Shown here piece after piece: positions 1-64,000 of a DNA stretch of 64,000 bases. Source of the DNA: the human T2T-CHM13v2.0 reference genome, Homo sapiens. The position numbers and the translations under genes are program-made. The stretch is from NCBI GenBank assembly GCA_009914755.4, contig CP086569.2, positions 12,000,001 through 12,064,000 of the forward strand, in the 5' to 3' direction. Within the stretch, counting starts at the first letter, position 1. Every line of letters begins with the position of its first letter. The notes beneath the pieces were generated by a model, which did not search any database, had not been told where the DNA came from, and was given only the letters and a program-made list of their open reading frames with translations.

Positions 1-250
1 AATCGACTGAAATATAATAGACTCGAAAGGAATGGTCTCGAGCGGAATTTATTTGAATAGAACGGAATCAAATGGAATACAATAGTATGGAATGGAATCG
101 AATGGAATGGAATCGAATGGAATGTAATCAAATGGAATGGAACGGAATTCAATATAATGGAGTAGAATGGAATGCATTGGAAAGGAGCAGAGTGGAATCG
201 AGTGGATTGGAATCGAGTGGAATGGAATCAAAGGGAACAAATCAAATTGA
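1..250 (+). repeat. Partial HOR copy (3' end of a unit truncated by the window start)
   Basis: Matches the last about 250 bp of downstream HOR copies, for example 1379-1628. Confidence 0.8.
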
Positions 251-1628
251 ATGGACTTGAATGGAATTGAGTCAAAAGGAATTGACTCGAAAGGAATGGA
301 CTGGAACAAAAAGGAATCAAATGGACAGGAATGGAATGGAATGGACTCGAATGGAATGGAGTCAAATGCAAACGCATCGAATGGAGTGGATTCAAATGGA
401 ATGCAATTGAATGGAATAGAAAGGAAGAGAATGGAATTGAGAGTAATGGAAAGATATCGATTGGAATGAAATGGAATGGAAAGGAAATGAATGGAAAGGA
501 AAGGACTCGAAAGAAATGGGTTGGAATGGAATGGTCTCCAATGGAATGGACTGGAGTGGAATGGAATCGAATGGAATGAAAAGAATGGAACGGAATGGAA
601 CGGAAAGGAATAGAATGTTATGGAATCCGATTGGACAGAATGGAATGGAATGCAGTTTCATGAAATGGAGTCGAAGAGAGTGGCATCAAAAGGAATGGAA
701 TGGAGTGGACTCAAAAGGAATGGACTCGAAAGGAATGGAGTCGAACAAAATTGAATCAAATGGATTGGAGTCGAACAGAATGGAATGGAATGGAATGAAC
801 TCGACTGGAGTAGAGAGGAATGAAAAGGAATAGAATGGAATGTAATCAAATGGATTGGAAGTGAATGGAATCAAAAATAATAGAAAGGAATAGAGTGTAA
901 AAGGATGATATTGAATTAAATGGAATGGAATGGAATTTAATGGAATGGAGTCGAAGGAATGGACAGGAATGTAATGGACTCCAATGGAATGGAATGGATC
1001 AAAATGGATTTGAACAGATTGGAATAGAACGGAATGGAATGCAATGAAATGGAATGGACTCGATCAGAACGGACTGGAGAGTAATGTACACAAATGGAAT
1101 GGAAACGAATGGAATGGAATGAAATGGAATGGAATGCAATGGAATTGAAAGGAACGGAATCAAATGGAATGGAATGGAATGGAATGGAATGGATTGGAAT
1201 AGAATGGATTCAAATAAAATAGAATCGATTGCAATGGTATTGAATGGAAGGGACTTGAATGGAATGGAAAGCAATGGAAGATATTGGAATTGAATGGCAT
1301 CGAATGAAATGGAATGGAACAGAATGGAACGGACCCGAATGGAATGGAATGGACTCAAATGTAATGGACTCGAATGGAATCGAATGAAATATAATAGACT
1401 CGAAAGGAATGGCCTCGAGCGGAATTTATTTGAATAGAATGGAATCAAATGGAATACAATAGTATGGAATGGAATCGAATGGAATGGAATCGAATGGAAT
1501 GTAATCAAATGGAATGGAACGGAATTCAATATAATGGAGTAGAATGGAATGCATTGGAAAGGAGCAGAGTGGAATCGAGTGGATTGGAATCGAGTGGAAT
1601 GGAATCAAAGGGAACGAAATCGAATTGA
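251..1628 (+). repeat. HOR copy 1, 1378 bp
   Basis: Anchor motif ATGGACTTGAATGGAATTGAG at 251 to the next anchor at 1629. EcoRI GAATTC at 1522. Five GGAAT units in the internal pure-pentamer run near 1165-1190. Confidence 0.8.
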
Positions 1629-3000
1629 ATGGACTTGAATGGAATTGAGTCGAAAGGAATTGACTCGAAAGGAATGGACTGGAACAAAAAGGAATCAAAT
1701 GGACAGGAATGGAATGGAATGGACTCGAATGGAATGGAGTCAAATGCAAACGCATCGAATGGAATGGATTCAAATGGAATGCAATTGAATGGAATAGAAA
1801 GGAAGAGAATGGAATTGAGAGTAATGGAAAGATATCGATTGGAATGAAATGGAATGGAAAGGAATTGAATGGAAAGGAATGGACTCGAAAGAAATGGGTT
1901 GGAATGGAATGGTCTCCAATGGAATGGACTGGAGTGGAATGGAATCGAATGGAATGAAAAGAATGGAACGGAATGGAACGGAAAGGAATAGAATGTTATG
2001 GAATCCGATTGGACAGAATGGAATGGAATGCAGTTTCATGAAATGGAGTCAAATAGAGTGGCATCAAAAGGAATGGAATGGAGTGGACTCAAGAGGAATG
2101 GACTCGAAAGGAATGGAGTCGAACCAAATTGAATCAAATGGATTGGAGTCGAACAGAATGGAATGGAATGGAATGAACTCGACTGGAGTAGAGAGGAATG
2201 AAAAGGAATAGAATGGAATGTAATCAAATGGATTGCAAGTGAATGGAATCAAAAATAATAGAAAGGAATGGAGTGTAAAGGGATGATATTGAATTAAATG
2301 GAATGGAATGGAATTTAATGGAATGGAGTCGAAGGAATGGACAGGAATGTAATGGACTCCAATGGAATGGAATGGATCAAAATGGATTTGAACAGATTGG
2401 AGTCGAACGGAATGGAATGCAATGAAATGGAATGGACTCGATCAGAATGGACTGGAGAGGAATGTAAACAAATGGAATGGAAACGAATGGAATGGAATGA
2501 AATGGAATGGAATGCAATGGAATTGAAAGGAACGGAATCAAATGGAATGGAATGGAATGGAATGGATTGGAATAGAATGGATTCAAATAAAATAGAATCG
2601 ATTGCAATGGTATTGAATGGAAGGGACTTGAATGGAATGGAAAGCAATGGAAGATATTGGAATCGAATGGCATCGAATGAAATGGAATGGAACGGAATGG
2701 AACGGACCCGAATAGAATGGAATGGACTCAAATGTAATGGACTCGAATGGAATCGACTGAAATATAATAGACTCGAAAGGAATGGTCTCGAGCGGAATTT
2801 ATTTGAATAGAACGGAATCAAATGGAATACAATAGTGTGGAATGGAATCGAATGGAATGGAATCGAATGGAATGTAATCAAATGGAATGGAACGGAATTC
2901 AATATAATGGAGTAGAATGGAATGCATTGGAAAGGAGCAGAGTGGAATCGAGTGGATTGGAATCGAGTGGAATGGAATCAAAGGGAACAAATCAAATTGA
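1629..3000 (+). repeat. HOR copy 2, 1372 bp
   Basis: Anchor-to-anchor. Four-unit pentamer run near 2541-2560. EcoRI at 2895. Confidence 0.8.
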
Positions 3001-4376
3001 ATGGACTTGAATGGAATTGAGTCGAAAGGAATTGACTCGAAAGGAATGGACTGGAACAAAAAGGAATCAAATGGACAGGAATGGAATGGAATGGACTCGA
3101 ATGGAATGGAGTCAAATGCAAACGCATCCAATGGAATGGATTCAAATGGAATGCAATTGAATGGAATAGAAAGGAAGAGAATGGAATTGAGAGTAATGGA
3201 AAGATATCGATTGGAATGAAATGGAATGGAAAGGAATTGAATGGAAAGGAAAGGACTCGAAAGAAATTGGTTGGAATGGAATGGTCTCCAATGGAATGGA
3301 CTGGAGTGGAATGGAATCGAATGGAATGAAAAGAATGGAACGGAATGGAACGGAAAGGAATAGAATGTTATGGAATCCGATTGGACAGAATGGAATGGAA
3401 TGCAGTTTCATGAAATGCAGTCGAATAGAGTGGCATCAAAAGGAATGGAATGAAATGGAGTGGACTCAAAAGGAATGGACTCGAAAGAATGGAGTCGAAC
3501 CAAATTGAATCAAATGGATTGGAGTCGAACAGAATGGAATGGAATGGAATGAACTCGACTGGATTAGAGAGGAATGAAAAGGAATAGAATGGAATGTAAT
3601 CAAATGGATTGGAAGTGAATGGAATCAAAAATAATAGAAAGGAATGGAGTGTAAAGGGATGATATTGAATTAAATGGAATGGAATGGAATTTAATGGAAT
3701 GGAGTCAAAGGAATGGACAGGAATGTAATGGACTCCAATGTAATGGAATGGAACAAAATGGATTTGAACAGATTGGAGTCGAACGGAATGGAATGCAATG
3801 AAATGGAATGGACTCGATCAGAACGGACTGGAGAGGAATGTAAACAAATGGAATGGAAACGAATGGAATGGAATGAAATGGAATGGAATGCAATGGAATT
3901 GAAAGGAACGGAATCAAATGGAATGGAATGGAATGGAATGGATTGGAATAGAATGGATTCAAATAAAATAGAATCGATTGCAATGGTATTGAATGGAAGG
4001 GACTTGAATGGAATGGAAAGCAATGGAAGATATTGGAATCGAATGGCATCGAATGAAATGGAATGGAACGGAATGGAACGGACCCGAATAGAATGGAATG
4101 GACTCAAATGTAATGGACTCGAATGGAATCGACTGAAATATAATAGACTCGAAAGGAATGGTCTCGAGCGGAATTTATTTGAATAGAACGGAATCAAATG
4201 GAATACAATAGTATGGAATGGAATCGAATGGAATGGAATCGAATGGAATGTAATCAAATGGAATGGAACGGAATTCAATATAATGGAGTAGAATGGAATG
4301 CATTGGAAAGGAGCAGAGTGGAATCGAGTGGATTGGAATCGAGTGGAATGGAATCAAAGGGAACAAATCAAATTGA
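3001..4376 (+). repeat. HOR copy 3, 1376 bp
   Basis: Anchor-to-anchor. EcoRI at 4271. Confidence 0.8.
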
Positions 4377-5754
4377 ATGGACTTGAATGGAATTGAGTCA
4401 AAAGGAATTGACTCGAAAGGAATGGACTGGAACAAAAAGGAATCAAATGGACAGGAATGGAATGGAATGGACTCGAATGGAATGGAGTCAAATGCAAACG
4501 CATCCAATGGAATGGATTCAAATGGAATGCAATTGAATGGAATAGAAAGGAAGAGAATGGAATTGAGAGTAATGGAAAGATATCGATTGGAATGAAATGG
4601 AATGGAAAGGAAATGAATGGAAAGGAAAGGACTCGAAAGAAATGGGTTGGAATGGAATGGTCTCCAATGGAATGGACTGGAGTGGAATGGAATCGAATGG
4701 AATGAAAAGAATGGAACGGAATGGAACGGAAAGGAATAGAATGTTATGGAATCCGATTGGACAGAATGGAATGGAATGCAGTTTCATGAAATGGAGTCGA
4801 ATAGAGAGGCATCAAAAGGAATGGAATGGAGTGGACTCAAAAGGAATGGACTCGAAAGGAATGGAGTCGAACAAAATTGAATCAAATGGATTGGAGTCGA
4901 ACAGAATGGAATGGAATGGAATGAACTCGACTGGAGTAGAGAGGAATGAAAAGGAATAGAATGGAATGTAATCAAATGGATTGGAAGTGAATGGAATCAA
5001 AAATAATAGAAAGGAATAGAGTGTAAAAGGATGATATTGAATTAAATGGAATGGAATGGAATTTAATGGAATGGAGTCGAAGGAATGGACAGGAATGTAA
5101 TGGACTCCAATGGAATGGAATGGAACAAAATGGATTTGAACAGATTGGAATAGAACGGAATGGAATGCAATGAAATGGAATGGACTCGATCAGAATGGAC
5201 TGGAGAGTAATGTACACAAATGGAATGGAAACGAATGGAATGGAATGAAGTGGAATGGAATGCAATGGAATTGAAAGGAACGGAATCAAATGGAATGGAA
5301 TGGAATGGAATGGAATGGATTGGAATAGAATGGATTCAAATAAAATAGAATCGATTGCAATGGTATTGAATGGAAGGGACTTGAATGGAATGGAAAGCAA
5401 TGGAAGATATTGGAATTGAATGGCATCGAATGAAATGGAATGGAACAGAATGGAACGGACCCGAATGGAATGGAATGGACTCAAATGTAATGGACTCGAA
5501 TGGAATCGAATGAAATATAATAGACTCGAAAGGAATGGCCTCGAGCGGAATTTATTTGAATAGAATGGAATCAAATGGAATACAATAGTATGGAATGGAA
5601 TCGAATGGAATGGAATCGAATGGAATGTAATCAAATGGAATGGAACGGAATTCAATATAATGGAGTAGAATGGAATGCATTGGAAAGGAGCAGAGTGGAA
5701 TCGAGTGGATTGGAATCGAGTGGAATGGAATCAAAGGGAACGAAATCGAATTGA
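4377..5754 (+). repeat. HOR copy 4, 1378 bp
   Basis: Anchor-to-anchor. Confidence 0.8.
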
Positions 5755-7132
5755 ATGGACTTGAATGGAATTGAGTCGAAAGGAATTGACTCGAAAGGAA
5801 TGGACTGGAACAAAAAGGAATCAAATGGACAGGAATGGAATGGAATGGACTCGAATGGAATGGAGTCAAATGCAAACGCATCGAATGGAATGGATTCAAA
5901 TGGAATGCAATTGAATGGAATAGAAAGGAAGAGAATGGAATTGAGAGTAATGGAAAGATATCGATTGGAATGAAATGGAATGGAAAGGAATTGAATGGAA
6001 AGGAATGGACTCGAAAGAAATGGGTTGGAATGGAATGGTCTCCAATGGAATGGACTGGAGTGGAATGGAATCGAATGGAATGAAAAGAATGGAACGGAAT
6101 GGAACGGAAAGGAATAGAATGTTATGGAATCCGATTGGACAGAATGGAATGGAATGCAGTTTCATGAAATGGAGTCAAATAGAGTGGCATCAAAAGGAAT
6201 GAAATGGAGTGGACTCAAGAGGAATGGACTCGAAAGGAATGGAGTCGAACCAAATTGAATCAAATGGATTGGAGTCGAACAGAATGGAATGGAATGGAAT
6301 GAACGCGACTGGAGTAGAGAGGAATGAAAAGGAATAGAATGGAATGTAATCAAATGGATTGCAAGTGAATGGAATCAAAAATAATAGAAAGGAATGGACT
6401 GTAAAGGGATGATATTGAATTAAATGGAATGGAATGGAATTTAATGGAATGGAGTCGAAGGAATGGACAGGAATGTAATGGACTCCAATGGAATAGAATG
6501 GATCAAAATGGATTTGAACAGATTGGAATCGAACGGAATGGAATGCAATGAAATGGAATGGACTCGATCAGAATGGACTGGAGAGTAATGTACACAAATG
6601 GAATGGAAACGAATGGAATGGAATGAAGTGGAATGGAATGCAATGGAATTGAAAGGAACGGAATCAAATGGAATGGAATGGAATGGAATGGAATGGATTG
6701 GAATAGAATGGATTCAAATAAAATAGAATCGATTGCAATGGTATTGAATGGAAGGGACTTGAATGGAATGGAAAGCAATGGAAGATATTGGAATTGAATG
6801 GCATCGAATGAAATGGAATGGAACAGAATGGAACGGACCCGAATGGAATGGAATGGACTCAAATGTAATGGACTCGAATGGAATCGAATGAAATATAATA
6901 GACTCGAAAGGAATGGCCTCGATTGGAATTTATTTGAATAGAATGGAATCAAATGGAATACAATAGTATGGAATGGAATCGAATGGAATGGAATCGAATG
7001 GAATGTAATCAAATGGAATGGAACGGAATTCAATATAATGGAGTAGAATGGAATGCATTGGAAAGGAGCAGAGTGGAATCGAGTGGATTGGAATCGAGTG
7101 GAATGGAATCAAAGGGAATGAAATCGAATTGA
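5755..7132 (+). repeat. HOR copy 5, 1378 bp (first unit of the duplicated six-HOR block)
   Basis: Anchor-to-anchor. Near-identical to 14007-15384. Confidence 0.8.
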
Positions 7133-8504
7133 ATGGACTTGAATGGAATTGAGTCGAAAGGAATTGACTCGAAAGGAATGGACTGGAACAAAAAGGAATC
7201 AAATGGACAGGAATGGAATGGAATGGACTCGAATGGAATGGAGTCAAATGCAAACGCATCGAATGGAATGGATTCAAATGGAATGCAATTGAATGGAATA
7301 GAAAGGAAGAGAATGGAATTGAGAGTAATGGAAAGATATCGATTGGAATGAAATGGAATGGAAAGGAATTGAATGGAAAGGAATGGACTCGAAAGAAATG
7401 GATTGGAATGGAATGGTCTCCAATGGAATGGACTGGAGTGGAATGGAATCGAATGGAAAGAAAAGAATGGAACGGAATGGAACGGAAAGGAATAGAATGT
7501 TATGGAATCCGATTGGAGAGAATGGAATGGAATGCAGTTTCATGAAATGGAGTCGAATAGAGTGGCATCAAAAGGAATGGAATGGAGTGGACTCAAAAGG
7601 AATAGACTCGAAAGGAATGGAGTCGAACAAAATTGAATCAAAAGGATTGGAGTCGAACAGAATGGAATGGAATGGAATGAACTCGACTGGAGTAGAGAGG
7701 AATGAAAAGGAATAGAATGGAATGTAATCAAATGGATTGCAAGTGAATGGAATCAAAAATAATAGAAAGGAATGGAGTGTAAAGGGATGATATTGAATTA
7801 AATGGAATGGAATGGAATTTAATGGAATGGAGTCGAAGGAATGGACAGGAATGTAATGGACTCCAATGGAATAGAATGGATCAAAATGGATTTGAACAGA
7901 TTGGAATCGAACGGAATGGAATGCAATGAAATGGAATGGACTCGATCAGAACGGACTGGAGAGGAATGTACACAAATGGAATGGAAACGAAAGGAATGGA
8001 ATGAAAGGGAATAGAATGCAATGTAATTGAAAGGAACGGAATCAAATGGAATGGAATGGAATGGAATGGATTGGAATAGAATGGATTCAAATAAATAGAA
8101 TCGATTGCAATGGTATTGAATGGAAGGGACTTGAATGGAATGGAAAGCAATGGAAGATATTGGAATCGAATGGCATCAAATGAAATGGAATGGAACGGAA
8201 TGGAACGGACCCGAATGGAATGGAATGGACTCAAATGTAATGGACTCGAATGGAATCAACTGAAATATAATAGACTCGAAAGGAATGGCCTCGAGCGGAA
8301 TTTATTTGAATAGAATGGAATCAAATGGAATACAATAGTATGGAATGGAATCAAATGGAATGGAATCGAATGGAATGTAATCAAATGGAATGGAACGGAA
8401 TTCAATATAATGGAGTAGAATGGAATGCATTGGAAAGGAGCAGAGTGGAATCGAGTGGATTGGAATCGAGTGGAATGGAATCAAAGGGAACGAAATCGAA
8501 TTGA
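7133..8504 (+). repeat. HOR copy 6, 1372 bp
   Basis: Anchor-to-anchor. Near-identical to 15385-16756. Confidence 0.8.
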
Positions 8505-9887
8505 ATGGACTTGAATGGAATTGAGTCGAAAGGAATTGACTCGAAAGGAATGGACTGGAACAAAAAGGAATCAAATGGACAGGAATGGAATGGAATGGAC
8601 TCGAATGGAATGTAGTCAAATGCAAACGCATCGAATGGAATGGATTCAAATGGAATGCAATTGAATGGAATAGAAAGGAAGAGAATGGAATTGAGAGTAA
8701 TGGAAAGATATCGATTGGAATGAAATGGAATGGAAAGGAATTGAATGGAAAGGAATGGACTCGAAAGAAATGGGTTGGAATGGAATGGTCTCCAATGGAA
8801 TGGACTGGAGTGGAATGGAATCGAATGGAATGAAAAGAATGGAACGGAATGGAACGGAAAGGAATAGAATGTTATGGAATCCGATTGGACAGAATGGAAT
8901 GGAATGCAGTTTCATGAAATGGAGTCAAATAGGGTGGCATCAAAAGGAATGGAATGGAGTGGACTCAAGAGGAATGGACTCGAAAGGAATGGAGTCGAAC
9001 CAAATTGAATCAAATGGATTGGAGTCGAACAGAATGGAATGGAATGGAATGAACTCGACTGGAGTAGAGAGGAATGAAAAGGAATAGAATGGAATGTAAT
9101 CAAATGGATTGCAAGTGAATGGAATCAAAAATAATAGAAAGGAATGGAGTGTAAAGGGATGATATTGAATTAAATGGAATGGAATGGAATTTAATGGAAT
9201 GGAGTCGAAGGAATGGACAGGAATGTAATGGACTCCAATGGAATGGAATGGATGAAAATGGATTAGAACAGATTGGAATAGAACGGAATGGAATGCCATG
9301 AAATGGAATGGACTCGATCAGAATGGACTGGAGAGGAATGTACACAAATGGAATGGAAACGTATGGAATGCAATGAAATGGAATGGAATGCAATGGAATT
9401 GAAAGGAACGGAATCAAATGGAATGGAATGGAATGGCATGGAATGGAATGGATTGGAATAGAATGGATTCAAATAAAATAGAATCGATTGCAATGGTATT
9501 GAATGGAAGGGACTTGAATGGAATGGAAAGCAATGGAAGATATTGGAATCGAATGGCATCGCATGAAATGGAATGGAACGGAATGGAACGGACCCGAATG
9601 GAATGGAATGGACTCAAATGTAATGGACTCGAATGGAATCGACTGAAATATAATAGACTCGAAAAGAATGGCCTCGAGCGGAATTTATTTGAATATAATA
9701 GAATGAAATGGAATACAATAGTATGGAATGGAATCGAATGGAATGGAATCGAATGGAATGTAATCAAATGGAATGGAACGGAATTCAATATAATGGAGTA
9801 GAATGGAATGCATTGGAAAGGAGCAGAGTGGAATCGAGTGTATTGGAATCGAGTGGAATGGAATCAAAGGGAACAAAATCAAATTGA
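8505..9887 (+). repeat. HOR copy 7, 1383 bp
   Basis: Anchor ATG at 8505. Six-unit pentamer run near 9421-9450. Near-identical to 16757-18139. Confidence 0.8.
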
Positions 9888-11260
9888 ATGGACTTGAATG
9901 GAATTGAGTCGAAAGGAATTGACTCGAAAGGAATGGACTGGAACAAAAAGGAATCAAATGGACAGGAATGGAATGGAATGGACTCGAACGGAATGGAGTC
10001 AAATGCAAACGCATCGAATGGAATGGATTCAAATGGAATGCAATTGAATGGAATAGAAAGGAAGAGAATGGAATTGAGAGTAATGGAAAGATATCGATTG
10101 GAATGAAATGGAATGGAAAGGAATTGAATGGAAAGGAATGGACTCGAAAGAAATGGGTTGGAATGGAATGGTCTCCAATGGAATGGACTGGAGTGGAATG
10201 GAATCGAATGGAATGAAAAGAATGGAACGGAATGGAACGGAAAGGAATAGAATGTTATGGAATCCGATTGGACAGAATGGAATGGAATGCAGTTTCATGA
10301 AATGGAGTCAAATAGAGTGGCAACAAAAGGAATGGAATGGAGTGGACTCAAGAGGAATGGACTCGGAAGGATTGGAGTCGAACCAAATTGAATCAAATGG
10401 ATTGGAGTCGAACAGAATGGAATGGAATGGAATGAACTCGACTGGAGTAGAGAGGAATGAAAAGGAATAGAATGGAATGTAATCAAATGGATTACAAGTG
10501 AATGGAATCAAAAATAATAGAAAGGAATGGAGTGTAAAGGGATGATATTGAATTAAATGGAATGGAATGGAATTTAATGGAATGGAGTCGAAGGAATGGA
10601 CAGGAATGTAATGGACTCCAATGGAATGGAATGGATGAAAATGGATTAGAACAGATTGGAATAGAACGGAATGGAATGCCATGAAATGGAATGGACTCGA
10701 TCAGAACGGACTGGAGAGGAATGTACACAAATGGAATGGAAACGAATGGAATGCAATGAAATGGAATGCAATGCAATGGAATTGAAAGGAACGGAATCAA
10801 ATGGAATGGAATGGAATGGAATGGATTGGAATAGAATGGATTCAAATAAAATAGAATCGATTGCAATGGTATTGAATGGAAGGGACTTGAATGGAATGGA
10901 AAGCAATGGAAGATATTGGAATCGAATGGCATTGAATGAAATGGAATGGAACGGAATGGAACGGACCCGAATGGTATGGAATGGACTCAAATGTAATGGA
11001 CTCGAATGGAATCGACTGAAATATAATAGACTCGAAAGGAATGGCCTCGAGCGGAATTTATTTGAATAGAATGGAATCAAATGGAATACAATAGTATAGA
11101 ATGGAATCAAATGGAATGGAATCGAATGGAATGTAATCAAATGGAATGGAACGGAATTCAATATAATGGAGTAGAATGGAATGCATTGGAAAGGAGCAGA
11201 GTGGAATCGAGTGGATTGGAATCGAGTGGAATGGAATCAAAGGGAACGAAATCGAATTGA
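9888..11260 (+). repeat. HOR copy 8, 1373 bp
   Basis: Anchor-to-anchor. Equals 18140-19512. Confidence 0.8.
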
Positions 11261-12633
11261 ATGGACTTGAATGGAATTGAGTCGAAAGGAATTGACTTGA
11301 AAGGAATGGACTGGAACAAAAAGGAATCAAATGGACAGGAATGGAATGGAATGGACTCGAATGGAATGGAGTCAAATGCAAACGCATCGAATGGAATGGA
11401 TTCAAATGGAATGCAATTGAATGGAATAGAAAGGAAGAGAATGGAATTGAGAGTAATGGAAAGATATCGATTGGAATGAAATGGAATGGAAAGGAATTGA
11501 ATGGAAAGGAATGGACTCGAAAGAAATGGATTGGAATGGAATGGTCTCCAATGGAATGGACTGGAGTGGAATGCAATCGAATGGAAAGAAAAGAATGGAA
11601 CGGAATGGAATGGAAAGGAATAGAATGTTATGGAATCCGATTGAACAGAATGGAATGGAATGCAGTTTCATGAAATGGAGTCGAATAGTGTGGCATGAAA
11701 AAAAATGGAATGGAGTGGACTCAAAAGGAATGGACTCGAAAGGAATGGAGTCGAACCAAATTGAATCAAATGGATTGGAGTCGAACAGAATGGAATGGAA
11801 TGGAATGAACTCGACTGGAGTAGAGAGGAATGAAAAGGAATAGAATGGAATGTAATCAAATGGATTGCAAGTGAATGGAATCAAAAATAATAGAAAGGAA
11901 TGGAGTGTAAAGGGATGATACTGAATTAAATGGAATAGAATGGAATTTAATGGAATGGAGTCGAAGGAATGGACAGGAATGTAATGGACTCCAATGGAAT
12001 GGAATGGATCAAAATGGATTTGAACTGATTGGAATCGAACGGAATGGAATGCAGTGAAATGGAATGGACTCGATCAGAACGGACTGGAGAGGAATGTACA
12101 CAAATGGAATGGAAACGAATGGAATGGAATGAAATGGAATGGAATGCAATGGAATTGAAAGGAACGGAATCAAATGGAATGGAATGGAATGGAATGGATT
12201 GGAATAGAATGGATTCAAATAAAATAGAATCGATTGCAATGGTATTGAATGGAAGGGACTTGAATGGAATGGAAAGCAATGGAAGATATTGGAAACGAAT
12301 GGCATCGAATGAAATGGAATGGAACGGAATGGAACGGACCCGAATGGAATGGAATGGACTCAAATGTAATGGACTCGAATGGAATCGACTGAAATATAAT
12401 AGACTCGAAAGGAATGGCCTCGAGCGGAATTTATTTGAATAGAATGGAATCAAATGGAATACAATAGTATAAAATGGAATCGAATGGAATGGAATCGAAT
12501 GGAATGTAATCAAACGGAATGGAACGGAATTCAATATAATGGAGTAGAATGGAATGCATTGGAAAGGAGCAGAGTGGAATCGAGTGGATTGGAATCGAGT
12601 GGAATGGAATCAAAGGGAACGAAATCGAATTGA
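11261..12633 (+). repeat. HOR copy 9, 1373 bp
   Basis: Anchor-to-anchor. Equals 19513-20885. Confidence 0.8.
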
Positions 12634-14006
12634 ATGGACTTGAATGGAATTGAGTCGAAAGGAATTGACTCGAAAGGAATGGACTGGAAGAAAAAGGAAT
12701 CAAATGGACAGGAGTGGAATGGAATGGACTCGAACGGAATGGAGTCAAATGGAAACGCATCGAATGGAATGGATTCAAATGGAATGCAATTGAATGGAAT
12801 AGAAAGGAAGAGAATGGAATTGAGAGTAATGGAAAGATATCGATTGGAATGAAATGGAATGGAAAGGAATTGAATGGAAAGGAATGGACTCGAAAGAAAT
12901 GGATTGGAATGCAATGGTCTCCAATGGAATGGACTGGAGTGGAATGGAAACGAATGGAATGAAAAGAATGGAACGGAATGGAACGGAAAGGAATAGAATG
13001 TTATGGAATCCGATTGGACAGAATGGAATGGAATGGAGTTTCATGAAATGGAGTGGAATAGAGTGGCATCAAAAGGAATGGAATGGAGTGGACTCAAAAG
13101 GAATGGACTCGAAAGGAATGGAGTCGAACCAAATTGAATCAAATGGATTGGAGTCGAACAGAATGGAATGGAATGGAATGAACTCGACTGGAGTAGAGAG
13201 GAATGAAAAGGAATAGAATGGAATGTAATCAAATGGATTGCAAATGAATGGAATCAAAAATAATAGAAAGGAATGGAGTGTAAAGGGATGATATTGAATT
13301 AAATGGAATGGAATGGAATTTAATGGAATGGAGTCGAAGGAATGGACAGGAATGTAATGGACTCCTATGGAATAGAATGGATCAAAATGGATTTGAACAG
13401 ATTGGAATCGAACGGAATGGAATGCAATGAAATGGAATGGACTCGATCAGAACGGACTGGAGAGTAATGTACACAAATGGAATGGAAACGAAAGGAATGC
13501 AATGAAAAGGAATGGAATGCAATGGAATTGAAAGGAACGGAATCAAATGGAATGGAATGGAATGGAATGGATTGGAATAGAATGGATTCAAATAAAATAG
13601 AATCGATTGCAATGGTATTGAATGGAAGGGACTTGAATGGAATGGAAAGCAATGGAAGATATTGGAATCGAATGGCATCGAATGAAATGGAATGGAACGG
13701 AATGGAACGGACCCGAATGGTATGGAATGGACTCAAATGTAATGGACTCGAATGGAATCGACTGAAATATAATAGACTCGAAAGGAATGGCCTCGAGCGG
13801 AATTTATTTGAATAGAATGGAATCAAATGGAATACAATAGTATAGAATGGAATCAAATGGAATGGAATCGAATGGAATGTAATCAAATGGAATGGAACGG
13901 AATTCAATATAATGGAGTAGAATGGAATGCATTGGAAAGGAGCAGAGTGGAATCGAGTGGATTGGAATCGAGTGGAATGGAATCAAAGGGAACGAAATCG
14001 AATTGA
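12634..14006 (+). repeat. HOR copy 10, 1373 bp
   Basis: Anchor-to-anchor. Equals 20886-22258. Confidence 0.8.
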
Positions 14007-15384
14007 ATGGACTTGAATGGAATTGAGTCGAAAGGAATTGACTCGAAAGGAATGGACTGGAACAAAAAGGAATCAAATGGACAGGAATGGAATGGAATGG
14101 ACTCGAATGGAATGGAGTCAAATGCAAACGCATCGAATGGAATGGATTCAAATGGAATGCAATTGAATGGAATAGAAAGGAAGAGAATGGAATTGAGAGT
14201 AATGGAAAGATATCGATTGGAATGAAATGGAATGGAAAGGAATTGAATGGAAAGGAATGGACTCGAAAGAAATGGGTTGGAATGGAATGGTCTCCAATGG
14301 AATGGACTGGAGTGGAATGGAATCGAATGGAATGAAAAGAATGGAACGGAATGGAACGGAAAGGAATAGAATGTTATGGAATCCGATTGGACAGAATGGA
14401 ATGGAATGCAGTTTCATGAAATGGAGTCAAATAGAGTGGCATCAAAAGGAATGAAATGGAGTGGGCTCAAGAGGAATGGACTCGAAAGGAATGGAGTCGA
14501 ACCAAATTGAATCAAATGGATTGGAGTCGAACAGAATGGAATGGAATGGAATGAACGCGACTGGAGTAGAGAGGAATGAAAAGGAATAGAATGGAATGTA
14601 ATCAAATGGATTGCAAGTGAATGGAATCAAAAATAATAGAAAGGAATGGACTGTAAAGGGATGATATTGAATTAAATGGAATGGAATGGAATTTAATGGA
14701 ATGGAGTCGAAGGAATGGACAGGAATGTAATGGACTCCAATGGAATAGAATGGATCAAAATGGATTTGAACAGATTGGAATCGAACGGAATGGAATGCAA
14801 TGAAATGGAATGGACTCGATCAGAATGGACTGGAGAGTAATGTACACAAATGGAATGGAAACGAATGGAATGGAATGAAGTGGAATGGAATGCAATGGAA
14901 TTGAAAGGAACGGAATCAAATGGAATGGAATGGAATGGAATGGAATGGATTGGAATAGAATGGATTCAAATAAAATAGAATCGATTGCAATGGTATTGAA
15001 TGGAAGGGACTTGAATGGAATGGAAAGCAATGGAAGATATTGGAATTGAATGGCATCGAATGAAATGGAATGGAACAGAATGGAACGGACCCGAATGGAA
15101 TGGAATGGACTCAAATGTAATGGACTCGAATGGAATCGAATGAAATATAATAGACTCGAAAGGAATGGCCTCGATTGGAATTTATTTGAATAGAATGGAA
15201 TCAAATGGAATACAATAGTATGGAATGGAATCGAATGGAATGGAATCGAATGGAATGTAATCAAATGGAATGGAACGGAATTCAATATAATGGAGTAGAA
15301 TGGAATGCATTGGAAAGGAGCAGAGTGGAATCGAGTGGATTGGAATCGAGTGGAATGGAATCAAAGGGAATGAAATCGAATTGA
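14007..15384 (+). repeat. HOR copy 11, 1378 bp
   Basis: Anchor-to-anchor. Second copy of the unit at 5755-7132. Confidence 0.8.
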
Positions 15385-16756
15385 ATGGACTTGAATGGAA
15401 TTGAGTCGAAAGGAATTGACTCGAAAGGAATGGACTGGAACAAAAAGGAATCAAATGGACAGGAATGGAATGGAATGGACTCGAATGGAATGGAGTCAAA
15501 TGCAAACGCATCGAATGGAATGGATTCAAATGGAATGCAATTGAATGGAATAGAAAGGAAGAGAATGGAATTGAGAGTAATGGAAAGATATCGATTGGAA
15601 TGAAATGGAATGGAAAGGAATTGAATGGAAAGGAATGGACTCGAAAGAAATGGATTGGAATGGAATGGTCTCCAATGGAATGGACTGGAGTGGAATGGAA
15701 TCGAATGGAAAGAAAAGAATGGAACGGAATGGAACGGAAAGGAATAGAATGTTATGGAATCCGATTGGAGAGAATGGAATGGAATGCAGTTTCATGAAAT
15801 GGAGTCGAATAGAGTGGCATCAAAAGGAATGGAATGGAGTGGACTCAAAAGGAATAGACTCGAAAGGAATGGAGTCGAACAAAATTGAATCAAAAGGATT
15901 GGAGTCGAACAGAATGGAATGGAATGGAATGAACTCGACTGGAGTAGAGAGGAATGAAAAGGAATAGAATGGAATGTAATCAAATGGATTGCAAGTGAAT
16001 GGAATCAAAAATAATAGAAAGGAATGGAGTGTAAAGGGATGATATTGAATTAAATGGAATGGAATGGAATTTAATGGAATGGAGTCGAAGGAATGGACAG
16101 GAATGTAATGGACTCCAATGGAATAGAATGGATCAAAATGGATTTGAACAGATTGGAATCGAACGGAATGGAATGCAATGAAATGGAATGGACTCGATCA
16201 GAACGGACTGGAGAGGAATGTACACAAATGGAATGGAAACGAAAGGAATGGAATGAAAGGGAATAGAATGCAATGTAATTGAAAGGAACGGAATCAAATG
16301 GAATGGAATGGAATGGAATGGATTGGAATAGAATGGATTCAAATAAATAGAATCGATTGCAATGGTATTGAATGGAAGGGACTTGAATGGAATGGAAAGC
16401 AATGGAAGATATTGGAATCGAATGGCATCAAATGAAATGGAATGGAACGGAATGGAACGGACCCGAATGGAATGGAATGGACTCAAATGTAATGGACTCG
16501 AATGGAATCAACTGAAATATAATAGACTCGAAAGGAATGGCCTCGAGCGGAATTTATTTGAATAGAATGGAATCAAATGGAATACAATAGTATGGAATGG
16601 AATCAAATGGAATGGAATCGAATGGAATGTAATCAAATGGAATGGAACGGAATTCAATATAATGGAGTAGAATGGAATGCATTGGAAAGGAGCAGAGTGG
16701 AATCGAGTGGATTGGAATCGAGTGGAATGGAATCAAAGGGAACGAAATCGAATTGA
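15385..16756 (+). repeat. HOR copy 12, 1372 bp
   Basis: Anchor-to-anchor. Confidence 0.8.
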
Positions 16757-18139
16757 ATGGACTTGAATGGAATTGAGTCGAAAGGAATTGACTCGAAAGG
16801 AATGGACTGGAACAAAAAGGAATCAAATGGACAGGAATGGAATGGAATGGACTCGAATGGAATGTAGTCAAATGCAAACGCATCGAATGGAATGGATTCA
16901 AATGGAATGCAATTGAATGGAATAGAAAGGAAGAGAATGGAATTGAGAGTAATGGAAAGATATCGATTGGAATGAAATGGAATGGAAAGGAATTGAATGG
17001 AAAGGAATGGACTCGAAAGAAATGGGTTGGAATGGAATGGTCTCCAATGGAATGGACTGGAGTGGAATGGAATCGAATGGAATGAAAAGAATGGAACGGA
17101 ATGGAACGGAAAGGAATAGAATGTTATGGAATCCGATTGGACAGAATGGAATGGAATGCAGTTTCATGAAATGGAGTCAAATAGGGTGGCATCAAAAGGA
17201 ATGGAATGGAGTGGACTCAAGAGGAATGGACTCGAAAGGAATGGAGTCGAACCAAATTGAATCAAATGGATTGGAGTCGAACAGAATGGAATGGAATGGA
17301 ATGAACTCGACTGGAGTAGAGAGGAATGAAAAGGAATAGAATGGAATGTAATCAAATGGATTGCAAGTGAATGGAATCAAAAATAATAGAAAGGAATGGA
17401 GTGTAAAGGGATGATATTGAATTAAATGGAATGGAATGGAATTTAATGGAATGGAGTCGAAGGAATGGACAGGAATGTAATGGACTCCAATGGAATGGAA
17501 TGGATGAAAATGGATTAGAACAGATTGGAATAGAACGGAATGGAATGCCATGAAATGGAATGGACTCGATCAGAATGGACTGGAGAGGAATGTACACAAA
17601 TGGAATGGAAACGTATGGAATGCAATGAAATGGAATGGAATGCAATGGAATTGAAAGGAACGGAATCAAATGGAATGGAATGGAATGGAATGGAATGGAA
17701 TGGATTGGAATAGAATGGATTCAAATAAAATAGAATCGATTGCAATGGTATTGAATGGAAGGGACTTGAATGGAATGGAAAGCAATGGAAGATATTGGAA
17801 TCGAATGGCATCGCATGAAATGGAATGGAACGGAATGGAACGGACCCGAATGGAATGGAATGGACTCAAATGTAATGGACTCGAATGGAATCGACTGAAA
17901 TATAATAGACTCGAAAAGAATGGCCTCGAGCGGAATTTATTTGAATATAATAGAATGAAATGGAATACAATAGTATGGAATGGAATCGAATGGAATGGAA
18001 TCGAATGGAATGTAATCAAATGGAATGGAACGGAATTCAATATAATGGAGTAGAATGGAATGCATTGGAAAGGAGCAGAGTGGAATCGAGTGTATTGGAA
18101 TCGAGTGGAATGGAATCAAAGGGAACAAAATCAAATTGA
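16757..18139 (+). repeat. HOR copy 13, 1383 bp
   Basis: Anchor ATG at 16757. Six-unit pentamer run near 17673-17702. Confidence 0.8.
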
Positions 18140-19512
18140 ATGGACTTGAATGGAATTGAGTCGAAAGGAATTGACTCGAAAGGAATGGACTGGAACAAAA
18201 AGGAATCAAATGGACAGGAATGGAATGGAATGGACTCGAACGGAATGGAGTCAAATGCAAACGCATCGAATGGAATGGATTCAAATGGAATGCAATTGAA
18301 TGGAATAGAAAGGAAGAGAATGGAATTGAGAGTAATGGAAAGATATCGATTGGAATGAAATGGAATGGAAAGGAATTGAATGGAAAGGAATGGACTCGAA
18401 AGAAATGGGTTGGAATGGAATGGTCTCCAATGGAATGGACTGGAGTGGAATGGAATCGAATGGAATGAAAAGAATGGAACGGAATGGAACGGAAAGGAAT
18501 AGAATGTTATGGAATCCGATTGGACAGAATGGAATGGAATGCAGTTTCATGAAATGGAGTCAAATAGAGTGGCAACAAAAGGAATGGAATGGAGTGGACT
18601 CAAGAGGAATGGACTCGGAAGGATTGGAGTCGAACCAAATTGAATCAAATGGATTGGAGTCGAACAGAATGGAATGGAATGGAATGAACTCGACTGGAGT
18701 AGAGAGGAATGAAAAGGAATAGAATGGAATGTAATCAAATGGATTACAAGTGAATGGAATCAAAAATAATAGAAAGGAATGGAGTGTAAAGGGATGATAT
18801 TGAATTAAATGGAATGGAATGGAATTTAATGGAATGGAGTCGAAGGAATGGACAGGAATGTAATGGACTCCAATGGAATGGAATGGATGAAAATGGATTA
18901 GAACAGATTGGAATAGAACGGAATGGAATGCCATGAAATGGAATGGACTCGATCAGAACGGACTGGAGAGGAATGTACACAAATGGAATGGAAACGAATG
19001 GAATGCAATGAAATGGAATGCAATGCAATGGAATTGAAAGGAACGGAATCAAATGGAATGGAATGGAATGGAATGGATTGGAATAGAATGGATTCAAATA
19101 AAATAGAATCGATTGCAATGGTATTGAATGGAAGGGACTTGAATGGAATGGAAAGCAATGGAAGATATTGGAATCGAATGGCATTGAATGAAATGGAATG
19201 GAACGGAATGGAACGGACCCGAATGGTATGGAATGGACTCAAATGTAATGGACTCGAATGGAATCGACTGAAATATAATAGACTCGAAAGGAATGGCCTC
19301 GAGCGGAATTTATTTGAATAGAATGGAATCAAATGGAATACAATAGTATAGAATGGAATCAAATGGAATGGAATCGAATGGAATGTAATCAAATGGAATG
19401 GAACGGAATTCAATATAATGGAGTAGAATGGAATGCATTGGAAAGGAGCAGAGTGGAATCGAGTGGATTGGAATCGAGTGGAATGGAATCAAAGGGAACG
19501 AAATCGAATTGA
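18140..19512 (+). repeat. HOR copy 14, 1373 bp
   Basis: Anchor-to-anchor. Confidence 0.8.
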
Positions 19513-20885
19513 ATGGACTTGAATGGAATTGAGTCGAAAGGAATTGACTTGAAAGGAATGGACTGGAACAAAAAGGAATCAAATGGACAGGAATGGAATG
19601 GAATGGACTCGAATGGAATGGAGTCAAATGCAAACGCATCGAATGGAATGGATTCAAATGGAATGCAATTGAATGGAATAGAAAGGAAGAGAATGGAATT
19701 GAGAGTAATGGAAAGATATCGATTGGAATGAAATGGAATGGAAAGGAATTGAATGGAAAGGAATGGACTCGAAAGAAATGGATTGGAATGGAATGGTCTC
19801 CAATGGAATGGACTGGAGTGGAATGCAATCGAATGGAAAGAAAAGAATGGAACGGAATGGAATGGAAAGGAATAGAATGTTATGGAATCCGATTGAACAG
19901 AATGGAATGGAATGCAGTTTCATGAAATGGAGTCGAATAGTGTGGCATGAAAAAAAATGGAATGGAGTGGACTCAAAAGGAATGGACTCGAAAGGAATGG
20001 AGTCGAACCAAATTGAATCAAATGGATTGGAGTCGAACAGAATGGAATGGAATGGAATGAACTCGACTGGAGTAGAGAGGAATGAAAAGGAATAGAATGG
20101 AATGTAATCAAATGGATTGCAAGTGAATGGAATCAAAAATAATAGAAAGGAATGGAGTGTAAAGGGATGATACTGAATTAAATGGAATAGAATGGAATTT
20201 AATGGAATGGAGTCGAAGGAATGGACAGGAATGTAATGGACTCCAATGGAATGGAATGGATCAAAATGGATTTGAACTGATTGGAATCGAACGGAATGGA
20301 ATGCAGTGAAATGGAATGGACTCGATCAGAACGGACTGGAGAGGAATGTACACAAATGGAATGGAAACGAATGGAATGGAATGAAATGGAATGGAATGCA
20401 ATGGAATTGAAAGGAACGGAATCAAATGGAATGGAATGGAATGGAATGGATTGGAATAGAATGGATTCAAATAAAATAGAATCGATTGCAATGGTATTGA
20501 ATGGAAGGGACTTGAATGGAATGGAAAGCAATGGAAGATATTGGAAACGAATGGCATCGAATGAAATGGAATGGAACGGAATGGAACGGACCCGAATGGA
20601 ATGGAATGGACTCAAATGTAATGGACTCGAATGGAATCGACTGAAATATAATAGACTCGAAAGGAATGGCCTCGAGCGGAATTTATTTGAATAGAATGGA
20701 ATCAAATGGAATACAATAGTATAAAATGGAATCGAATGGAATGGAATCGAATGGAATGTAATCAAACGGAATGGAACGGAATTCAATATAATGGAGTAGA
20801 ATGGAATGCATTGGAAAGGAGCAGAGTGGAATCGAGTGGATTGGAATCGAGTGGAATGGAATCAAAGGGAACGAAATCGAATTGA
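19513..20885 (+). repeat. HOR copy 15, 1373 bp
   Basis: Anchor-to-anchor. Confidence 0.8.
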
Positions 20886-22258
20886 ATGGACTTGAATGGA
20901 ATTGAGTCGAAAGGAATTGACTCGAAAGGAATGGACTGGAAGAAAAAGGAATCAAATGGACAGGAGTGGAATGGAATGGACTCGAACGGAATGGAGTCAA
21001 ATGGAAACGCATCGAATGGAATGGATTCAAATGGAATGCAATTGAATGGAATAGAAAGGAAGAGAATGGAATTGAGAGTAATGGAAAGATATCGATTGGA
21101 ATGAAATGGAATGGAAAGGAATTGAATGGAAAGGAATGGACTCGAAAGAAATGGATTGGAATGCAATGGTCTCCAATGGAATGGACTGGAGTGGAATGGA
21201 AACGAATGGAATGAAAAGAATGGAACGGAATGGAACGGAAAGGAATAGAATGTTATGGAATCCGATTGGACAGAATGGAATGGAATGGAGTTTCATGAAA
21301 TGGAGTGGAATAGAGTGGCATCAAAAGGAATGGAATGGAGTGGACTCAAAAGGAATGGACTCGAAAGGAATGGAGTCGAACCAAATTGAATCAAATGGAT
21401 TGGAGTCGAACAGAATGGAATGGAATGGAATGAACTCGACTGGAGTAGAGAGGAATGAAAAGGAATAGAATGGAATGTAATCAAATGGATTGCAAATGAA
21501 TGGAATCAAAAATAATAGAAAGGAATGGAGTGTAAAGGGATGATATTGAATTAAATGGAATGGAATGGAATTTAATGGAATGGAGTCGAAGGAATGGACA
21601 GGAATGTAATGGACTCCTATGGAATAGAATGGATCAAAATGGATTTGAACAGATTGGAATCGAACGGAATGGAATGCAATGAAATGGAATGGACTCGATC
21701 AGAACGGACTGGAGAGTAATGTACACAAATGGAATGGAAACGAAAGGAATGCAATGAAAAGGAATGGAATGCAATGGAATTGAAAGGAACGGAATCAAAT
21801 GGAATGGAATGGAATGGAATGGATTGGAATAGAATGGATTCAAATAAAATAGAATCGATTGCAATGGTATTGAATGGAAGGGACTTGAATGGAATGGAAA
21901 GCAATGGAAGATATTGGAATCGAATGGCATCGAATGAAATGGAATGGAACGGAATGGAACGGACCCGAATGGTATGGAATGGACTCAAATGTAATGGACT
22001 CGAATGGAATCGACTGAAATATAATAGACTCGAAAGGAATGGCCTCGAGCGGAATTTATTTGAATAGAATGGAATCAAATGGAATACAATAGTATAGAAT
22101 GGAATCAAATGGAATGGAATCGAATGGAATGTAATCAAATGGAATGGAACGGAATTCAATATAATGGAGTAGAATGGAATGCATTGGAAAGGAGCAGAGT
22201 GGAATCGAGTGGATTGGAATCGAGTGGAATGGAATCAAAGGGAACGAAATCGAATTGA
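20886..22258 (+). repeat. HOR copy 16, 1373 bp
   Basis: Anchor-to-anchor. Confidence 0.8.
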
Positions 22259-23626
22259 ATGGACTTGAATGGAATTGAGTCGAAAGGAATTGACTCGAAA
22301 GGAATGGACTGGAACAAAAAGGAATCAAATGGACAGGAATGGAATGGAATGGACTCGAATGGAATGGAGTCAAATGCAAACGCATCGAATGGAATGGATT
22401 CAAATGGAATGCAATTGAATGGAATAGAAAGGAAGAGAATGGAATTGAGAGTAATGGAAAGATATCGATTGGAATGAAATGGAATGGAAAGGAATTGAAT
22501 GGAAAGGAATGGACTCGAAAGAAATGGATTGGAATGGAATGGTCTCCAATGGAATGGACTGGAGTGGAATGCAATCGAATGGAAAGAAAAGAATGGAACG
22601 GAATGGAATGGAAAGGAATAGAATGTTATGGAATCCGATTGAACAGAATGGAATGGAATGCAGTTTCATGAAATGGAGTCGAATAGAGTGGCATCAAAAG
22701 GAATGGAATGGAGTGGACTCAAAAGGAATGGACTCGAAAGGAATGGAGTCGAACCAAATTGAATCAAATGGATTGGAGTCGAACAGAATGGAATGGAATG
22801 GAATGAACTCGACTGGAGTAGAGAGGAATGAAAAGGAATAGAATGGAATGTAATCAAATGGATTGCAAGTGAATGGAATCAAAAATAATAGAAAGGAATG
22901 GAGTGTAAAGGGATGATACTGAATTAAATGGAATGGAATGGAATTTAATGGAATGGAGTCGAAGGAATGGACAGGAATGTAATGGACTCCAATGGAATGG
23001 AATGGATCAAAATGGATTTGAACAGATTGAAATCGAACGGAATGGAATGCAATGAAATGGAATGGACTCGATCAGAACGGACTGGAGAGGAATGTACACA
23101 AATGGAATGGAAACGAAAGGAATGGAATGAAATGGAATGGAATGCAATGGAATTGAAAGGAACGGAATCAAATGGAATGGAATGGAATGGATTGGAATAG
23201 AATGGATTCAAATAAAATAGAATCGATTGCAATGGTATTGAATGGAAGGGACTTGAATGGAATGGAAAGCAATGGAAGATATTGGAATCGAATGGCATCG
23301 AATGAAATGGAATGGAACGGAATGGAACGGACCCGAATGGAATGGAATGGACTCAAATGTAATGGACTCGAATGGAATCGACTGAAATATAATAGACTCG
23401 AAAGGAATGGCCTCGAGCGGAATTTATTTGAATAGAATGGAATCAAATGGAATACAATAGTATAGAAAGGAATCGAATGGAATGGAATCGAATGGAATGT
23501 AATCAAATGGAATGGAACGGAATTCAATATAATGGAGTAGAATGGAATGCATTGGAAAGGAGCAGAGTGGAATCGAGTGGATTGGAATCGAGTGGAATGG
23601 AATCAAAGGGAACGAAATCGAATTGA
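22259..23626 (+). repeat. HOR copy 17, 1368 bp
   Basis: Anchor-to-anchor. Only three GGAAT units in the internal run near 23166-23185. Confidence 0.8.
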
Positions 23627-24999
23627 ATGGACTTGAATGGAATTGAGTCGAAAGGAATTGACTCGAAAGGAATGGACTGGAACAAAAAGGAATCAAATGG
23701 ACAGGAATGGAATGGAATGGACTCGAATGGAATGGAGTCAAATGCAAACGCATCGAATGGAATAGATTCAAATGGAATGCAATTGAATGGAATAGAAAGG
23801 AAGAGAATGGAATTGAGAGTAATGGAAAGATATCGATTGGAATGAAATGGAATGGAAAGGAATTGAATGGAAAGGAATGGACTCGAAAGAAATGGATTGG
23901 AATGGAATGGTCTCCAATGGAATGGACTGGAGTGGAATGCAATCGAATGGAAAGAAAAGAATGGAACGGAATGGAATGGAAAGGAATAGAATGTTATGGA
24001 ATCCGATTGAACAGAATGGAATGGAATGCAGTTTCATGAAATGGAGTCGAATAGAGTGGCATCAAAAGGAATGGAATGGAGTGGACTCAAAAGGAATGGA
24101 CTCGAAAGGAATGGAGTCGAACCAAATTGAATCAAATGGATTGGAGTCGAACAGAATGGAATGGAATGGAATGAACTCGACTGGAGTAGAGAGGAATGAA
24201 AAGGAATAGAATGGAATGTAATCAAATGGATTGCAAGTGAATGGAATCAAAAATAATAGAAAGGAATGGAGTGTAAAGGGATGATACTGAATTAAATGGA
24301 ATGGAATGGAATTTAATGGAATGGAGTCGAAGGAATGGACAGGAATGTAATGGACTCCAATGGAATGGAATGGATCAAAATGGATTTGAAGAGATTGGAA
24401 TGGAACGGAATGGAATGCAATGAAATGGAATGGACTCGATCAGAACGGACTGGAGAGGAATGTACACAAATGGAATGGAAACGAAAGGAATGGAATGAAA
24501 TGGAATGGAATGCAATGGAATTGAAAGGAACGGAATCAAATGGAATGGAATGGAATGGAATGGATTGGAATAGAATGGATTCAAATAAAATAGAATCGAT
24601 TGCAATGGTATTGAATGGAAGGGACTTGAATGGAATGGAAAGCAATGGAAGATATTGGAATCGAATGGCATCGAATGAAATGGAATGGAACGGAATGGAA
24701 CGGACCCGAATGGAATGGAATGGACTCAAATGTAATGGACTCGAATGGAATCGACTGAAATATAATAGACTCGAAAGGAATGGCCTCGAGCGGAATTTAT
24801 TTGAATAGAATGGAATCAAATGGAATACAATAGTATAAAATGGAATCGAATGGAATGGAATCGAATGGAATGTAATCAAACGGAATGGAACGGAATTCAA
24901 TATAATGGAGTAGAATGGAATGCATTGGAAAGTAGCAGAGTGGAATCGAGTGGATTGGAATCGATTGGAATGGAATCAAAGGGAACGAAATCGAATTGA
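23627..24999 (+). repeat. HOR copy 18, 1373 bp
   Basis: Anchor-to-anchor. Confidence 0.8.
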
Positions 25000-26370
25000 A
25001 TGGACTTGAATGGAATTGAGTCGAAAGGAATTGACTCAAAAGGAATGGACTGGAACAAAAAGGAATCAAATGGACAGGAATGGAATGGAATGGACTCGAA
25101 TGGAATGGAGTCAATGCAAACGCATCGAATGGAATGGATTCAAATGGAATGCAATTGAATGGAATAGAAAGGAAGAGAATGGAATTGAGAGTAATGGAAA
25201 GATATCGATTGGAATGAAATGGAATGGAAAGGAATTGAATGGAAAGGAATGGACTCGAAAGAAATGGATTGGAATGGAATGGTCTCCAATGGAATGGACT
25301 GGAGTGGAATGCAATCGAATGGAAAGAAAAGAATGGAACGGAATGGAATGGAAAGGAATAGAATGTTATGGAATCCGATTGAACAGAATGGAATGGAATG
25401 CAGTTTCATGAAATGGAGTCGAATAGAGTGGTATAAAAGGAATGGAATGGAGTGGACTCAAAAGGAATGGACTCGAAAGGAATGGAGTCGAACCAAATTG
25501 AATCAAATGGATTGGAGTCGAACAGAATGGAATGGAATGGAATGAACTCGACTGGAGTAGAGAGGAATGAAAAGGAATAGAATGGAATGTAATCAAATGG
25601 ATTGCAAGTGAATGGAATCAAAAATAATAGAAAGGAATGGAGTGTAAAGGGATGATATTGAATTAAATGGAATGGAATGGAATTTAATGGAATGGAGTCG
25701 AAGGAATGGACAGGAATGTAATGGACTCCAATGGAATGGAATGGATCAAAATGTATTTGAACAGATTGGAATCGAACGGAATGGAATGCAATGAAATGGA
25801 ATGGACTCGATCAGAACGGACTGGAGAGGAATGTACACAAATGGAATGGAAACGAAAGGAATGGAATGAAATGGAATGGAATGCAATGGAATTGAAAGGA
25901 ACGGAATCAAATGGAATGGAATGGAATGGAATGGATTGGCATAGAATGGATTCAAATAAAATAGAATCGATTGCAATGGTATTGAATGGAAGGGACTTGA
26001 ATGGAATGGAAAGCAATGGAAGATATTGGAATCGAATGGCATCGAATGAAATGGAATGCAACGGAATGGAACGGACCCGAATGGTATGGAATGGACTCAA
26101 ATGTAATGGACTCGAATGGAATCGACTGAAATATAATAGACTCGAAAGGAATGGCCTCGAGCGGAATTTATTTGAATAGAATGGAATCAAATGGAATACA
26201 ATAGTATGGAATGGAATCGAATGGAATGGAATCGAATGGAATGTAATCAAATGGAATGGAACGGAATTCAATATAATGGAGTAGAATGGAATGCATTGGA
26301 AAGGAGCAGAGTGGAATCGAGTGGATTGGAATCGAGTGGAATGGAATCAAAGGGAACGAAATCGAATTGA
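25000..26370 (+). repeat. HOR copy 19, 1371 bp
   Basis: Anchor ATG at 25000. Carries a 1-bp deletion (gtcaatgcaaacg instead of gtcaaatgcaaacg) near 25113. Confidence 0.8.
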
Positions 26371-27743
26371 ATGGACTTGAATGGAATTGAGTCGAAAGGA
26401 ATTGACTCGAAAGGAATGGACTGGAACAAAAAGGAATCAAATGGACAGGAATGGAATGGAATGGACTCGAATGGAATGGAGTCAAATGCAAACGCATCGA
26501 ATGGAATGGATTCAAATGGAATGCAATTGAATGGAATAGAAAGGAAGAGAATGGAATTGAGAGTAATGGAAAGATATCGATTGGAATGAAATGGAATGGA
26601 AAGGAATTGAATGGAAAGGAATGGACTCGAAAGAAATGGATTGGAATGGAATGGTCTCCAATGGAATGGACTGGAGTGGAATGGAATCGAATGGAATGAA
26701 AAGAATGGAACGGAATGGAACGGAAAGGAATAGAATGTTATGGAATCCGATTGGACAGAATGGAATGGAATGCAGTTTCATGAAATGGAGTGGAATAGAG
26801 TGACATCAAAAGGAATGGAATGGAGTGGACTCAAAAGGAATGGACTCGAAAGGAATGGAGTCGAACCAAATTGAATCAAATGGATTGGAGTCGAACAGAA
26901 TGGAATGGAATGGAATGAACTCGACTGGAGTAGAGAGGAATGAAAAGGAATAGAATGGAATGTAATCAAATGGATTGCAAGTGAATGGAATCAAAAATAA
27001 TAGAAAGGAATGGAGTGTAAAGGGATGATATTGAATTAAATGGAATGGAATGGAATTTAATGGAATGGAGTCGAAGGAATGGACAGGAATGTAATGGACT
27101 CCAATGGAATGGAATGGATCAAAATGGATTTGAACAGATTGGAATGGAACGGAATGGAATGCAATGAAATGGAATGGACTCGATCAGAACGGACTGGAGA
27201 GGAATGTACACAAATGGAATGGAAACGAAAGGAATGGAATGAAATGGAATGGAATGCAATGGAATTGAAAGGAACGGAATCAAATGGAATGGAATGGAAT
27301 GGAATGGATTGGAATAGAATGGATTCAAATAAAATAGAATCGATTGCAATGGTATTGAATGGAAGGGACTTGAATGGAATGGAAAGCAATGGAAGAGATT
27401 GGAATCGAATGGCATCGAATGAAATGGAATGGAACGGAATGGAACGGACCCGAATGGAATGGAATGGACTCAAATGTAATGGACTCGAATGGAATCGACT
27501 GAAATATAATAGACTCGAAAGGAATGGCCTCGAGCGGAATTTATTTGAATAGAATGGAATCAAATGGAATACAATCGTATGGAATGGAATCGAATGGAAT
27601 GGAATCGAATGGAATGTAATCAAATGGAATGGAACGGAATTCAATATAATGGAGTAGAATGGAATGCATTGGAAAGGAGCAGAGTGGAATCGAGTGGATT
27701 GGAATCGAGTGGAATGGAATCAAAGGGAAACAAATCGAATTGA
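26371..27743 (+). repeat. HOR copy 20, 1373 bp
   Basis: Anchor-to-anchor. Confidence 0.8.
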
Positions 27744-29116
27744 ATGGACTTGAATGGAATTGAGTCGAAAGGAATTGACTCAAAAGGAATGGACTGGAAC
27801 AAAAAGGAATCAAATGGACAGGAATGGAATGGAAAGGACTCGAATGGAATGGAGTCAAATGCAAACGCATCGAATGGAATGGATTCAAATGGAATGCAAT
27901 TGAATGGAATAGAAAGGAAGAGAATGGAATTGAGAGTAATGGAAAGATATCGATTGGAATGAAATGGAATGGAAAGGAATTGAATGGAAAGGAATGGACT
28001 CGAAAGAAATGGATTGGAATGGAATGGTCTCCAATGGAATGGACTGGAGTGGAATGGAATCGAATGGAAAGAAAAGAATGGAACGGAATGGAACGGAAAG
28101 GAATAGAATGTTATGGAATCCGATTGGACAGAATGGAATGGAATGCAGTTTCATGAAATGAAGTCGAATAGAGTGGCATCAAAAGGAATGGAATGGAGTG
28201 GACTCAAAAGGAATGGACTCGAAAGGAATGGAGTCGAACCAAATTGAATCAAATGGATTGGAGTCGAACAGAATGGAATGGAATGGAATGAACTCGACTG
28301 GAGTAGAGAGGAATGAAAAGGAATAGAATGGAATGTAATCAAATGGATTGCAAGTGAATGGAATCAAAAATAATAGAAAGGAATGGAGTGTAAAGGGATG
28401 ATATTGAATTAAATGGAATGGAATGGAATTTAATGGAATGGAGTCGAAGGAATGGACAGGAATGTAATGGACTCCAATGGAATGGAATGGATCAAAATGG
28501 ATTTGAACAGATTGGAATGGAACGGAATGGAATGCAATGAAATGGAGTGGACTCGATCAGAACGGACTGGAGAGGAATGTACACAAATGGAATGGAAACG
28601 AAAGGAATGGAATGAAATGGAATGGAATGCAATGGAATTGAAAGGAACGGAATCAAATGGAATGGAATGGAATGGAATGGATTGGAATAGAATGGATTCA
28701 AATAAAATAGAATCGATTGCAATGGTATTGAATGGAAGGGACTTGAATGGAATGGAAAGCAATGGAAGATATTGGAATCGAATGGCATCGAATGAAATGG
28801 AATGGAACGGAATGGAACGGACCCGAATGGAATGGAATGGACTCAAATGTAATGGACTCGAATGGAATCGACTGAAATATAATAGACTCGAAAGGAATGG
28901 CCTCAAGCGGAATTTATTTGAATAGAATGGAATCAAATGGAATACAATAGTATAGAATGGAATCGAATGGAATGGAATCGAATGGAATGTAATCAAATGG
29001 AATGGAACGGAATTCAATATAATGGAGTAGAATGGAATGCATTGGAAAGGAGCAGAGTGGAATCGAGTGGATTGGAATCGAGTGGAATGGAATCAAAGGG
29101 AACGAAATCGAATTGA
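27744..29116 (+). repeat. HOR copy 21, 1373 bp
   Basis: Anchor-to-anchor. Confidence 0.8.
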
Positions 29117-31145
29117 ATGGACTTGAATGGAATTGAGTCGAAAGGAATTGACTCGAAAGGAATGGACTGGAACAAAAAGGAATCAAATGGACAGGAATGG
29201 AATGGAATGGACTCGAATGGAATGGAGTCAAATGCAAACGCATCGAATGGAATGGATTCAAATGGAATGCAATTGAATGGAATAGAAAGGAAGAGAATGG
29301 AATTGAGAGTAATGGAAAGATATCGATTGGAATGAAATGGAATGGAAAGGAATTGAATGGAAAGGAATGGACTCGAAAGAAATGGATTGGAATGGAATGG
29401 TCTCCAATGGAATGGACTGGAGTGGAATGCAATCGAATGGAAAGAAAAGAATGGAACGGAATGGAACGGAAAGGAATAGAATGTTATGGAATCCGATTGG
29501 ACAGAATGGAATGGAATGCAGTTTCATGAAATGGAGTCGAATAGAGTGTCATGAAAAGGAATGGAATGGAGTGGACTCAAAAGGAATGGACTCGAAAGGA
29601 ATGGAGTCGAACCAAATTGAATCAAATGGATTGGAGTCGAACAGAATGGAATGGAATGGAATGAACTCGACTGGAGAAGAGAGGAATGAAAAGGAATAGA
29701 ATGGAATGTAATCAAATGGATTGCAAGTGAATGGAATCAAAAATAATAGAAAGGAATGGAGCGTAAAGGGATGATATTGAATTAAATGGAATGGAATGGA
29801 ATTTAATGGAATGGAGTCGAAGGAATGGACAGGAATGTAATGGACTCCTATGGAATGGAATGGATCAAAATGGATTTGAACAGATTGGAATCGAACGGAA
29901 TGGAATGCAATGAAATGGAATGGACTCGATCAGAACGGACTGGAGAGGAATGTACACAAATGGAATGGAAACGAAAGGAATGCAATGAAAAGGAATGGAA
30001 TGCAATGGAATTGAAAGGAACGGAATCAAATGGAATGGAATGGAATGGAATGGATTGGAATAGAATGGATTCAAATAAAATAGAATAGATTGCAATGGTA
30101 TTGAATGGAAGGGTCTTGAATGGAATGGAAAGCAATGGAAGATATTGGATTCGAATGGCATCGAATGAAATGGAATGGAACGGAATGGAACGGACCCGAA
30201 TGGTATGGAAAGGACTCAAATGTAATGGACTCGAATGGAATCGACTGAAATATAATAGACTCGAAAGGAATGTCCTCGAGCGGAATTTATTTGAATAGAA
30301 TTGAATCAAATGGAATACAATAGTATGGAATGGAATCGAATGGAATGGAATCGAATGGAATGTAATCAAATGGAATGGAACGGAATTCAATATAATGGAG
30401 TAGAATGGAATGCATTGGAAAGGAGCAGAGTGGAATCGAGTGGATTGGAATCGAGTGGAATGGAATCAAAGGGAACGAAATCGAATTGAATGGACTTGAA
30501 TGGAATTGAGTCGAAAGGAATTGACTCGAAAGGAATGGACTGGAACAAAAAGGAATCAAATGGACAGGAATGGAATGGAATGGACTCGAATGGAATGGAG
30601 TCAAATGCAAACGCATCGAATGGAATGGATTCAAATGGAATGCAATTGAATGGAATAGAAAGGAAGAGAATGGAATTGAGAGTAATGGAAAGATATCGAT
30701 TGGAATGAAATGGAATGGAAAGGAATTGAATGGAAAGGAATGGACTCGAAAGAAATGGATTGGAATGCAATGGTCTCCAATGGAATGGACTGGAGTGGAA
30801 TGGAATCGAATGGAATGAAAAGAATGGAACGGAATGGAACGGAAAGGAATAGAATGTTATGGAATCCGATTGGACAGAATGGAATGGAATGCAGTTTCAT
30901 GAAATGGAGTGGAATAGAGTGGCATCAAAAGGAATGGAATGGAGTGGACTCAAAAGGAATGGACTCGAAAGGAATGGAGTCGAACCAAATTGAATCAAAT
31001 GGATTGGAGTCGAACAGAATGGAATGGAATGGAATGAACTCGACTGGAGTAGAGAGGAATGAAAAGGAATAGAATGGAATGTAATCAAATGGATTGCAAG
31101 TGAATGGAATCAAAAATAATAGAAAGGAATGGAGTGTAAAGGGAT
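28400..31145 (+). repeat. Two-HOR block, copy 1 of a 2746-bp tandem duplication (approximate bounds)
   Basis: ORFs 28430..29017, 28452..28925, 29825..30088, 29848..30390, 30387..30770 and 30897..31088 recur identically at +2746: 31176..31763, 31198..31671, 32571..32834, 32594..33136, 33133..33516 and 33643..33834. Confidence 0.8.
29117..30489 (+). repeat. HOR copy 22, 1373 bp
   Basis: Anchor-to-anchor. Confidence 0.8.
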
Positions 31146-31862
31146 GATATTGAATTAAATGGAATGGAATGGAATTTAATGGAATGGAGTCGAAGGAATG
31201 GACAGGAATGTAATGGACTCCAATGGAATGGAATGGATCAAAATGGATTTGAACAGATTGGAATGGAACGGAATGGAATGCAATGAAATGGAGTGGACTC
31301 GATCAGAACGGACTGGAGAGGAATGTACACAAATGGAATGGAAACGAAAGGAATGGAATGAAATGGAATGGAATGCAATGGAATTGAAAGGAACGGAATC
31401 AAATGGAATGGAATGGAATGGAATGGATTGGAATAGAATGGATTCAAATAAAATAGAATCGATTGCAATGGTATTGAATGGAAGGGACTTGAATGGAATG
31501 GAAAGCAATGGAAGATATTGGAATCGAATGGCATCGAATGAAATGGAATGGAACGGAATGGAACGGACCCGAATGGAATGGAATGGACTCAAATGTAATG
31601 GACTCGAATGGAATCGACTGAAATATAATAGACTCGAAAGGAATGGCCTCAAGCGGAATTTATTTGAATAGAATGGAATCAAATGGAATACAATAGTATA
31701 GAATGGAATCGAATGGAATGGAATCGAATGGAATGTAATCAAATGGAATGGAACGGAATTCAATATAATGGAGTAGAATGGAATGCATTGGAAAGGAGCA
31801 GAGTGGAATCGAGTGGATTGGAATCGAGTGGAATGGAATCAAAGGGAACGAAATCGAATTGA
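30490..31862 (+). repeat. HOR copy 23, 1373 bp
   Basis: Anchor-to-anchor. Confidence 0.8.
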
Positions 31863-33891
31863 ATGGACTTGAATGGAATTGAGTCGAAAGGAATTGACTC
31901 GAAAGGAATGGACTGGAACAAAAAGGAATCAAATGGACAGGAATGGAATGGAATGGACTCGAATGGAATGGAGTCAAATGCAAACGCATCGAATGGAATG
32001 GATTCAAATGGAATGCAATTGAATGGAATAGAAAGGAAGAGAATGGAATTGAGAGTAATGGAAAGATATCGATTGGAATGAAATGGAATGGAAAGGAATT
32101 GAATGGAAAGGAATGGACTCGAAAGAAATGGATTGGAATGGAATGGTCTCCAATGGAATGGACTGGAGTGGAATGCAATCGAATGGAAAGAAAAGAATGG
32201 AACGGAATGGAACGGAAAGGAATAGAATGTTATGGAATCCGATTGGACAGAATGGAATGGAATGCAGTTTCATGAAATGGAGTCGAATAGAGTGTCATGA
32301 AAAGGAATGGAATGGAGTGGACTCAAAAGGAATGGACTCGAAAGGAATGGAGTCGAACCAAATTGAATCAAATGGATTGGAGTCGAACAGAATGGAATGG
32401 AATGGAATGAACTCGACTGGAGAAGAGAGGAATGAAAAGGAATAGAATGGAATGTAATCAAATGGATTGCAAGTGAATGGAATCAAAAATAATAGAAAGG
32501 AATGGAGCGTAAAGGGATGATATTGAATTAAATGGAATGGAATGGAATTTAATGGAATGGAGTCGAAGGAATGGACAGGAATGTAATGGACTCCTATGGA
32601 ATGGAATGGATCAAAATGGATTTGAACAGATTGGAATCGAACGGAATGGAATGCAATGAAATGGAATGGACTCGATCAGAACGGACTGGAGAGGAATGTA
32701 CACAAATGGAATGGAAACGAAAGGAATGCAATGAAAAGGAATGGAATGCAATGGAATTGAAAGGAACGGAATCAAATGGAATGGAATGGAATGGAATGGA
32801 TTGGAATAGAATGGATTCAAATAAAATAGAATAGATTGCAATGGTATTGAATGGAAGGGTCTTGAATGGAATGGAAAGCAATGGAAGATATTGGATTCGA
32901 ATGGCATCGAATGAAATGGAATGGAACGGAATGGAACGGACCCGAATGGTATGGAAAGGACTCAAATGTAATGGACTCGAATGGAATCGACTGAAATATA
33001 ATAGACTCGAAAGGAATGTCCTCGAGCGGAATTTATTTGAATAGAATTGAATCAAATGGAATACAATAGTATGGAATGGAATCGAATGGAATGGAATCGA
33101 ATGGAATGTAATCAAATGGAATGGAACGGAATTCAATATAATGGAGTAGAATGGAATGCATTGGAAAGGAGCAGAGTGGAATCGAGTGGATTGGAATCGA
33201 GTGGAATGGAATCAAAGGGAACGAAATCGAATTGAATGGACTTGAATGGAATTGAGTCGAAAGGAATTGACTCGAAAGGAATGGACTGGAACAAAAAGGA
33301 ATCAAATGGACAGGAATGGAATGGAATGGACTCGAATGGAATGGAGTCAAATGCAAACGCATCGAATGGAATGGATTCAAATGGAATGCAATTGAATGGA
33401 ATAGAAAGGAAGAGAATGGAATTGAGAGTAATGGAAAGATATCGATTGGAATGAAATGGAATGGAAAGGAATTGAATGGAAAGGAATGGACTCGAAAGAA
33501 ATGGATTGGAATGCAATGGTCTCCAATGGAATGGACTGGAGTGGAATGGAATCGAATGGAATGAAAAGAATGGAACGGAATGGAACGGAAAGGAATAGAA
33601 TGTTATGGAATCCGATTGGACAGAATGGAATGGAATGCAGTTTCATGAAATGGAGTGGAATAGAGTGGCATCAAAAGGGATGGAATGGAGTGGACTCAAA
33701 AGGAATGGACTCGAAAGGAATGGAGTCGAACCAAATTGAATCAAATGGATTGGAGTCGAACAGAATGGAATGGAATGGAATGAACTCGACTGGAGTAGAG
33801 AGGAATGAAAAGGAATAGAATGGAATGTAATCAAATGGATTGCAAGTGAATGGAATCAAAAATAATAGAAAGGAATGGAGTGTAAAGGGAT
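31146..33891 (+). repeat. Two-HOR block, copy 2 of the 2746-bp tandem duplication (approximate bounds)
   Basis: See copy 1. About two single-base differences were seen (ORF 30710 vs 33456, ORF 30925 vs 33671). Confidence 0.8.
31863..33235 (+). repeat. HOR copy 24, 1373 bp
   Basis: Anchor-to-anchor. Equals 29117-30489. Confidence 0.8.
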
Positions 33892-34608
33892 GATATTGAA
33901 TTAAATGGAATGGAATGGAATTTAATGGAATGGAGTCGAAGGAATGGACAGGAATGTAATGGACTCCAATGGAATGGAATGGATCAAAATGGATTTGAAG
34001 AGATTGGAATGGAACGGAATGGAATGCAATGAAATGGAATGGACTCGATCAGAACGGACTGGAGAGGAATGTACACAAATGGAATGGAAACGAAAGGAAT
34101 GGAATGAAATGGAATGGAATGCAATGGAATTGAAAGGAACGGAATCAAATGGAATGGAATGGAATGGAATGGATTGGAATAGAATGGATTCAAATAAAAT
34201 AGAATCGATTGCAATGGTATTGAATGGAAGGGACTTGAATGGAATGGAAAGCAATGGAAGATATTGGAATCGAATGGCATCGAATGAAATGGAATGGAAC
34301 GGAATGGAACGGACCCGAATGGAATGGAATGGACTCAAATGTAATGGACTCGAATGGAATCGACTGAAATATAATAGACTCGAAAGGAATGTCCTCGAGC
34401 GGAATTTATTTGAATAGAATGGAATCAAATGGAATACAATCGTATGGAATGGAATCGAATGGAATGGAATCGAATGGAATGTAATCAAATGGAATGGAAC
34501 GGAATTCAATATAATGGAGTAGAATGGAATGCATTGGAAAGGAGCAGAGTGGAATCGAGTGGATTGGAATCGAGTGGAATGGAATCAAAGGGAATGAAAT
34601 CGAATTGA
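33236..34608 (+). repeat. HOR copy 25, 1373 bp
   Basis: Anchor-to-anchor. Equals 30490-31862. Confidence 0.8.
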
Positions 34609-35981
34609 AGGGACTTGAATGGAATTGAGTCGAAAGGAATTGACTCAAAAGGAATGGACTGGAACAAAAAGGAATCAAATGGACAGGAATGGAATGGAAG
34701 GGACTCGAATGGAATGGAGTCAAATGCAAACGCATCGAATGGAATGGATTCAAATGGAATGCAATTGAATGGAATAGAAAGGAAGAGAATGGAATTGAGA
34801 GTAATGGAAAGATATCGATTGGAATGAAATGGAATGGAAAGGAATTGAATGGAAAGGAATGGACTCGAAAGAAATGGATTGGAATGGAATGGTCTCCAAT
34901 GGAATGGACTGGAGTGGAATGGAATCGAATGGAAAGAAAAGAATGGAACGGAATGGAACGGAAAGGAATAGAATGTTATGGAATCCGATTGGACAGAATG
35001 GAATGGAATGCAGTTTCATGAAATGAAGTCGAATAGAGTGGCATCAAAAGGAATGGAATGGAGTGGACTCAAAAGGAATGGACTCGAAAGGAATGGAGTC
35101 GAACCAAATTGAATCAAATGGATTGGAGTCGAACAGAATGGAATGGAATGGAATGAACTCGACTGGAGTAGAGAGGAATGAAAAGGAATAGAATGGAATG
35201 TAATCAAATGGATTGCAAGTGAATGGAATCAAAAATAATAGAAAGGAATGGAGTGTAAAGGGATGATATTGAATTAAATGGAATGGAATGGAATTTAATG
35301 GAATGGAGTCGAAGGAATGGACAGGAATGTAATGGACTCCAATGGAATGGAATGGATCAAAATGGATTTGAACAGATTGGAATGGAACGGAATGGAATGC
35401 AATGAAATGGAATGGACTCGATCAGAACGGACTGGAGAGGAATGTACACAAATGGAATGGAAACGAAAGGAATGGAATGAAATGGAATGGAATGCAATGG
35501 AATTGAAAGGAACGGAATCAAATGGAATGGAATGGAATGGAATGGATTGGAATAGAATGGATTCAAATAAAACAGAATCGATTGCAATGGTATTGAATGG
35601 AAGGGACTTGAATGGAATGGAAAGCAATGGAAGAGATTGGAATCGAATGGCATCGAATGAAATGGAATGGAACGGAATGGAACGGACCCGAATGGAATGG
35701 AATGGACTCAAATGTAATGGACTCGAATGGAATCGACTGAAATATAATAGACTCGAAAGGAATGGCCTCAAGCGGAATTTATTTGAATAGAATGGAATCA
35801 AATGGAATACAATAGTATAGAATGGAATCGAATGGAATGGAATCGAATGGAATGTAATCAAATGGAATGGAACGGAATTCAATATAATGGAGTAGAATGG
35901 AATGCATTGGAAAGGAGCAGAGTGGAATCGAGTGGATTGGAATCGAGTGGAATGGAATCAAAGGGAACGAAATCGAATTGA
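34609..35981 (+). repeat. HOR copy 26, 1373 bp
   Basis: Anchor mutated (AGGGACTTG) at 34609. Length measured to the next anchor. Confidence 0.75.
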
Positions 35982-37359
35982 ATGGACTTGAATGGAATTG
36001 AGTCGAAAGGAATTGACTCGAAAGGAATGGACTGGAACAAAAAGGAATCAAATGGACAGGAATGGAATGGAATGGACTCGAATGGAATGGAGTCAAATGC
36101 AAACGCATCGAATGGAATGGATTCAAATGGAATGCAATTGAATGGAATAGAAAGGAAGAGAATGGAATTGAGAGTAATGGAAAGATATCGATTGGAATGA
36201 AATGGAATGGAAAGGAATTGAATGGAAAGGAATGGACTCGAAAGAAATGGATTGGAATGGAATGGTCTCCAATGGAATGGACTGGAGTGGAATGCAATCG
36301 AATGGAAAGAAAAGAATGGAACGGAATGGAACGGAAAGGAATAGAATGTTATGGAATCCGATTGGACAGAATGGAATGGAATGCAGTTTCATGAAATGGA
36401 GTCGAATAGAGTGTCATGAAAAGGAATGGAATGGAGTGGACTCAAAAGGAATGGACTCGAAAGGAATGGAGTCGAACCAAATTGAATCAAATAGATTGGA
36501 GTCGAACAGAATGGAATGGAATGGAATGAACTCGACTGGAGTAGAGAGGAATGAAAAGGAATAGAATGGAATGTAATCAAATGGATTGCAAGTGAATGGA
36601 ATCAAAAATAATAGAAAGGAATGGAGTGTAAAGGGATGATATTGAATTAAATGGAATGGAATGGAATTTAATGGAATGGAGTAGAAGGAATGGACAGGAA
36701 TGTAATGGACTCCAATGGAACGGAATGGATCAAAATGTATTTGAACAGATTGGAATCGAACGGAATGGAATGCAATGAAATGGAATGGACTCGATCAGAA
36801 CGGACTGGAGAGGAATGTACACAAATGGAATGGAAACGAAAGGAATGGAATGAAATGGAATGGAATGCAATGGAATTGAAAGGAACGGAATCAAATGGAA
36901 TCGAATGGAATGGAATGGAATGGATTGGAATAGAATGGATTCAAATAAAATAGAATCGATTGCAATGGTATTGAATGGAAGGGACTTGAATGGAATGGAA
37001 AGCAATGGAAGATATTGGAATCGAATGGCATCGAATGAAATGGAATGGAACGGAATGGAACGGACCCGAATGGAATGGAATGGACTCAAATATAATGGAC
37101 TCTAATGGAATCGACTGAAGTATAATAGACTCGAAAGGAATGTCCTGAAGCGGAATTTATTTGAATAGAATGGAATCAAATGGAATACAATCGTATGGAA
37201 TGGAATCGAATGGAATGGAATCGAATGGAATGTAATCAAATGGAATGGAACGGAATTCAATATAATGGAGTAGAATGGAATGCATTGGAAAGGAGCAGAG
37301 TGGAATCGAGTGGATTGGAATCGAGTGGAATGGAATCAAAGGGAACGAAATCGAATTGA
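35982..37359 (+). repeat. HOR copy 27, 1378 bp
   Basis: Anchor-to-anchor. XhoI site mutated to CCTGAAGCGG near 37145. Confidence 0.8.
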
Positions 37360-38732
37360 ATGGATTTGAATGGAATTGAGTCGAAAGGAATTGACTCGAA
37401 AGGAATGGACTGGAACAAAAAGGAATCAAATGGACAGGAATGGAATGGAAGGGACTCGAATGGAATGGAGTGAAATGCAAACGCATCGAATGGAATGGAT
37501 TCAAATGGAATGCAATTGAATGGAATAGAAAGGAAGAGAATGGAATTGAGAGTAATGGAAAGATATCGATTGGAATGAAAGGGAATGGAAAGGAATTGAA
37601 TGGAAAGGAATGGACTCGAAAGAAATGGATTGGAATGGAATGGTCTCCAATGGAATGGACTGGAGTGGAATGGAATCGAATGGAAAGAAAAGAATGGAAC
37701 GGAATGGAACGGAAAGGAATAGAATGTTATGGAATCCGATTGGACAGAATGCAATGGAATGCAGTTTCATGAAATGGAGTCGAATAGAGTGGCATCAAAA
37801 GGAATGGAATGGAGTGGACTCAAAAGGAATGGACTCGAAAGGAATGGAGTCGAACCAAATTGAATCAAATGGATTGGAGTCGAACAGAATGGAATGGAAT
37901 GGAATGAACTCGACTGGAGTAGAGAGGAATGAAAAGGAATAGAATGGAATGTAATCAAATGGATTGCAAGTGAATGGAATCAAAAATAATAGAAAGGAAT
38001 GGAGTGTAAAGGGATGATATTGAATTAAATGGAATGTAATGGAATTTAATGGAATGGAGTCGAAGGAATGGACAGGAATGTAATGGACTCCAATGGAATG
38101 GAATGGATCAAAATGGATTTGAACAGATTGGAATCGAACGGAATGGAATGCAATGAAATGGAATGGACTCGATCAGAACGGACTGGAGAGGAATGTACAC
38201 AAATGGAATGGAAACGAAAGGAATGGAATGAAATGGAATGGAATGCAATGGAATTGAAAGGAACGGAATCAAATGGAATGGAATGGAATGGAATGGATTG
38301 GAATAGAATGGATTCAAATAAAGTAGAATCGATTGCAATGGTATTGAATGGAAGGGACTTGAATGGAATGGAAAGCAATGGAAGATATTGGAATCGAATG
38401 GCATCGAATGAAATGGAATGGAACGGAATGGAACGGACCCGAATGGAATGGAATGGACTCAAATGTAATGGACTCGAATGGAATCGACTGAAATATAATA
38501 GACTCGAAAGGAATGTCCTCGAGCGGAATTTATTTGAATAGAATGGAATCAAATGGAATACAATCGTATGGAATGGTATCGAATGGAATGGAATCGAATG
38601 GAATGTAATCAAATGGAATGGAACGGAATTCAATATAATGGAGTAGAATGGAAAGCATTGGAAAGGAGCAGAGTGGAATCGAGTGGATTGGAATCGAGTG
38701 GAATGGAATCAAAGGGAACGAAATCGAATTGA
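37360..38732 (+). repeat. HOR copy 28, 1373 bp (type-B haplotype)
   Basis: Anchor variant ATGGATTTG at 37360. Linked diagnostic variants gaatgaaaGGgaatgg (37570) and cagaatgCaatggaatgcag (37741). Confidence 0.75.
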
Positions 38733-40110
38733 ATGGACTTGAATGGAATTGAGTCGAAAGGAATTGACTCGAAAGGAATGGACTGGAACAAAAAGGAATC
38801 AAATGGACAGGAATGGAATGGAATGGACTCGAATGGAATGGAGTCAAATGCAAACGCATCGAATGGAATGGATTCAAATGGAATGCAATTGAATGGAATA
38901 GAAAGGAAGAGAATGGAATTGAGAGTAATGGAAAGATATCGATTGGAATGAAATGGAATGGAAAGGAATTGAATGGAAAGGAATGGACTCGAAAGAAATG
39001 GATTGGAATGGAATGGTCTCCAATGGAATGGACTGGAGTGGAATGCAATCGAATGGAAAGAAAAGAACGGAACGGAATGGAACGGAAAGGAATAGAATGT
39101 TATGGAATCCGATTGAACAGAATGGAATGGAATGCAGTTTCATGAAATGGAGTCGAATAGAGTGGCATGAAAAGGAATGGAATGGAGTGGACTCAAAAGG
39201 AATAGACTCGAAAGGAATGGAGTCGAACCAAATTGAATCAAATAGATTGGAGTCGAACAGAATGGAATGGAATGGAATGAACTCGACTGGAGTAGAGAGG
39301 AATGAAAAGGAATAGAATGGAATGTAATCAAATGGATTGCAAGTGAATGGAATCAAAAATAATAGAAAGGAATGGAGTGTAAAGGGATGATATTGAATTA
39401 AATGGAATGGAATGGAATTTAATGGAATGGAGTAGAAGGAATGGACAGGAATGTAATGGACTCCAATGGAACGGAATGGATCAAAATGTATTTGAACAGA
39501 TTGGAATCGAACGGAATGGAATGCAATGAAATGGAATGGACTCGATCAGAACGGACTGGAGAGGAATGTACACAAATGGAATGGAAACGAAAGGAATGGA
39601 ATGAAATGGAATGGAATGCAATGGAATTGAAAGGAACGGAATCAAATGGAATGGAATGGAATGGAATGGAATGGATTGGAATAGAATGGATTCAAATAAA
39701 ATAGAATCGATTGCAATGGTATTGAATGGAAGGGACTTGAATGGAATGGAAAGCAATGGAAGATATAGGAATCGAATGGCATCGAATGAAATGGAATGGA
39801 AAGGAATGGAACGGACCCGAATGGAATGGAATGGACTCAAATATAATGGACTCTAATGGAATCGACTGAAGTATAATAGACTCGAAAGGAATGTCCTGAA
39901 GCGGAATTTATTTGAATAGAATGGAATCAAATGGAATACAATCGTATGGAATGGAATCGAATGGAATGGAATCGAATGGAATGTAATCAAATGGAATGGA
40001 ACGGAATTCAATATAATGGAGTAGAATGGAATGCATTGGAAAGGAGCAGAGTGGAATCGAGTGGATTGGAATCGAGTGGAATGGAATCAAAGGGAACGAA
40101 ATCGAATTGA
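38733..40110 (+). repeat. HOR copy 29, 1378 bp
   Basis: Anchor-to-anchor. Confidence 0.8.
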
Positions 40111-41488
40111 ATGGATTTGAATGGAATTGAGTCGAAAGGAATTGACTCGAAAGGAATGGACTGGAACAAAAAGGAATCAAATGGACAGGAATGGAATGGA
40201 ATGGACTCGAATGGAATGGAGTCAAATGCAAACGCATCGAATGGAATGGATTCAAATGGAATGCAATTGAATGGAATAGAAAGGAAGAGAATGGAATTGA
40301 GAGTAATGGAAAGATATCGATTGGAATGAAAGGGAATGGAAAGGAATTGAATGGAAAGGAATGGACTCGAAAGAAATGGATTGGAATGGAATGGTCTCCA
40401 ATGGAATGGACTGGAGTGGAATGGAATCGAATGGAAAGAAAAGAATGGAACGGAATGGAACGGAAAGGAATAGAATGTTATGGAATCCGATTGGACAGAA
40501 TGCAATGGAATGCAGTTTCATGAAATGGAGTCGAATAGAGTGGCATCAAAAGGAATGGAATGGAGTGGACTCAAAAGGAATGGACTCGAAAGGAATGGAG
40601 TCGAACCAAATTGAATCAAATGGATTGGAGTCGAACAGAATGGAATGGAATGCAATGAACTCGACTGGAGTAGAGAGGAATGAAAAGGAATAGAATGGAA
40701 TGTAATCAAATGGATTGCAAGTGAATGGAATCAAAAATAATAGAAAGGAATGGAGTGTAAAGGGATGATATTGAATTAAATGGAATGGAATGGAATTTAA
40801 TGGAATGGAGTAGAAGGAATGGACAGGAATGTAATGGACTCCAATGGAACGGAATGGATCAAAATGTATTTGAACAGATTGGAATCGAACGGAATGGAAT
40901 GCAATGAAATGGAATGGACTCGATCAGAACGGACTGGAGAGGAATGTACACAAATGGAATGGAAACGAAAGGAATGGAATGAAATGGAATGGAATGCAAT
41001 GGAATTGAAAGGAACGGAATCAAATGGAATGGAATGGAATGGAATGGAATGGATTGGAATAGAATGGATTCAAATAAAATAGAATCGATTGCAATGGTAT
41101 TGAATGGAAGGGACTTGAATGGAATGGAAAGCAATGGAAGATATTGGAATCGAATGGCATCGAATGAAATGGAATGGAACGGAATGGAACGGACCCGAAT
41201 GGAATGGAATGGACTCAAATATAATGGACTCTAATGGAATCGACTGAAGTATAATAGACTCGAAAGGAATGTCCTGAAGCGGAATTTATTTGAATAGAAT
41301 GGAATCAAATGGAATACAATCGTATGGAATGGAATCGAATGGAATGGAATCGAATGGAATGTAATCAAATGGAATGGAACGGAATTCAATATAATGGAGT
41401 AGAATGGAATGCATTGGAAAGGAGCAGAGTGGAATCGAGTGGATTGGAATCGAGTGGAATGGAATCAAAGGGAACGAAATCGAATTGA
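40111..41488 (+). repeat. HOR copy 30, 1378 bp (type-B haplotype)
   Basis: Anchor-to-anchor. Type-B diagnostic variants at 40325 and 40500. Confidence 0.8.
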
Positions 41489-42861
41489 ATGGATTTGAAT
41501 GGAATTGAGTCGAAAGGAATTGACTCGAAAGGAATGGACTGGAACAAAAAGGAATCAAATGGACAGGAATGGAATGGAAGGGACTCGAATGGAATGGAGT
41601 CAAATGCAAATGCATCGAATGGAATGGATTCAAATGGAATGCAATTGAATGGAATAGAAAGGAAGAGAATGGAATTGAGAGTAATGGAAAGATATCGATT
41701 GGAATGAAAGGGAATGGAAAGGAATTGAATGGAAAGGAATGGACTTGAAAGAAATGGATTGGAATGGAATGGTCTCCAATGGAATGGACTGGAGTGGAAT
41801 GGAATCGAATGGAAAGAAAAGAATGGAACGGAATGGAACGGAAAGGAATAGAATGTTATGGAATCCGATTGGACAGAATGCAATGGAATGCAGTTTCATG
41901 AAATGGAGTCGAATAGAGTGGCATCAAAAGGAATGGAATGGAGTGGACTCAAAAGGAATGGACTCGAAAGGAATGGAGCCGAACCAAATTGAATCAAATG
42001 GATTGGAGTCGAACAGAATGGAATGGAATGGAATGAACTCGACTGGAGTAGAGAGGAATGAAAAGGAATAGAATGGAATGTAATCAAATGGATTGCAAGT
42101 GAATGGAATCAAAAATAATAGAAAGGAATGGAGTGTAAAGGGATGATATTGAATTAAATGGAATGGAATGGAATTTAATGGAATGGAGTCGAAGGAATGG
42201 ACAGGAATGTAATGGACTCCAATGGAATGGAATGGATCAAAATGGATTTGAACAGATTGGAATCGAACGGAATGGAATGCAATGAAATGGAATGGACTCG
42301 ATCAGAACGGACTGGAGAGGAATGTACACAAATGGAATGGAAACGAAAGGAATGGAATGAAATGGAATGGAATGCAATGGAATTGAAAGGAACGGAATCA
42401 AATGGAATGGAATGGAATGGAATGGATTGGAATAGAATGGATTCAAATAAAATAGAATCGATTGCAATGGTATTGAATGGAAGGGACTTGAATGGAATGG
42501 AAAGCAATGGAAGATATTGGAATCGAATGGCATCGAATGAAATGGAATGGAACGGAATGGAACGGACCCGAATGGAATGGAATGGACTCAAATGTAATGG
42601 ACTCGAATGGAATCGACTGAAATATAATAGACTCGAAAGGAATGGCCTCGAGCGGAATTTATTTGAATAGAATGGAATAAAATGGAGTACAATCGTATGG
42701 AATGGAATCGATTGGAATGGAATCGAATGGAATGTAATCAAATGGAATGGAACGGAATTCAATATAATGGAGTAGAATGGAATGCATTGGAAAGGAGCAG
42801 AGTGGAATCGAGTGGATTGGAATCGAGTGGAATGGAATCAAAGGGAACGAAATCGAATTGA
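41489..42861 (+). repeat. HOR copy 31, 1373 bp (type-B haplotype)
   Basis: Anchor-to-anchor. Type-B diagnostic variants at 41705 and 41879. Confidence 0.8.
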
Positions 42862-44234
42862 ATGGACTTGAATGGAATTGAGTCGAAAGGAATTGACTCG
42901 AAAGGAATGGACTGGAACAATAAGGAATCAAATGGACAGGAATGGAATGGAATGGACTCGAATGGAATGGAGTCAAATGCAAACGCATCGAATGGAATGG
43001 ATTCAAATGGAATGCAATTGAATGGAATAGAAAGGAAGAGAATGGAATTGAGAGTAATGGAAAGATATCGATTGGAATGAAATGGAATGGAAAGGAATTG
43101 AATGGAAAGGAATGGACTCGAAAGAAATGGATTGGAATGGAATGGTCTCCAATGGAATGGACTGGAGTGGAATGCAATCGAATGGAAAGAAAAGAATGGA
43201 ACGGAATGGAACGGAAAGGAATAGAATGTTATGGAATCCGATTGAACAGAATGGAATGGAATGCAGTTTCATGAAATGGAGTCGAATATAGTGGCATCAA
43301 AAGGAATGGAATGGAATGGACTCAAAAGGAATGGACTCGAAAGGAATGGAGTCGAACCAAATTGAATCAAATGGATTGGAGTCGAACAGAATGGAATGGA
43401 ATGGAATGAACTCGACTGGAGTAGAGAGGAATGAAAAGGAATAGAATGGAATGTAATCAAATGGATTGCAAGTGAATGGAATCAAAAATAATAGAAAGGA
43501 ATGGAGTGTAAAGGGATGATATTGAATTAAATGGAATGGAATGGAATTTAATGGAATGGAGTCGAAGGAATGGACAGGAATGTAATGGACTCCAATGGAA
43601 TGGAACGGATCAAAATGGATTTGAACAGATTGGAATCGAACGGAATGGAATGCAATGAAATGGAATGGACTCGATCAGAACGGACTGGAGAGGAATGTAC
43701 ACAAATGGAATGGAAACGAAAGGAATGGAATGAAATGGAATGGAATGCAATGGAATTGAAAGGAACGGAATCAAATGGAATGGAATGGAATGGAATGGAT
43801 TGGAATAGAATGGATTCAAATAAAATAGAATCGATTGCAATGGTATTGAATGGAAGGGACTTGAATGGAATGGAAAGCAATGGAAGATATTGGAATCGAA
43901 TGGCATCAAATGAAATGGAATGGAACGGAATGGAACGGACCCGAATGGAATGGAATGGACTCAAATGTAATGGACTCGAATGGAATCGACTGAAATATAA
44001 TAGACTCGAAAGGAATGGCCTCGAGCGGAATTTATTTGAATAGAATGGAATCAAATGGAATACAATAGTATAGAATGGAATCGAATGGAATGGAATCGAA
44101 TGGAATGTAATCAAATGGAATGGAACGGAATTCAATATAATGGAGTAGAATGGAATGCATTGGAAAGGAGCAGAGTGGAATCCAGTGGATTGGAATCGAG
44201 TGGAATGGAATCAAAGGGAACGAAATCGAATTGA
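42862..44234 (+). repeat. HOR copy 32, 1373 bp
   Basis: Anchor-to-anchor. Confidence 0.8.
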
Positions 44235-45607
44235 ATGGACTTGAATGGAATTGAGTCGAAAGGAATTGACTCGAAAGGAATGGACTGGAACAAAAAGGAA
44301 TCAAATGGACAGGAATGGAATGGAATGGACTCGAATAGAATGGAGTCAAATGCAAACGCATCGAATGGAATGGATTCAAATGGAATGCAATTGAATGGAA
44401 TAGAAAGGAAGAGAATGGAATTGAGAGTAATGGAAAGATATCGATTGGAATGAAATGGAATGGAAAGGAATTGAATGGAAAGGAATGGACTCGAAAGAAA
44501 TGGATTGGAATGGAATGGTCTCCAATGGAATGGACTGGAGTGGAATGCAATCGAATGGAAAGAAAAGAATGGAACGGAAGGGAACGGAAAGGAATAGAAT
44601 GTTATGGAATCCGATTGAACAGAATGGAATGGAATGCAGTTTCATGAAATGGAGTCGAATAGAGTGGCATGAAAAGGAATGGAATGGAGTGGACTCAAAA
44701 GGAATGGACTCGAAAGGAATGGAGTCGAACCAAATTGAATCAAATGGATTGGAGTCGAACAGAATGGAATGGAATGGAATGAACTCGACTGGAGTAGAGA
44801 GGAATGAAAAGGAATAGAATGGAATGTAATCAAATGGATTGCAAGTGAATGGAATCAAAAATAATAGAAAGGAATGGAGTGTAAAGGGATGATATTGAAT
44901 TAAATGGAATGGAATGGAATTTAATGGAATGGAGTAGAAGGAATGGACAGGAATGTAATGGACTCCAATGGAATGGAATGGATCAAAATGTATTTGAGCA
45001 GATTGGAATGGAACGGAATGGAATGCAATGAAATGGAATGGACTCGATCAGAACGGACTGGAGAGGAATGTACACAAATGGAATGGAAACGAAAGGAATG
45101 GAATGAAATGGAATGGAATGCAATGGAATTGAAAGGAACGGAATCAAATGGAATGGAATGGAATGGAATGGATTGGAATAGAATGGATTCAAATAAAATA
45201 GAATCGATTGCAATGGTATTGAATGGAAGGGACTTGAATGGAATGGAAAGCAATGGAAGATATTGGAATCGAATGGCATCGAATGAAATGGAATGGAACG
45301 GAATGGAACGGACCCGAATGGAATGGAATGGACTCAAATGTAATGGACTCGAATGGAATCGACTGAAATATAATAGACTCGAAAGGAATGGCCTCGAGCG
45401 GAATTTATTTGAATAGAATGGAATCAAATGGAATACAATCGTATGGAATGGTATCGAATGGAATGGAATCGAATGGAATGTAATCAAATGGAATGGAACG
45501 GAATTCAATATAATGGAGTAGAATGGAATGCATTGGAAAGGAGCAGAGTGGAATCGAGTGGATTGGAATCGAGTGGAATGGAATCAAAGGGAACGAAATC
45601 GAATTGA
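44235..45607 (+). repeat. HOR copy 33, 1373 bp
   Basis: Anchor-to-anchor. Confidence 0.8.
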
Positions 45608-46985
45608 ATGGACTTGAATGGAATTGAGTCGAAAGGAATTGACTCGAAAGGAATGGACTGGAACAAAAAGGAATCAAATGGACAGGAATGGAATGGAATG
45701 GACTCGAATGGAATGGAGTCAAATGCAAACGCATCGAATGGAATGGATTCAAATGGAATGCAATTGAATGGAATAGAAAGGAAGAGAATGGAATTGAGAG
45801 TAATGGAAAGATATCGATTGGAATGAAATGGAATGGAAAGGAATTGAATGGAAAGGAATGGACTCGAAAGAAATGGATTGGAATGGAATGGTCTCCAATG
45901 GAATGGACTGGAGTGGAATGCAATCGAATGGAGAGAAAAGAATGGAACGGAATGGAACGGAAAGGAATAGAATGTTATGGAATCCGATTGAACAGAATGG
46001 AATGGAATGCAGTTTCATGAAATGGAGTCGAATAGAGTGGCATGAAAAGGAATGGAATGGAGTGGACTCAAAAGGAATGGACTCGAAAGGAATGGAGTCG
46101 AACCAAATTGAATCAAATAGATTGGAGTCGAACAGAATGGAATGGAATGGAATGAACTCGACTGGAGTAGAGAGGAATGAAAAGGAATAGAATGGAATGT
46201 AATCAAATGGATTGCAAGTGAATGGAATCAAAAATAATAGAAAGGAATGGAGTGTAAAGGGATGATATTGAATTAAATGGAATGGAATGGAATTTAATGG
46301 AATGGAGTAGAAGGAATGGACAGGAATGTAATGGACTCCAATGGAACGGAATGGATCAAAATGTATTTGAACAGATTGGAATCGAACGGAATGGAATGCA
46401 ATGAAATGGAATGGACTCGATCAGAACGGACTGGAGAGGAATGTACACAAATGGAATGGAAACGAAAGGAATGGAATGAAATGGAATGGAATGCAATGGA
46501 ATTGAAAGGAACGGAATCAAATGGAATGGAATGGAATGGAATGGAATGGATTGGAATAGAATGGATTCAAATAAAATAGAATCGATTGCAATGGTATTGA
46601 ATGGAAGGGACTTGAATGGAATGGAAAGCAATGGAAGATATTGGAATCGAATGGCATCGAATGAAATGGAATGGAACGGAATGGAACGGATCCGAATGGA
46701 ATGGAATGGACTCAAATATAATGGACTCTAATGGAATCGACTGAAGTATAATAGACTCGAAAGGAATGTCCTGAAGCGGAATTTATTTGAATAGAATGGA
46801 ATCAAATGGAATACAATCGTATGGAATGGAATCGAATGGAATGGAATCGAATGGAATGTAATCAAATGGAATGGAACGGAATTCAATATAATGGAGTAGA
46901 ATGGAATGCATTGGAAAGGAGCAGAGTGGAATCGAGTGGATTGGAATCGAGTGGAATGGAATCAAAGGGAACGAAATCGAATTGA
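45608..46985 (+). repeat. HOR copy 34, 1378 bp
   Basis: Anchor-to-anchor. GGACCCGAAT mutated to GGATCCGAAT near 46688. Confidence 0.8.
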
Positions 46986-48358
46986 ATGGATTTGAATGGA
47001 ATTGAGTCGAAAGGAATTGACTCGAAAGGAATGGACTGGAACAAAAAGGAATCAAATGGACAGGAATGGAATGGAAGGGACTCGAATGGAATGGAGTCAA
47101 ATGCAAACGAATCGAATGGAATGGATTCAAATGGAATGCAATTGAATGGAATAGAAAGGAAGAGAATGGAATTGAGAGTAATGGAAAGATATCGATTGGA
47201 ATGAAAGGGAATGGAAAGGAATTGAATGGAAAGGAATGGACTCGAAAGAAATGGATTGGAATGGAATGGTCTCCAATGGAATGGACTGGAGTGGAATGGA
47301 ATCGAATGGAAAGAAAAGAATGGAACGGAATGGAACGGAAAGGAATAGAATGTTATGGAATCCGATTGGACAGAATGCAATGGAATGCAGTTTCATGAAA
47401 TGGAGTCGAATAGAGTGGCATCAAAAGGAATGGAATGGAGTGGACTCAAAAGGAATGGACTCGAAAGGAATGGAGTCGAACCAAATTGAATCAAATGGAT
47501 TGGAGTCGAACAGAATGGAATGGAATGGAATGAACTCGACTGGAGTAGAGAGGAATGAAAAGGAATAGAATGGAATGTAATCAAATGGATTGCAAGTGAA
47601 TGGAATCAAAAATAATAGAAAGGAATGGAGTGTAAAGGGATGATATTGAATTAAATGGAATGGAATGGAATTTAATGGAATGGAGTCGAAGGAATGGACA
47701 GGAATGTAATGGACTCCAATGGAATGGAATGGATCAAAATGGATTTGAACAGATTGGAATGGAACGGAATGGAATGCAATGAAATGGAATGGACTCGATC
47801 AGAACGGACTGGAGAGGAATGTACACAAATGGAATGGAAACGAAAGGAATGGAATGAAATGGAATGGAATGCAATGGAATTGAAAGGAACGGAATCAAAT
47901 GGAATGGAATGGAATGGAATGGATTGGAATAGAATGGATTCAAATAAAATAGAATCGATTGCAATGGTATTGAATGGAAGGGACTTGAATGGAATGGAAA
48001 GCAATGGAAGATATTGGAATCGAATGGCATCGAATGAAATGGAATGGAACGGAATGGAACGGACCCGAATGGAATGGAATGGACTCAAATGTAATGGACT
48101 CGAATGGAATCGACTGAAATATAATAGACTCGAAAGGTATGGCCTCGAGCGGAATTTATTTGAATAGAATGGAATCAAATGGAATACAATAGTATAGTAT
48201 GGAATCGAATGGAATGGAATCGAATGGAATTTAATCAAATGGAATGGAACGGAATTCAATATAATGGAGTAGAATGGAATGCATTGGAAAGGAGCAGAGT
48301 GGAATCGAGTGGATTGGAATCGAGTGGAATGGAATCAAAGGGAACGAAATCGAATTGA
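46986..48358 (+). repeat. HOR copy 35, 1373 bp (type-B haplotype)
   Basis: Anchor-to-anchor. Type-B variants near 47205 and 47377. Confidence 0.8.
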
Positions 48359-49736
48359 ATGGACTTGAATGGAATTGAGTCGAAAGGAATTGACTCGAAA
48401 GGAATGGACTGGAACAAAAAGGAATCAAATGGACAGGAATGGAATGGAAGGGACTCGAATGGAATGGAGTCAAATGCAAACGCATCGAATGGAATGGATT
48501 CAAATGGAATGCAATTGAATGGAATAGAAAGGAAGAGAATGGAATTGAGAGTAATGGAAAGATATCGATTGGAATGAAATGGAATGGAAAGGAATTGAAT
48601 GGAAAGGAATGGACTCGAAAGAAATGGATTGGAATGGAATGGTCTCCAATGGAATGGACTGGAGTGGAATGCAATCGAATGGAAAGAAAAGAATGGAACG
48701 GAATGGAATGGAAAGGAATAGAATGTTATGGATTCCGATTGAACAGAATGGAATGGAATGCAGTTTCATGAAATGGAGTCGAATAGAGTGGCATGAAAAG
48801 GAATGGAATGGAGTGGACTCAAAAGGAATGGACTCGAAAGGAATGGAGTCGAACCAAATTGAATCAAATGGATTGGAGTCGAACAGAATGGAATGGAATG
48901 GAATGAACTCGACTGGAGTAGAGAGGAATGAAAAGGAATAGAATGGAATGTAATCAAATGGATTGCAAGTGAATGGAATCAAAAATAATAGAAAGGAATG
49001 GAGTGTAAAGGGATGATATTGAATTAAATGGAATGGAATGGAATTTAATGGAATGGAGTCGAAGGAATGGACAGGAATGTAATGGACTCCAATGGAATGG
49101 AATGGATCAAAATGGATTTGAACAGATTGGAATCGAACGGAATGGAATGCAATGAAATGGAATGGACTCGATTAGAACGGACTGGAGAGGAATGTACACA
49201 AATGGAATGGAAACGAAAGGAATGGAATGAAATGGAATGGAATGCAATGGAATTGAAAGGAACGGAATCAAATGGAATGGAATGGAATGGAATGGAATGG
49301 ATTGGAATAGAATGGATTCAAATAAAATAGAATCGATTGCAATGGTATTGAATGGAAGGGACTTGAATGGAATGGAAAGCAATGGAAGATATTGGAATCG
49401 AATGGCATCGAATGAAATGGAATGGAACGGAATGGAACGGACCCGAATGGAATGGAATGGACTCAAATATAATGGACTCTAATGGAATCGACTGAAGTAT
49501 AATAGACTCGAAAGGAATGTCCTGAAGCGGAATTTATTTGAATAGAATGGAATCAAATGGAATACAATCGTATGGAATGGAATCGAATGGAATGGAATCG
49601 AATGGAATGTAATCAAATGGAATGGAACGGAATTCAATATAATGGAGTAGAATGGAATGCATTGGAAAGGAGCAGAGTGGAATCGAGTGGATTGGAATCG
49701 AGTGGAATGGAATCAAAGGGAACGAAATCGAATTGA
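48359..49736 (+). repeat. HOR copy 36, 1378 bp
   Basis: Anchor-to-anchor. Confidence 0.8.
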
Positions 49737-51109
49737 ATGGATTTGAATGGAATTGAGTCGAAAGGAATTGACTCGAAAGGAATGGACTGGAACAAAAAGG
49801 AATCAAATGGACAGGAATGGAATGGAAGGGACTCGAATGGAATGGAGTCAAATGCAAACGCATCGAATGGAATGGATTCAAATGGAATGCAATTGAATGG
49901 AATAGAAAGGAAGAGAATGGAATTGAGAGTAATGGAAAGATATCGATTGGAATGAAAGGGAATGGAAAGGAATTGAATGGAAAGGAATGGACTCGAAAGA
50001 AATGGATTGGAATGCAATGGTCTCCAATGCAATGGACTGGAGTGGAATGGAATCGAATGGAAAGAAAAGAATGGAACGGAATGGAACGGAAAGGAATAGA
50101 ATGTTATGGAATCCGATTGGACAGAATGCAATGGAATGCAGTTTCATGAAATGGAGTCGAATAGAGTGGCATCAAAAGGAATGGAATGGAGTGGACTCAA
50201 AAGGAATGGACTCGAAAGGAATGGAGTCGAACCAAATTGAATCAAATGGATTGGAGTCGAACAGAATGGAATGGAATGGAATGAACTCGACTGGAGTAGA
50301 GAGGAATGAAAAGGAATAGAATGGAATGTAATCAAATGGATTGCAAGTGAATGGAATCAAAAATAATAGAAAGGAATGGAGTGCAAAGGGATGATATTGA
50401 ATTAAATGGAATGGAATGGAATTTAATGGAATGGAGTCGAAGGAATGGACAGGAATGTAATGGACTCCAATGGAATGGAATGGATCAAAATGGATTTGAA
50501 CAGATTGGAATCGAACGGAATGGAATGCAATGAAATGGAATGGACTCGATCAGAACGGACTGGAGAGGAATGTACACAAATGGAATGGAAACGAAAGGAA
50601 TGGAATGAAATGGAATGGAATGCAATGGAATTGAAAGGAACGGAATCAAATGGAATGGAATGGAATGGAATGGATTGGAATAGAATGGATTCAAATAAAA
50701 TAGAATCGATTGCAATGGTATTGAATGGAAGGGACTTGAATGGAATGGAAAGCAATGGAAGATATTGGAATCGAATGGCATCGAATGAAATGGAATGGAA
50801 CGGAATGGAACGGACCCGAATGGAATGGAATGGACTCAAATGTAATGGACTCGAATGGAATCGACTGAAATATAATAGACTCGAAAGGAATGGCCTCGAG
50901 CGGAATTTATTTGAATAGAATGGAATAAAATGGAGTACAATCGTATGGAATGGAATCGATTGGAATGGAATCGAATGGAATGTAATCAAATGGAATGGAA
51001 CGGAATTCAATATAATGGAGTAGAATGGAATGCATTGGAAAGGAGCAGAGTGGAATCGAGTGGATTGGAATCGAGTGGAATGGAATCAAAGGGAACGAAA
51101 TCGAATTGA
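49737..51109 (+). repeat. HOR copy 37, 1373 bp (type-B haplotype)
   Basis: Anchor-to-anchor. Type-B variants near 49943 and 50117. Confidence 0.8.
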
Positions 51110-52487
51110 ATGGACTTGAATGGAATTGAGTCGAAAGGAATTGACTCGAAAGGAATGGACTGGAACAAAAAGGAATCAAATGGACAGGAATGGAATGGAA
51201 TGGACTCGAATGGAATGGAGTCAAATGCAAACGCATCGAATGGAATGGATTCAAATGGAATGCAATTGAATGGAATAGAAAGGAAGAGAATGGAATTGAG
51301 AGTAATGGAAAGATATCGATTGGAATGAAATGGAATGGAAAGGAATTGAATGGAAAGGAATGGACTCGAAAGAAATGGATTGGAATGGAATGGTCTCCAA
51401 TGGAATGGACTGGAGTGGAATGCAATCGAATGGAAAGAAAAGAATGGAACGGAATGGAACGGAAAGGAATAGAATGTTATGGAATCCGATTGAACAGAAT
51501 GGAATGGAATGCAGTTTCATGAAATGGAGTCGAATATAGTGGCATCAAAAGGAATGGAATGGAATGGACTCAAAAGGAATGGACTCGAAAGGAATGGAGT
51601 CGAACCAAATTGAATCAAATGGATTGGAGTCGAACAGAATGGAATGGAATGGAATGAACTCGACTGGAGTAGAGAGGAATGAAAAGGAATAGAATGGAAT
51701 GTAATCAAATGGATTGCAAGTGAATGGAATCAAAAATAATAGAAAGGAATGGAGTGTAAAGGGATGATATTGAATTAAATGGAATGGAATGGAATTTAAT
51801 GGAATGGAGTCGAAGGAATGGACAGGAATGTAATGGACTCCAATGGAATGGAATGGATCAAAATGGATTTGAACAGATTGGAATCGAACGGAATGGAATG
51901 CAATGAAATGGAATGGACTCGATCAGAACGGACTGGAGAGGAATGTACACAAATGGAATGGAAACGAAAGGAATGGAATGAAATGGAATGGAATGCAATG
52001 GAATTGAAAGGAACGGAATCAAATGGAATGGAATGGAATGGAATGGAATGGATTGGAATAGAATGGATTCAAATAAAATAGAATCGATTGCAATGGTATT
52101 GAATGGAAGGGACTTGAATGGAATGGAAAGCAATGGAAGATATTGGAATCGAATGGCATCGAATGAAATGGAATGGAACGGAATGGAACGGACCCGAATG
52201 GAATGGAATGGACTCAAATGTAATGGATTCGAATGGAATCGACTGAAATATAATAGACTCGAAAGGAATGGCCTCGAGCGGAATTTATTTGAATAGAATG
52301 GAATCAAATGGAATACAATCGTATAGAATGGAATCGAATGGAATGGAATCGAATGGAATGTAATCAAATGGAATGGAACGGAATTCAATATAATGGAGTA
52401 GAATGGAATGCATTGGAAAGGAGCAGAGTGGAATCGAGTGGATTGGAATCGAGTGGAATGGAATCAAAGGGAACGAAATCGAATTGA
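51110..52487 (+). repeat. HOR copy 38, 1378 bp
   Basis: Anchor-to-anchor. Confidence 0.8.
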
Positions 52488-53865
52488 ATGGACTTGAATG
52501 GAATTGAGTCGAAAGGAATTGACTCGAAAGGAATGGACTGGAACAAAAAGGAATCAAATGGACAGGAATGGAATGGAATGGACTCGAATGGAATGGAGTC
52601 AAATGCAAACGCATCGAATGGAATGGATTCAAATGGAATGCAATTGAATGGAATAGAAAGGAAGAGAATGGAATTGAGAGTAATGGAAAGATATCGATTG
52701 GAATGAAATGGAATGGAAAGGAATTGAATGGAAAGGAATGGACTCGAAAGAAATGGATTGGAATGGAATGGTCTCCAATGGAATGGACTGGAGTGGAATG
52801 CAATCGAATGGAAAGAAAAGAATGGAACGGAATGGAATGGAAAGGAATAGAATGTTATGGATTCCGATTGAACAGAATGGAATGGAATGCAGTTTCATGA
52901 AATGGAGTCGAATAGAGTGGCATGAAAAGGAATGGAATGGAGTGGACTCAAAAGGAATGGACTCGAAAGGAATGGAGTCGAACCAAATTGAATCAAATGG
53001 ATTGGAGTCGAACAGAATGGAATGGAATGGAATGAACTCGACTGGAGTAGAGAGGAATGAAAAGGAATAGAATGGAATGTAATCAAATGGATTGCAAGTG
53101 AATGGAATCAAAAATAATAGAAAGGAATGGAGTGTAAAGGGATGATATTGAATTAAATGGAATGGAATGGAATTTAATGGAATGGAGTCGAAGGAATGGA
53201 CAGGAATGTAATGGACTCCAATGGAATGGAATGGATCAAAATGGATTTGAACAGATTGGAATCGAACGGAATGGAATGCAATGAAATGGAATGGACTCGA
53301 TCAGAACGGACTGGAGAGGAATGTACACAAATGGAATGGAAACGAAAGGAATGGAATGAAATGGAATGGAATGCAATGGAATTGAAAGGAACGGAATCAA
53401 ATGGAATGGAATGGAATGGAATGGAATGGATTGGAATAGAATGGATTCAAATAAAATAGAATCGATTGCAATGGTATTGAATGGAAGGGACTTGAATGGA
53501 ATGGAAAGCAATGGAAGATATAGGAATCGAATGGCATCGAATGAAATGGAATGGAAAGGAATGGAACGGACCCGAATGGAATGGAATGGACTCAAATATA
53601 ATGGACTCTAATGGAATCGACTGAAGTATAATAGACTCGAAAGGAATGTCCTGAAGCGGAATTTATTTGAATAGAATGGAATCAAATGGAATACAATCGT
53701 ATGGAATGGAATCGAATGGAATGGAATCGAATGGAATGTAATCAAATGGAATGGAACGGAATTCAATATAATGGAGTAGAATGGAATGCATTGGAAAGGA
53801 GCAGAGTGGAATCGAGTGGATTGGAATCGAGTGGAATGGAATCAAAGGGAACGAAATCGAATTGA
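52488..53865 (+). repeat. HOR copy 39, 1378 bp
   Basis: Anchor-to-anchor. Confidence 0.8.
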
Positions 53866-55243
53866 ATGGATTTGAATGGAATTGAGTCGAAAGGAATTGA
53901 CTCGAAAGGAATGGACTGGAACAAAAAGGAATCAAATGGACAGGAATGGAATGGAATGGACTCGAATGGAATGGAGTCAAATGCAAACGCATCGAATGGA
54001 ATGGATTCAAATGGAATACAATTGAATGGAATAGAAAGGAAGAGAATGGAATTGAGAGTAATGGAAAGATATCGATTGGAATGAAAGGGAATGGAAAGGA
54101 ATTGAATGGAAAGGAATGGACTCGAAAGAAATGGATTGGAATGGAATGGTCTCCAATGGAATGGACTGGAGTGGAATGGAATCGAATGGAAAGAAAAGAA
54201 TGGAACGGAATGGAACGGAAAGGAATAGAATGTTATGGAATCCGATTGGACAGAATGCAATGGAATGCAGTTTCATGAAATGGAGTCGAATAGAGTGGCA
54301 TCAAAAGGAATGGAATGGAGTGGACTCAAAAGGAATGGACTCGAAAGGAATGGAGTCGAACCAAATTGAATCAAATGGATTGGAGTCGAACAGAATGGAA
54401 TGGAATGGAATGAACTCGACTGGAGTAGAGAGGAATGAAAAGGAATAGAATGGAATGTAATCAAATGGATTGTAAGTGAATGGAATCAAAAATAATAGAA
54501 AGGAATGGAGTGTAAAGGGATGATATTGAATTAAATGGAATGGAATGGAATTTAATGGAATGGAGTAGAAGGAATGGACAGGAATGTAATGGACTCCAAT
54601 GGAACGGAATGGATCAAAATGTATTTGAACAGATTGGAATCGAACGGAATGGAATGCAATGAAATGGAATGGACTCGATCAGAACGGACTGGAGAGGAAT
54701 GTACACAAATGGAATGGAAACGAAAGGAATGGAATGAAATGGAATGGAATGCAATGGAATTGAAAGGAACGGAATCAAATGGAATGGAATGGAATGGAAT
54801 GGAATGGATTGGAATAGAATGGATTCAAATAAAATAGAATCGATTGCAATGGTATTGAATGGAAGGGACTTGAATGGAATGGAAAGCAATGGAAGATATT
54901 GGAATCGAATGGCATCGAATGAAATGGAATGGAACGGAATGGAACGGACCCGAATGGAATGGAATGGACTCAAATATAATGGACTCTAATGGAATCGACT
55001 GAAGTATAATAGACTCGAAAGGAATGTCCTGAAGCGGAATTTATTTGAATAGAATGGAATCAAATGGAATACAATCGTATGGAATGGAATCGAATGGAAT
55101 GGAATCGAATGGAATGTAATCAAATGGAATGGAACGGAATTCAATATAATGGAGTAGAATGGAATGCATTGGAAAGGAGCAGAGTGGAATCGAGTGGATT
55201 GGAATCGAGTGGAATGGAATCAAAGGGAACGAAATCGAATTGA
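53866..55243 (+). repeat. HOR copy 40, 1378 bp (type-B haplotype)
   Basis: Anchor-to-anchor. Type-B variants near 54078 and 54247. Confidence 0.8.
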
Positions 55244-56616
55244 ATGGATTTGAATGGAATTGAGTCGAAAGGAATTGACTCGAAAGGAATGGACTGGAAC
55301 AAAAAGGAATCAAATGGACAGGAATGGAATGGAAGGGACTCGAATGGAATGGAGTCAAATGCAAACGCATCGAATGGAATGGATTCAAATGGAATGCAAT
55401 TGAATGGAATAGAAAGGAAGAGAATGGAATTGAGAGTAATGGAAAGATATCGATTGGAATGAAAGGGAATGGAAAGGAATTGAATGGAAAGGAATGGACT
55501 TGAAAGAAATGGATTGGAATGGAATGGTCTCCAATGGAATGGACTGGAGTGGAATGGAATCGAATGGAAAGAAAAGAATGGAACGGAATGGAACGGAAAG
55601 GAATAGAATGTTATGGAATCCGATTGGACAGAATGCAATGGAATGCAGTTTCATGAAATGGAGTCGAATAGAGTGGCATCAAAAGGAATGGAATGGAGTG
55701 GACTCAAAAGGAATGGACTCGAAAGGAATGGAGTCGAACCAAATTGAATCAAATGGATTGGAGTCGAACAGAATGGAATGGAATGGAATGAACTCGACTG
55801 GAGTAGAGAGGAATGAAAAGGAATAGAATGGAATGTAATCAAATGGATTGCAAGTGAATGGAATCAAAAATAATAGAAAGGAATGGAGTGTAAAGGGATG
55901 ATATTGAATTAAATGGAATGGAATGGAATTTAATGGAATGGAGTCGAAGGAATGGACAGGAATGTAATGGACTCCAATGGAATGGAATGGATCAAAATGG
56001 ATTTGAACAGATTGGAATCGAACGGAATGGAATGCAATGAAATGGAATGGACTCGATCAGAACGGACTGGAGAGGAATGTACACAAATGGAATGGAAACG
56101 AAAGGAATGGAATGAAATGGAATGGAATGCAATGGAATTGAAAGGAACGGAATCAAATGGAATGGAATGGAATGGAATGGATTGGAATAGAATGGATTCA
56201 AATAAAATAGAATCGATTGCAATGGTATTGAATGGAAGGGACTTGAATGGAATGGAAAGCAATGGAAGATATTGGAATCGAATGGCATCGAATGAAATGG
56301 AATGGAACGGAATGGAACGGACCCGAATGGAATGGAATGGACTCAAATGTAATGGACTCGAATGGAATCGACTGAAATATAATAGACTCGAAAGGAATGG
56401 CCTCGAGCGGAATTTATTTGAATAGAATGGAATAAAATGGAGTACAATCGTATGGAATGGAATCGATTGGAATGGAATCGAATGGAATGTAATCAAATGG
56501 AATGGAACGGAATTCAATATAATGGAGTAGAATGGAATGCATTGGAAAGGAGCAGAGTGGAATCGAGTGGATTGGAATCGAGTGGAATGGAATCAAAGGG
56601 AACGAAATCGAATTGA
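55244..56616 (+). repeat. HOR copy 41, 1373 bp (type-B haplotype)
   Basis: Anchor-to-anchor. Type-B variants near 55455 and 55632. Confidence 0.8.
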
Positions 56617-57989
56617 ATGGACTTGAATGGAATTGAGTCGAAAGGAATTGACTCGAAAGGAATGGACTGGAACAAAAAGGAATCAAATGGACAGGAATGG
56701 AATGGAATGGACTCGAATGGAATGGAGTCAAATGCAAACGCATCGAATGGAATGGATTCAAATGGAATGCAATTGAATGGAATAGAAAGGAAGAGAATGG
56801 AATTGAGAGTAATGGAAAGATATCGATTGGAATGAAATGGAATGGAAAGGAATTGAATGGAAAGGAATGGACTCGAAAGAAATGGATTGGAATGGAATGG
56901 TCTCCAATGGAATGGACTGGAGTGGAATGCAATCGAATGGAAAGAAAAGAATGGAACGGAATGGAACGGAAAGGAATAGAATGTTATGGAATCCGATTGG
57001 ACAGAATGGAATGGAATGCAGTTTCATGAAATGGAGTCGAATAGAGTGGCATCAAAAGGAATGGAATGGAGTGGACTCAAAAGGAATGGACTCGAAAGGA
57101 ATGGAGTCGAACCAAATTGAATCAAATGGATTGGAGTCGAACAGAATGGAATGGAATGGAATGAACTCGACTGGAGTAGAGAGGAATGAAAAGGAATAGA
57201 ATGGAATGTAATCAAATGGATTGCAAGTGAATGGAATCAAAAATAATAGAAAGGAATGGAGTGTAAAGGGATGATATTGAATTAAATGGAATGGAATGGA
57301 ATTTAATGGAATGGAGTCGAAGGAATGGACAGGAATGTAATGGACTCCAATGGAATGGAATGGATCAAAATGGATTTGAACAGATTGGAATCGAACGGAA
57401 TGGAATGCAATGAAATGGAATGGACTCGATCAGAACGGACTGGAGAGGAATGTACACAAATGGAATGGAAACGAAAGGAATGGAATGAAATGGAATGGAA
57501 TGCAATGGAATTGAAAGGAACGGAATCAAATGGAATGGAATGGAATGGAATGGATTGGAATAGAATGGATTCAAATAAAATAGAATCGATTGCAATGGTA
57601 TTGAATGGAAGGGACTTGAATGGAATGGAAAGCAATGGAAGATATTGGAATCGAATGGCATCGAATGAAATGGAATGGAACGGAATGGAACGGACCCGAA
57701 TGGAATGGAATGCACTCAAATGTAATGGACTCGAATGGAATCGACTGAAATATAATAGACTCGAAAGGAATGGCCTCGAGCGGAATTTATTTGAATAGAA
57801 TGGAATCAAATGGAATTCAATGGTATAGAATGCAATCGAATGGAATGGAAACGAACGGAATGTAATCAAATGGAATGGAACGGAATTCAATATAATGGAG
57901 TAGAATGGAATGCATTGGAAAGGAGCAGAGTGGAATCGAGTGGATTGGAATCGAGTGGAATGGAATCAAAGGGAACGAAATCGAATTGA
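56617..57989 (+). repeat. HOR copy 42, 1373 bp
   Basis: Anchor-to-anchor. Confidence 0.8.
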
Positions 57990-59367
57990 ATGGACTTGAG
58001 TGGAATTGAGTCGAAAGGAATTGACTCGAAAGGAATGGACTGGAACAAAAAGGAATCAAATGGACAGGAATGGAATGCAATGGACTCGAATGGAATGGAG
58101 TCAAATGCAAACGCATCGAATGGAATGGATTCAAATGGAATGCAATTGAATGGAATAGAAAGGAAGAGAATGGAATTGAGAGTAATGGAAAGATATCGAT
58201 TGGATTGAAATGGAATGGAAAGGAATTGAATGGAAAGGAATGGACTCGAAAGAAATGGATTGGAATGGAATGGTCTCCAATGGAATGGACTGGAGTGGAA
58301 TGCAATCGAATGGAAAGAAAAGAATGGAACGGAATGGAACGGAAAGGAATAGAATGTTATGGAATCCGATTGAACAGAATGGAATGGAATGCAGTTTCAT
58401 GAAATGGAGTCGAATATAGTGGCATCAAAAGGAATGGAATGGAGTGGACTCAAAAGGAATGGACTCGAAAGGAATGGAGTCGAACCAAATTGAATCAAAT
58501 GGATTGGAGTCGAACAGAATGGAATGGAATGGAATGAACTCGACTGGAGTAGAGAGGAATGAAAAGGAATAGAATGGAATGTAATCAAATGGATTGCAAG
58601 TGAATGGAATCAAAAATAATAGAAAGGAATGGAGTGTAAAGGGATGATATTGAATTAAATGGAATGGAATGGAATTTAATGGAATGGAGTCGAAGGAATG
58701 GACAGGAATGTAATGGACTCCAATGGAATGGAATGGATCAAAATGGATTTGAACAGATTGGAATCGAACGGAATGGAATGCAATGAAATGGAATGGACTC
58801 GATCAGAACGGACTGGAGAGGAATGTACACAAATGGAATGGAAACGAAAGGAATGGAATGAAATGGAATGGAATGCAATGGAATTGAAAGGAACGGAATC
58901 AAATGGAATGGAATGGAATGGAATGGAATGGATTGGAATAGAATGGATTCAAATAAAATAGAATCGATTGCAATGGTATTGAATGGAAGGGACTTGAATG
59001 GAATGGAAAGCAATGGAAGATATTGGAATCGAATGGCATCGAATGAAATGGAATGGAACGGAATGGAACGGACCCGAATGGAATGGAATGGACTCAAATG
59101 TAATGGATTCGAATGGAATCGACTGAAATATAATAGACTCGAAAGGAATGGCCTCGAGCGGAATTTATTTGAATAGAATGGAATCAAATGGAATACAATA
59201 GTATAGAATGGAATCGAATGGAATGGAATCGAATGGAATGTAATCAAATGGAATGGAACGGAATTCAATATAATGGAGTAGAATGGAATGCATTGGAAAG
59301 GAGCAGAGTGGAATCGAGTGGATTGGAATCGAGTGGAATGGAATCAAAGGGAACGAAATCGAATTGA
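57990..59367 (+). repeat. HOR copy 43, 1378 bp
   Basis: Anchor-to-anchor. Confidence 0.8.
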
Positions 59368-60740
59368 ATGGACTTGAATGGAATTGAGTCGAAAGGAATT
59401 GACTCGAAAGGAATGGACTGGAACAAAAAGGAATCAAATGGACAGGAATGGAATGGAATGGACTCGAATGGAATGGAGTCAAATGCAAACGCATCGAATG
59501 GAATGGATTCAAATGGAATGCAATTGAATGGAATAGAAAGGAAGAGAATGGAATTGAGAGTAATGGAAAGATATCGATTGGAATGAAATGGAATGGAAAG
59601 GAATTGAATGGAAAGGAATGGACTCGAAAGAAATGGATTGGAATGGAATGGTCTCCAATGGAATGGACTGGAGTGGAATGCAATCGAATGGAAAGAAAAG
59701 AATGGAACGGAATGGAATGGAAAGGAATAGAATGTTATGGAATCCGATTGAACAGAATGGAATGGAATGCAGTTTCATGAAATGGAGTCGAATATAGTGG
59801 CATCAAAAGGAATGGAATGGAGTGGACTCAAAAGGAATGGACTCGAAAGGAATGGAGTCGAACCAAATTGAATCAAATGGATTGGAGTCGAACAGAATGG
59901 AATGGAATGGAATGAACTCGACTGGAGTAGAGAGGAATGAAAAGGAATAGAATGGAATGTAATCAAATGGATTGCAAGTGAATGGAATCAAAAATAATAG
60001 AAAGGAATGGACTGTAAAGGGATGATATTGAATTAAATGGAATGGAATGGAATTTAATGGAATGGAGTCGAAGGAATGGACAGGAATGTAATGGACTCCA
60101 ATGGAATGGAATGGATCAAAATGGATTTGAACAGATTGGAATCGAACGGAATGGAATGTAATGAAATGGAATGGACTCGATCAGAACGGACTGGAGAGGA
60201 ATGTACACAAATGGAATGGAAACGAAAGGAATGGAATGAAATGGAATGGAATGCAATGGAATTGAAAGGAACGGAATCAAATGGAATGGAATGGAATGGA
60301 ATGGATTGGAATAGAATGGATTCAAATAAAATAGAATCGATTGCAATGGTATTGAATGGAAGGGACTTGAATGGAATGGAAAGCAATGGAAGATATTGGA
60401 ATCGAATGGCATCGAATGAAATGGAATGGAACGGAATGGAACGGACCCGAATGGAATGGAATGGACTCAAATGTAATGGACTCGAATGGAATCGACTGAA
60501 ATATAATAGACTCGAAAGGAATGGCCTCGAGCGGAATTTATTTGAATAGAATGGAATAAAATGGAGTACAATCGTATGGAATGGAATCGATTGGAATGGA
60601 ATCGAATGGAATGTAATCAAATGGAATGGAACGGAATTCAATATAATGGAGTAGAATGGAATGCATTGGAAAGGAGCAGAGTGGAATCGAGTGGATTGGA
60701 ATCGAGTGGAATGGAATCAAAGGGAACGAAATCGAATTGA
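59368..60740 (+). repeat. HOR copy 44, 1373 bp
   Basis: Anchor-to-anchor. Confidence 0.8.
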
Positions 60741-62113
60741 ATGGACTTGAATGGAATTGAGTCGAAAGGAATTGACTCGAAAGGAATGGACTGGAACAAA
60801 AAGGAATCAAATGGACAGGAATGGAATGGAATGGACTCGAATGGAATGGTGTCAAATGCAAACGCATCGAATGGAATGGATTCAAATGGAATGCAATTGA
60901 ATGGAACAGAAAGGAAGAGAATGGAATTGAGAGTAATGGAAAGATATCGTTTGGAATGAAATGGAATGGAAAGGAATTGAATGGAAAGGAATGGACTCGA
61001 AAGAAATGGATTGGAATGGAATGGTCTCCAATGGAATGGACTGGAGTGGAATGCAATCGAATGGAAAGAAAAGAATGGAACGGAATGGAACGGAAAGGAA
61101 TAGAATGTTATGGAATCCGATTGGACAGAATGGAATGGAATGCAGTTTCATGAAATGGAGTCGAATAGAGTGGCATCAAAAGGAATGGAATGGAGTGGAC
61201 TCAAAAGGAATGGACTCGAAAGGAATGGAGTCGAACCAAATTGAATCAAATGGATTGGAGTCGAACAGAATGGAATGGAATGGAATGAACTCGACTGGAG
61301 TAGAGAGGAATGAAAAGGAATAGAATGGAATGTAATCAAATGGATTGCAAGTGAATGGAATCAAAAATAATAGAAAGGAATGGAGTGTAAAGGGATGATA
61401 TTGAATTAAATGGAATGGAATGGAATTTAATGGAATGGAGTCGAAGGAATGGACAGGAATGTAATGGACTCCAATGGAATGGAATGGATCAAAATGGATT
61501 TGAACAGATTGGAATCGAACGGAATGGAATGCAATGAAATGGAATGGACTCGATCAGAACGGACTGGAGAGGAATGTACACAAATGGAATGGAAACGAAA
61601 GGAATGGAAAGAAATGGAATGGAATGCAATGGAATTGAAAGGAACGGAATCAAATGGAATGGAATGGAATGGAATGGATTGGAATAGAATGGATTCAAAT
61701 AAAATAGAATCGATTGCAATGGTATTGAATGGAAGGGACTTGAATGGAATGGAAAGCAATGGAAGATATTGGAATCGAATGGCATCGAATGAAATGGAAT
61801 GGAACGGAATGGAACGGACCCGAATGGAATGGAATGGACTCAAATGTAATGGACTCGAATGGAATCGACTGAAATATAATAGACTCGAAAGGAATGGCCT
61901 CGAGCGGAATTTATTTGAATAGAATGGAATCAAATGGAATACAATGGTATAGAATGGAATCGAATGGAATGGAATCGAATGGAATGTAATCAAATGGAAT
62001 GGAACGGAATTCAATATAATGGAGTAGAATGGAATGCATTGGAAAGGAGCAGAGTGGAATCGAGTGGATTGGAATCGAGTGGAATGGAATCAAAGGGAAC
62101 GAAATCGAATTGA
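60741..62113 (+). repeat. HOR copy 45, 1373 bp
   Basis: Anchor-to-anchor. Confidence 0.8.
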
Positions 62114-63491
62114 ATGGACTTGAATGGAATTGAGTCGAAAGGAATTGACTCGAAAGGAATGGACTGGAACAAAAAGGAATCAAATGGACAGGAATGGAAT
62201 GGAATGGACTCGAATGGAATGGAGTCAAATGCAAACGCATCGAATGGAATGGATTCAAATGGAATGCAATTGAATGGAATAGAAAGGAAGAGAATGGAAT
62301 TGAGAGTAATGGAAAGATATCGATTGGAATGAAATGGAATGGAAAGGAATTGAATGGAAAGGAATGGACTCGAAAGAAATGGATTGGAATGGAATGGTCT
62401 CCAATGGAATGGACTGGAGTGGAATGCAATCGAATGGAAAGAAAAGAATGGAACGGAATGGAACGGAAAGGAATAGAATGTTATGGAATCCGATTGAACA
62501 GAATGGAATGGAATGCAGTTTCATGAAATGGAGTCGAATATAGTGGCATCAAAAGGAATGGAATGGAATGGACTCAAAAGGAATGGACTCGAAAGGAATG
62601 GAGTCGAACCAAATTGAATCAAATGGATTGGAGTCGAACAGAATGGAATGGAATGGAATGAACTCGACTGGAGTAGAGAGGAATGAAAAGGAATAGAATG
62701 GAATGTAATCAAATGGATTGCAAGTGAATGGAATCAAAAATAATAGAAAGGAATGGAGTGTAAAGGGATGATATTGAATTAAATGGAATGGAATGGAATT
62801 TAATGGAATGGAGTCGAAGGAATGGACAGGAATGTAATGGACTCCAATGGAATGGAATGGATCAAAATGGATTTGAACAGATTGGAATCGAACGGAATGG
62901 AATGCAATGAAATGGAATGGACTCGATCAGAACGGACTGGAGAGGAATGTACACAAATGGAATGGAAACGAAAGGAATGGAATGAAATGGAATGGAATGC
63001 AATGGAATTGAAAGGAACGGAATCAAATGGAATGGAATGGAATGGAATGGAATGGATTGGAATAGAATGGATTCAAATAAAATAGAATCGATTGCAATGG
63101 TATTGAATGGAAGGGACTTGAATGGAATGGAAAGCAATGGAAGATATTGGAATCGAATGGCATCGAATGAAATGGAATGGAACGGAATGGAACGGACCCG
63201 AATGGAATGGAATGGACTCAAATGTAATGGATTCGAATGGAATCGACTGAAATATAATAGACTCGAAAGGAATGGCCTCGAGCGGAATTTATTTGAATAG
63301 AATGGAATCAAATGGAATACAATAGTATAGAATGGAATCGAATGGAATGGAATCGAATGGAATGTAATCAAATGGAATGGAACGGAATTCAATATAATGG
63401 AGTAGAATGGAATGCATTGGAAAGGAGCAGAGTGGAATCGAGTGGATTGGAATCGAGTGGAATGGAATCAAAGGGAACGAAATCGAATTGA
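62114..63491 (+). repeat. HOR copy 46, 1378 bp
   Basis: Anchor-to-anchor. Confidence 0.8.
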
Positions 63492-64000
63492 ATGGACTTG
63501 AATGGAATTGAGTCGAAAGGAATTGACTCGAAAGGAATGGACTGGAACAAAAAGGAATCAAATGGACAGGAATGGAATGGAATGGACTCGAATGGAATGG
63601 AGTCAAATGCAAACGCATCGAATGGAATGGATTCAAATGGAATGCAATTGAATGGAATAGAAAGGAAGAGAATGGAATTGAGAGTAATGGAAAGATATCG
63701 ATTGGAATGAAATGGAATGGAAAGGAATTGAATGGAAAGGAATGGACTCGAAAGAAATGGATTGGAATGGAATGGTCTCCAATGGAATGGACTGGAGTGG
63801 AATGCAATCGAATGGAAAGAAAAGAATGGAACGGAATGGAATGGAAAGGAATAGAATGTTATGGAATCCGATTGAACAGAATGGAATGGAATGCAGTTTC
63901 ATGAAATGGAGTCGAATATAGTGGCATCAAAAGGAATGGAATGGAGTGGACTCAAAAGGAATGGACTCGAAAGGAATGGAGTCGAACCAAATTGAATCAA
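63492..64000 (+). repeat. Partial HOR copy (5' 509 bp, truncated by the window end)
   Basis: Begins with the anchor motif at 63492. Matches the start of upstream copies. Confidence 0.8.

What the first reader, a model, noticed from the sequence alone, without database searches (positions are those of the whole stretch)
251..63491. HOR of about 1.37 kb with quantised length classes set by one slippage-prone pure (GGAAT)n run
Anchor-to-anchor HOR lengths fall into 1368, 1373, 1378 and 1383 bp, plus a few off by 1-2 bp from single-base indels such as the 1-bp deletion near 25113. In every copy I checked, the class tracks the number of perfect GGAAT units in a single internal run about 910 bp after the anchor. 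There are 3 units in copy 17 (near 23166), 4 in copy 2 (near 2541), 5 in copy 1 (near 1165) and 6 in copies 7 and 13 (near 9421 and 17673). This is a microsatellite-like replication-slippage hotspot embedded in an otherwise diverged HOR.
Basis: seen in the sequence. Interest (0 to 1): 0.55.

Follow-up and report, generated by a model that had tools for sequence, protein, structure and literature searches.

The report
Human Y satellite III repeat-length variation
The window is an ordinary stretch of human satellite III DNA (the Y-chromosome subfamily HSat3A3) built from a 1.37-kb repeat, and its 5-bp length classes do come from one short pure GGAAT run that changed length a few times and was then copied along with its repeat.

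Summary
The whole window is one head-to-tail array of a 1373-bp unit, with 46 full copies at 98.3% mean identity.

- **Where the indels are.** A full alignment finds only seven indel sites. All 5-bp differences except one lie in the GGAAT run. The run has 3 units in 1 copy, 4 units in 29, 5 units in 14 and 6 units in 2.
- **Why this run.** It is the longest perfect period-5 tract in the unit (26 bp). The next longest tracts (20, 18, 18, 17, 16 and 15 bp) never change length.
The "6-unit" run in copy 7 and the 5-unit run in copy 27 each carry a substitution. Copy 3 has a separate 5-bp insertion at 3449-3453.
- **Main caveat.** The classes follow clades. On a neighbour-joining tree, 5 changes explain all 17 non-modal copies, and 3 is the floor if alleles moved by conversion. 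The alleles then spread by array duplication, for example an 8252-bp six-copy duplicate with 2 mismatches.
- **Identity.** The sequence is human HSat3 subfamily A3, which is Y-specific, shown by an exact diagnostic 24-mer present 38 times. It is better called a nested tandem repeat than an HOR, because 1373 is not a multiple of 5.

This is known biology and of low interest.

The parts
1..64000 (+). Uninterrupted head-to-tail array of a ~1373-bp (GGAAT)n-derived unit: 46 full copies plus partial copies at both ends. Human satellite III, subfamily HSat3A3.
   Evidence: TRF periods 5/10/15 across 23-63986. K-mer spacing and autocorrelation peak at 1373. 47 exact anchors. The HSat3A3-specific 24-mer is found 38 times.
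251..1628 (+).
1163..1193 (+). Variable perfect period-5 tract in copy 1, (GGAAT)5, 31 bp. The homologous tract starts at 2541 in copy 2, 3917 in copy 3, and so on to 63026 in copy 46.
2541..2566 (+). Modal state of the tract, (GGAAT)4, 26 bp. It is present in 29 of 46 copies and is the longest perfect period-5 tract of the consensus unit.
23171..23191 (+). Contracted allele (GGAAT)3 in copy 17, the only 1368-bp copy.
17669..17704 (+). Expanded allele (GGAAT)6 in copy 13 (1383 bp), pure.
9417..9452 (+). Six-unit allele in copy 7 (1383 bp), interrupted by GGCAT (C at 9437). It is the duplicate of copy 13.
36894..36924 (+). Five-unit allele in copy 27, interrupted by CGAAT (C at 36902).
3449..3453 (+). 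The only 5-bp indel outside the run: insertion AATGA in copy 3, inside a 13-bp period-5 tract. It is accompanied by a 1-bp deletion at 3487.
5648..22151 (+). Two tandem 8252-bp segments (copies 5-10 and 11-16) that differ at 2 positions (6213 and 9437). They carry the same series of length classes: 1378, 1372, 1383, 1373, 1373, 1373.
25113..25113 (+). Site of a 1-bp deletion in copy 19, with a second at 25435. Other 1-bp deletions are at 239, 2989 and 4365 (copies 1, 3, 4) and at 8093 and 16345 (copies 6, 12, in an A-run).

Best explanation
**What it is.** The window is part of a human satellite III array of subfamily HSat3A3, the Y-chromosome-specific subfamily. It is organised as a 1373-bp nested tandem repeat whose copies are about 98% identical.

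**How the length classes arose.**
- Each unit contains one perfect pentanucleotide tract long enough to misalign by whole units: (GGAAT)4, or 26 bp of exact period 5.
- A small number of strand-slippage-type events occurred there. There were three to five in the history of these 46 copies: mostly +1 unit, one further step to 6 units, and one −1.
- These events created alleles of 3, 5 and 6 units.
- The alleles were then multiplied together with their flanking SNV haplotypes by the normal turnover of the array, meaning tandem duplication of blocks of one to six units by unequal exchange. That gives the quantised copy lengths 1368, 1373, 1378 and 1383.
- A few unrelated 1-bp deletions and one other pentamer insertion give the off-class lengths.

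**Shown.** The position of all indels, the clade structure of the alleles, the block duplication and the subfamily marker.

**Inferred.** That the misalignment happened during replication, and the chromosomal location.
For: 1. **Array structure.** Mean pairwise identity is 98.3%.
2. **Indel catalogue.** The alignment of all 46 copies has gaps at only seven places. The run at columns 1025-1039 has 3, 4, 5 and 6 units in 1, 29, 14 and 2 copies.
3. **Fit to length.** Copy length equals 1373 + 5×(units − 4) in 41 of 46 copies. Every exception is explained by a listed indel.
4. **Tract length.** The run is the longest perfect period-5 tract, at 26 bp. The 30 other tracts of 10-20 bp include none that vary, apart from the single copy-3 insertion.
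5. **Concentration.** P ranges from 6e-6 to 8e-3.
6. **Clade structure.**
   - Fitch parsimony gives 5 changes with ancestral state 4, against a mean of 14.9 with shuffled labels.
   - The 5-unit copies form three flanking-haplotype groups: 1, 4, 5, 11; then 27, 29, 30, 34, 36, 39, 40; then 38, 43, 46.
   - No local haplotype carries two lengths.
   - Copy 32 (4 units) differs from copy 46 (5 units) at only 4 sites, which marks a recent change.
7. **Block duplication.** Segments 5648-13899 and 13900-22151 differ at 2 of 8252 positions.
8. **Identity.**
   - The commonest HSat3A3-specific 24-mer of Altemose et al. 2014 (PMC4022460, Table 1) is present 38 times, once per unit. None of the other 13 subfamily markers matches exactly.
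   - HSat3A3 is reported as Y-specific.
   - Y pericentromeric HSat3 and DYZ17 arrays are described.
9. **Independent copies.** Units 99-100% identical to the consensus, with 1373-bp spacing and 4 units as the usual state, occur in 21 metagenome contigs. These include a human skin metagenome, so they are human carry-over.
Against: - The count of independent events is uncertain. Ordinary nucleotide columns show up to 6 parsimony changes on the same tree. The copies are therefore mosaics, and some of the 5 run-length changes could be one allele moved by conversion. The floor is 3.
- With 3 to 5 events, the length-mutation rate of the tract is only about equal to the summed substitution rate of its 20-26 bases (0.21 events per bp). 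It is a hotspot for indels rather than an unusually fast locus.
- Nothing here distinguishes polymerase slippage from out-of-register exchange.
- The Y-chromosome assignment rests on one published diagnostic 24-mer. The rest of the marker list was not available, and the published unit length of HSat3A3/DYZ17 could not be found.
Confidence: 0.85

Rival explanations
1. The 5-bp changes arise from out-of-register unequal sister-chromatid exchange or gene conversion, with the two partners misaligned by one pentamer inside the run. They do not arise from polymerase slippage during replication.
For: The array clearly evolves by exchange and duplication: there is an 8252-bp block duplicate. The copies are mosaics with homoplasic columns. 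In the largest 5-unit group the 3' flank is shared while the 5' flank differs, as expected if exchanges occur near the run.
Against: Exchange between 98%-identical 1.37-kb units has hundreds of bases of correct register on either side, so a 5-bp misregister is not favoured. The dependence on tract purity and length (only the 26-bp tract varies) is the classical signature of slippage. No flanking breakpoint coincides with the run in the 6-unit or 3-unit alleles.
Confidence: 0.12
2. The site is not a recurrent hotspot. Each non-modal allele (3, 5 and 6 units) arose once, and the 5-unit allele reached three haplotype backgrounds by gene conversion or recombination between units.
For: Nucleotide columns show up to 6 apparent changes on the same tree, so homoplasy from mosaicism is common. 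The minimum number of events is 3.
Against: The three 5-unit groups differ on both flanks within 300 bp of the run. Group 38/43/46 is nearest to a 4-unit copy, copy 32 at 4-8 differences, and not to other 5-unit copies. Even with 3 of 4 events in this tract the concentration stays significant (P 1e-3 to 8e-3).
Confidence: 0.2
3. The length classes are sequencing or assembly artefacts in a low-complexity run.
For: Satellite arrays are hard to assemble. The near-identical 8252-bp duplicate could in principle be a false duplication.
Against: Each length class is tied to specific flanking SNVs. The same length series recurs in the duplicated block. Errors of long-read consensus are mainly 1-bp homopolymer errors, which is established knowledge and was not tested here. 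A 5-unit version and the modal 4-unit version also occur in independent metagenome assemblies.
Confidence: 0.03
4. Run length is under selection, for example as a binding site or a non-B DNA element, and the classes reflect function.
For: None from this window. (GGAAT)n tracts are known to form unusual structures and to be bound by proteins (general knowledge).
Against: The variation is small, stepwise and clade-bound. Two alleles carry interruptions. Nothing distinguishes the tract from neutral microsatellite behaviour.
Confidence: 0.02

Closest known systems
Human satellite III subfamily HSat3A3 (Altemose et al. 2014, PMC4022460). It is Y-specific and lies in the pericentromeric Yq HSat3/DYZ17 region described in the T2T-Y and 43-Y-assembly papers.
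   Same: (CATTC)n/(GGAAT)n-derived sequence. It holds an exact match, once per unit, to the commonest subfamily-specific 24-mer. Near-identical units are found as human carry-over in metagenomes.
   Different: Nothing found. The 2014 paper lists no clone or unit length for this subfamily, so the 1373-bp period could not be compared with a published figure.
pTRS-47 / HSat3A4, the 1366-bp satellite III unit on chromosomes 14 and 22 (Choo et al. 1990, as cited in PMC4022460)
   Same: HSat3A-type satellite with a complete repeat unit of almost the same length, 1366 against 1373 bp.
   Different: The HSat3A4 marker 24-mer is absent; the best match has 3 mismatches. The chromosomes differ.
DYZ1 / HSat3A6, the ~3.6-kb nested tandem repeat of Yq12
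   Same: Y-linked, derived from the same pentamer, organised as a kb-scale nested tandem repeat with units mostly over 98% identical, and evolving by tandem block duplication.
   Different: Different unit length and subfamily. The HSat3A6 marker is absent.
Microsatellite (short tandem repeat) slippage with a minimum-length threshold (general knowledge, for example Levinson and Gutman 1987; not checked in the library)
   Same: Changes by whole units, mostly single steps, restricted to the longest uninterrupted tract, with shorter tracts stable.
   Different: The locus is multi-copy. Most of the observed variation comes from amplification of a few alleles, not from repeated mutation.
Alpha-satellite HOR structural variants
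   Same: Discrete length classes of a higher-order unit within one array, with variants clustered locally.
   Different: In alpha satellite, classes differ by whole ~171-bp monomers gained or lost by unequal exchange. Here they differ by 5 bp at one internal tract, and the unit has no discrete monomers (1373 mod 5 = 3).

Membership tests
Human satellite III (HSat3) | Sequence derived from a tandem (CATTC)n/(GGAAT)n pentamer | tested here: met
   TRF periods of 5, 10 and 15 span the whole window. Exact GGAAT covers 31% of the consensus, and AATGG/GGAAT are by far the commonest pentamers.
HSat3 subfamily A3 | Presence of subfamily-specific 24-mers (Altemose et al. 2014) | tested here: met
   CTTTACACTCCATTCCTTTCTATT is found 38 times as reverse complement. 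The 13 other subfamilies' top markers give 0 exact matches. Only the top marker per subfamily could be tested, because the stored marker file is cut off.
HSat3 subfamily A3 | Location on the human Y chromosome | not testable with these tools
   No human genome is in the searchable collections. The location is taken from PMC4022460 and the T2T centromere preprint.
Nested tandem repeat (NTR, Altemose et al. 2021/2022) | A kb-scale unit repeated head to tail, itself made of a diverged short repeat without discrete equal-length monomers | tested here: met
   The period is 1373. Within the consensus the only sub-periods are multiples of 5, with 15 the best. 1373 mod 5 = 3.
Higher-order repeat in the strict sense | Unit composed of an integer number of monomers of similar length | tested here: not met
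   1373 is not a multiple of 5, and no intermediate monomer period was found.
Slippage-prone microsatellite | Length changes by whole repeat units, confined to an uninterrupted tract | tested here: met
   The alleles have 3, 4, 5 and 6 units. This is the longest pure tract, and shorter tracts are invariant.
Slippage-prone microsatellite | Recurrent independent mutation at the same tract | tested here: inconclusive
   There are 5 changes by parsimony. Mosaicism of the copies allows as few as 3.
Slippage-prone microsatellite | Mutation arises during replication, without exchange of flanks | not testable with these tools
   This needs pedigree or single-molecule data.

The most novel reading that the evidence does not exclude
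The run could serve as a built-in multi-allelic marker. It would allow the expansion history of the Y-linked HSat3A3 array to be traced. Calibrated on the non-recombining Y phylogeny, it would also give a direct estimate of the length threshold and per-generation rate of pentanucleotide slippage inside constitutive heterochromatin. In this window, tracts of 20 bp or less are stable and the 26-bp tract is mobile.
Probability: 0.3. Interest if true: 0.25.

Novelty: already known. Interest (0 to 1): 0.12.

Why it matters
It matters little beyond bookkeeping. The window shows, in a clean small example, how two ordinary processes combine in a satellite array. The first is rare unit-slippage in the only pure tract long enough to slip. 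The second is frequent block duplication. Together they give sharply quantised repeat-unit lengths.

For people who decompose HSat2/3 arrays there are two practical points:
- Length classes of a nested tandem repeat can be read as haplotype markers of unit lineages.
- Counting variant copies greatly overstates the number of mutations: here 17 copies trace to 3-5 events.

Tried and rejected
- **Bacterial and archaeal genomes.** A scan of genome contigs with the run's flanks found nothing.
- **Published unit length.** I looked for a published unit length for HSat3A3/DYZ17 in the T2T centromere, T2T-Y, 43-Y, population-Y and great-ape satellite papers, and in Altemose 2014 Table S1. None states it. 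The Altemose 2022 review that holds the consensus sequences is not in the library.
- **More subfamily markers.** The stored supplementary 24-mer list is truncated after subfamily 2A1.
- **Ancient dimer.** I tested whether the 1373-bp unit is an ancient dimer, as suggested by k-mer spacings of 719 and 654. Circular autocorrelation of the consensus shows no such period. Rejected.
- **BLAST against metagenome contigs.** The consensus gives many off-register about-70% hits, as expected for a pentamer satellite. Only the hits at 97% or above, and the roughly 80-83% in-register hits, were used.
- **Protein, RNA-family and structure tools.** These were not used, because the sequence is non-coding satellite.
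Full report
**What is in the window**

The window is entirely (GGAAT)n-derived satellite. Tandem Repeats Finder reports periods of 5, 10 and 15 over 23-63986.

A k-mer spacing spectrum has its main peak at 1373 (18623 k-mers). Smaller peaks follow at 1378 (10539), 1372, 1383 and 1368. Base-by-base autocorrelation is highest at lag 1373, at 0.77.

An exact 28-mer that contains the unit's single EcoRI site occurs 47 times with regular spacing, which defines 46 complete copies. 63492. The stated interval therefore holds exactly 46 copies.

**Checking the observation**

I aligned all 46 copies with MAFFT and listed every gapped column. There are only seven indel sites:

| Site (alignment column) | Change | Copies | Window position |
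|---|---|---|---|
| 95 | 1-bp deletion | 1, 3, 4 | 239, 2989, 4365 |
| 544 | 1-bp deletion | 19 | 25435 |
| 556-560 | 5-bp insertion AATGA | 3 | 3449-3453 |
| 594 | 1-bp deletion | 3 | 3487 |
| 1025-1039 | GGAAT run, variable | see below | see below |
| 1083 | 1-bp deletion in an A-run | 6, 12 | 8093, 16345 |

The GGAAT run has these states:

| Units | Number of copies | Which copies |
|---|---|---|
| 3 | 1 | 17 |
| 4 | 29 | the remaining 29 copies |
| 5 | 14 | 1, 4, 5, 11, 27, 29, 30, 34, 36, 38, 39, 40, 43, 46 |
| 6 | 2 | 7, 13 |

The five exceptions are fully explained by the other indels. R² is 0.964.
- Two details are wrong. The six units of copy 7 include GGCAT (C at 9437), and the five units of copy 27 include CGAAT (C at 36902), so neither run is pure.
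- One 5-bp indel lies elsewhere, in copy 3.

**Why this run**

In the ungapped 1373-bp consensus there are 31 exact period-5 tracts of 10 bp or more.
- The variable one is the longest, at 26 bp (AATGG AATGG AATGG AATGG AATGG A).
- The next ones measure 20, 18, 18, 17, 16 and 15 bp, and none shows any length change in 46 copies.
- The single other insertion sits in a 13-bp tract.

If 5-bp indels fell on tracts in proportion to their length, or to the number of slippage registers, the observed concentration has P between 6e-6 and 8e-3. The range covers both event counts (5 of 6, or 3 of 4).

**How many events**

This is where the interpretation needs tempering.

- **Similarity of the copies.** The copies are 98.3% identical on average, with 127 parsimony-informative columns.
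- **Block duplication.** Copies 5-10 and 11-16 are identical at all informative sites. Directly compared, 5648-13899 and 13900-22151 (8252 bp each) differ at two positions, one of which is the GGCAT interruption in copy 7. The two 1383-bp copies are thus one allele duplicated, and so are copies 5 and 11.
- **Local haplotypes.** Within 300 bp on either side of the run, every non-modal length sits on its own SNV haplotype.
  - The 5-unit copies form three groups: 1, 4, 5, 11; then 27, 29, 30, 34, 36, 39, 40; then 38, 43, 46.
  - The 6-unit pair and the 3-unit copy each have their own background.
  - No haplotype carries two lengths.
- **Parsimony.** On a neighbour-joining tree built without the run columns, Fitch parsimony needs 5 changes, with 4 units ancestral. 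Shuffled labels need 14.9 on average and never fewer than 11.
- **Evidence of a recent change.** Group 38/43/46 is closest to the 4-unit copy 32, at 4-8 differences.
- **A lower bound.** Ordinary nucleotide columns show up to 6 apparent changes on the same tree. The copies are therefore mosaics, and the true number of run-length events could be as low as 3.
- **Rate.** The same tree gives 289 substitution events over 1368 bp, or 0.21 per bp. The tract's length-mutation rate is thus about 15-25 times that of a single base, roughly equal to the summed substitution rate of the tract itself. It is the dominant site for pentamer indels, but it is not an exceptionally fast locus.

**What the sequence is**

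Table 1 of Altemose et al. 2014 gives the commonest subfamily-specific 24-mer for each of the 14 HSat2/3 subfamilies (PMC4022460).
- The HSat3A3 marker occurs 38 times in the window as reverse complement, once per unit.
- None of the other 13 markers matches exactly.

HSat3A3 is described as Y-specific. The Y pericentromere carries an HSat3 array and the DYZ17 array next to DYZ3.

A scan of metagenome contigs with the run's flanks returned 21 contigs, one titled as a human skin metagenome.
- Several are 99-100% identical to the consensus.
- Five show 1373-bp spacing.
- Four units is the usual state; one contig has 5 units and one has 2.
- These are human carry-over. They confirm that the unit and its modal state exist in other samples.

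The T2T authors call such HSat2/3 units nested tandem repeats rather than HORs. That fits here, because 1373 is not a multiple of 5 and the consensus has no intermediate monomer period.

A unit of nearly the same length, pTRS-47 at 1366 bp in subfamily HSat3A4 on chromosomes 14 and 22, is on record. Its marker is absent from the window.

**Mechanism**

The most likely account has three steps:
1. A few slippage-type misalignments by whole pentamers occurred in the only tract long and pure enough to misalign.
2. The resulting alleles were amplified by tandem duplication of blocks of units.
3. Occasional 1-bp deletions added noise to the lengths.

Out-of-register exchange within the run would give the same products and cannot be excluded. 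I rate it lower because the dependence on tract purity is the signature of slippage. Artefact is unlikely, because lengths are tied to flanking SNVs and recur in the duplicated block. Nothing suggests function.

**A longer time scale**

In contig L010, a more diverged relative of the unit differs from the consensus by many 5-bp (and some 10- and 25-bp) indels at many sites. Over longer times, pentamer-quantised indels are therefore spread throughout HSat3. The concentration in one tract is a property of the recent history of this homogeneous array.

**Verdict**

The object is a known human satellite behaving as expected, so novelty is nil and interest is low.

Noticed in passing
window 5648-13899 and 13900-22151: Two adjacent 8252-bp blocks of six units each differ at only 2 positions (6213 and 9437). 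This is a very recent tandem block duplication, or possibly an assembly duplication.
   Followed up: yes
window 29010-30382 and 31756-33128: Copies 22 and 24 are identical outside the run columns, and both have 4 units. Copies 21 and 23, which sit beside them, differ at 8 sites. The pattern suggests conversion or duplication at the scale of a single unit.
   Followed up: partly
window 145-22151 compared with 22152-63384: Copies 1-16 are more divergent from one another and form separate deep branches. Copies 17-46 form a more homogeneous set with interleaved variant types. The array seems to have two zones of different age.
   Followed up: partly
alignment columns 888, 1328 and 1333 of the unit (for example window about 1032, 1472 and 1477 in copy 1): Three columns need 6 parsimony changes each on the unit tree. 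Column 888 is in a CpG (ATCGA). This points to recurrent mutation or to mosaicism by gene conversion between units.
   Followed up: no
window, once per unit (for example 145-150): There is a single EcoRI site (GAATTC) per unit, 48 sites in 46.6 units. The array would therefore give a ~1.37-kb EcoRI ladder. There are about 32 HinfI and 25 TaqI sites per unit.
   Followed up: no
L001-L021 (metagenome contigs, for example L005 human skin metagenome): Human Y-linked satellite III units, up to 100% identical to the window consensus, are present in public metagenome assemblies as unfiltered human carry-over. No match was found in the bacterial and archaeal genome collection.
   Followed up: partly
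L010, reverse strand about 960-2350; also L001, L002, L003, L007, L013, L018: Next to units that are 99-100% identical, some contigs hold a relative of the unit that is only about 80-83% identical. It differs by many 5-bp indels at many sites and has a 2-unit version of the run. This may be an older layer or the edge of the array.
   Followed up: partly

What the first reader, a model, noticed from the sequence alone, without database searches (positions are those of the whole stretch)
5600..22500. Near-perfect tandem duplication of an 8252-bp (six-HOR) block
Two adjacent copies differ by only a handful of bases in 8.25 kb, for example MAWNG/MEWNG at 9437 vs 17689 and EPTPFHSF/ESTPFHSF at 14442. 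Neighbouring HORs elsewhere differ by about 1-2%. This indicates a very recent unequal-crossover or duplication event that created a local super-HOR of 6 units. Alternatively it is an assembly artifact.
Basis: seen in the sequence. Interest (0 to 1): 0.6.

Follow-up and report, generated by a model that had tools for sequence, protein, structure and literature searches.

The report
Recent 8.25-kb duplication in satellite array
Inside a human pentameric (GGAAT)n satellite array, most likely the Y-chromosome HSat3A3 type, a block of six 1.37-kb repeat units has been copied once in tandem almost perfectly, which is real in the sequence but is the ordinary way such arrays grow.

Summary
At offset 8252, window 5604-14275 matches 13856-22527 without gaps. 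That is 8672 bp with 2 substitutions and no indels (99.977%). Other six-unit comparisons in the window differ at 59-150 positions.

Each of the six unit pairs shares 4-15 alleles found in no other unit. Each copy carries one private substitution. Similarity drops to about 97% at both ends. The junction lies in a 420-bp tract that is identical in many units.

The window is one 64-kb (GGAAT)n array of 1373/1378-bp units. The published HSat3A3 (Y-specific) diagnostic 24-mer is exact in 38 of 46 units. Contigs from human gut and skin metagenomes match the units at 99.0-99.5%.

Best reading: one recent tandem duplication by unequal sister-chromatid exchange or replication template switching within homologous repeats. 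There are only about 2.05 copies, so it is not a "super-HOR". Smaller near-identical duplications occur elsewhere in the window.

This mode of satellite evolution is well described in the T2T and Y-chromosome papers, so interest is low. An assembly artefact cannot be excluded without reads, but the two copy-specific substitutions argue against it.

The parts
1..64000 (+). Host array. It is an uninterrupted (GGAAT)n-derived satellite (HSat3-type) made of 46 complete units, mostly 1373 bp (24 units) or 1378 bp (14 units). The G-rich strand is the + strand.
   Evidence: GC is uniformly 0.38-0.39 and GC skew about +0.58 in every 2-kb bin. TRF finds periods of 10, 15 and 25 across 55-63980. The best self-offsets are 1373 and 1378, and the unit segmentation is. 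The HSat3A3 diagnostic 24-mer is exact in 38 units, all on the minus strand.
5604..13855 (+). Copy 1 of the duplicated block (8252 bp, six units). The phase is arbitrary within the 420-bp junction tract.
13856..22107 (+). Copy 2 of the duplicated block (8252 bp).
22108..22527 (+). Third copy of the 420-bp junction homology tract. It is identical to 5604-6023 and 13856-14275. The exchange point lies somewhere inside this tract and cannot be placed more finely.
   Evidence: Identity at offset 8252 runs on for 8672 bp, which is 420 bp more than one period. At least 14 other unit boundaries in the window carry the tract with 0 mismatches.
9437..9437 (+). Substitution private to copy 1. It is C here, while the paired site 17689 and all other 44 units have A.
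14465..14465 (+). Substitution private to copy 2. It is G here, while the paired site 6213 and all other 44 units have A.

Best explanation
This is a real, evolutionarily recent, one-step tandem duplication of a six-unit (8252-bp) segment inside a human HSat3 array. The array is most likely the Y-specific HSat3A3 subfamily in pericentromeric Yq11.1, in or next to DYZ17.

Proposed mechanism: two sister chromatids, or a replicating strand and its template, paired out of register by six units. The pairing sat on a 420-bp stretch that is identical in many units. An exchange or template switch inside that stretch produced a chromatid carrying the six units twice.

Each copy has since gained one point mutation. 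The duplication has no coding or RNA content. Its only effect is to lengthen the array by 8.25 kb.

Shown: the two copies, their exact register, the shared private alleles, the sharp edges, the homology tract, and one private substitution per copy.

Inferred: the molecular mechanism, the Y location, and the age. The age is roughly 150 kyr (95% Poisson range about 18-550 kyr), assuming a Y mutation rate of about 0.8e-9 per bp per year. That rate comes from my own knowledge.
For: - 8672 bp match without gaps at offset 8252, with 2 substitutions and 0 indels.
- The six unit pairs differ by 1, 0, 1, 0, 0 and 0 positions, against about 21 per unit in the lag-6 background. Poisson P is about 1.5e-51, and the next-best independent six-unit comparison has 59 differences.
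- The paired units share 4-15 alleles each that no other unit has. They also share the rare unit lengths 1372 and 1383 bp.
- The two differences are singletons, one in each copy, against A in the other 45 units. This is what post-duplication mutation predicts.
- The edges are abrupt. To the left, mismatches fall at 5603, 5592, 5510, 5469, 5447 and 5417. To the right, they fall at 14276, 14320, 14333, 14357 and 14390.
- The 420-bp junction tract is a conserved part of the unit, with 0 mismatches at 14 or more other boundaries. Out-of-register homologous pairing there is therefore easy.
- The same process has acted elsewhere in the window. A 2-unit tandem copy spans 3088 bp with 1 mismatch. Other near-identical segments are 3755, 1901 and 1432 bp long.
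- Origin: the 'most common HSat3A3-specific 24-mer' of Altemose 2014 (PMC4022460, Table 1, localisation Y only) is exact in 38 of 46 units. The 24-mers of the other 13 subfamilies have no exact match.
- Contigs from human gut and other human-associated metagenomes match the units at 99.0-99.5%.
[quoted passage not shown] DYZ17 ranges from 858 kb to 1.74 Mb among 43 Y assemblies (10.1101/2022.12.01.518658). Zones of recent duplication with identical neighbouring repeats are described in T2T centromeres (10.1101/2021.07.12.452052).
Against: - No reads are available, so the assembly cannot be checked.
- The sequence alone cannot separate a copy-number-increasing exchange from a long conversion tract that overwrote six pre-existing units.
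- It also cannot separate unequal sister-chromatid exchange from replication-based mechanisms.
- The Y/HSat3A3 assignment rests on one published diagnostic 24-mer plus contigs that look like human contamination. It does not rest on a mapped position.
- The age estimate assumes a euchromatic Y mutation rate and no later conversion between the copies.
Confidence: 0.8

Rival explanations
1. Long-tract, non-reciprocal homogenisation. Six pre-existing units were overwritten by their six neighbours through gene conversion or break-induced replication, with no change in array length.
For: The end product, two near-identical adjacent six-unit blocks with sharp edges in homologous sequence, would look the same. 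A 2026 preprint reports gene-conversion-like events in Y heterochromatin (10.64898/2026.06.03.729890).
Against: It needs a continuous tract of 8.25 kb or more in exact six-unit register. From my own knowledge, that is far longer than typical mammalian conversion tracts. No patchy or mosaic conversion pattern is visible: there are only 2 isolated singleton differences across 8.25 kb. The documented size variation of Y arrays shows that copy-number-changing events are common.
Confidence: 0.1
2. Assembly artefact. A single six-unit block was falsely placed twice in tandem by the assembler.
For: Satellite arrays are the hardest regions to assemble. The copies are 99.977% identical. No read data can be examined here.
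Against: The copies are not identical. Each has one private, non-homopolymer-indel substitution absent from all 45 other units, so each consensus seems to rest on distinct molecules. If the locus is Y-linked, and so haploid, no second haplotype exists to be mis-stacked. A two-copy span of 16.9 kb is within single long-read length, which is an inference from my own knowledge. Comparable smaller duplications elsewhere in the window show this is a property of the array.
Confidence: 0.07
3. The similarity is only background homogeneity of the array, or comes from constraint on the sequence, and does not reflect a discrete event.
For: Some unit pairs elsewhere are also very similar: 22/24 are identical and 38/46 differ by 1.
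Against: Six consecutive pairs at one lag with 2 differences in total compares with 59 for the next-best independent window and a median of 149.5. Poisson P is about 1.5e-51. Units inside the block differ from each other by 24-36 positions. No ORF of 250 aa or more and no Rfam family is present, so nothing suggests constraint.
Confidence: 0.01

Closest known systems
Human satellite 3, subfamily HSat3A3 (Y-specific; Altemose et al. 2014), in the pericentromeric Yq11.1 HSat3/DYZ17 region
   Same: The array is derived from the (GGAAT)/(CATTC) pentamer and lacks HSat2-type motifs. The published most common HSat3A3-specific 24-mer is exact in 38 of 46 units. Contigs from human-associated metagenomes match the units at 99.0-99.5%.
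   Different: I could not map the window to a chromosome position. I also found no published statement that this array has a 1373/1378-bp unit. The T2T-Y figure that lists periodicities is not held as text. Whether the window lies in the 'HSat3' block or in DYZ17 proper is undetermined.
Zones of recent duplication, or macro-repeats, in T2T satellite arrays (Altemose et al. 2021/2022; Rhie et al. 2023 for Yq12)
   Same: Identical or near-identical repeat copies sit close together inside an older, more diverged array. The published explanation is unequal exchange.
   Different: This case is much smaller: 8.25 kb and two copies. The published examples span hundreds of kb to 5 Mb. It also lies in HSat3A3, not in alpha satellite or DYZ1/DYZ2.
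Classical unequal crossing-over model of tandem-repeat evolution (Smith 1976; cited from my own knowledge)
   Same: Out-of-register homologous exchange gives a tandem duplication whose period is a whole number of repeat units and whose junction is hidden in homology. That is exactly what is seen here.
   Different: If the array is on the male-specific Y, the partners must be sister chromatids or the same chromatid, not homologues.

Membership tests
Human satellite 3 (HSat3) | Built from diverged tandem (CATTC)n / (GGAAT)n pentamers | tested here: met
   TRF finds periods of 10, 15 and 25 with GGAAT-based consensus units across 55-63980. There are 3888 exact GGAAT pentamers in 64 kb.
Human satellite 3 (HSat3) | Not HSat2: lacks the 23/26-bp HSat2 structure and the HSat2-specific 24-mers | tested here: met
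   ATCATC occurs 0 times. The HSat2A1, HSat2A2 and HSat2B 24-mers have 0 matches, the latter two even with 2 substitutions allowed.
HSat3A3 subfamily (Y-specific) | [quoted passage not shown] | tested here: met
   CTTTACACTCCATTCCTTTCTATT is exact in 38 of 46 units and matches 44 times with 1 mismatch or fewer. No other subfamily's listed 24-mer is exact. Only the one 24-mer per subfamily printed in Table 1 could be tested, because the full library (Dryad Dataset S2) is not available here.
HSat3A3 subfamily (Y-specific) | Located on the human Y chromosome | not testable with these tools
   No human reference genome can be searched here. There is only indirect support: contigs from human gut and skin metagenomes match at 99.0-99.5%, and the genome-contig scan found nothing.
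Tandem duplication by unequal homologous exchange | Two head-to-tail copies whose period is a whole number of base repeat units | tested here: met
   8252 = 1378+1372+1383+3x1373 bp. The copies abut directly.
Tandem duplication by unequal homologous exchange | Junction lies within a tract of perfect homology, and the edges are sharp | tested here: met
   There is a 420-bp identical tract at 5604-6023, 13856-14275 and 22108-22527. Divergence jumps to about 3% immediately outside it.
Tandem duplication by unequal homologous exchange | Copies share derived variants absent from the rest of the array | tested here: met
   Each unit pair has 4-15 pair-private alleles, 46 alignment columns in total.
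Tandem duplication by unequal homologous exchange | Copy-number gain confirmed against an ancestral or allelic state, or by spanning reads | not testable with these tools
   No reads and no other assemblies of this locus are available.
Higher-level periodic repeat ('super-HOR' of six units) | The six-unit period recurs in three or more copies, or as a regular periodicity of the array | tested here: not met
   There are only about 2.05 copies. Lag-6 differences outside units 5-16 are 6-36 per unit (mean 21), the same as at other lags.
Assembly false duplication | Copies are identical, or differ only by error-type changes, and read depth is halved | tested here: inconclusive
   There are two clean substitutions, one private to each copy, and no indels. 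Read depth cannot be tested.

The most novel reading that the evidence does not exclude
The duplication may be a young, population-polymorphic structural variant of the Y pericentromeric HSat3A3/DYZ17 array. The two post-duplication substitutions would date it to somewhere within or near the human Y-chromosome coalescent, at roughly 18-550 kyr. It would then mark particular Y haplogroups. Together with the smaller duplications in the window, it could also help calibrate the rate and size spectrum of unequal sister-chromatid exchange in a non-recombining satellite.
Probability: 0.35. Interest if true: 0.2.

Novelty: already known. Interest (0 to 1): 0.1.

Why it matters
It matters little on its own. 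It is a clean, small example of how pentameric satellite arrays expand. The exchange tract can be bounded to 420 bp, and each copy has one private mutation. If the locus is Y-linked, the event must be intrachromosomal and could serve as a datable marker of array turnover. The process, its signature and its prevalence in human and Y satellites are already documented in the T2T centromere and Y-chromosome papers. No gene, RNA or regulatory element is involved.

Tried and rejected
- The repeat finder on 4000-24000 (two searches were parameter errors) was swamped by thousands of 300-nt pentamer-phase matches and could not show the 8-kb repeat. It did report no inverted repeats.
- TRF has a 500-bp period limit, so it sees only the periods of 10, 15, 24 and 25. 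Custom offset scans replaced both tools. One search missed the main duplication because of a pre-filter I had set too strictly, which fixed.
- The classical HSat3 10-mer CAACCCGAAT is absent, with 0 matches even allowing 1 mismatch.
- Rfam gave no hit at gathering thresholds.
- There are no ORFs of 250 aa or more.
- The genome-contig scan for a unit-specific 25-mer returned 0 loci.
- The metagenome scan returned 22 short-read contigs, none long or reliable enough to span the duplication. Several run from this unit into more divergent HSat3 and may be chimeric.
- Literature searches for a published unit length of about 1.37 kb for this array found nothing specific. Warburton 2008 lists 3360- and 5630-bp HORs in Yq11.1 GAATG arrays and a 65-kb 'HOR' GAATG array at 4p11. 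I considered 4p11, but the HSat3A3 24-mer result favours Y.
Full report
**What the window is.** All 64 kb are one uninterrupted satellite. GC is 0.38-0.39 and GC skew about +0.58 in every 2-kb bin. Tandem Repeats Finder reports periods of 10, 15 and 25 built on GGAAT across 55-63980. The strongest long self-offsets are 1373 and 1378 bp. Walking an 80-bp anchor through the window gives 46 complete units. Twenty-four are 1373 bp and 14 are 1378 bp, and a few are 1368, 1371, 1372, 1376 or 1383 bp. There is no ORF of 250 aa or more, no Rfam family and no long inverted repeat.

**Checking the observation.**
- At offset 8252, window 5604-14275 equals 13856-22527 without gaps, apart from 6213 A / 14465 G and 9437 C / 17689 A. 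That is 8672 bp, 2 substitutions, 0 indels, 99.977% identity.
Both quoted peptide differences are reproduced.
- The block is units 5-10, of 1378+1372+1383+1373+1373+1373 = 8252 bp, followed by units 11-16 with the same lengths.
- In a MAFFT alignment of all 46 units, pairs 5/11 to 10/16 differ by 1, 0, 1, 0, 0 and 0 positions. Neighbouring units differ by 10-36 (mean 21.6, about 1.6%), and units within the block differ by 24-36.
- Of 820 six-unit comparisons at all lags, this one scores 2. The next independent one scores 59 and the median is 149.5. A Poisson tail for 126 expected differences is about 1.5e-51.
- The two longest exact self-matches in the window (4838 and 3223 bp) are the two stretches between the mismatches.

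**Anatomy of the event.**
- Each of the six unit pairs shares 4-15 alleles seen in no other unit (46 alignment columns in all). The pairs also share the rare 1372- and 1383-bp length variants. They are therefore paired by descent.
- Each of the two differences is a singleton. At 9437 only copy 1 has C, and at 14465 only copy 2 has G. All other 45 units have A at both columns. So each copy acquired one private change after the copying.
- The near-identity runs 420 bp beyond one period. As a result 5604-6023, 13856-14275 and 22108-22527 are identical.
- Immediately outside, mismatches resume at the usual density. They fall at 5603, 5592, 5510, 5469, 5447 and 5417 on the left, and at 14276, 14320, 14333, 14357 and 14390 on the right.
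- That 420-bp tract is a conserved part of the unit. At least 14 other unit boundaries carry it with 0 mismatches. The extension is thus the stretch of pre-existing perfect homology in which the out-of-register exchange took place, and the breakpoint cannot be placed more finely.
- There is no third copy. Lag-6 similarity outside units 5-16 is ordinary.

**Context within the window.** The same kind of event has occurred repeatedly at smaller scale.

| Segments | Length | Offset | Mismatches |
|---|---|---|---|
| 28166-31253 vs 30912-33999 (2-unit tandem copy; units 22 and 24 identical) | 3088 bp | 2746 | 1 |
| 39490-43244 vs 53245-56999 (10 units apart) | 3755 bp | 13755 | 6 |
| 50961-52861 vs 61965-63865 | 1901 bp | 11004 | 1 |
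| 58445-59876 vs 62569-64000 (cut by the window end) | 1432 bp | 4124 | 0 |

Units 1-10 are more diverged from one another (mean 29.5 differences) than units 17-46 (mean 17.9). The 8.25-kb duplication therefore sits in the more heterogeneous part of the array.

**Origin.**
- Table 1 of Altemose et al. [quoted passage not shown]
- The HSat3A3 24-mer, CTTTACACTCCATTCCTTTCTATT, is exact in 38 of 46 units, always on the minus strand. None of the other 13 is exact.
- That paper localises HSat3A3 to the Y chromosome only.
- A unit-specific 25-mer retrieved 22 metagenome contigs, including ones labelled human gut and human skin. Three of them (L003, L007, L022) match units at 99.0-99.5%.
- The T2T-Y paper notes that Y HSat3 is a common contaminant of microbial databases.

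I therefore take the window to be human HSat3A3, most likely from pericentromeric Yq11.1. Hallast et al. describe an HSat3 array of 372-488 kb there, followed by DYZ17 of 0.86-1.74 Mb. I could not determine which of the two arrays holds the window, nor confirm the chromosome directly.

**Mechanism.** The pattern has four features: a whole number of units, a head-to-tail arrangement, a junction buried in homology, and sharp edges. This is the textbook signature of unequal homologous exchange. If the locus is on the male-specific Y, the partners must be sister chromatids, or a nascent strand switching template. [quoted passage not shown] The T2T centromere paper describes zones of recent duplication with identical neighbouring repeats. 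DYZ17 size varies twofold among 43 men. With 2 differences in 8252 bp and a Y rate of about 0.8e-9 per bp per year (my own knowledge), the age is about 150 kyr, with a Poisson 95% range of about 18-550 kyr. This is about 90-fold younger than the divergence between neighbouring units, but not necessarily 'very recent' on a population scale.

**Rivals.**
- A conversion-like overwrite of six existing units would leave the same sequence. It needs a tract of 8.25 kb or more in perfect register and shows no mosaicism. I give it about 0.1.
- An assembly false duplication cannot be excluded without reads. However, the two clean, copy-private substitutions, the probable haploidy of the locus and the presence of similar smaller events argue against it. 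I give it about 0.07.
- Background homogeneity is excluded.

**Verdict.** The finding is accurate and its interpretation is essentially right, apart from the 'super-HOR' label, since there are only two copies. 'Nested tandem repeat' is also the current term for these units. It is an ordinary instance of a well-documented process, so interest is low.

Noticed in passing
window 28166-33999: There is a second, smaller tandem duplication. 28166-31253 equals 30912-33999 at offset 2746 (two units), with 1 mismatch in 3088 bp. Units 22 and 24 are identical and share 7 pair-private alleles.
   Followed up: partly
window 39490-43244 vs 53245-56999: A non-adjacent, near-identical segment lies ten units away (offset 13755): 3755 bp with 6 mismatches. 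Units 30/40 differ by 3 and units 31/41 by 2. This suggests an older and larger duplication, since partly eroded.
   Followed up: partly
window 50961-52861, 58445-59876, 61965-64000: Units 38, 43 and 46 are near-identical (1-5 differences). One match is 1901 bp with 1 mismatch at offset 11004. Another is 1432 bp and exact at offset 4124, and it runs into the window end, so it may continue beyond it.
   Followed up: no
window 251-22258 vs 22259-63491: The array has two zones. Units 1-10 are mutually more diverged (mean 29.5 differences per unit) than units 17-46 (mean 17.9). In the homogeneous zone, 1373- and 1378-bp unit types partly alternate. This looks like the layered or domain structure described for other satellites.
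   Followed up: partly
whole window, minus strand, e.g. 7761-7784, 9133-9156: The published most common HSat3A3 (Y-specific) diagnostic 24-mer is exact in 38 of 46 units. This points to a human Y-chromosome pericentromeric origin.
   Followed up: yes
loci L001-L022 (metagenome contigs): Contigs from human gut, human skin and other metagenome assemblies carry this satellite unit. L003, L007 and L022 match at 99.0-99.5%, which implies male host DNA contamination. Several longer contigs match for only 1-1.8 kb at one end and then run into more divergent HSat3. That is either an array edge or a short-read chimera.
   Followed up: partly
whole window: Most unit-length variants differ by multiples of 5 bp (1368, 1373, 1378, 1383), as expected from pentamer slippage. 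A few do not (1371, 1372, 1376).
   Followed up: no

What the first reader, a model, noticed from the sequence alone, without database searches (positions are those of the whole stretch)
28400..33900. Second very recent tandem duplication: 2746-bp (two-HOR) block
Six consecutive ORF landmarks are identical at offset +2746, with only about 2 base differences. This sits inside a region that also shows a 6865-bp (five-HOR) near-repeat: 27.5-29.7 kb vs 34.4-36.6 kb, for example 27824..28156 = 34689..35021 and 28914..29432 = 35779..36297. So local periodicities of 2 and 5 HOR units are superimposed.
Basis: seen in the sequence. Interest (0 to 1): 0.5.

Follow-up and report, generated by a model that had tools for sequence, protein, structure and literature searches.

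The report
Recent two-unit duplication in HSat3 satellite
Inside a human (GGAAT)n satellite array built from 1373-bp units, one block of two units has very recently been copied head-to-tail, an ordinary and already described way in which such arrays grow.

Summary
The whole 64-kb window is one uninterrupted, single-orientation (GGAAT)n satellite of the human satellite 3 (HSat3) type. It has about 47 units of roughly 1373 bp.

- **The duplication.** Units at 28400-31145 and 31146-33891 differ at one base (30933 A / 33679 G), which is 99.96% identity. Other two-unit blocks at the same lag differ by 45 ± 13 sites. The near-identical tract at offset 2746 runs 28166-31253, so the repeat spans 28166-33999.
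- **The 6865-bp near-repeat.** It is real but older and longer than stated: 26184-29627 vs 33049-36492, with 13 mismatches (99.62%).
- **Interpretation.** The reading of "superimposed periodicities of 2 and 5 units" is not supported. There is no array-wide lag-2 or lag-5 signal. The pattern (unit types N O P O P N O) is explained by an older copy at a 3-unit offset (4119 bp), later pushed apart by the 2746-bp duplication.
- **Mechanism.** It is most likely an out-of-register homologous exchange, or a replication template switch, between units two apart. This is inferred, not shown.
- **Other checks.** The ORF "landmarks" are translation artefacts.
- **What could not be done.** I could not identify the chromosome or subfamily, and I could not exclude an assembly artefact.

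Ordinary, low interest.

The parts
28166..30911 (+). Copy 1 of the 2746-bp duplicated block. The phase is arbitrary within the junction ambiguity: the copy may start anywhere from 28166 to 28508.
   Evidence: No mismatch at offset 2746 from 28166 to 30932. Exact run of 2767 bp. Units 20 and 21 vs 22 and 23 differ by 0 and 1 sites.
30912..33657 (+). Copy 2 of the 2746-bp duplicated block, head-to-tail with copy 1.
   Evidence: No minus-strand self-match anywhere in the window.
33658..33999 (+). Right-hand extension of the identity tract, 342 bp. The same sequence occurs at 28166-28507 and at the junction 30912-31253. The exchange point lies somewhere in this homology.
   Evidence: The tract at offset 2746 is 3088 bp = 2746 + 342. 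It is bounded by mismatches at 28165 and 31254. Variant table.
33679..33679 (+). The only difference between the copies: G here, A at 30933 and at 28187. G is private to this unit.
   Evidence: the alignment column has 44 A and 1 G.
26184..29627 (+). Left copy of the older near-repeat. It covers the tail of unit 18 plus units 19 and 20 (types M, N, O).
   Evidence: 99.62% identical to 33049-36492, 13 mismatches in 3444 bp.
33049..36492 (+). Right copy of the older near-repeat. Its offset is 6865 bp now, and 4119 bp (3 units) once one copy of the recent duplication is removed.
1..64000 (+). Host array: a (GGAAT)n-derived satellite with the GGAAT-rich strand on +. It has about 47 nested tandem repeat units of 1368-1383 bp, with 1373 the most common.

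Best explanation
The window is a human HSat3-type pericentromeric satellite array made of about 1373-bp nested tandem repeat units.

Within it, a 2746-bp segment (two units) was duplicated in tandem very recently. The most likely route is a homology-directed, out-of-register event between units two positions apart. This could be unequal sister-chromatid (or homologue) exchange, or the equivalent template switch during replication or break repair. The product is ...N O P | O P N O..., with the join hidden inside sequence shared by the misaligned units.

The event fell across an older copy pair that originally lay 3 units apart. That is why those older copies now lie 5 units (6865 bp) apart.

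Shown: the structure, the identity levels and the order of the two events. Inferred: the recombination mechanism, the age, and that copy number increased rather than existing units being overwritten.
For: - **Array and unit.**
- **Near-identity.** Copies differ at 0-1 of 2746 sites, against 44.8 +/- 13.3 for other lag-2 two-unit blocks.
- **Geometry.** The period is exactly 2 x 1373 bp with no indel or filler at the join, and orientation is direct.
- **Junction.** It lies in a tract shared by the flanks: 342 bp (28166-28507) if the single G is a later mutation, or 21 bp (28166-28186) if the G predates the event.
- **The single difference.** It is a singleton among 45 units, as expected of a new mutation.
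- **Order of events.** The duplicated segment starts inside the left older copy and ends inside the right one. The older pair is about 12 times more diverged (13/3444 vs 1/3088).
- **Insertion rather than overwriting.** Removing 2746 bp gives an exact 3-unit offset. Unit 18 vs unit 21 then also pairs, with 14 differences and shared variants at alignment columns 442, 1054 and 1149.
- **Recurrence.** A second event of the same kind and similar age (period 8252 bp, 2 singleton differences) lies 5.6 kb to the left.
- **Literature.** HSat2/3 nested tandem repeats are reported to expand 'hyper-locally', with recent expansions inside HSat3 arrays. Sister-chromatid exchanges were detected in HSat heterochromatin of Yq12.
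Against: - Sequence alone cannot separate unequal exchange from a replication template switch.
- It also cannot fully separate either from a long (at least 2.77 kb) gene conversion that overwrote two pre-existing units.
- The 342-bp junction tract is not unusual: 16.7% of random positions at lag 2 lie in identity runs that long. It therefore gives no specific support for a minimum-homology requirement.
- No reads were available, so a false duplication made by the assembler is not excluded.
- No second haplotype was available to show the pre-duplication state.
Confidence: 0.8

Rival explanations
1. Long-tract gene conversion. Units 22-23 already existed and were overwritten by the sequence of units 20-21 (or the reverse), with no change in copy number.
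For: It gives the same present-day sequence. Intermediate-age patchwork blocks show that units in this array exchange sequence.
Against: - The tract would have to be at least 2767 bp and exactly in a 2-unit register. From general knowledge, mammalian conversion tracts are usually well under 1 kb.
- Removing 2746 bp restores an exact 3-unit spacing of the older N O copies and pairs unit 18 with unit 21. That is expected for an insertion and would be a coincidence for an overwrite.
Confidence: 0.08
2. Assembly artefact. The assembler wrongly repeated a two-unit block, or mis-resolved the copy number, in a highly repetitive array.
For: Near-perfect tandem copies in satellites are a classic place for false duplications. 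Validation and polishing of such regions was a separate effort for T2T assemblies (paper listed). No read data could be examined here.
Against: - The block is only 5.8 kb in total, with flanks that differ at about 1.5% of sites. Ordinary 15-20-kb accurate long reads would span it.
- The copies are distinguished by a substitution, not a homopolymer length change.
- A second, independent event with two singleton substitutions lies nearby.
Confidence: 0.07
3. True multi-unit periodicity. The array is in fact organised in regular 2-unit and 5-unit super-repeats.
For: A weak 2746/2751 peak appears in the interval spectrum. Another lag-5 block (51326-52861 vs 58206-59741) exists.
Against: - Mean difference at lags 2 and 5 equals that at lags 1, 3 and 4.
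- The unit-type string shows no regular pattern outside the two recent duplications.
- The 2746 peak is 1.2% against 27% at 1373, about what a harmonic gives.
Confidence: 0.03

Closest known systems
Human satellite 3 (HSat3) nested tandem repeat arrays with hyper-local recent expansions (Altemose et al., 'Complete genomic and epigenetic maps of human centromeres')
   Same: It is a (CATTC)n/(GGAAT)n-derived satellite with kilobase-scale repeat units about 98% alike. It contains patches of much more recent local amplification involving whole multiples of the unit (searches compared).
   Different: The subfamily and chromosome of this 1373-bp unit were not identified. I found no published mention of a 1373-bp HSat3 period in the library searched.
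DYZ1, the 3.6-kb HSat3 nested tandem repeat of Yq12, with recent expansion events and detected sister-chromatid exchanges (T2T-Y paper)
   Same: Same satellite family and the same kind of kb-scale unit. Units are over 98% identical, with recent expansions visible as exact long matches.
   Different: The unit length is different (1373 vs about 3600 bp). There is no interleaved HSat1B in this window.
Alpha-satellite HOR arrays evolving by unequal crossing-over and layered expansion
   Same: Copy-number change happens in whole repeat units through out-of-register homologous exchange. Younger duplications are nested in older ones.
   Different: Alpha-satellite HORs are built of discrete 171-bp monomers. 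Here the unit is a diverged pentamer repeat with no monomer level: self-identity at offset 171 is 0.28, no higher than at other offsets that are not multiples of 5 (0.13-0.36), while multiples of 5 give about 0.63.

Membership tests
Human satellite 3 (HSat3) | Derived from the pentamer (CATTC)n = (GGAAT)n | tested here: met
   The five commonest 5-mers are the five rotations of GGAAT, with 3495-4291 occurrences each. Self-identity is about 0.62-0.67 at every multiple of 5. TRF periods are 10, 15 and 25.
Human satellite 3 (HSat3) | Lacks the HSat2 template (decamer pair plus trimers, 23/26-bp structure) | tested here: met
   Self-identity is 0.13 at offset 23 and 0.32 at offset 26. The motif ATCATCGAATGG is absent. 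The HSat2 template is as described.
Human satellite 3 (HSat3) | Classical satellite III decamer CAACCCGAGT / ACTCGGGTTG interspersed (feature recalled from the older literature) | tested here: not met
   There are 0 exact occurrences on either strand. ACTCGAATGG-type variants are frequent instead (78). I am not sure all HSat3 subfamilies carry this decamer, so I treat this as a caveat rather than an exclusion.
Human satellite 3 (HSat3) | Human origin | tested here: met
   A 42-mer that is invariant in all units occurs in 25 metagenome contigs, of which the three whose records name a source are human gut (1) and human skin (2). In those contigs successive copies are 1373 bp apart and units are about 99.5% identical to window units. 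There were no matches in prokaryotic genomes. This is indirect evidence, from host contamination.
Human satellite 3 (HSat3) | Assignment to one of the HSat3 subfamilies (A1-A6, B1-B5) by subfamily-specific k-mers | not testable with these tools
   No human reference genome or subfamily k-mer set was available. Literature searches did not give a 1373-bp period.
Tandem duplication by unequal homologous exchange | Direct, head-to-tail copies whose period is a whole number of base units, with no junction scar | tested here: met
   2746 = 2 x 1373 exactly, with ungapped identity across the join. No inverted matches.
Tandem duplication by unequal homologous exchange | Copies far more alike than the array background | tested here: met
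   1 difference against 44.8 +/- 13.3. P is about 1e-19.
Tandem duplication by unequal homologous exchange | Join lies in a stretch of uninterrupted identity long enough for homologous recombination | tested here: inconclusive
   The stretch is 342 bp if 33679 G arose after the event, and only 21 bp if the G was already there. A 342-bp run is not rare, at 16.7% of positions.
Tandem duplication by unequal homologous exchange | Pre-duplication or reciprocal-deletion allele exists in other haplotypes | not testable with these tools
   This needs other human assemblies of the same array.

The most novel reading that the evidence does not exclude
The two near-perfect duplications in 64 kb (2 and 6 units) could mark an unusually active expansion zone of this HSat3 array. 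The O P dimer could be the first step of a new 2746-bp super-unit that is polymorphic among people. If so, it would serve as a marker for measuring satellite duplication rates on dated haplotypes.
Probability: 0.1. Interest if true: 0.3.

Novelty: already known. Interest (0 to 1): 0.1.

Why it matters
It matters little on its own. It is a clean, base-resolved example of how HSat3 arrays turn over. Whole-unit duplications of different sizes are layered on one another, with ages readable from singleton substitutions. Such events can be useful as markers for dating and for comparing satellite haplotypes across human assemblies. They are also places where assemblies deserve read-level validation. 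The work also shows that the apparent 5-unit period is a by-product of nesting, not a structural rule.

Tried and rejected
- **Fuzzy regex segmentation.** It timed out and was replaced by BLAST segmentation.
- **BLAST self-comparison as a dot plot.** It dropped the offset-2746 hit through its own culling of overlapping self hits. I replaced it with a column-wise scan of the unit alignment.
- **Coding potential of the ORF landmarks.** The ORFs overlap on both strands. The only Pfam hits are sub-threshold Pentapeptide_4 (31.5 and 27 bits vs cut-off 38) and LD_SV2 (17.1 and 17.7 bits vs cut-off 29). Both are artefacts of translating a 15-bp periodic repeat. Rejected as genes.
- **Structured RNA.** No Rfam family reached threshold.
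- **Inversions or palindromes.** There are no minus-strand self-matches.
- **Chromosome or subfamily identification.** Literature and supplement searches for a 1.37/1.4-kb HSat3 period found nothing usable.
- **Prokaryotic genome scan.** No hits, as expected.
- **Junction homology as evidence for recombination.** The tract length is not statistically unusual.
Full report
**What the window is**

GC content (0.38-0.39), GC skew (+0.56 to +0.60) and AT skew are constant across all 64 kb. Tandem Repeats Finder sees one array from base 23 to 63986, with periods 10, 15 and 25. The five commonest pentamers are the rotations of GGAAT.

Ungapped self-identity peaks at every multiple of 5 and, most strongly, at 1373 bp (0.77) and 1378 bp. 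An NTRprism-like k-mer interval spectrum puts 27% of the signal at 1373 and 15% at 1378. Offsets 23 and 26, typical of HSat2, give no signal.

BLAST with one unit cuts the window into 47 consecutive units of 1368-1383 bp, all in one orientation. There are no inverted self-matches, no Rfam matches, and no interruption by other sequence.

A 42-mer that is invariant in all units is present in 25 metagenome contigs. The three whose records name a source are human gut (1) and human skin (2). In those contigs copies are 1373 bp apart and units are about 99.5% identical to window units. It is absent from prokaryotic genomes. I therefore read the window as human HSat3-type satellite.

The kilobase unit is what Altemose et al. 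call a nested tandem repeat rather than a true HOR. I could not determine the chromosome or subfamily. The classical satellite III decamer CAACCCGAGT is absent, and I record that as a caveat.

**Checking the observation**

In the all-against-all comparison of 45 complete units, the mean difference is 23.8 sites (98.3% identity).

- Units at 28400 and 31146 are identical.
- Units at 29773 and 32519 differ at one site.
- At offset 2746 there is no mismatch from 28166 to 31253 except 30933 (A) vs 33679 (G).
- The longest exact run is 2767 bp, second in the window only to a 4838-bp run at offset 8252.
- Other two-unit blocks at lag 2 differ by 44.8 ± 13.3 sites, minimum 21.
- With 47.7 differences expected, at most 1 has a Poisson probability of about 1e-19.

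These ORFs overlap on both strands and give only sub-threshold Pfam hits (Pentapeptide_4 and LD_SV2), which are artefacts of translating a 15-bp periodic repeat. They are landmarks, not genes.

**The 6865-bp near-repeat**

A column-wise scan of the unit alignment finds 26184-29627 vs 33049-36492 with 13 mismatches in 3444 bp (99.62%). Units 19/24 and 20/25 differ by 7 and 6 sites. This ranks 12th of 946 two-unit block comparisons, where the median is 49 differences.

**Periodicity or nesting?**

Mean differences at lags 1-5 are 21.7, 21.2, 21.4, 22.1 and 21.8, so there is no array-wide 2-unit or 5-unit period.

Clustering units at 8 or fewer differences gives the local order M N O P O P N O for units 18-25. 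Deleting one O P copy leaves M N O P N O. The N O copies are then 4119 bp (exactly 3 units) apart, and unit 18 (M) pairs with unit 21 (P). Those two differ at 14 sites and share variants at alignment columns 442, 1054 and 1149.

The recently duplicated segment begins inside the left older copy and ends inside the right one, so it is the later event. The 5-unit offset is 3 + 2, a by-product of nesting.

**The junction and the single difference**

The identity tract (3088 bp) exceeds the period by 342 bp. The same 342 bp occur at 28166-28507, 30912-31253 and 33658-33999, so the join cannot be placed more precisely than that.

The G at 33679 lies 21 bp into the third occurrence and is a singleton among 45 units. 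There are two readings:

- **(a)** The exchange happened anywhere in a 342-bp identity tract, and the A→G change came later.
- **(b)** The G was already private to the single ancestral P unit, the exchange fell in the 21 bp at 28166-28186, and the copies have accumulated no change at all.

P carries several other private variants. A simple likelihood comparison with uniformly placed exchanges, which is my own inference and not a tool result, mildly favours (b). A requirement for a few hundred bp of uninterrupted identity for mammalian homologous recombination (established knowledge) favours (a). A 342-bp run is not unusual, since 16.7% of positions lie in runs that long, so it does not decide the matter.

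**Mechanism**

The event is in register, a whole number of units long and scar-free, in an array whose units are 98% identical. That is what unequal sister-chromatid or homologue exchange produces, as would a template switch during replication or break-induced repair.

The literature retrieved supports this as normal behaviour:

- HSat2/3 nested repeats evolve and expand "hyper-locally".
- Recent expansions are seen inside an HSat3B3 array.
- Sister-chromatid exchanges and recent expansions are seen in Yq12 HSat heterochromatin.

Gene conversion of two pre-existing units would give the same sequence, but it needs a tract of at least 2.77 kb and makes the exact 3-unit spacing a coincidence. An assembly artefact cannot be excluded without reads.

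**Age (inference)**

With 1 difference in 3088 compared sites and 1.2e-8 mutations per site per generation, the point estimate is about 13,500 generations (95% interval about 340-75,000). It is proportionally less if satellites mutate faster, and close to zero under reading (b). The older pair is about 12 times more diverged.

**Context**

A larger event of the same kind lies to the left. Its period is 8252 bp (6 units): 5604-14275 = 13856-22527, with two mismatches, both singletons and both necessarily inside the duplicated segment. Several blocks at 99.6-99.8% identity lie to the right. The array is a patchwork of duplications of different sizes and ages, as described for human satellites.

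**Verdict**

The tandem-duplication reading is supported, and the "superimposed periodicities" reading is replaced by nesting. This is a textbook, already described mode of satellite evolution, so interest is low.

Noticed in passing
window 5604-14275 vs 13856-22527: A larger very recent tandem duplication with a period of 8252 bp (six units) and an 8672-bp identity tract. It has two mismatches (6213 A / 14465 G, 9437 C / 17689 A), both singletons among 45 units and both necessarily post-duplication. Its divergence (0.02%) is similar to that of the 2746-bp event.
   Followed up: partly
window 39490-43907 vs 53245-57662; 40926-43773 / 49174-52021 / 54681-57528; 35827-38511 vs 45453-48137: Intermediate-age blocks at 99.6-99.8% identity, at lags of 10, 6, 4 and 7 units. 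They include a three-copy family of about 2.85 kb. This shows layered older duplications to the right of the finding, one of which overlaps the end of the older N O copy.
   Followed up: partly
window units starting 36638, 39389, 40767, 46264, 49015, 53144, 54522: A subfamily of 1378-bp units carrying a 5-bp insertion near alignment columns 257-266. They differ from each other by only 2-11 sites and from 1373-bp units by 19-43 sites. They are interleaved irregularly with 1373-bp units.
   Followed up: no
window 2285-5032 and 9161-10543 / 17413-18795: The units here are the most divergent in the window, at 24-43 differences from every other unit outside their own close pair (units 1 and 2 differ by 16; units 6 and 12 by 1). 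The unit at 9161 and its recent copy at 17413 are 1383 bp long.
   Followed up: no
loci L003, L010, L014, L019, L022 (metagenome contigs of 7-9 kb): Each holds one or two consensus-like 1373-bp units, flanked by GGAAT satellite that is only 75-80% similar to the window. They may be array edges or short-read assembly chimeras. They could help place the array if compared with a human reference.
   Followed up: no
window 28430-29017 (-) and 29848-30390 (-): ORF translations give sub-threshold Pfam Pentapeptide_4 hits (31.5 and 27 bits, cut-off 38). This is an artefact of the 15-bp (five-codon) periodicity of the satellite.
   Followed up: yes
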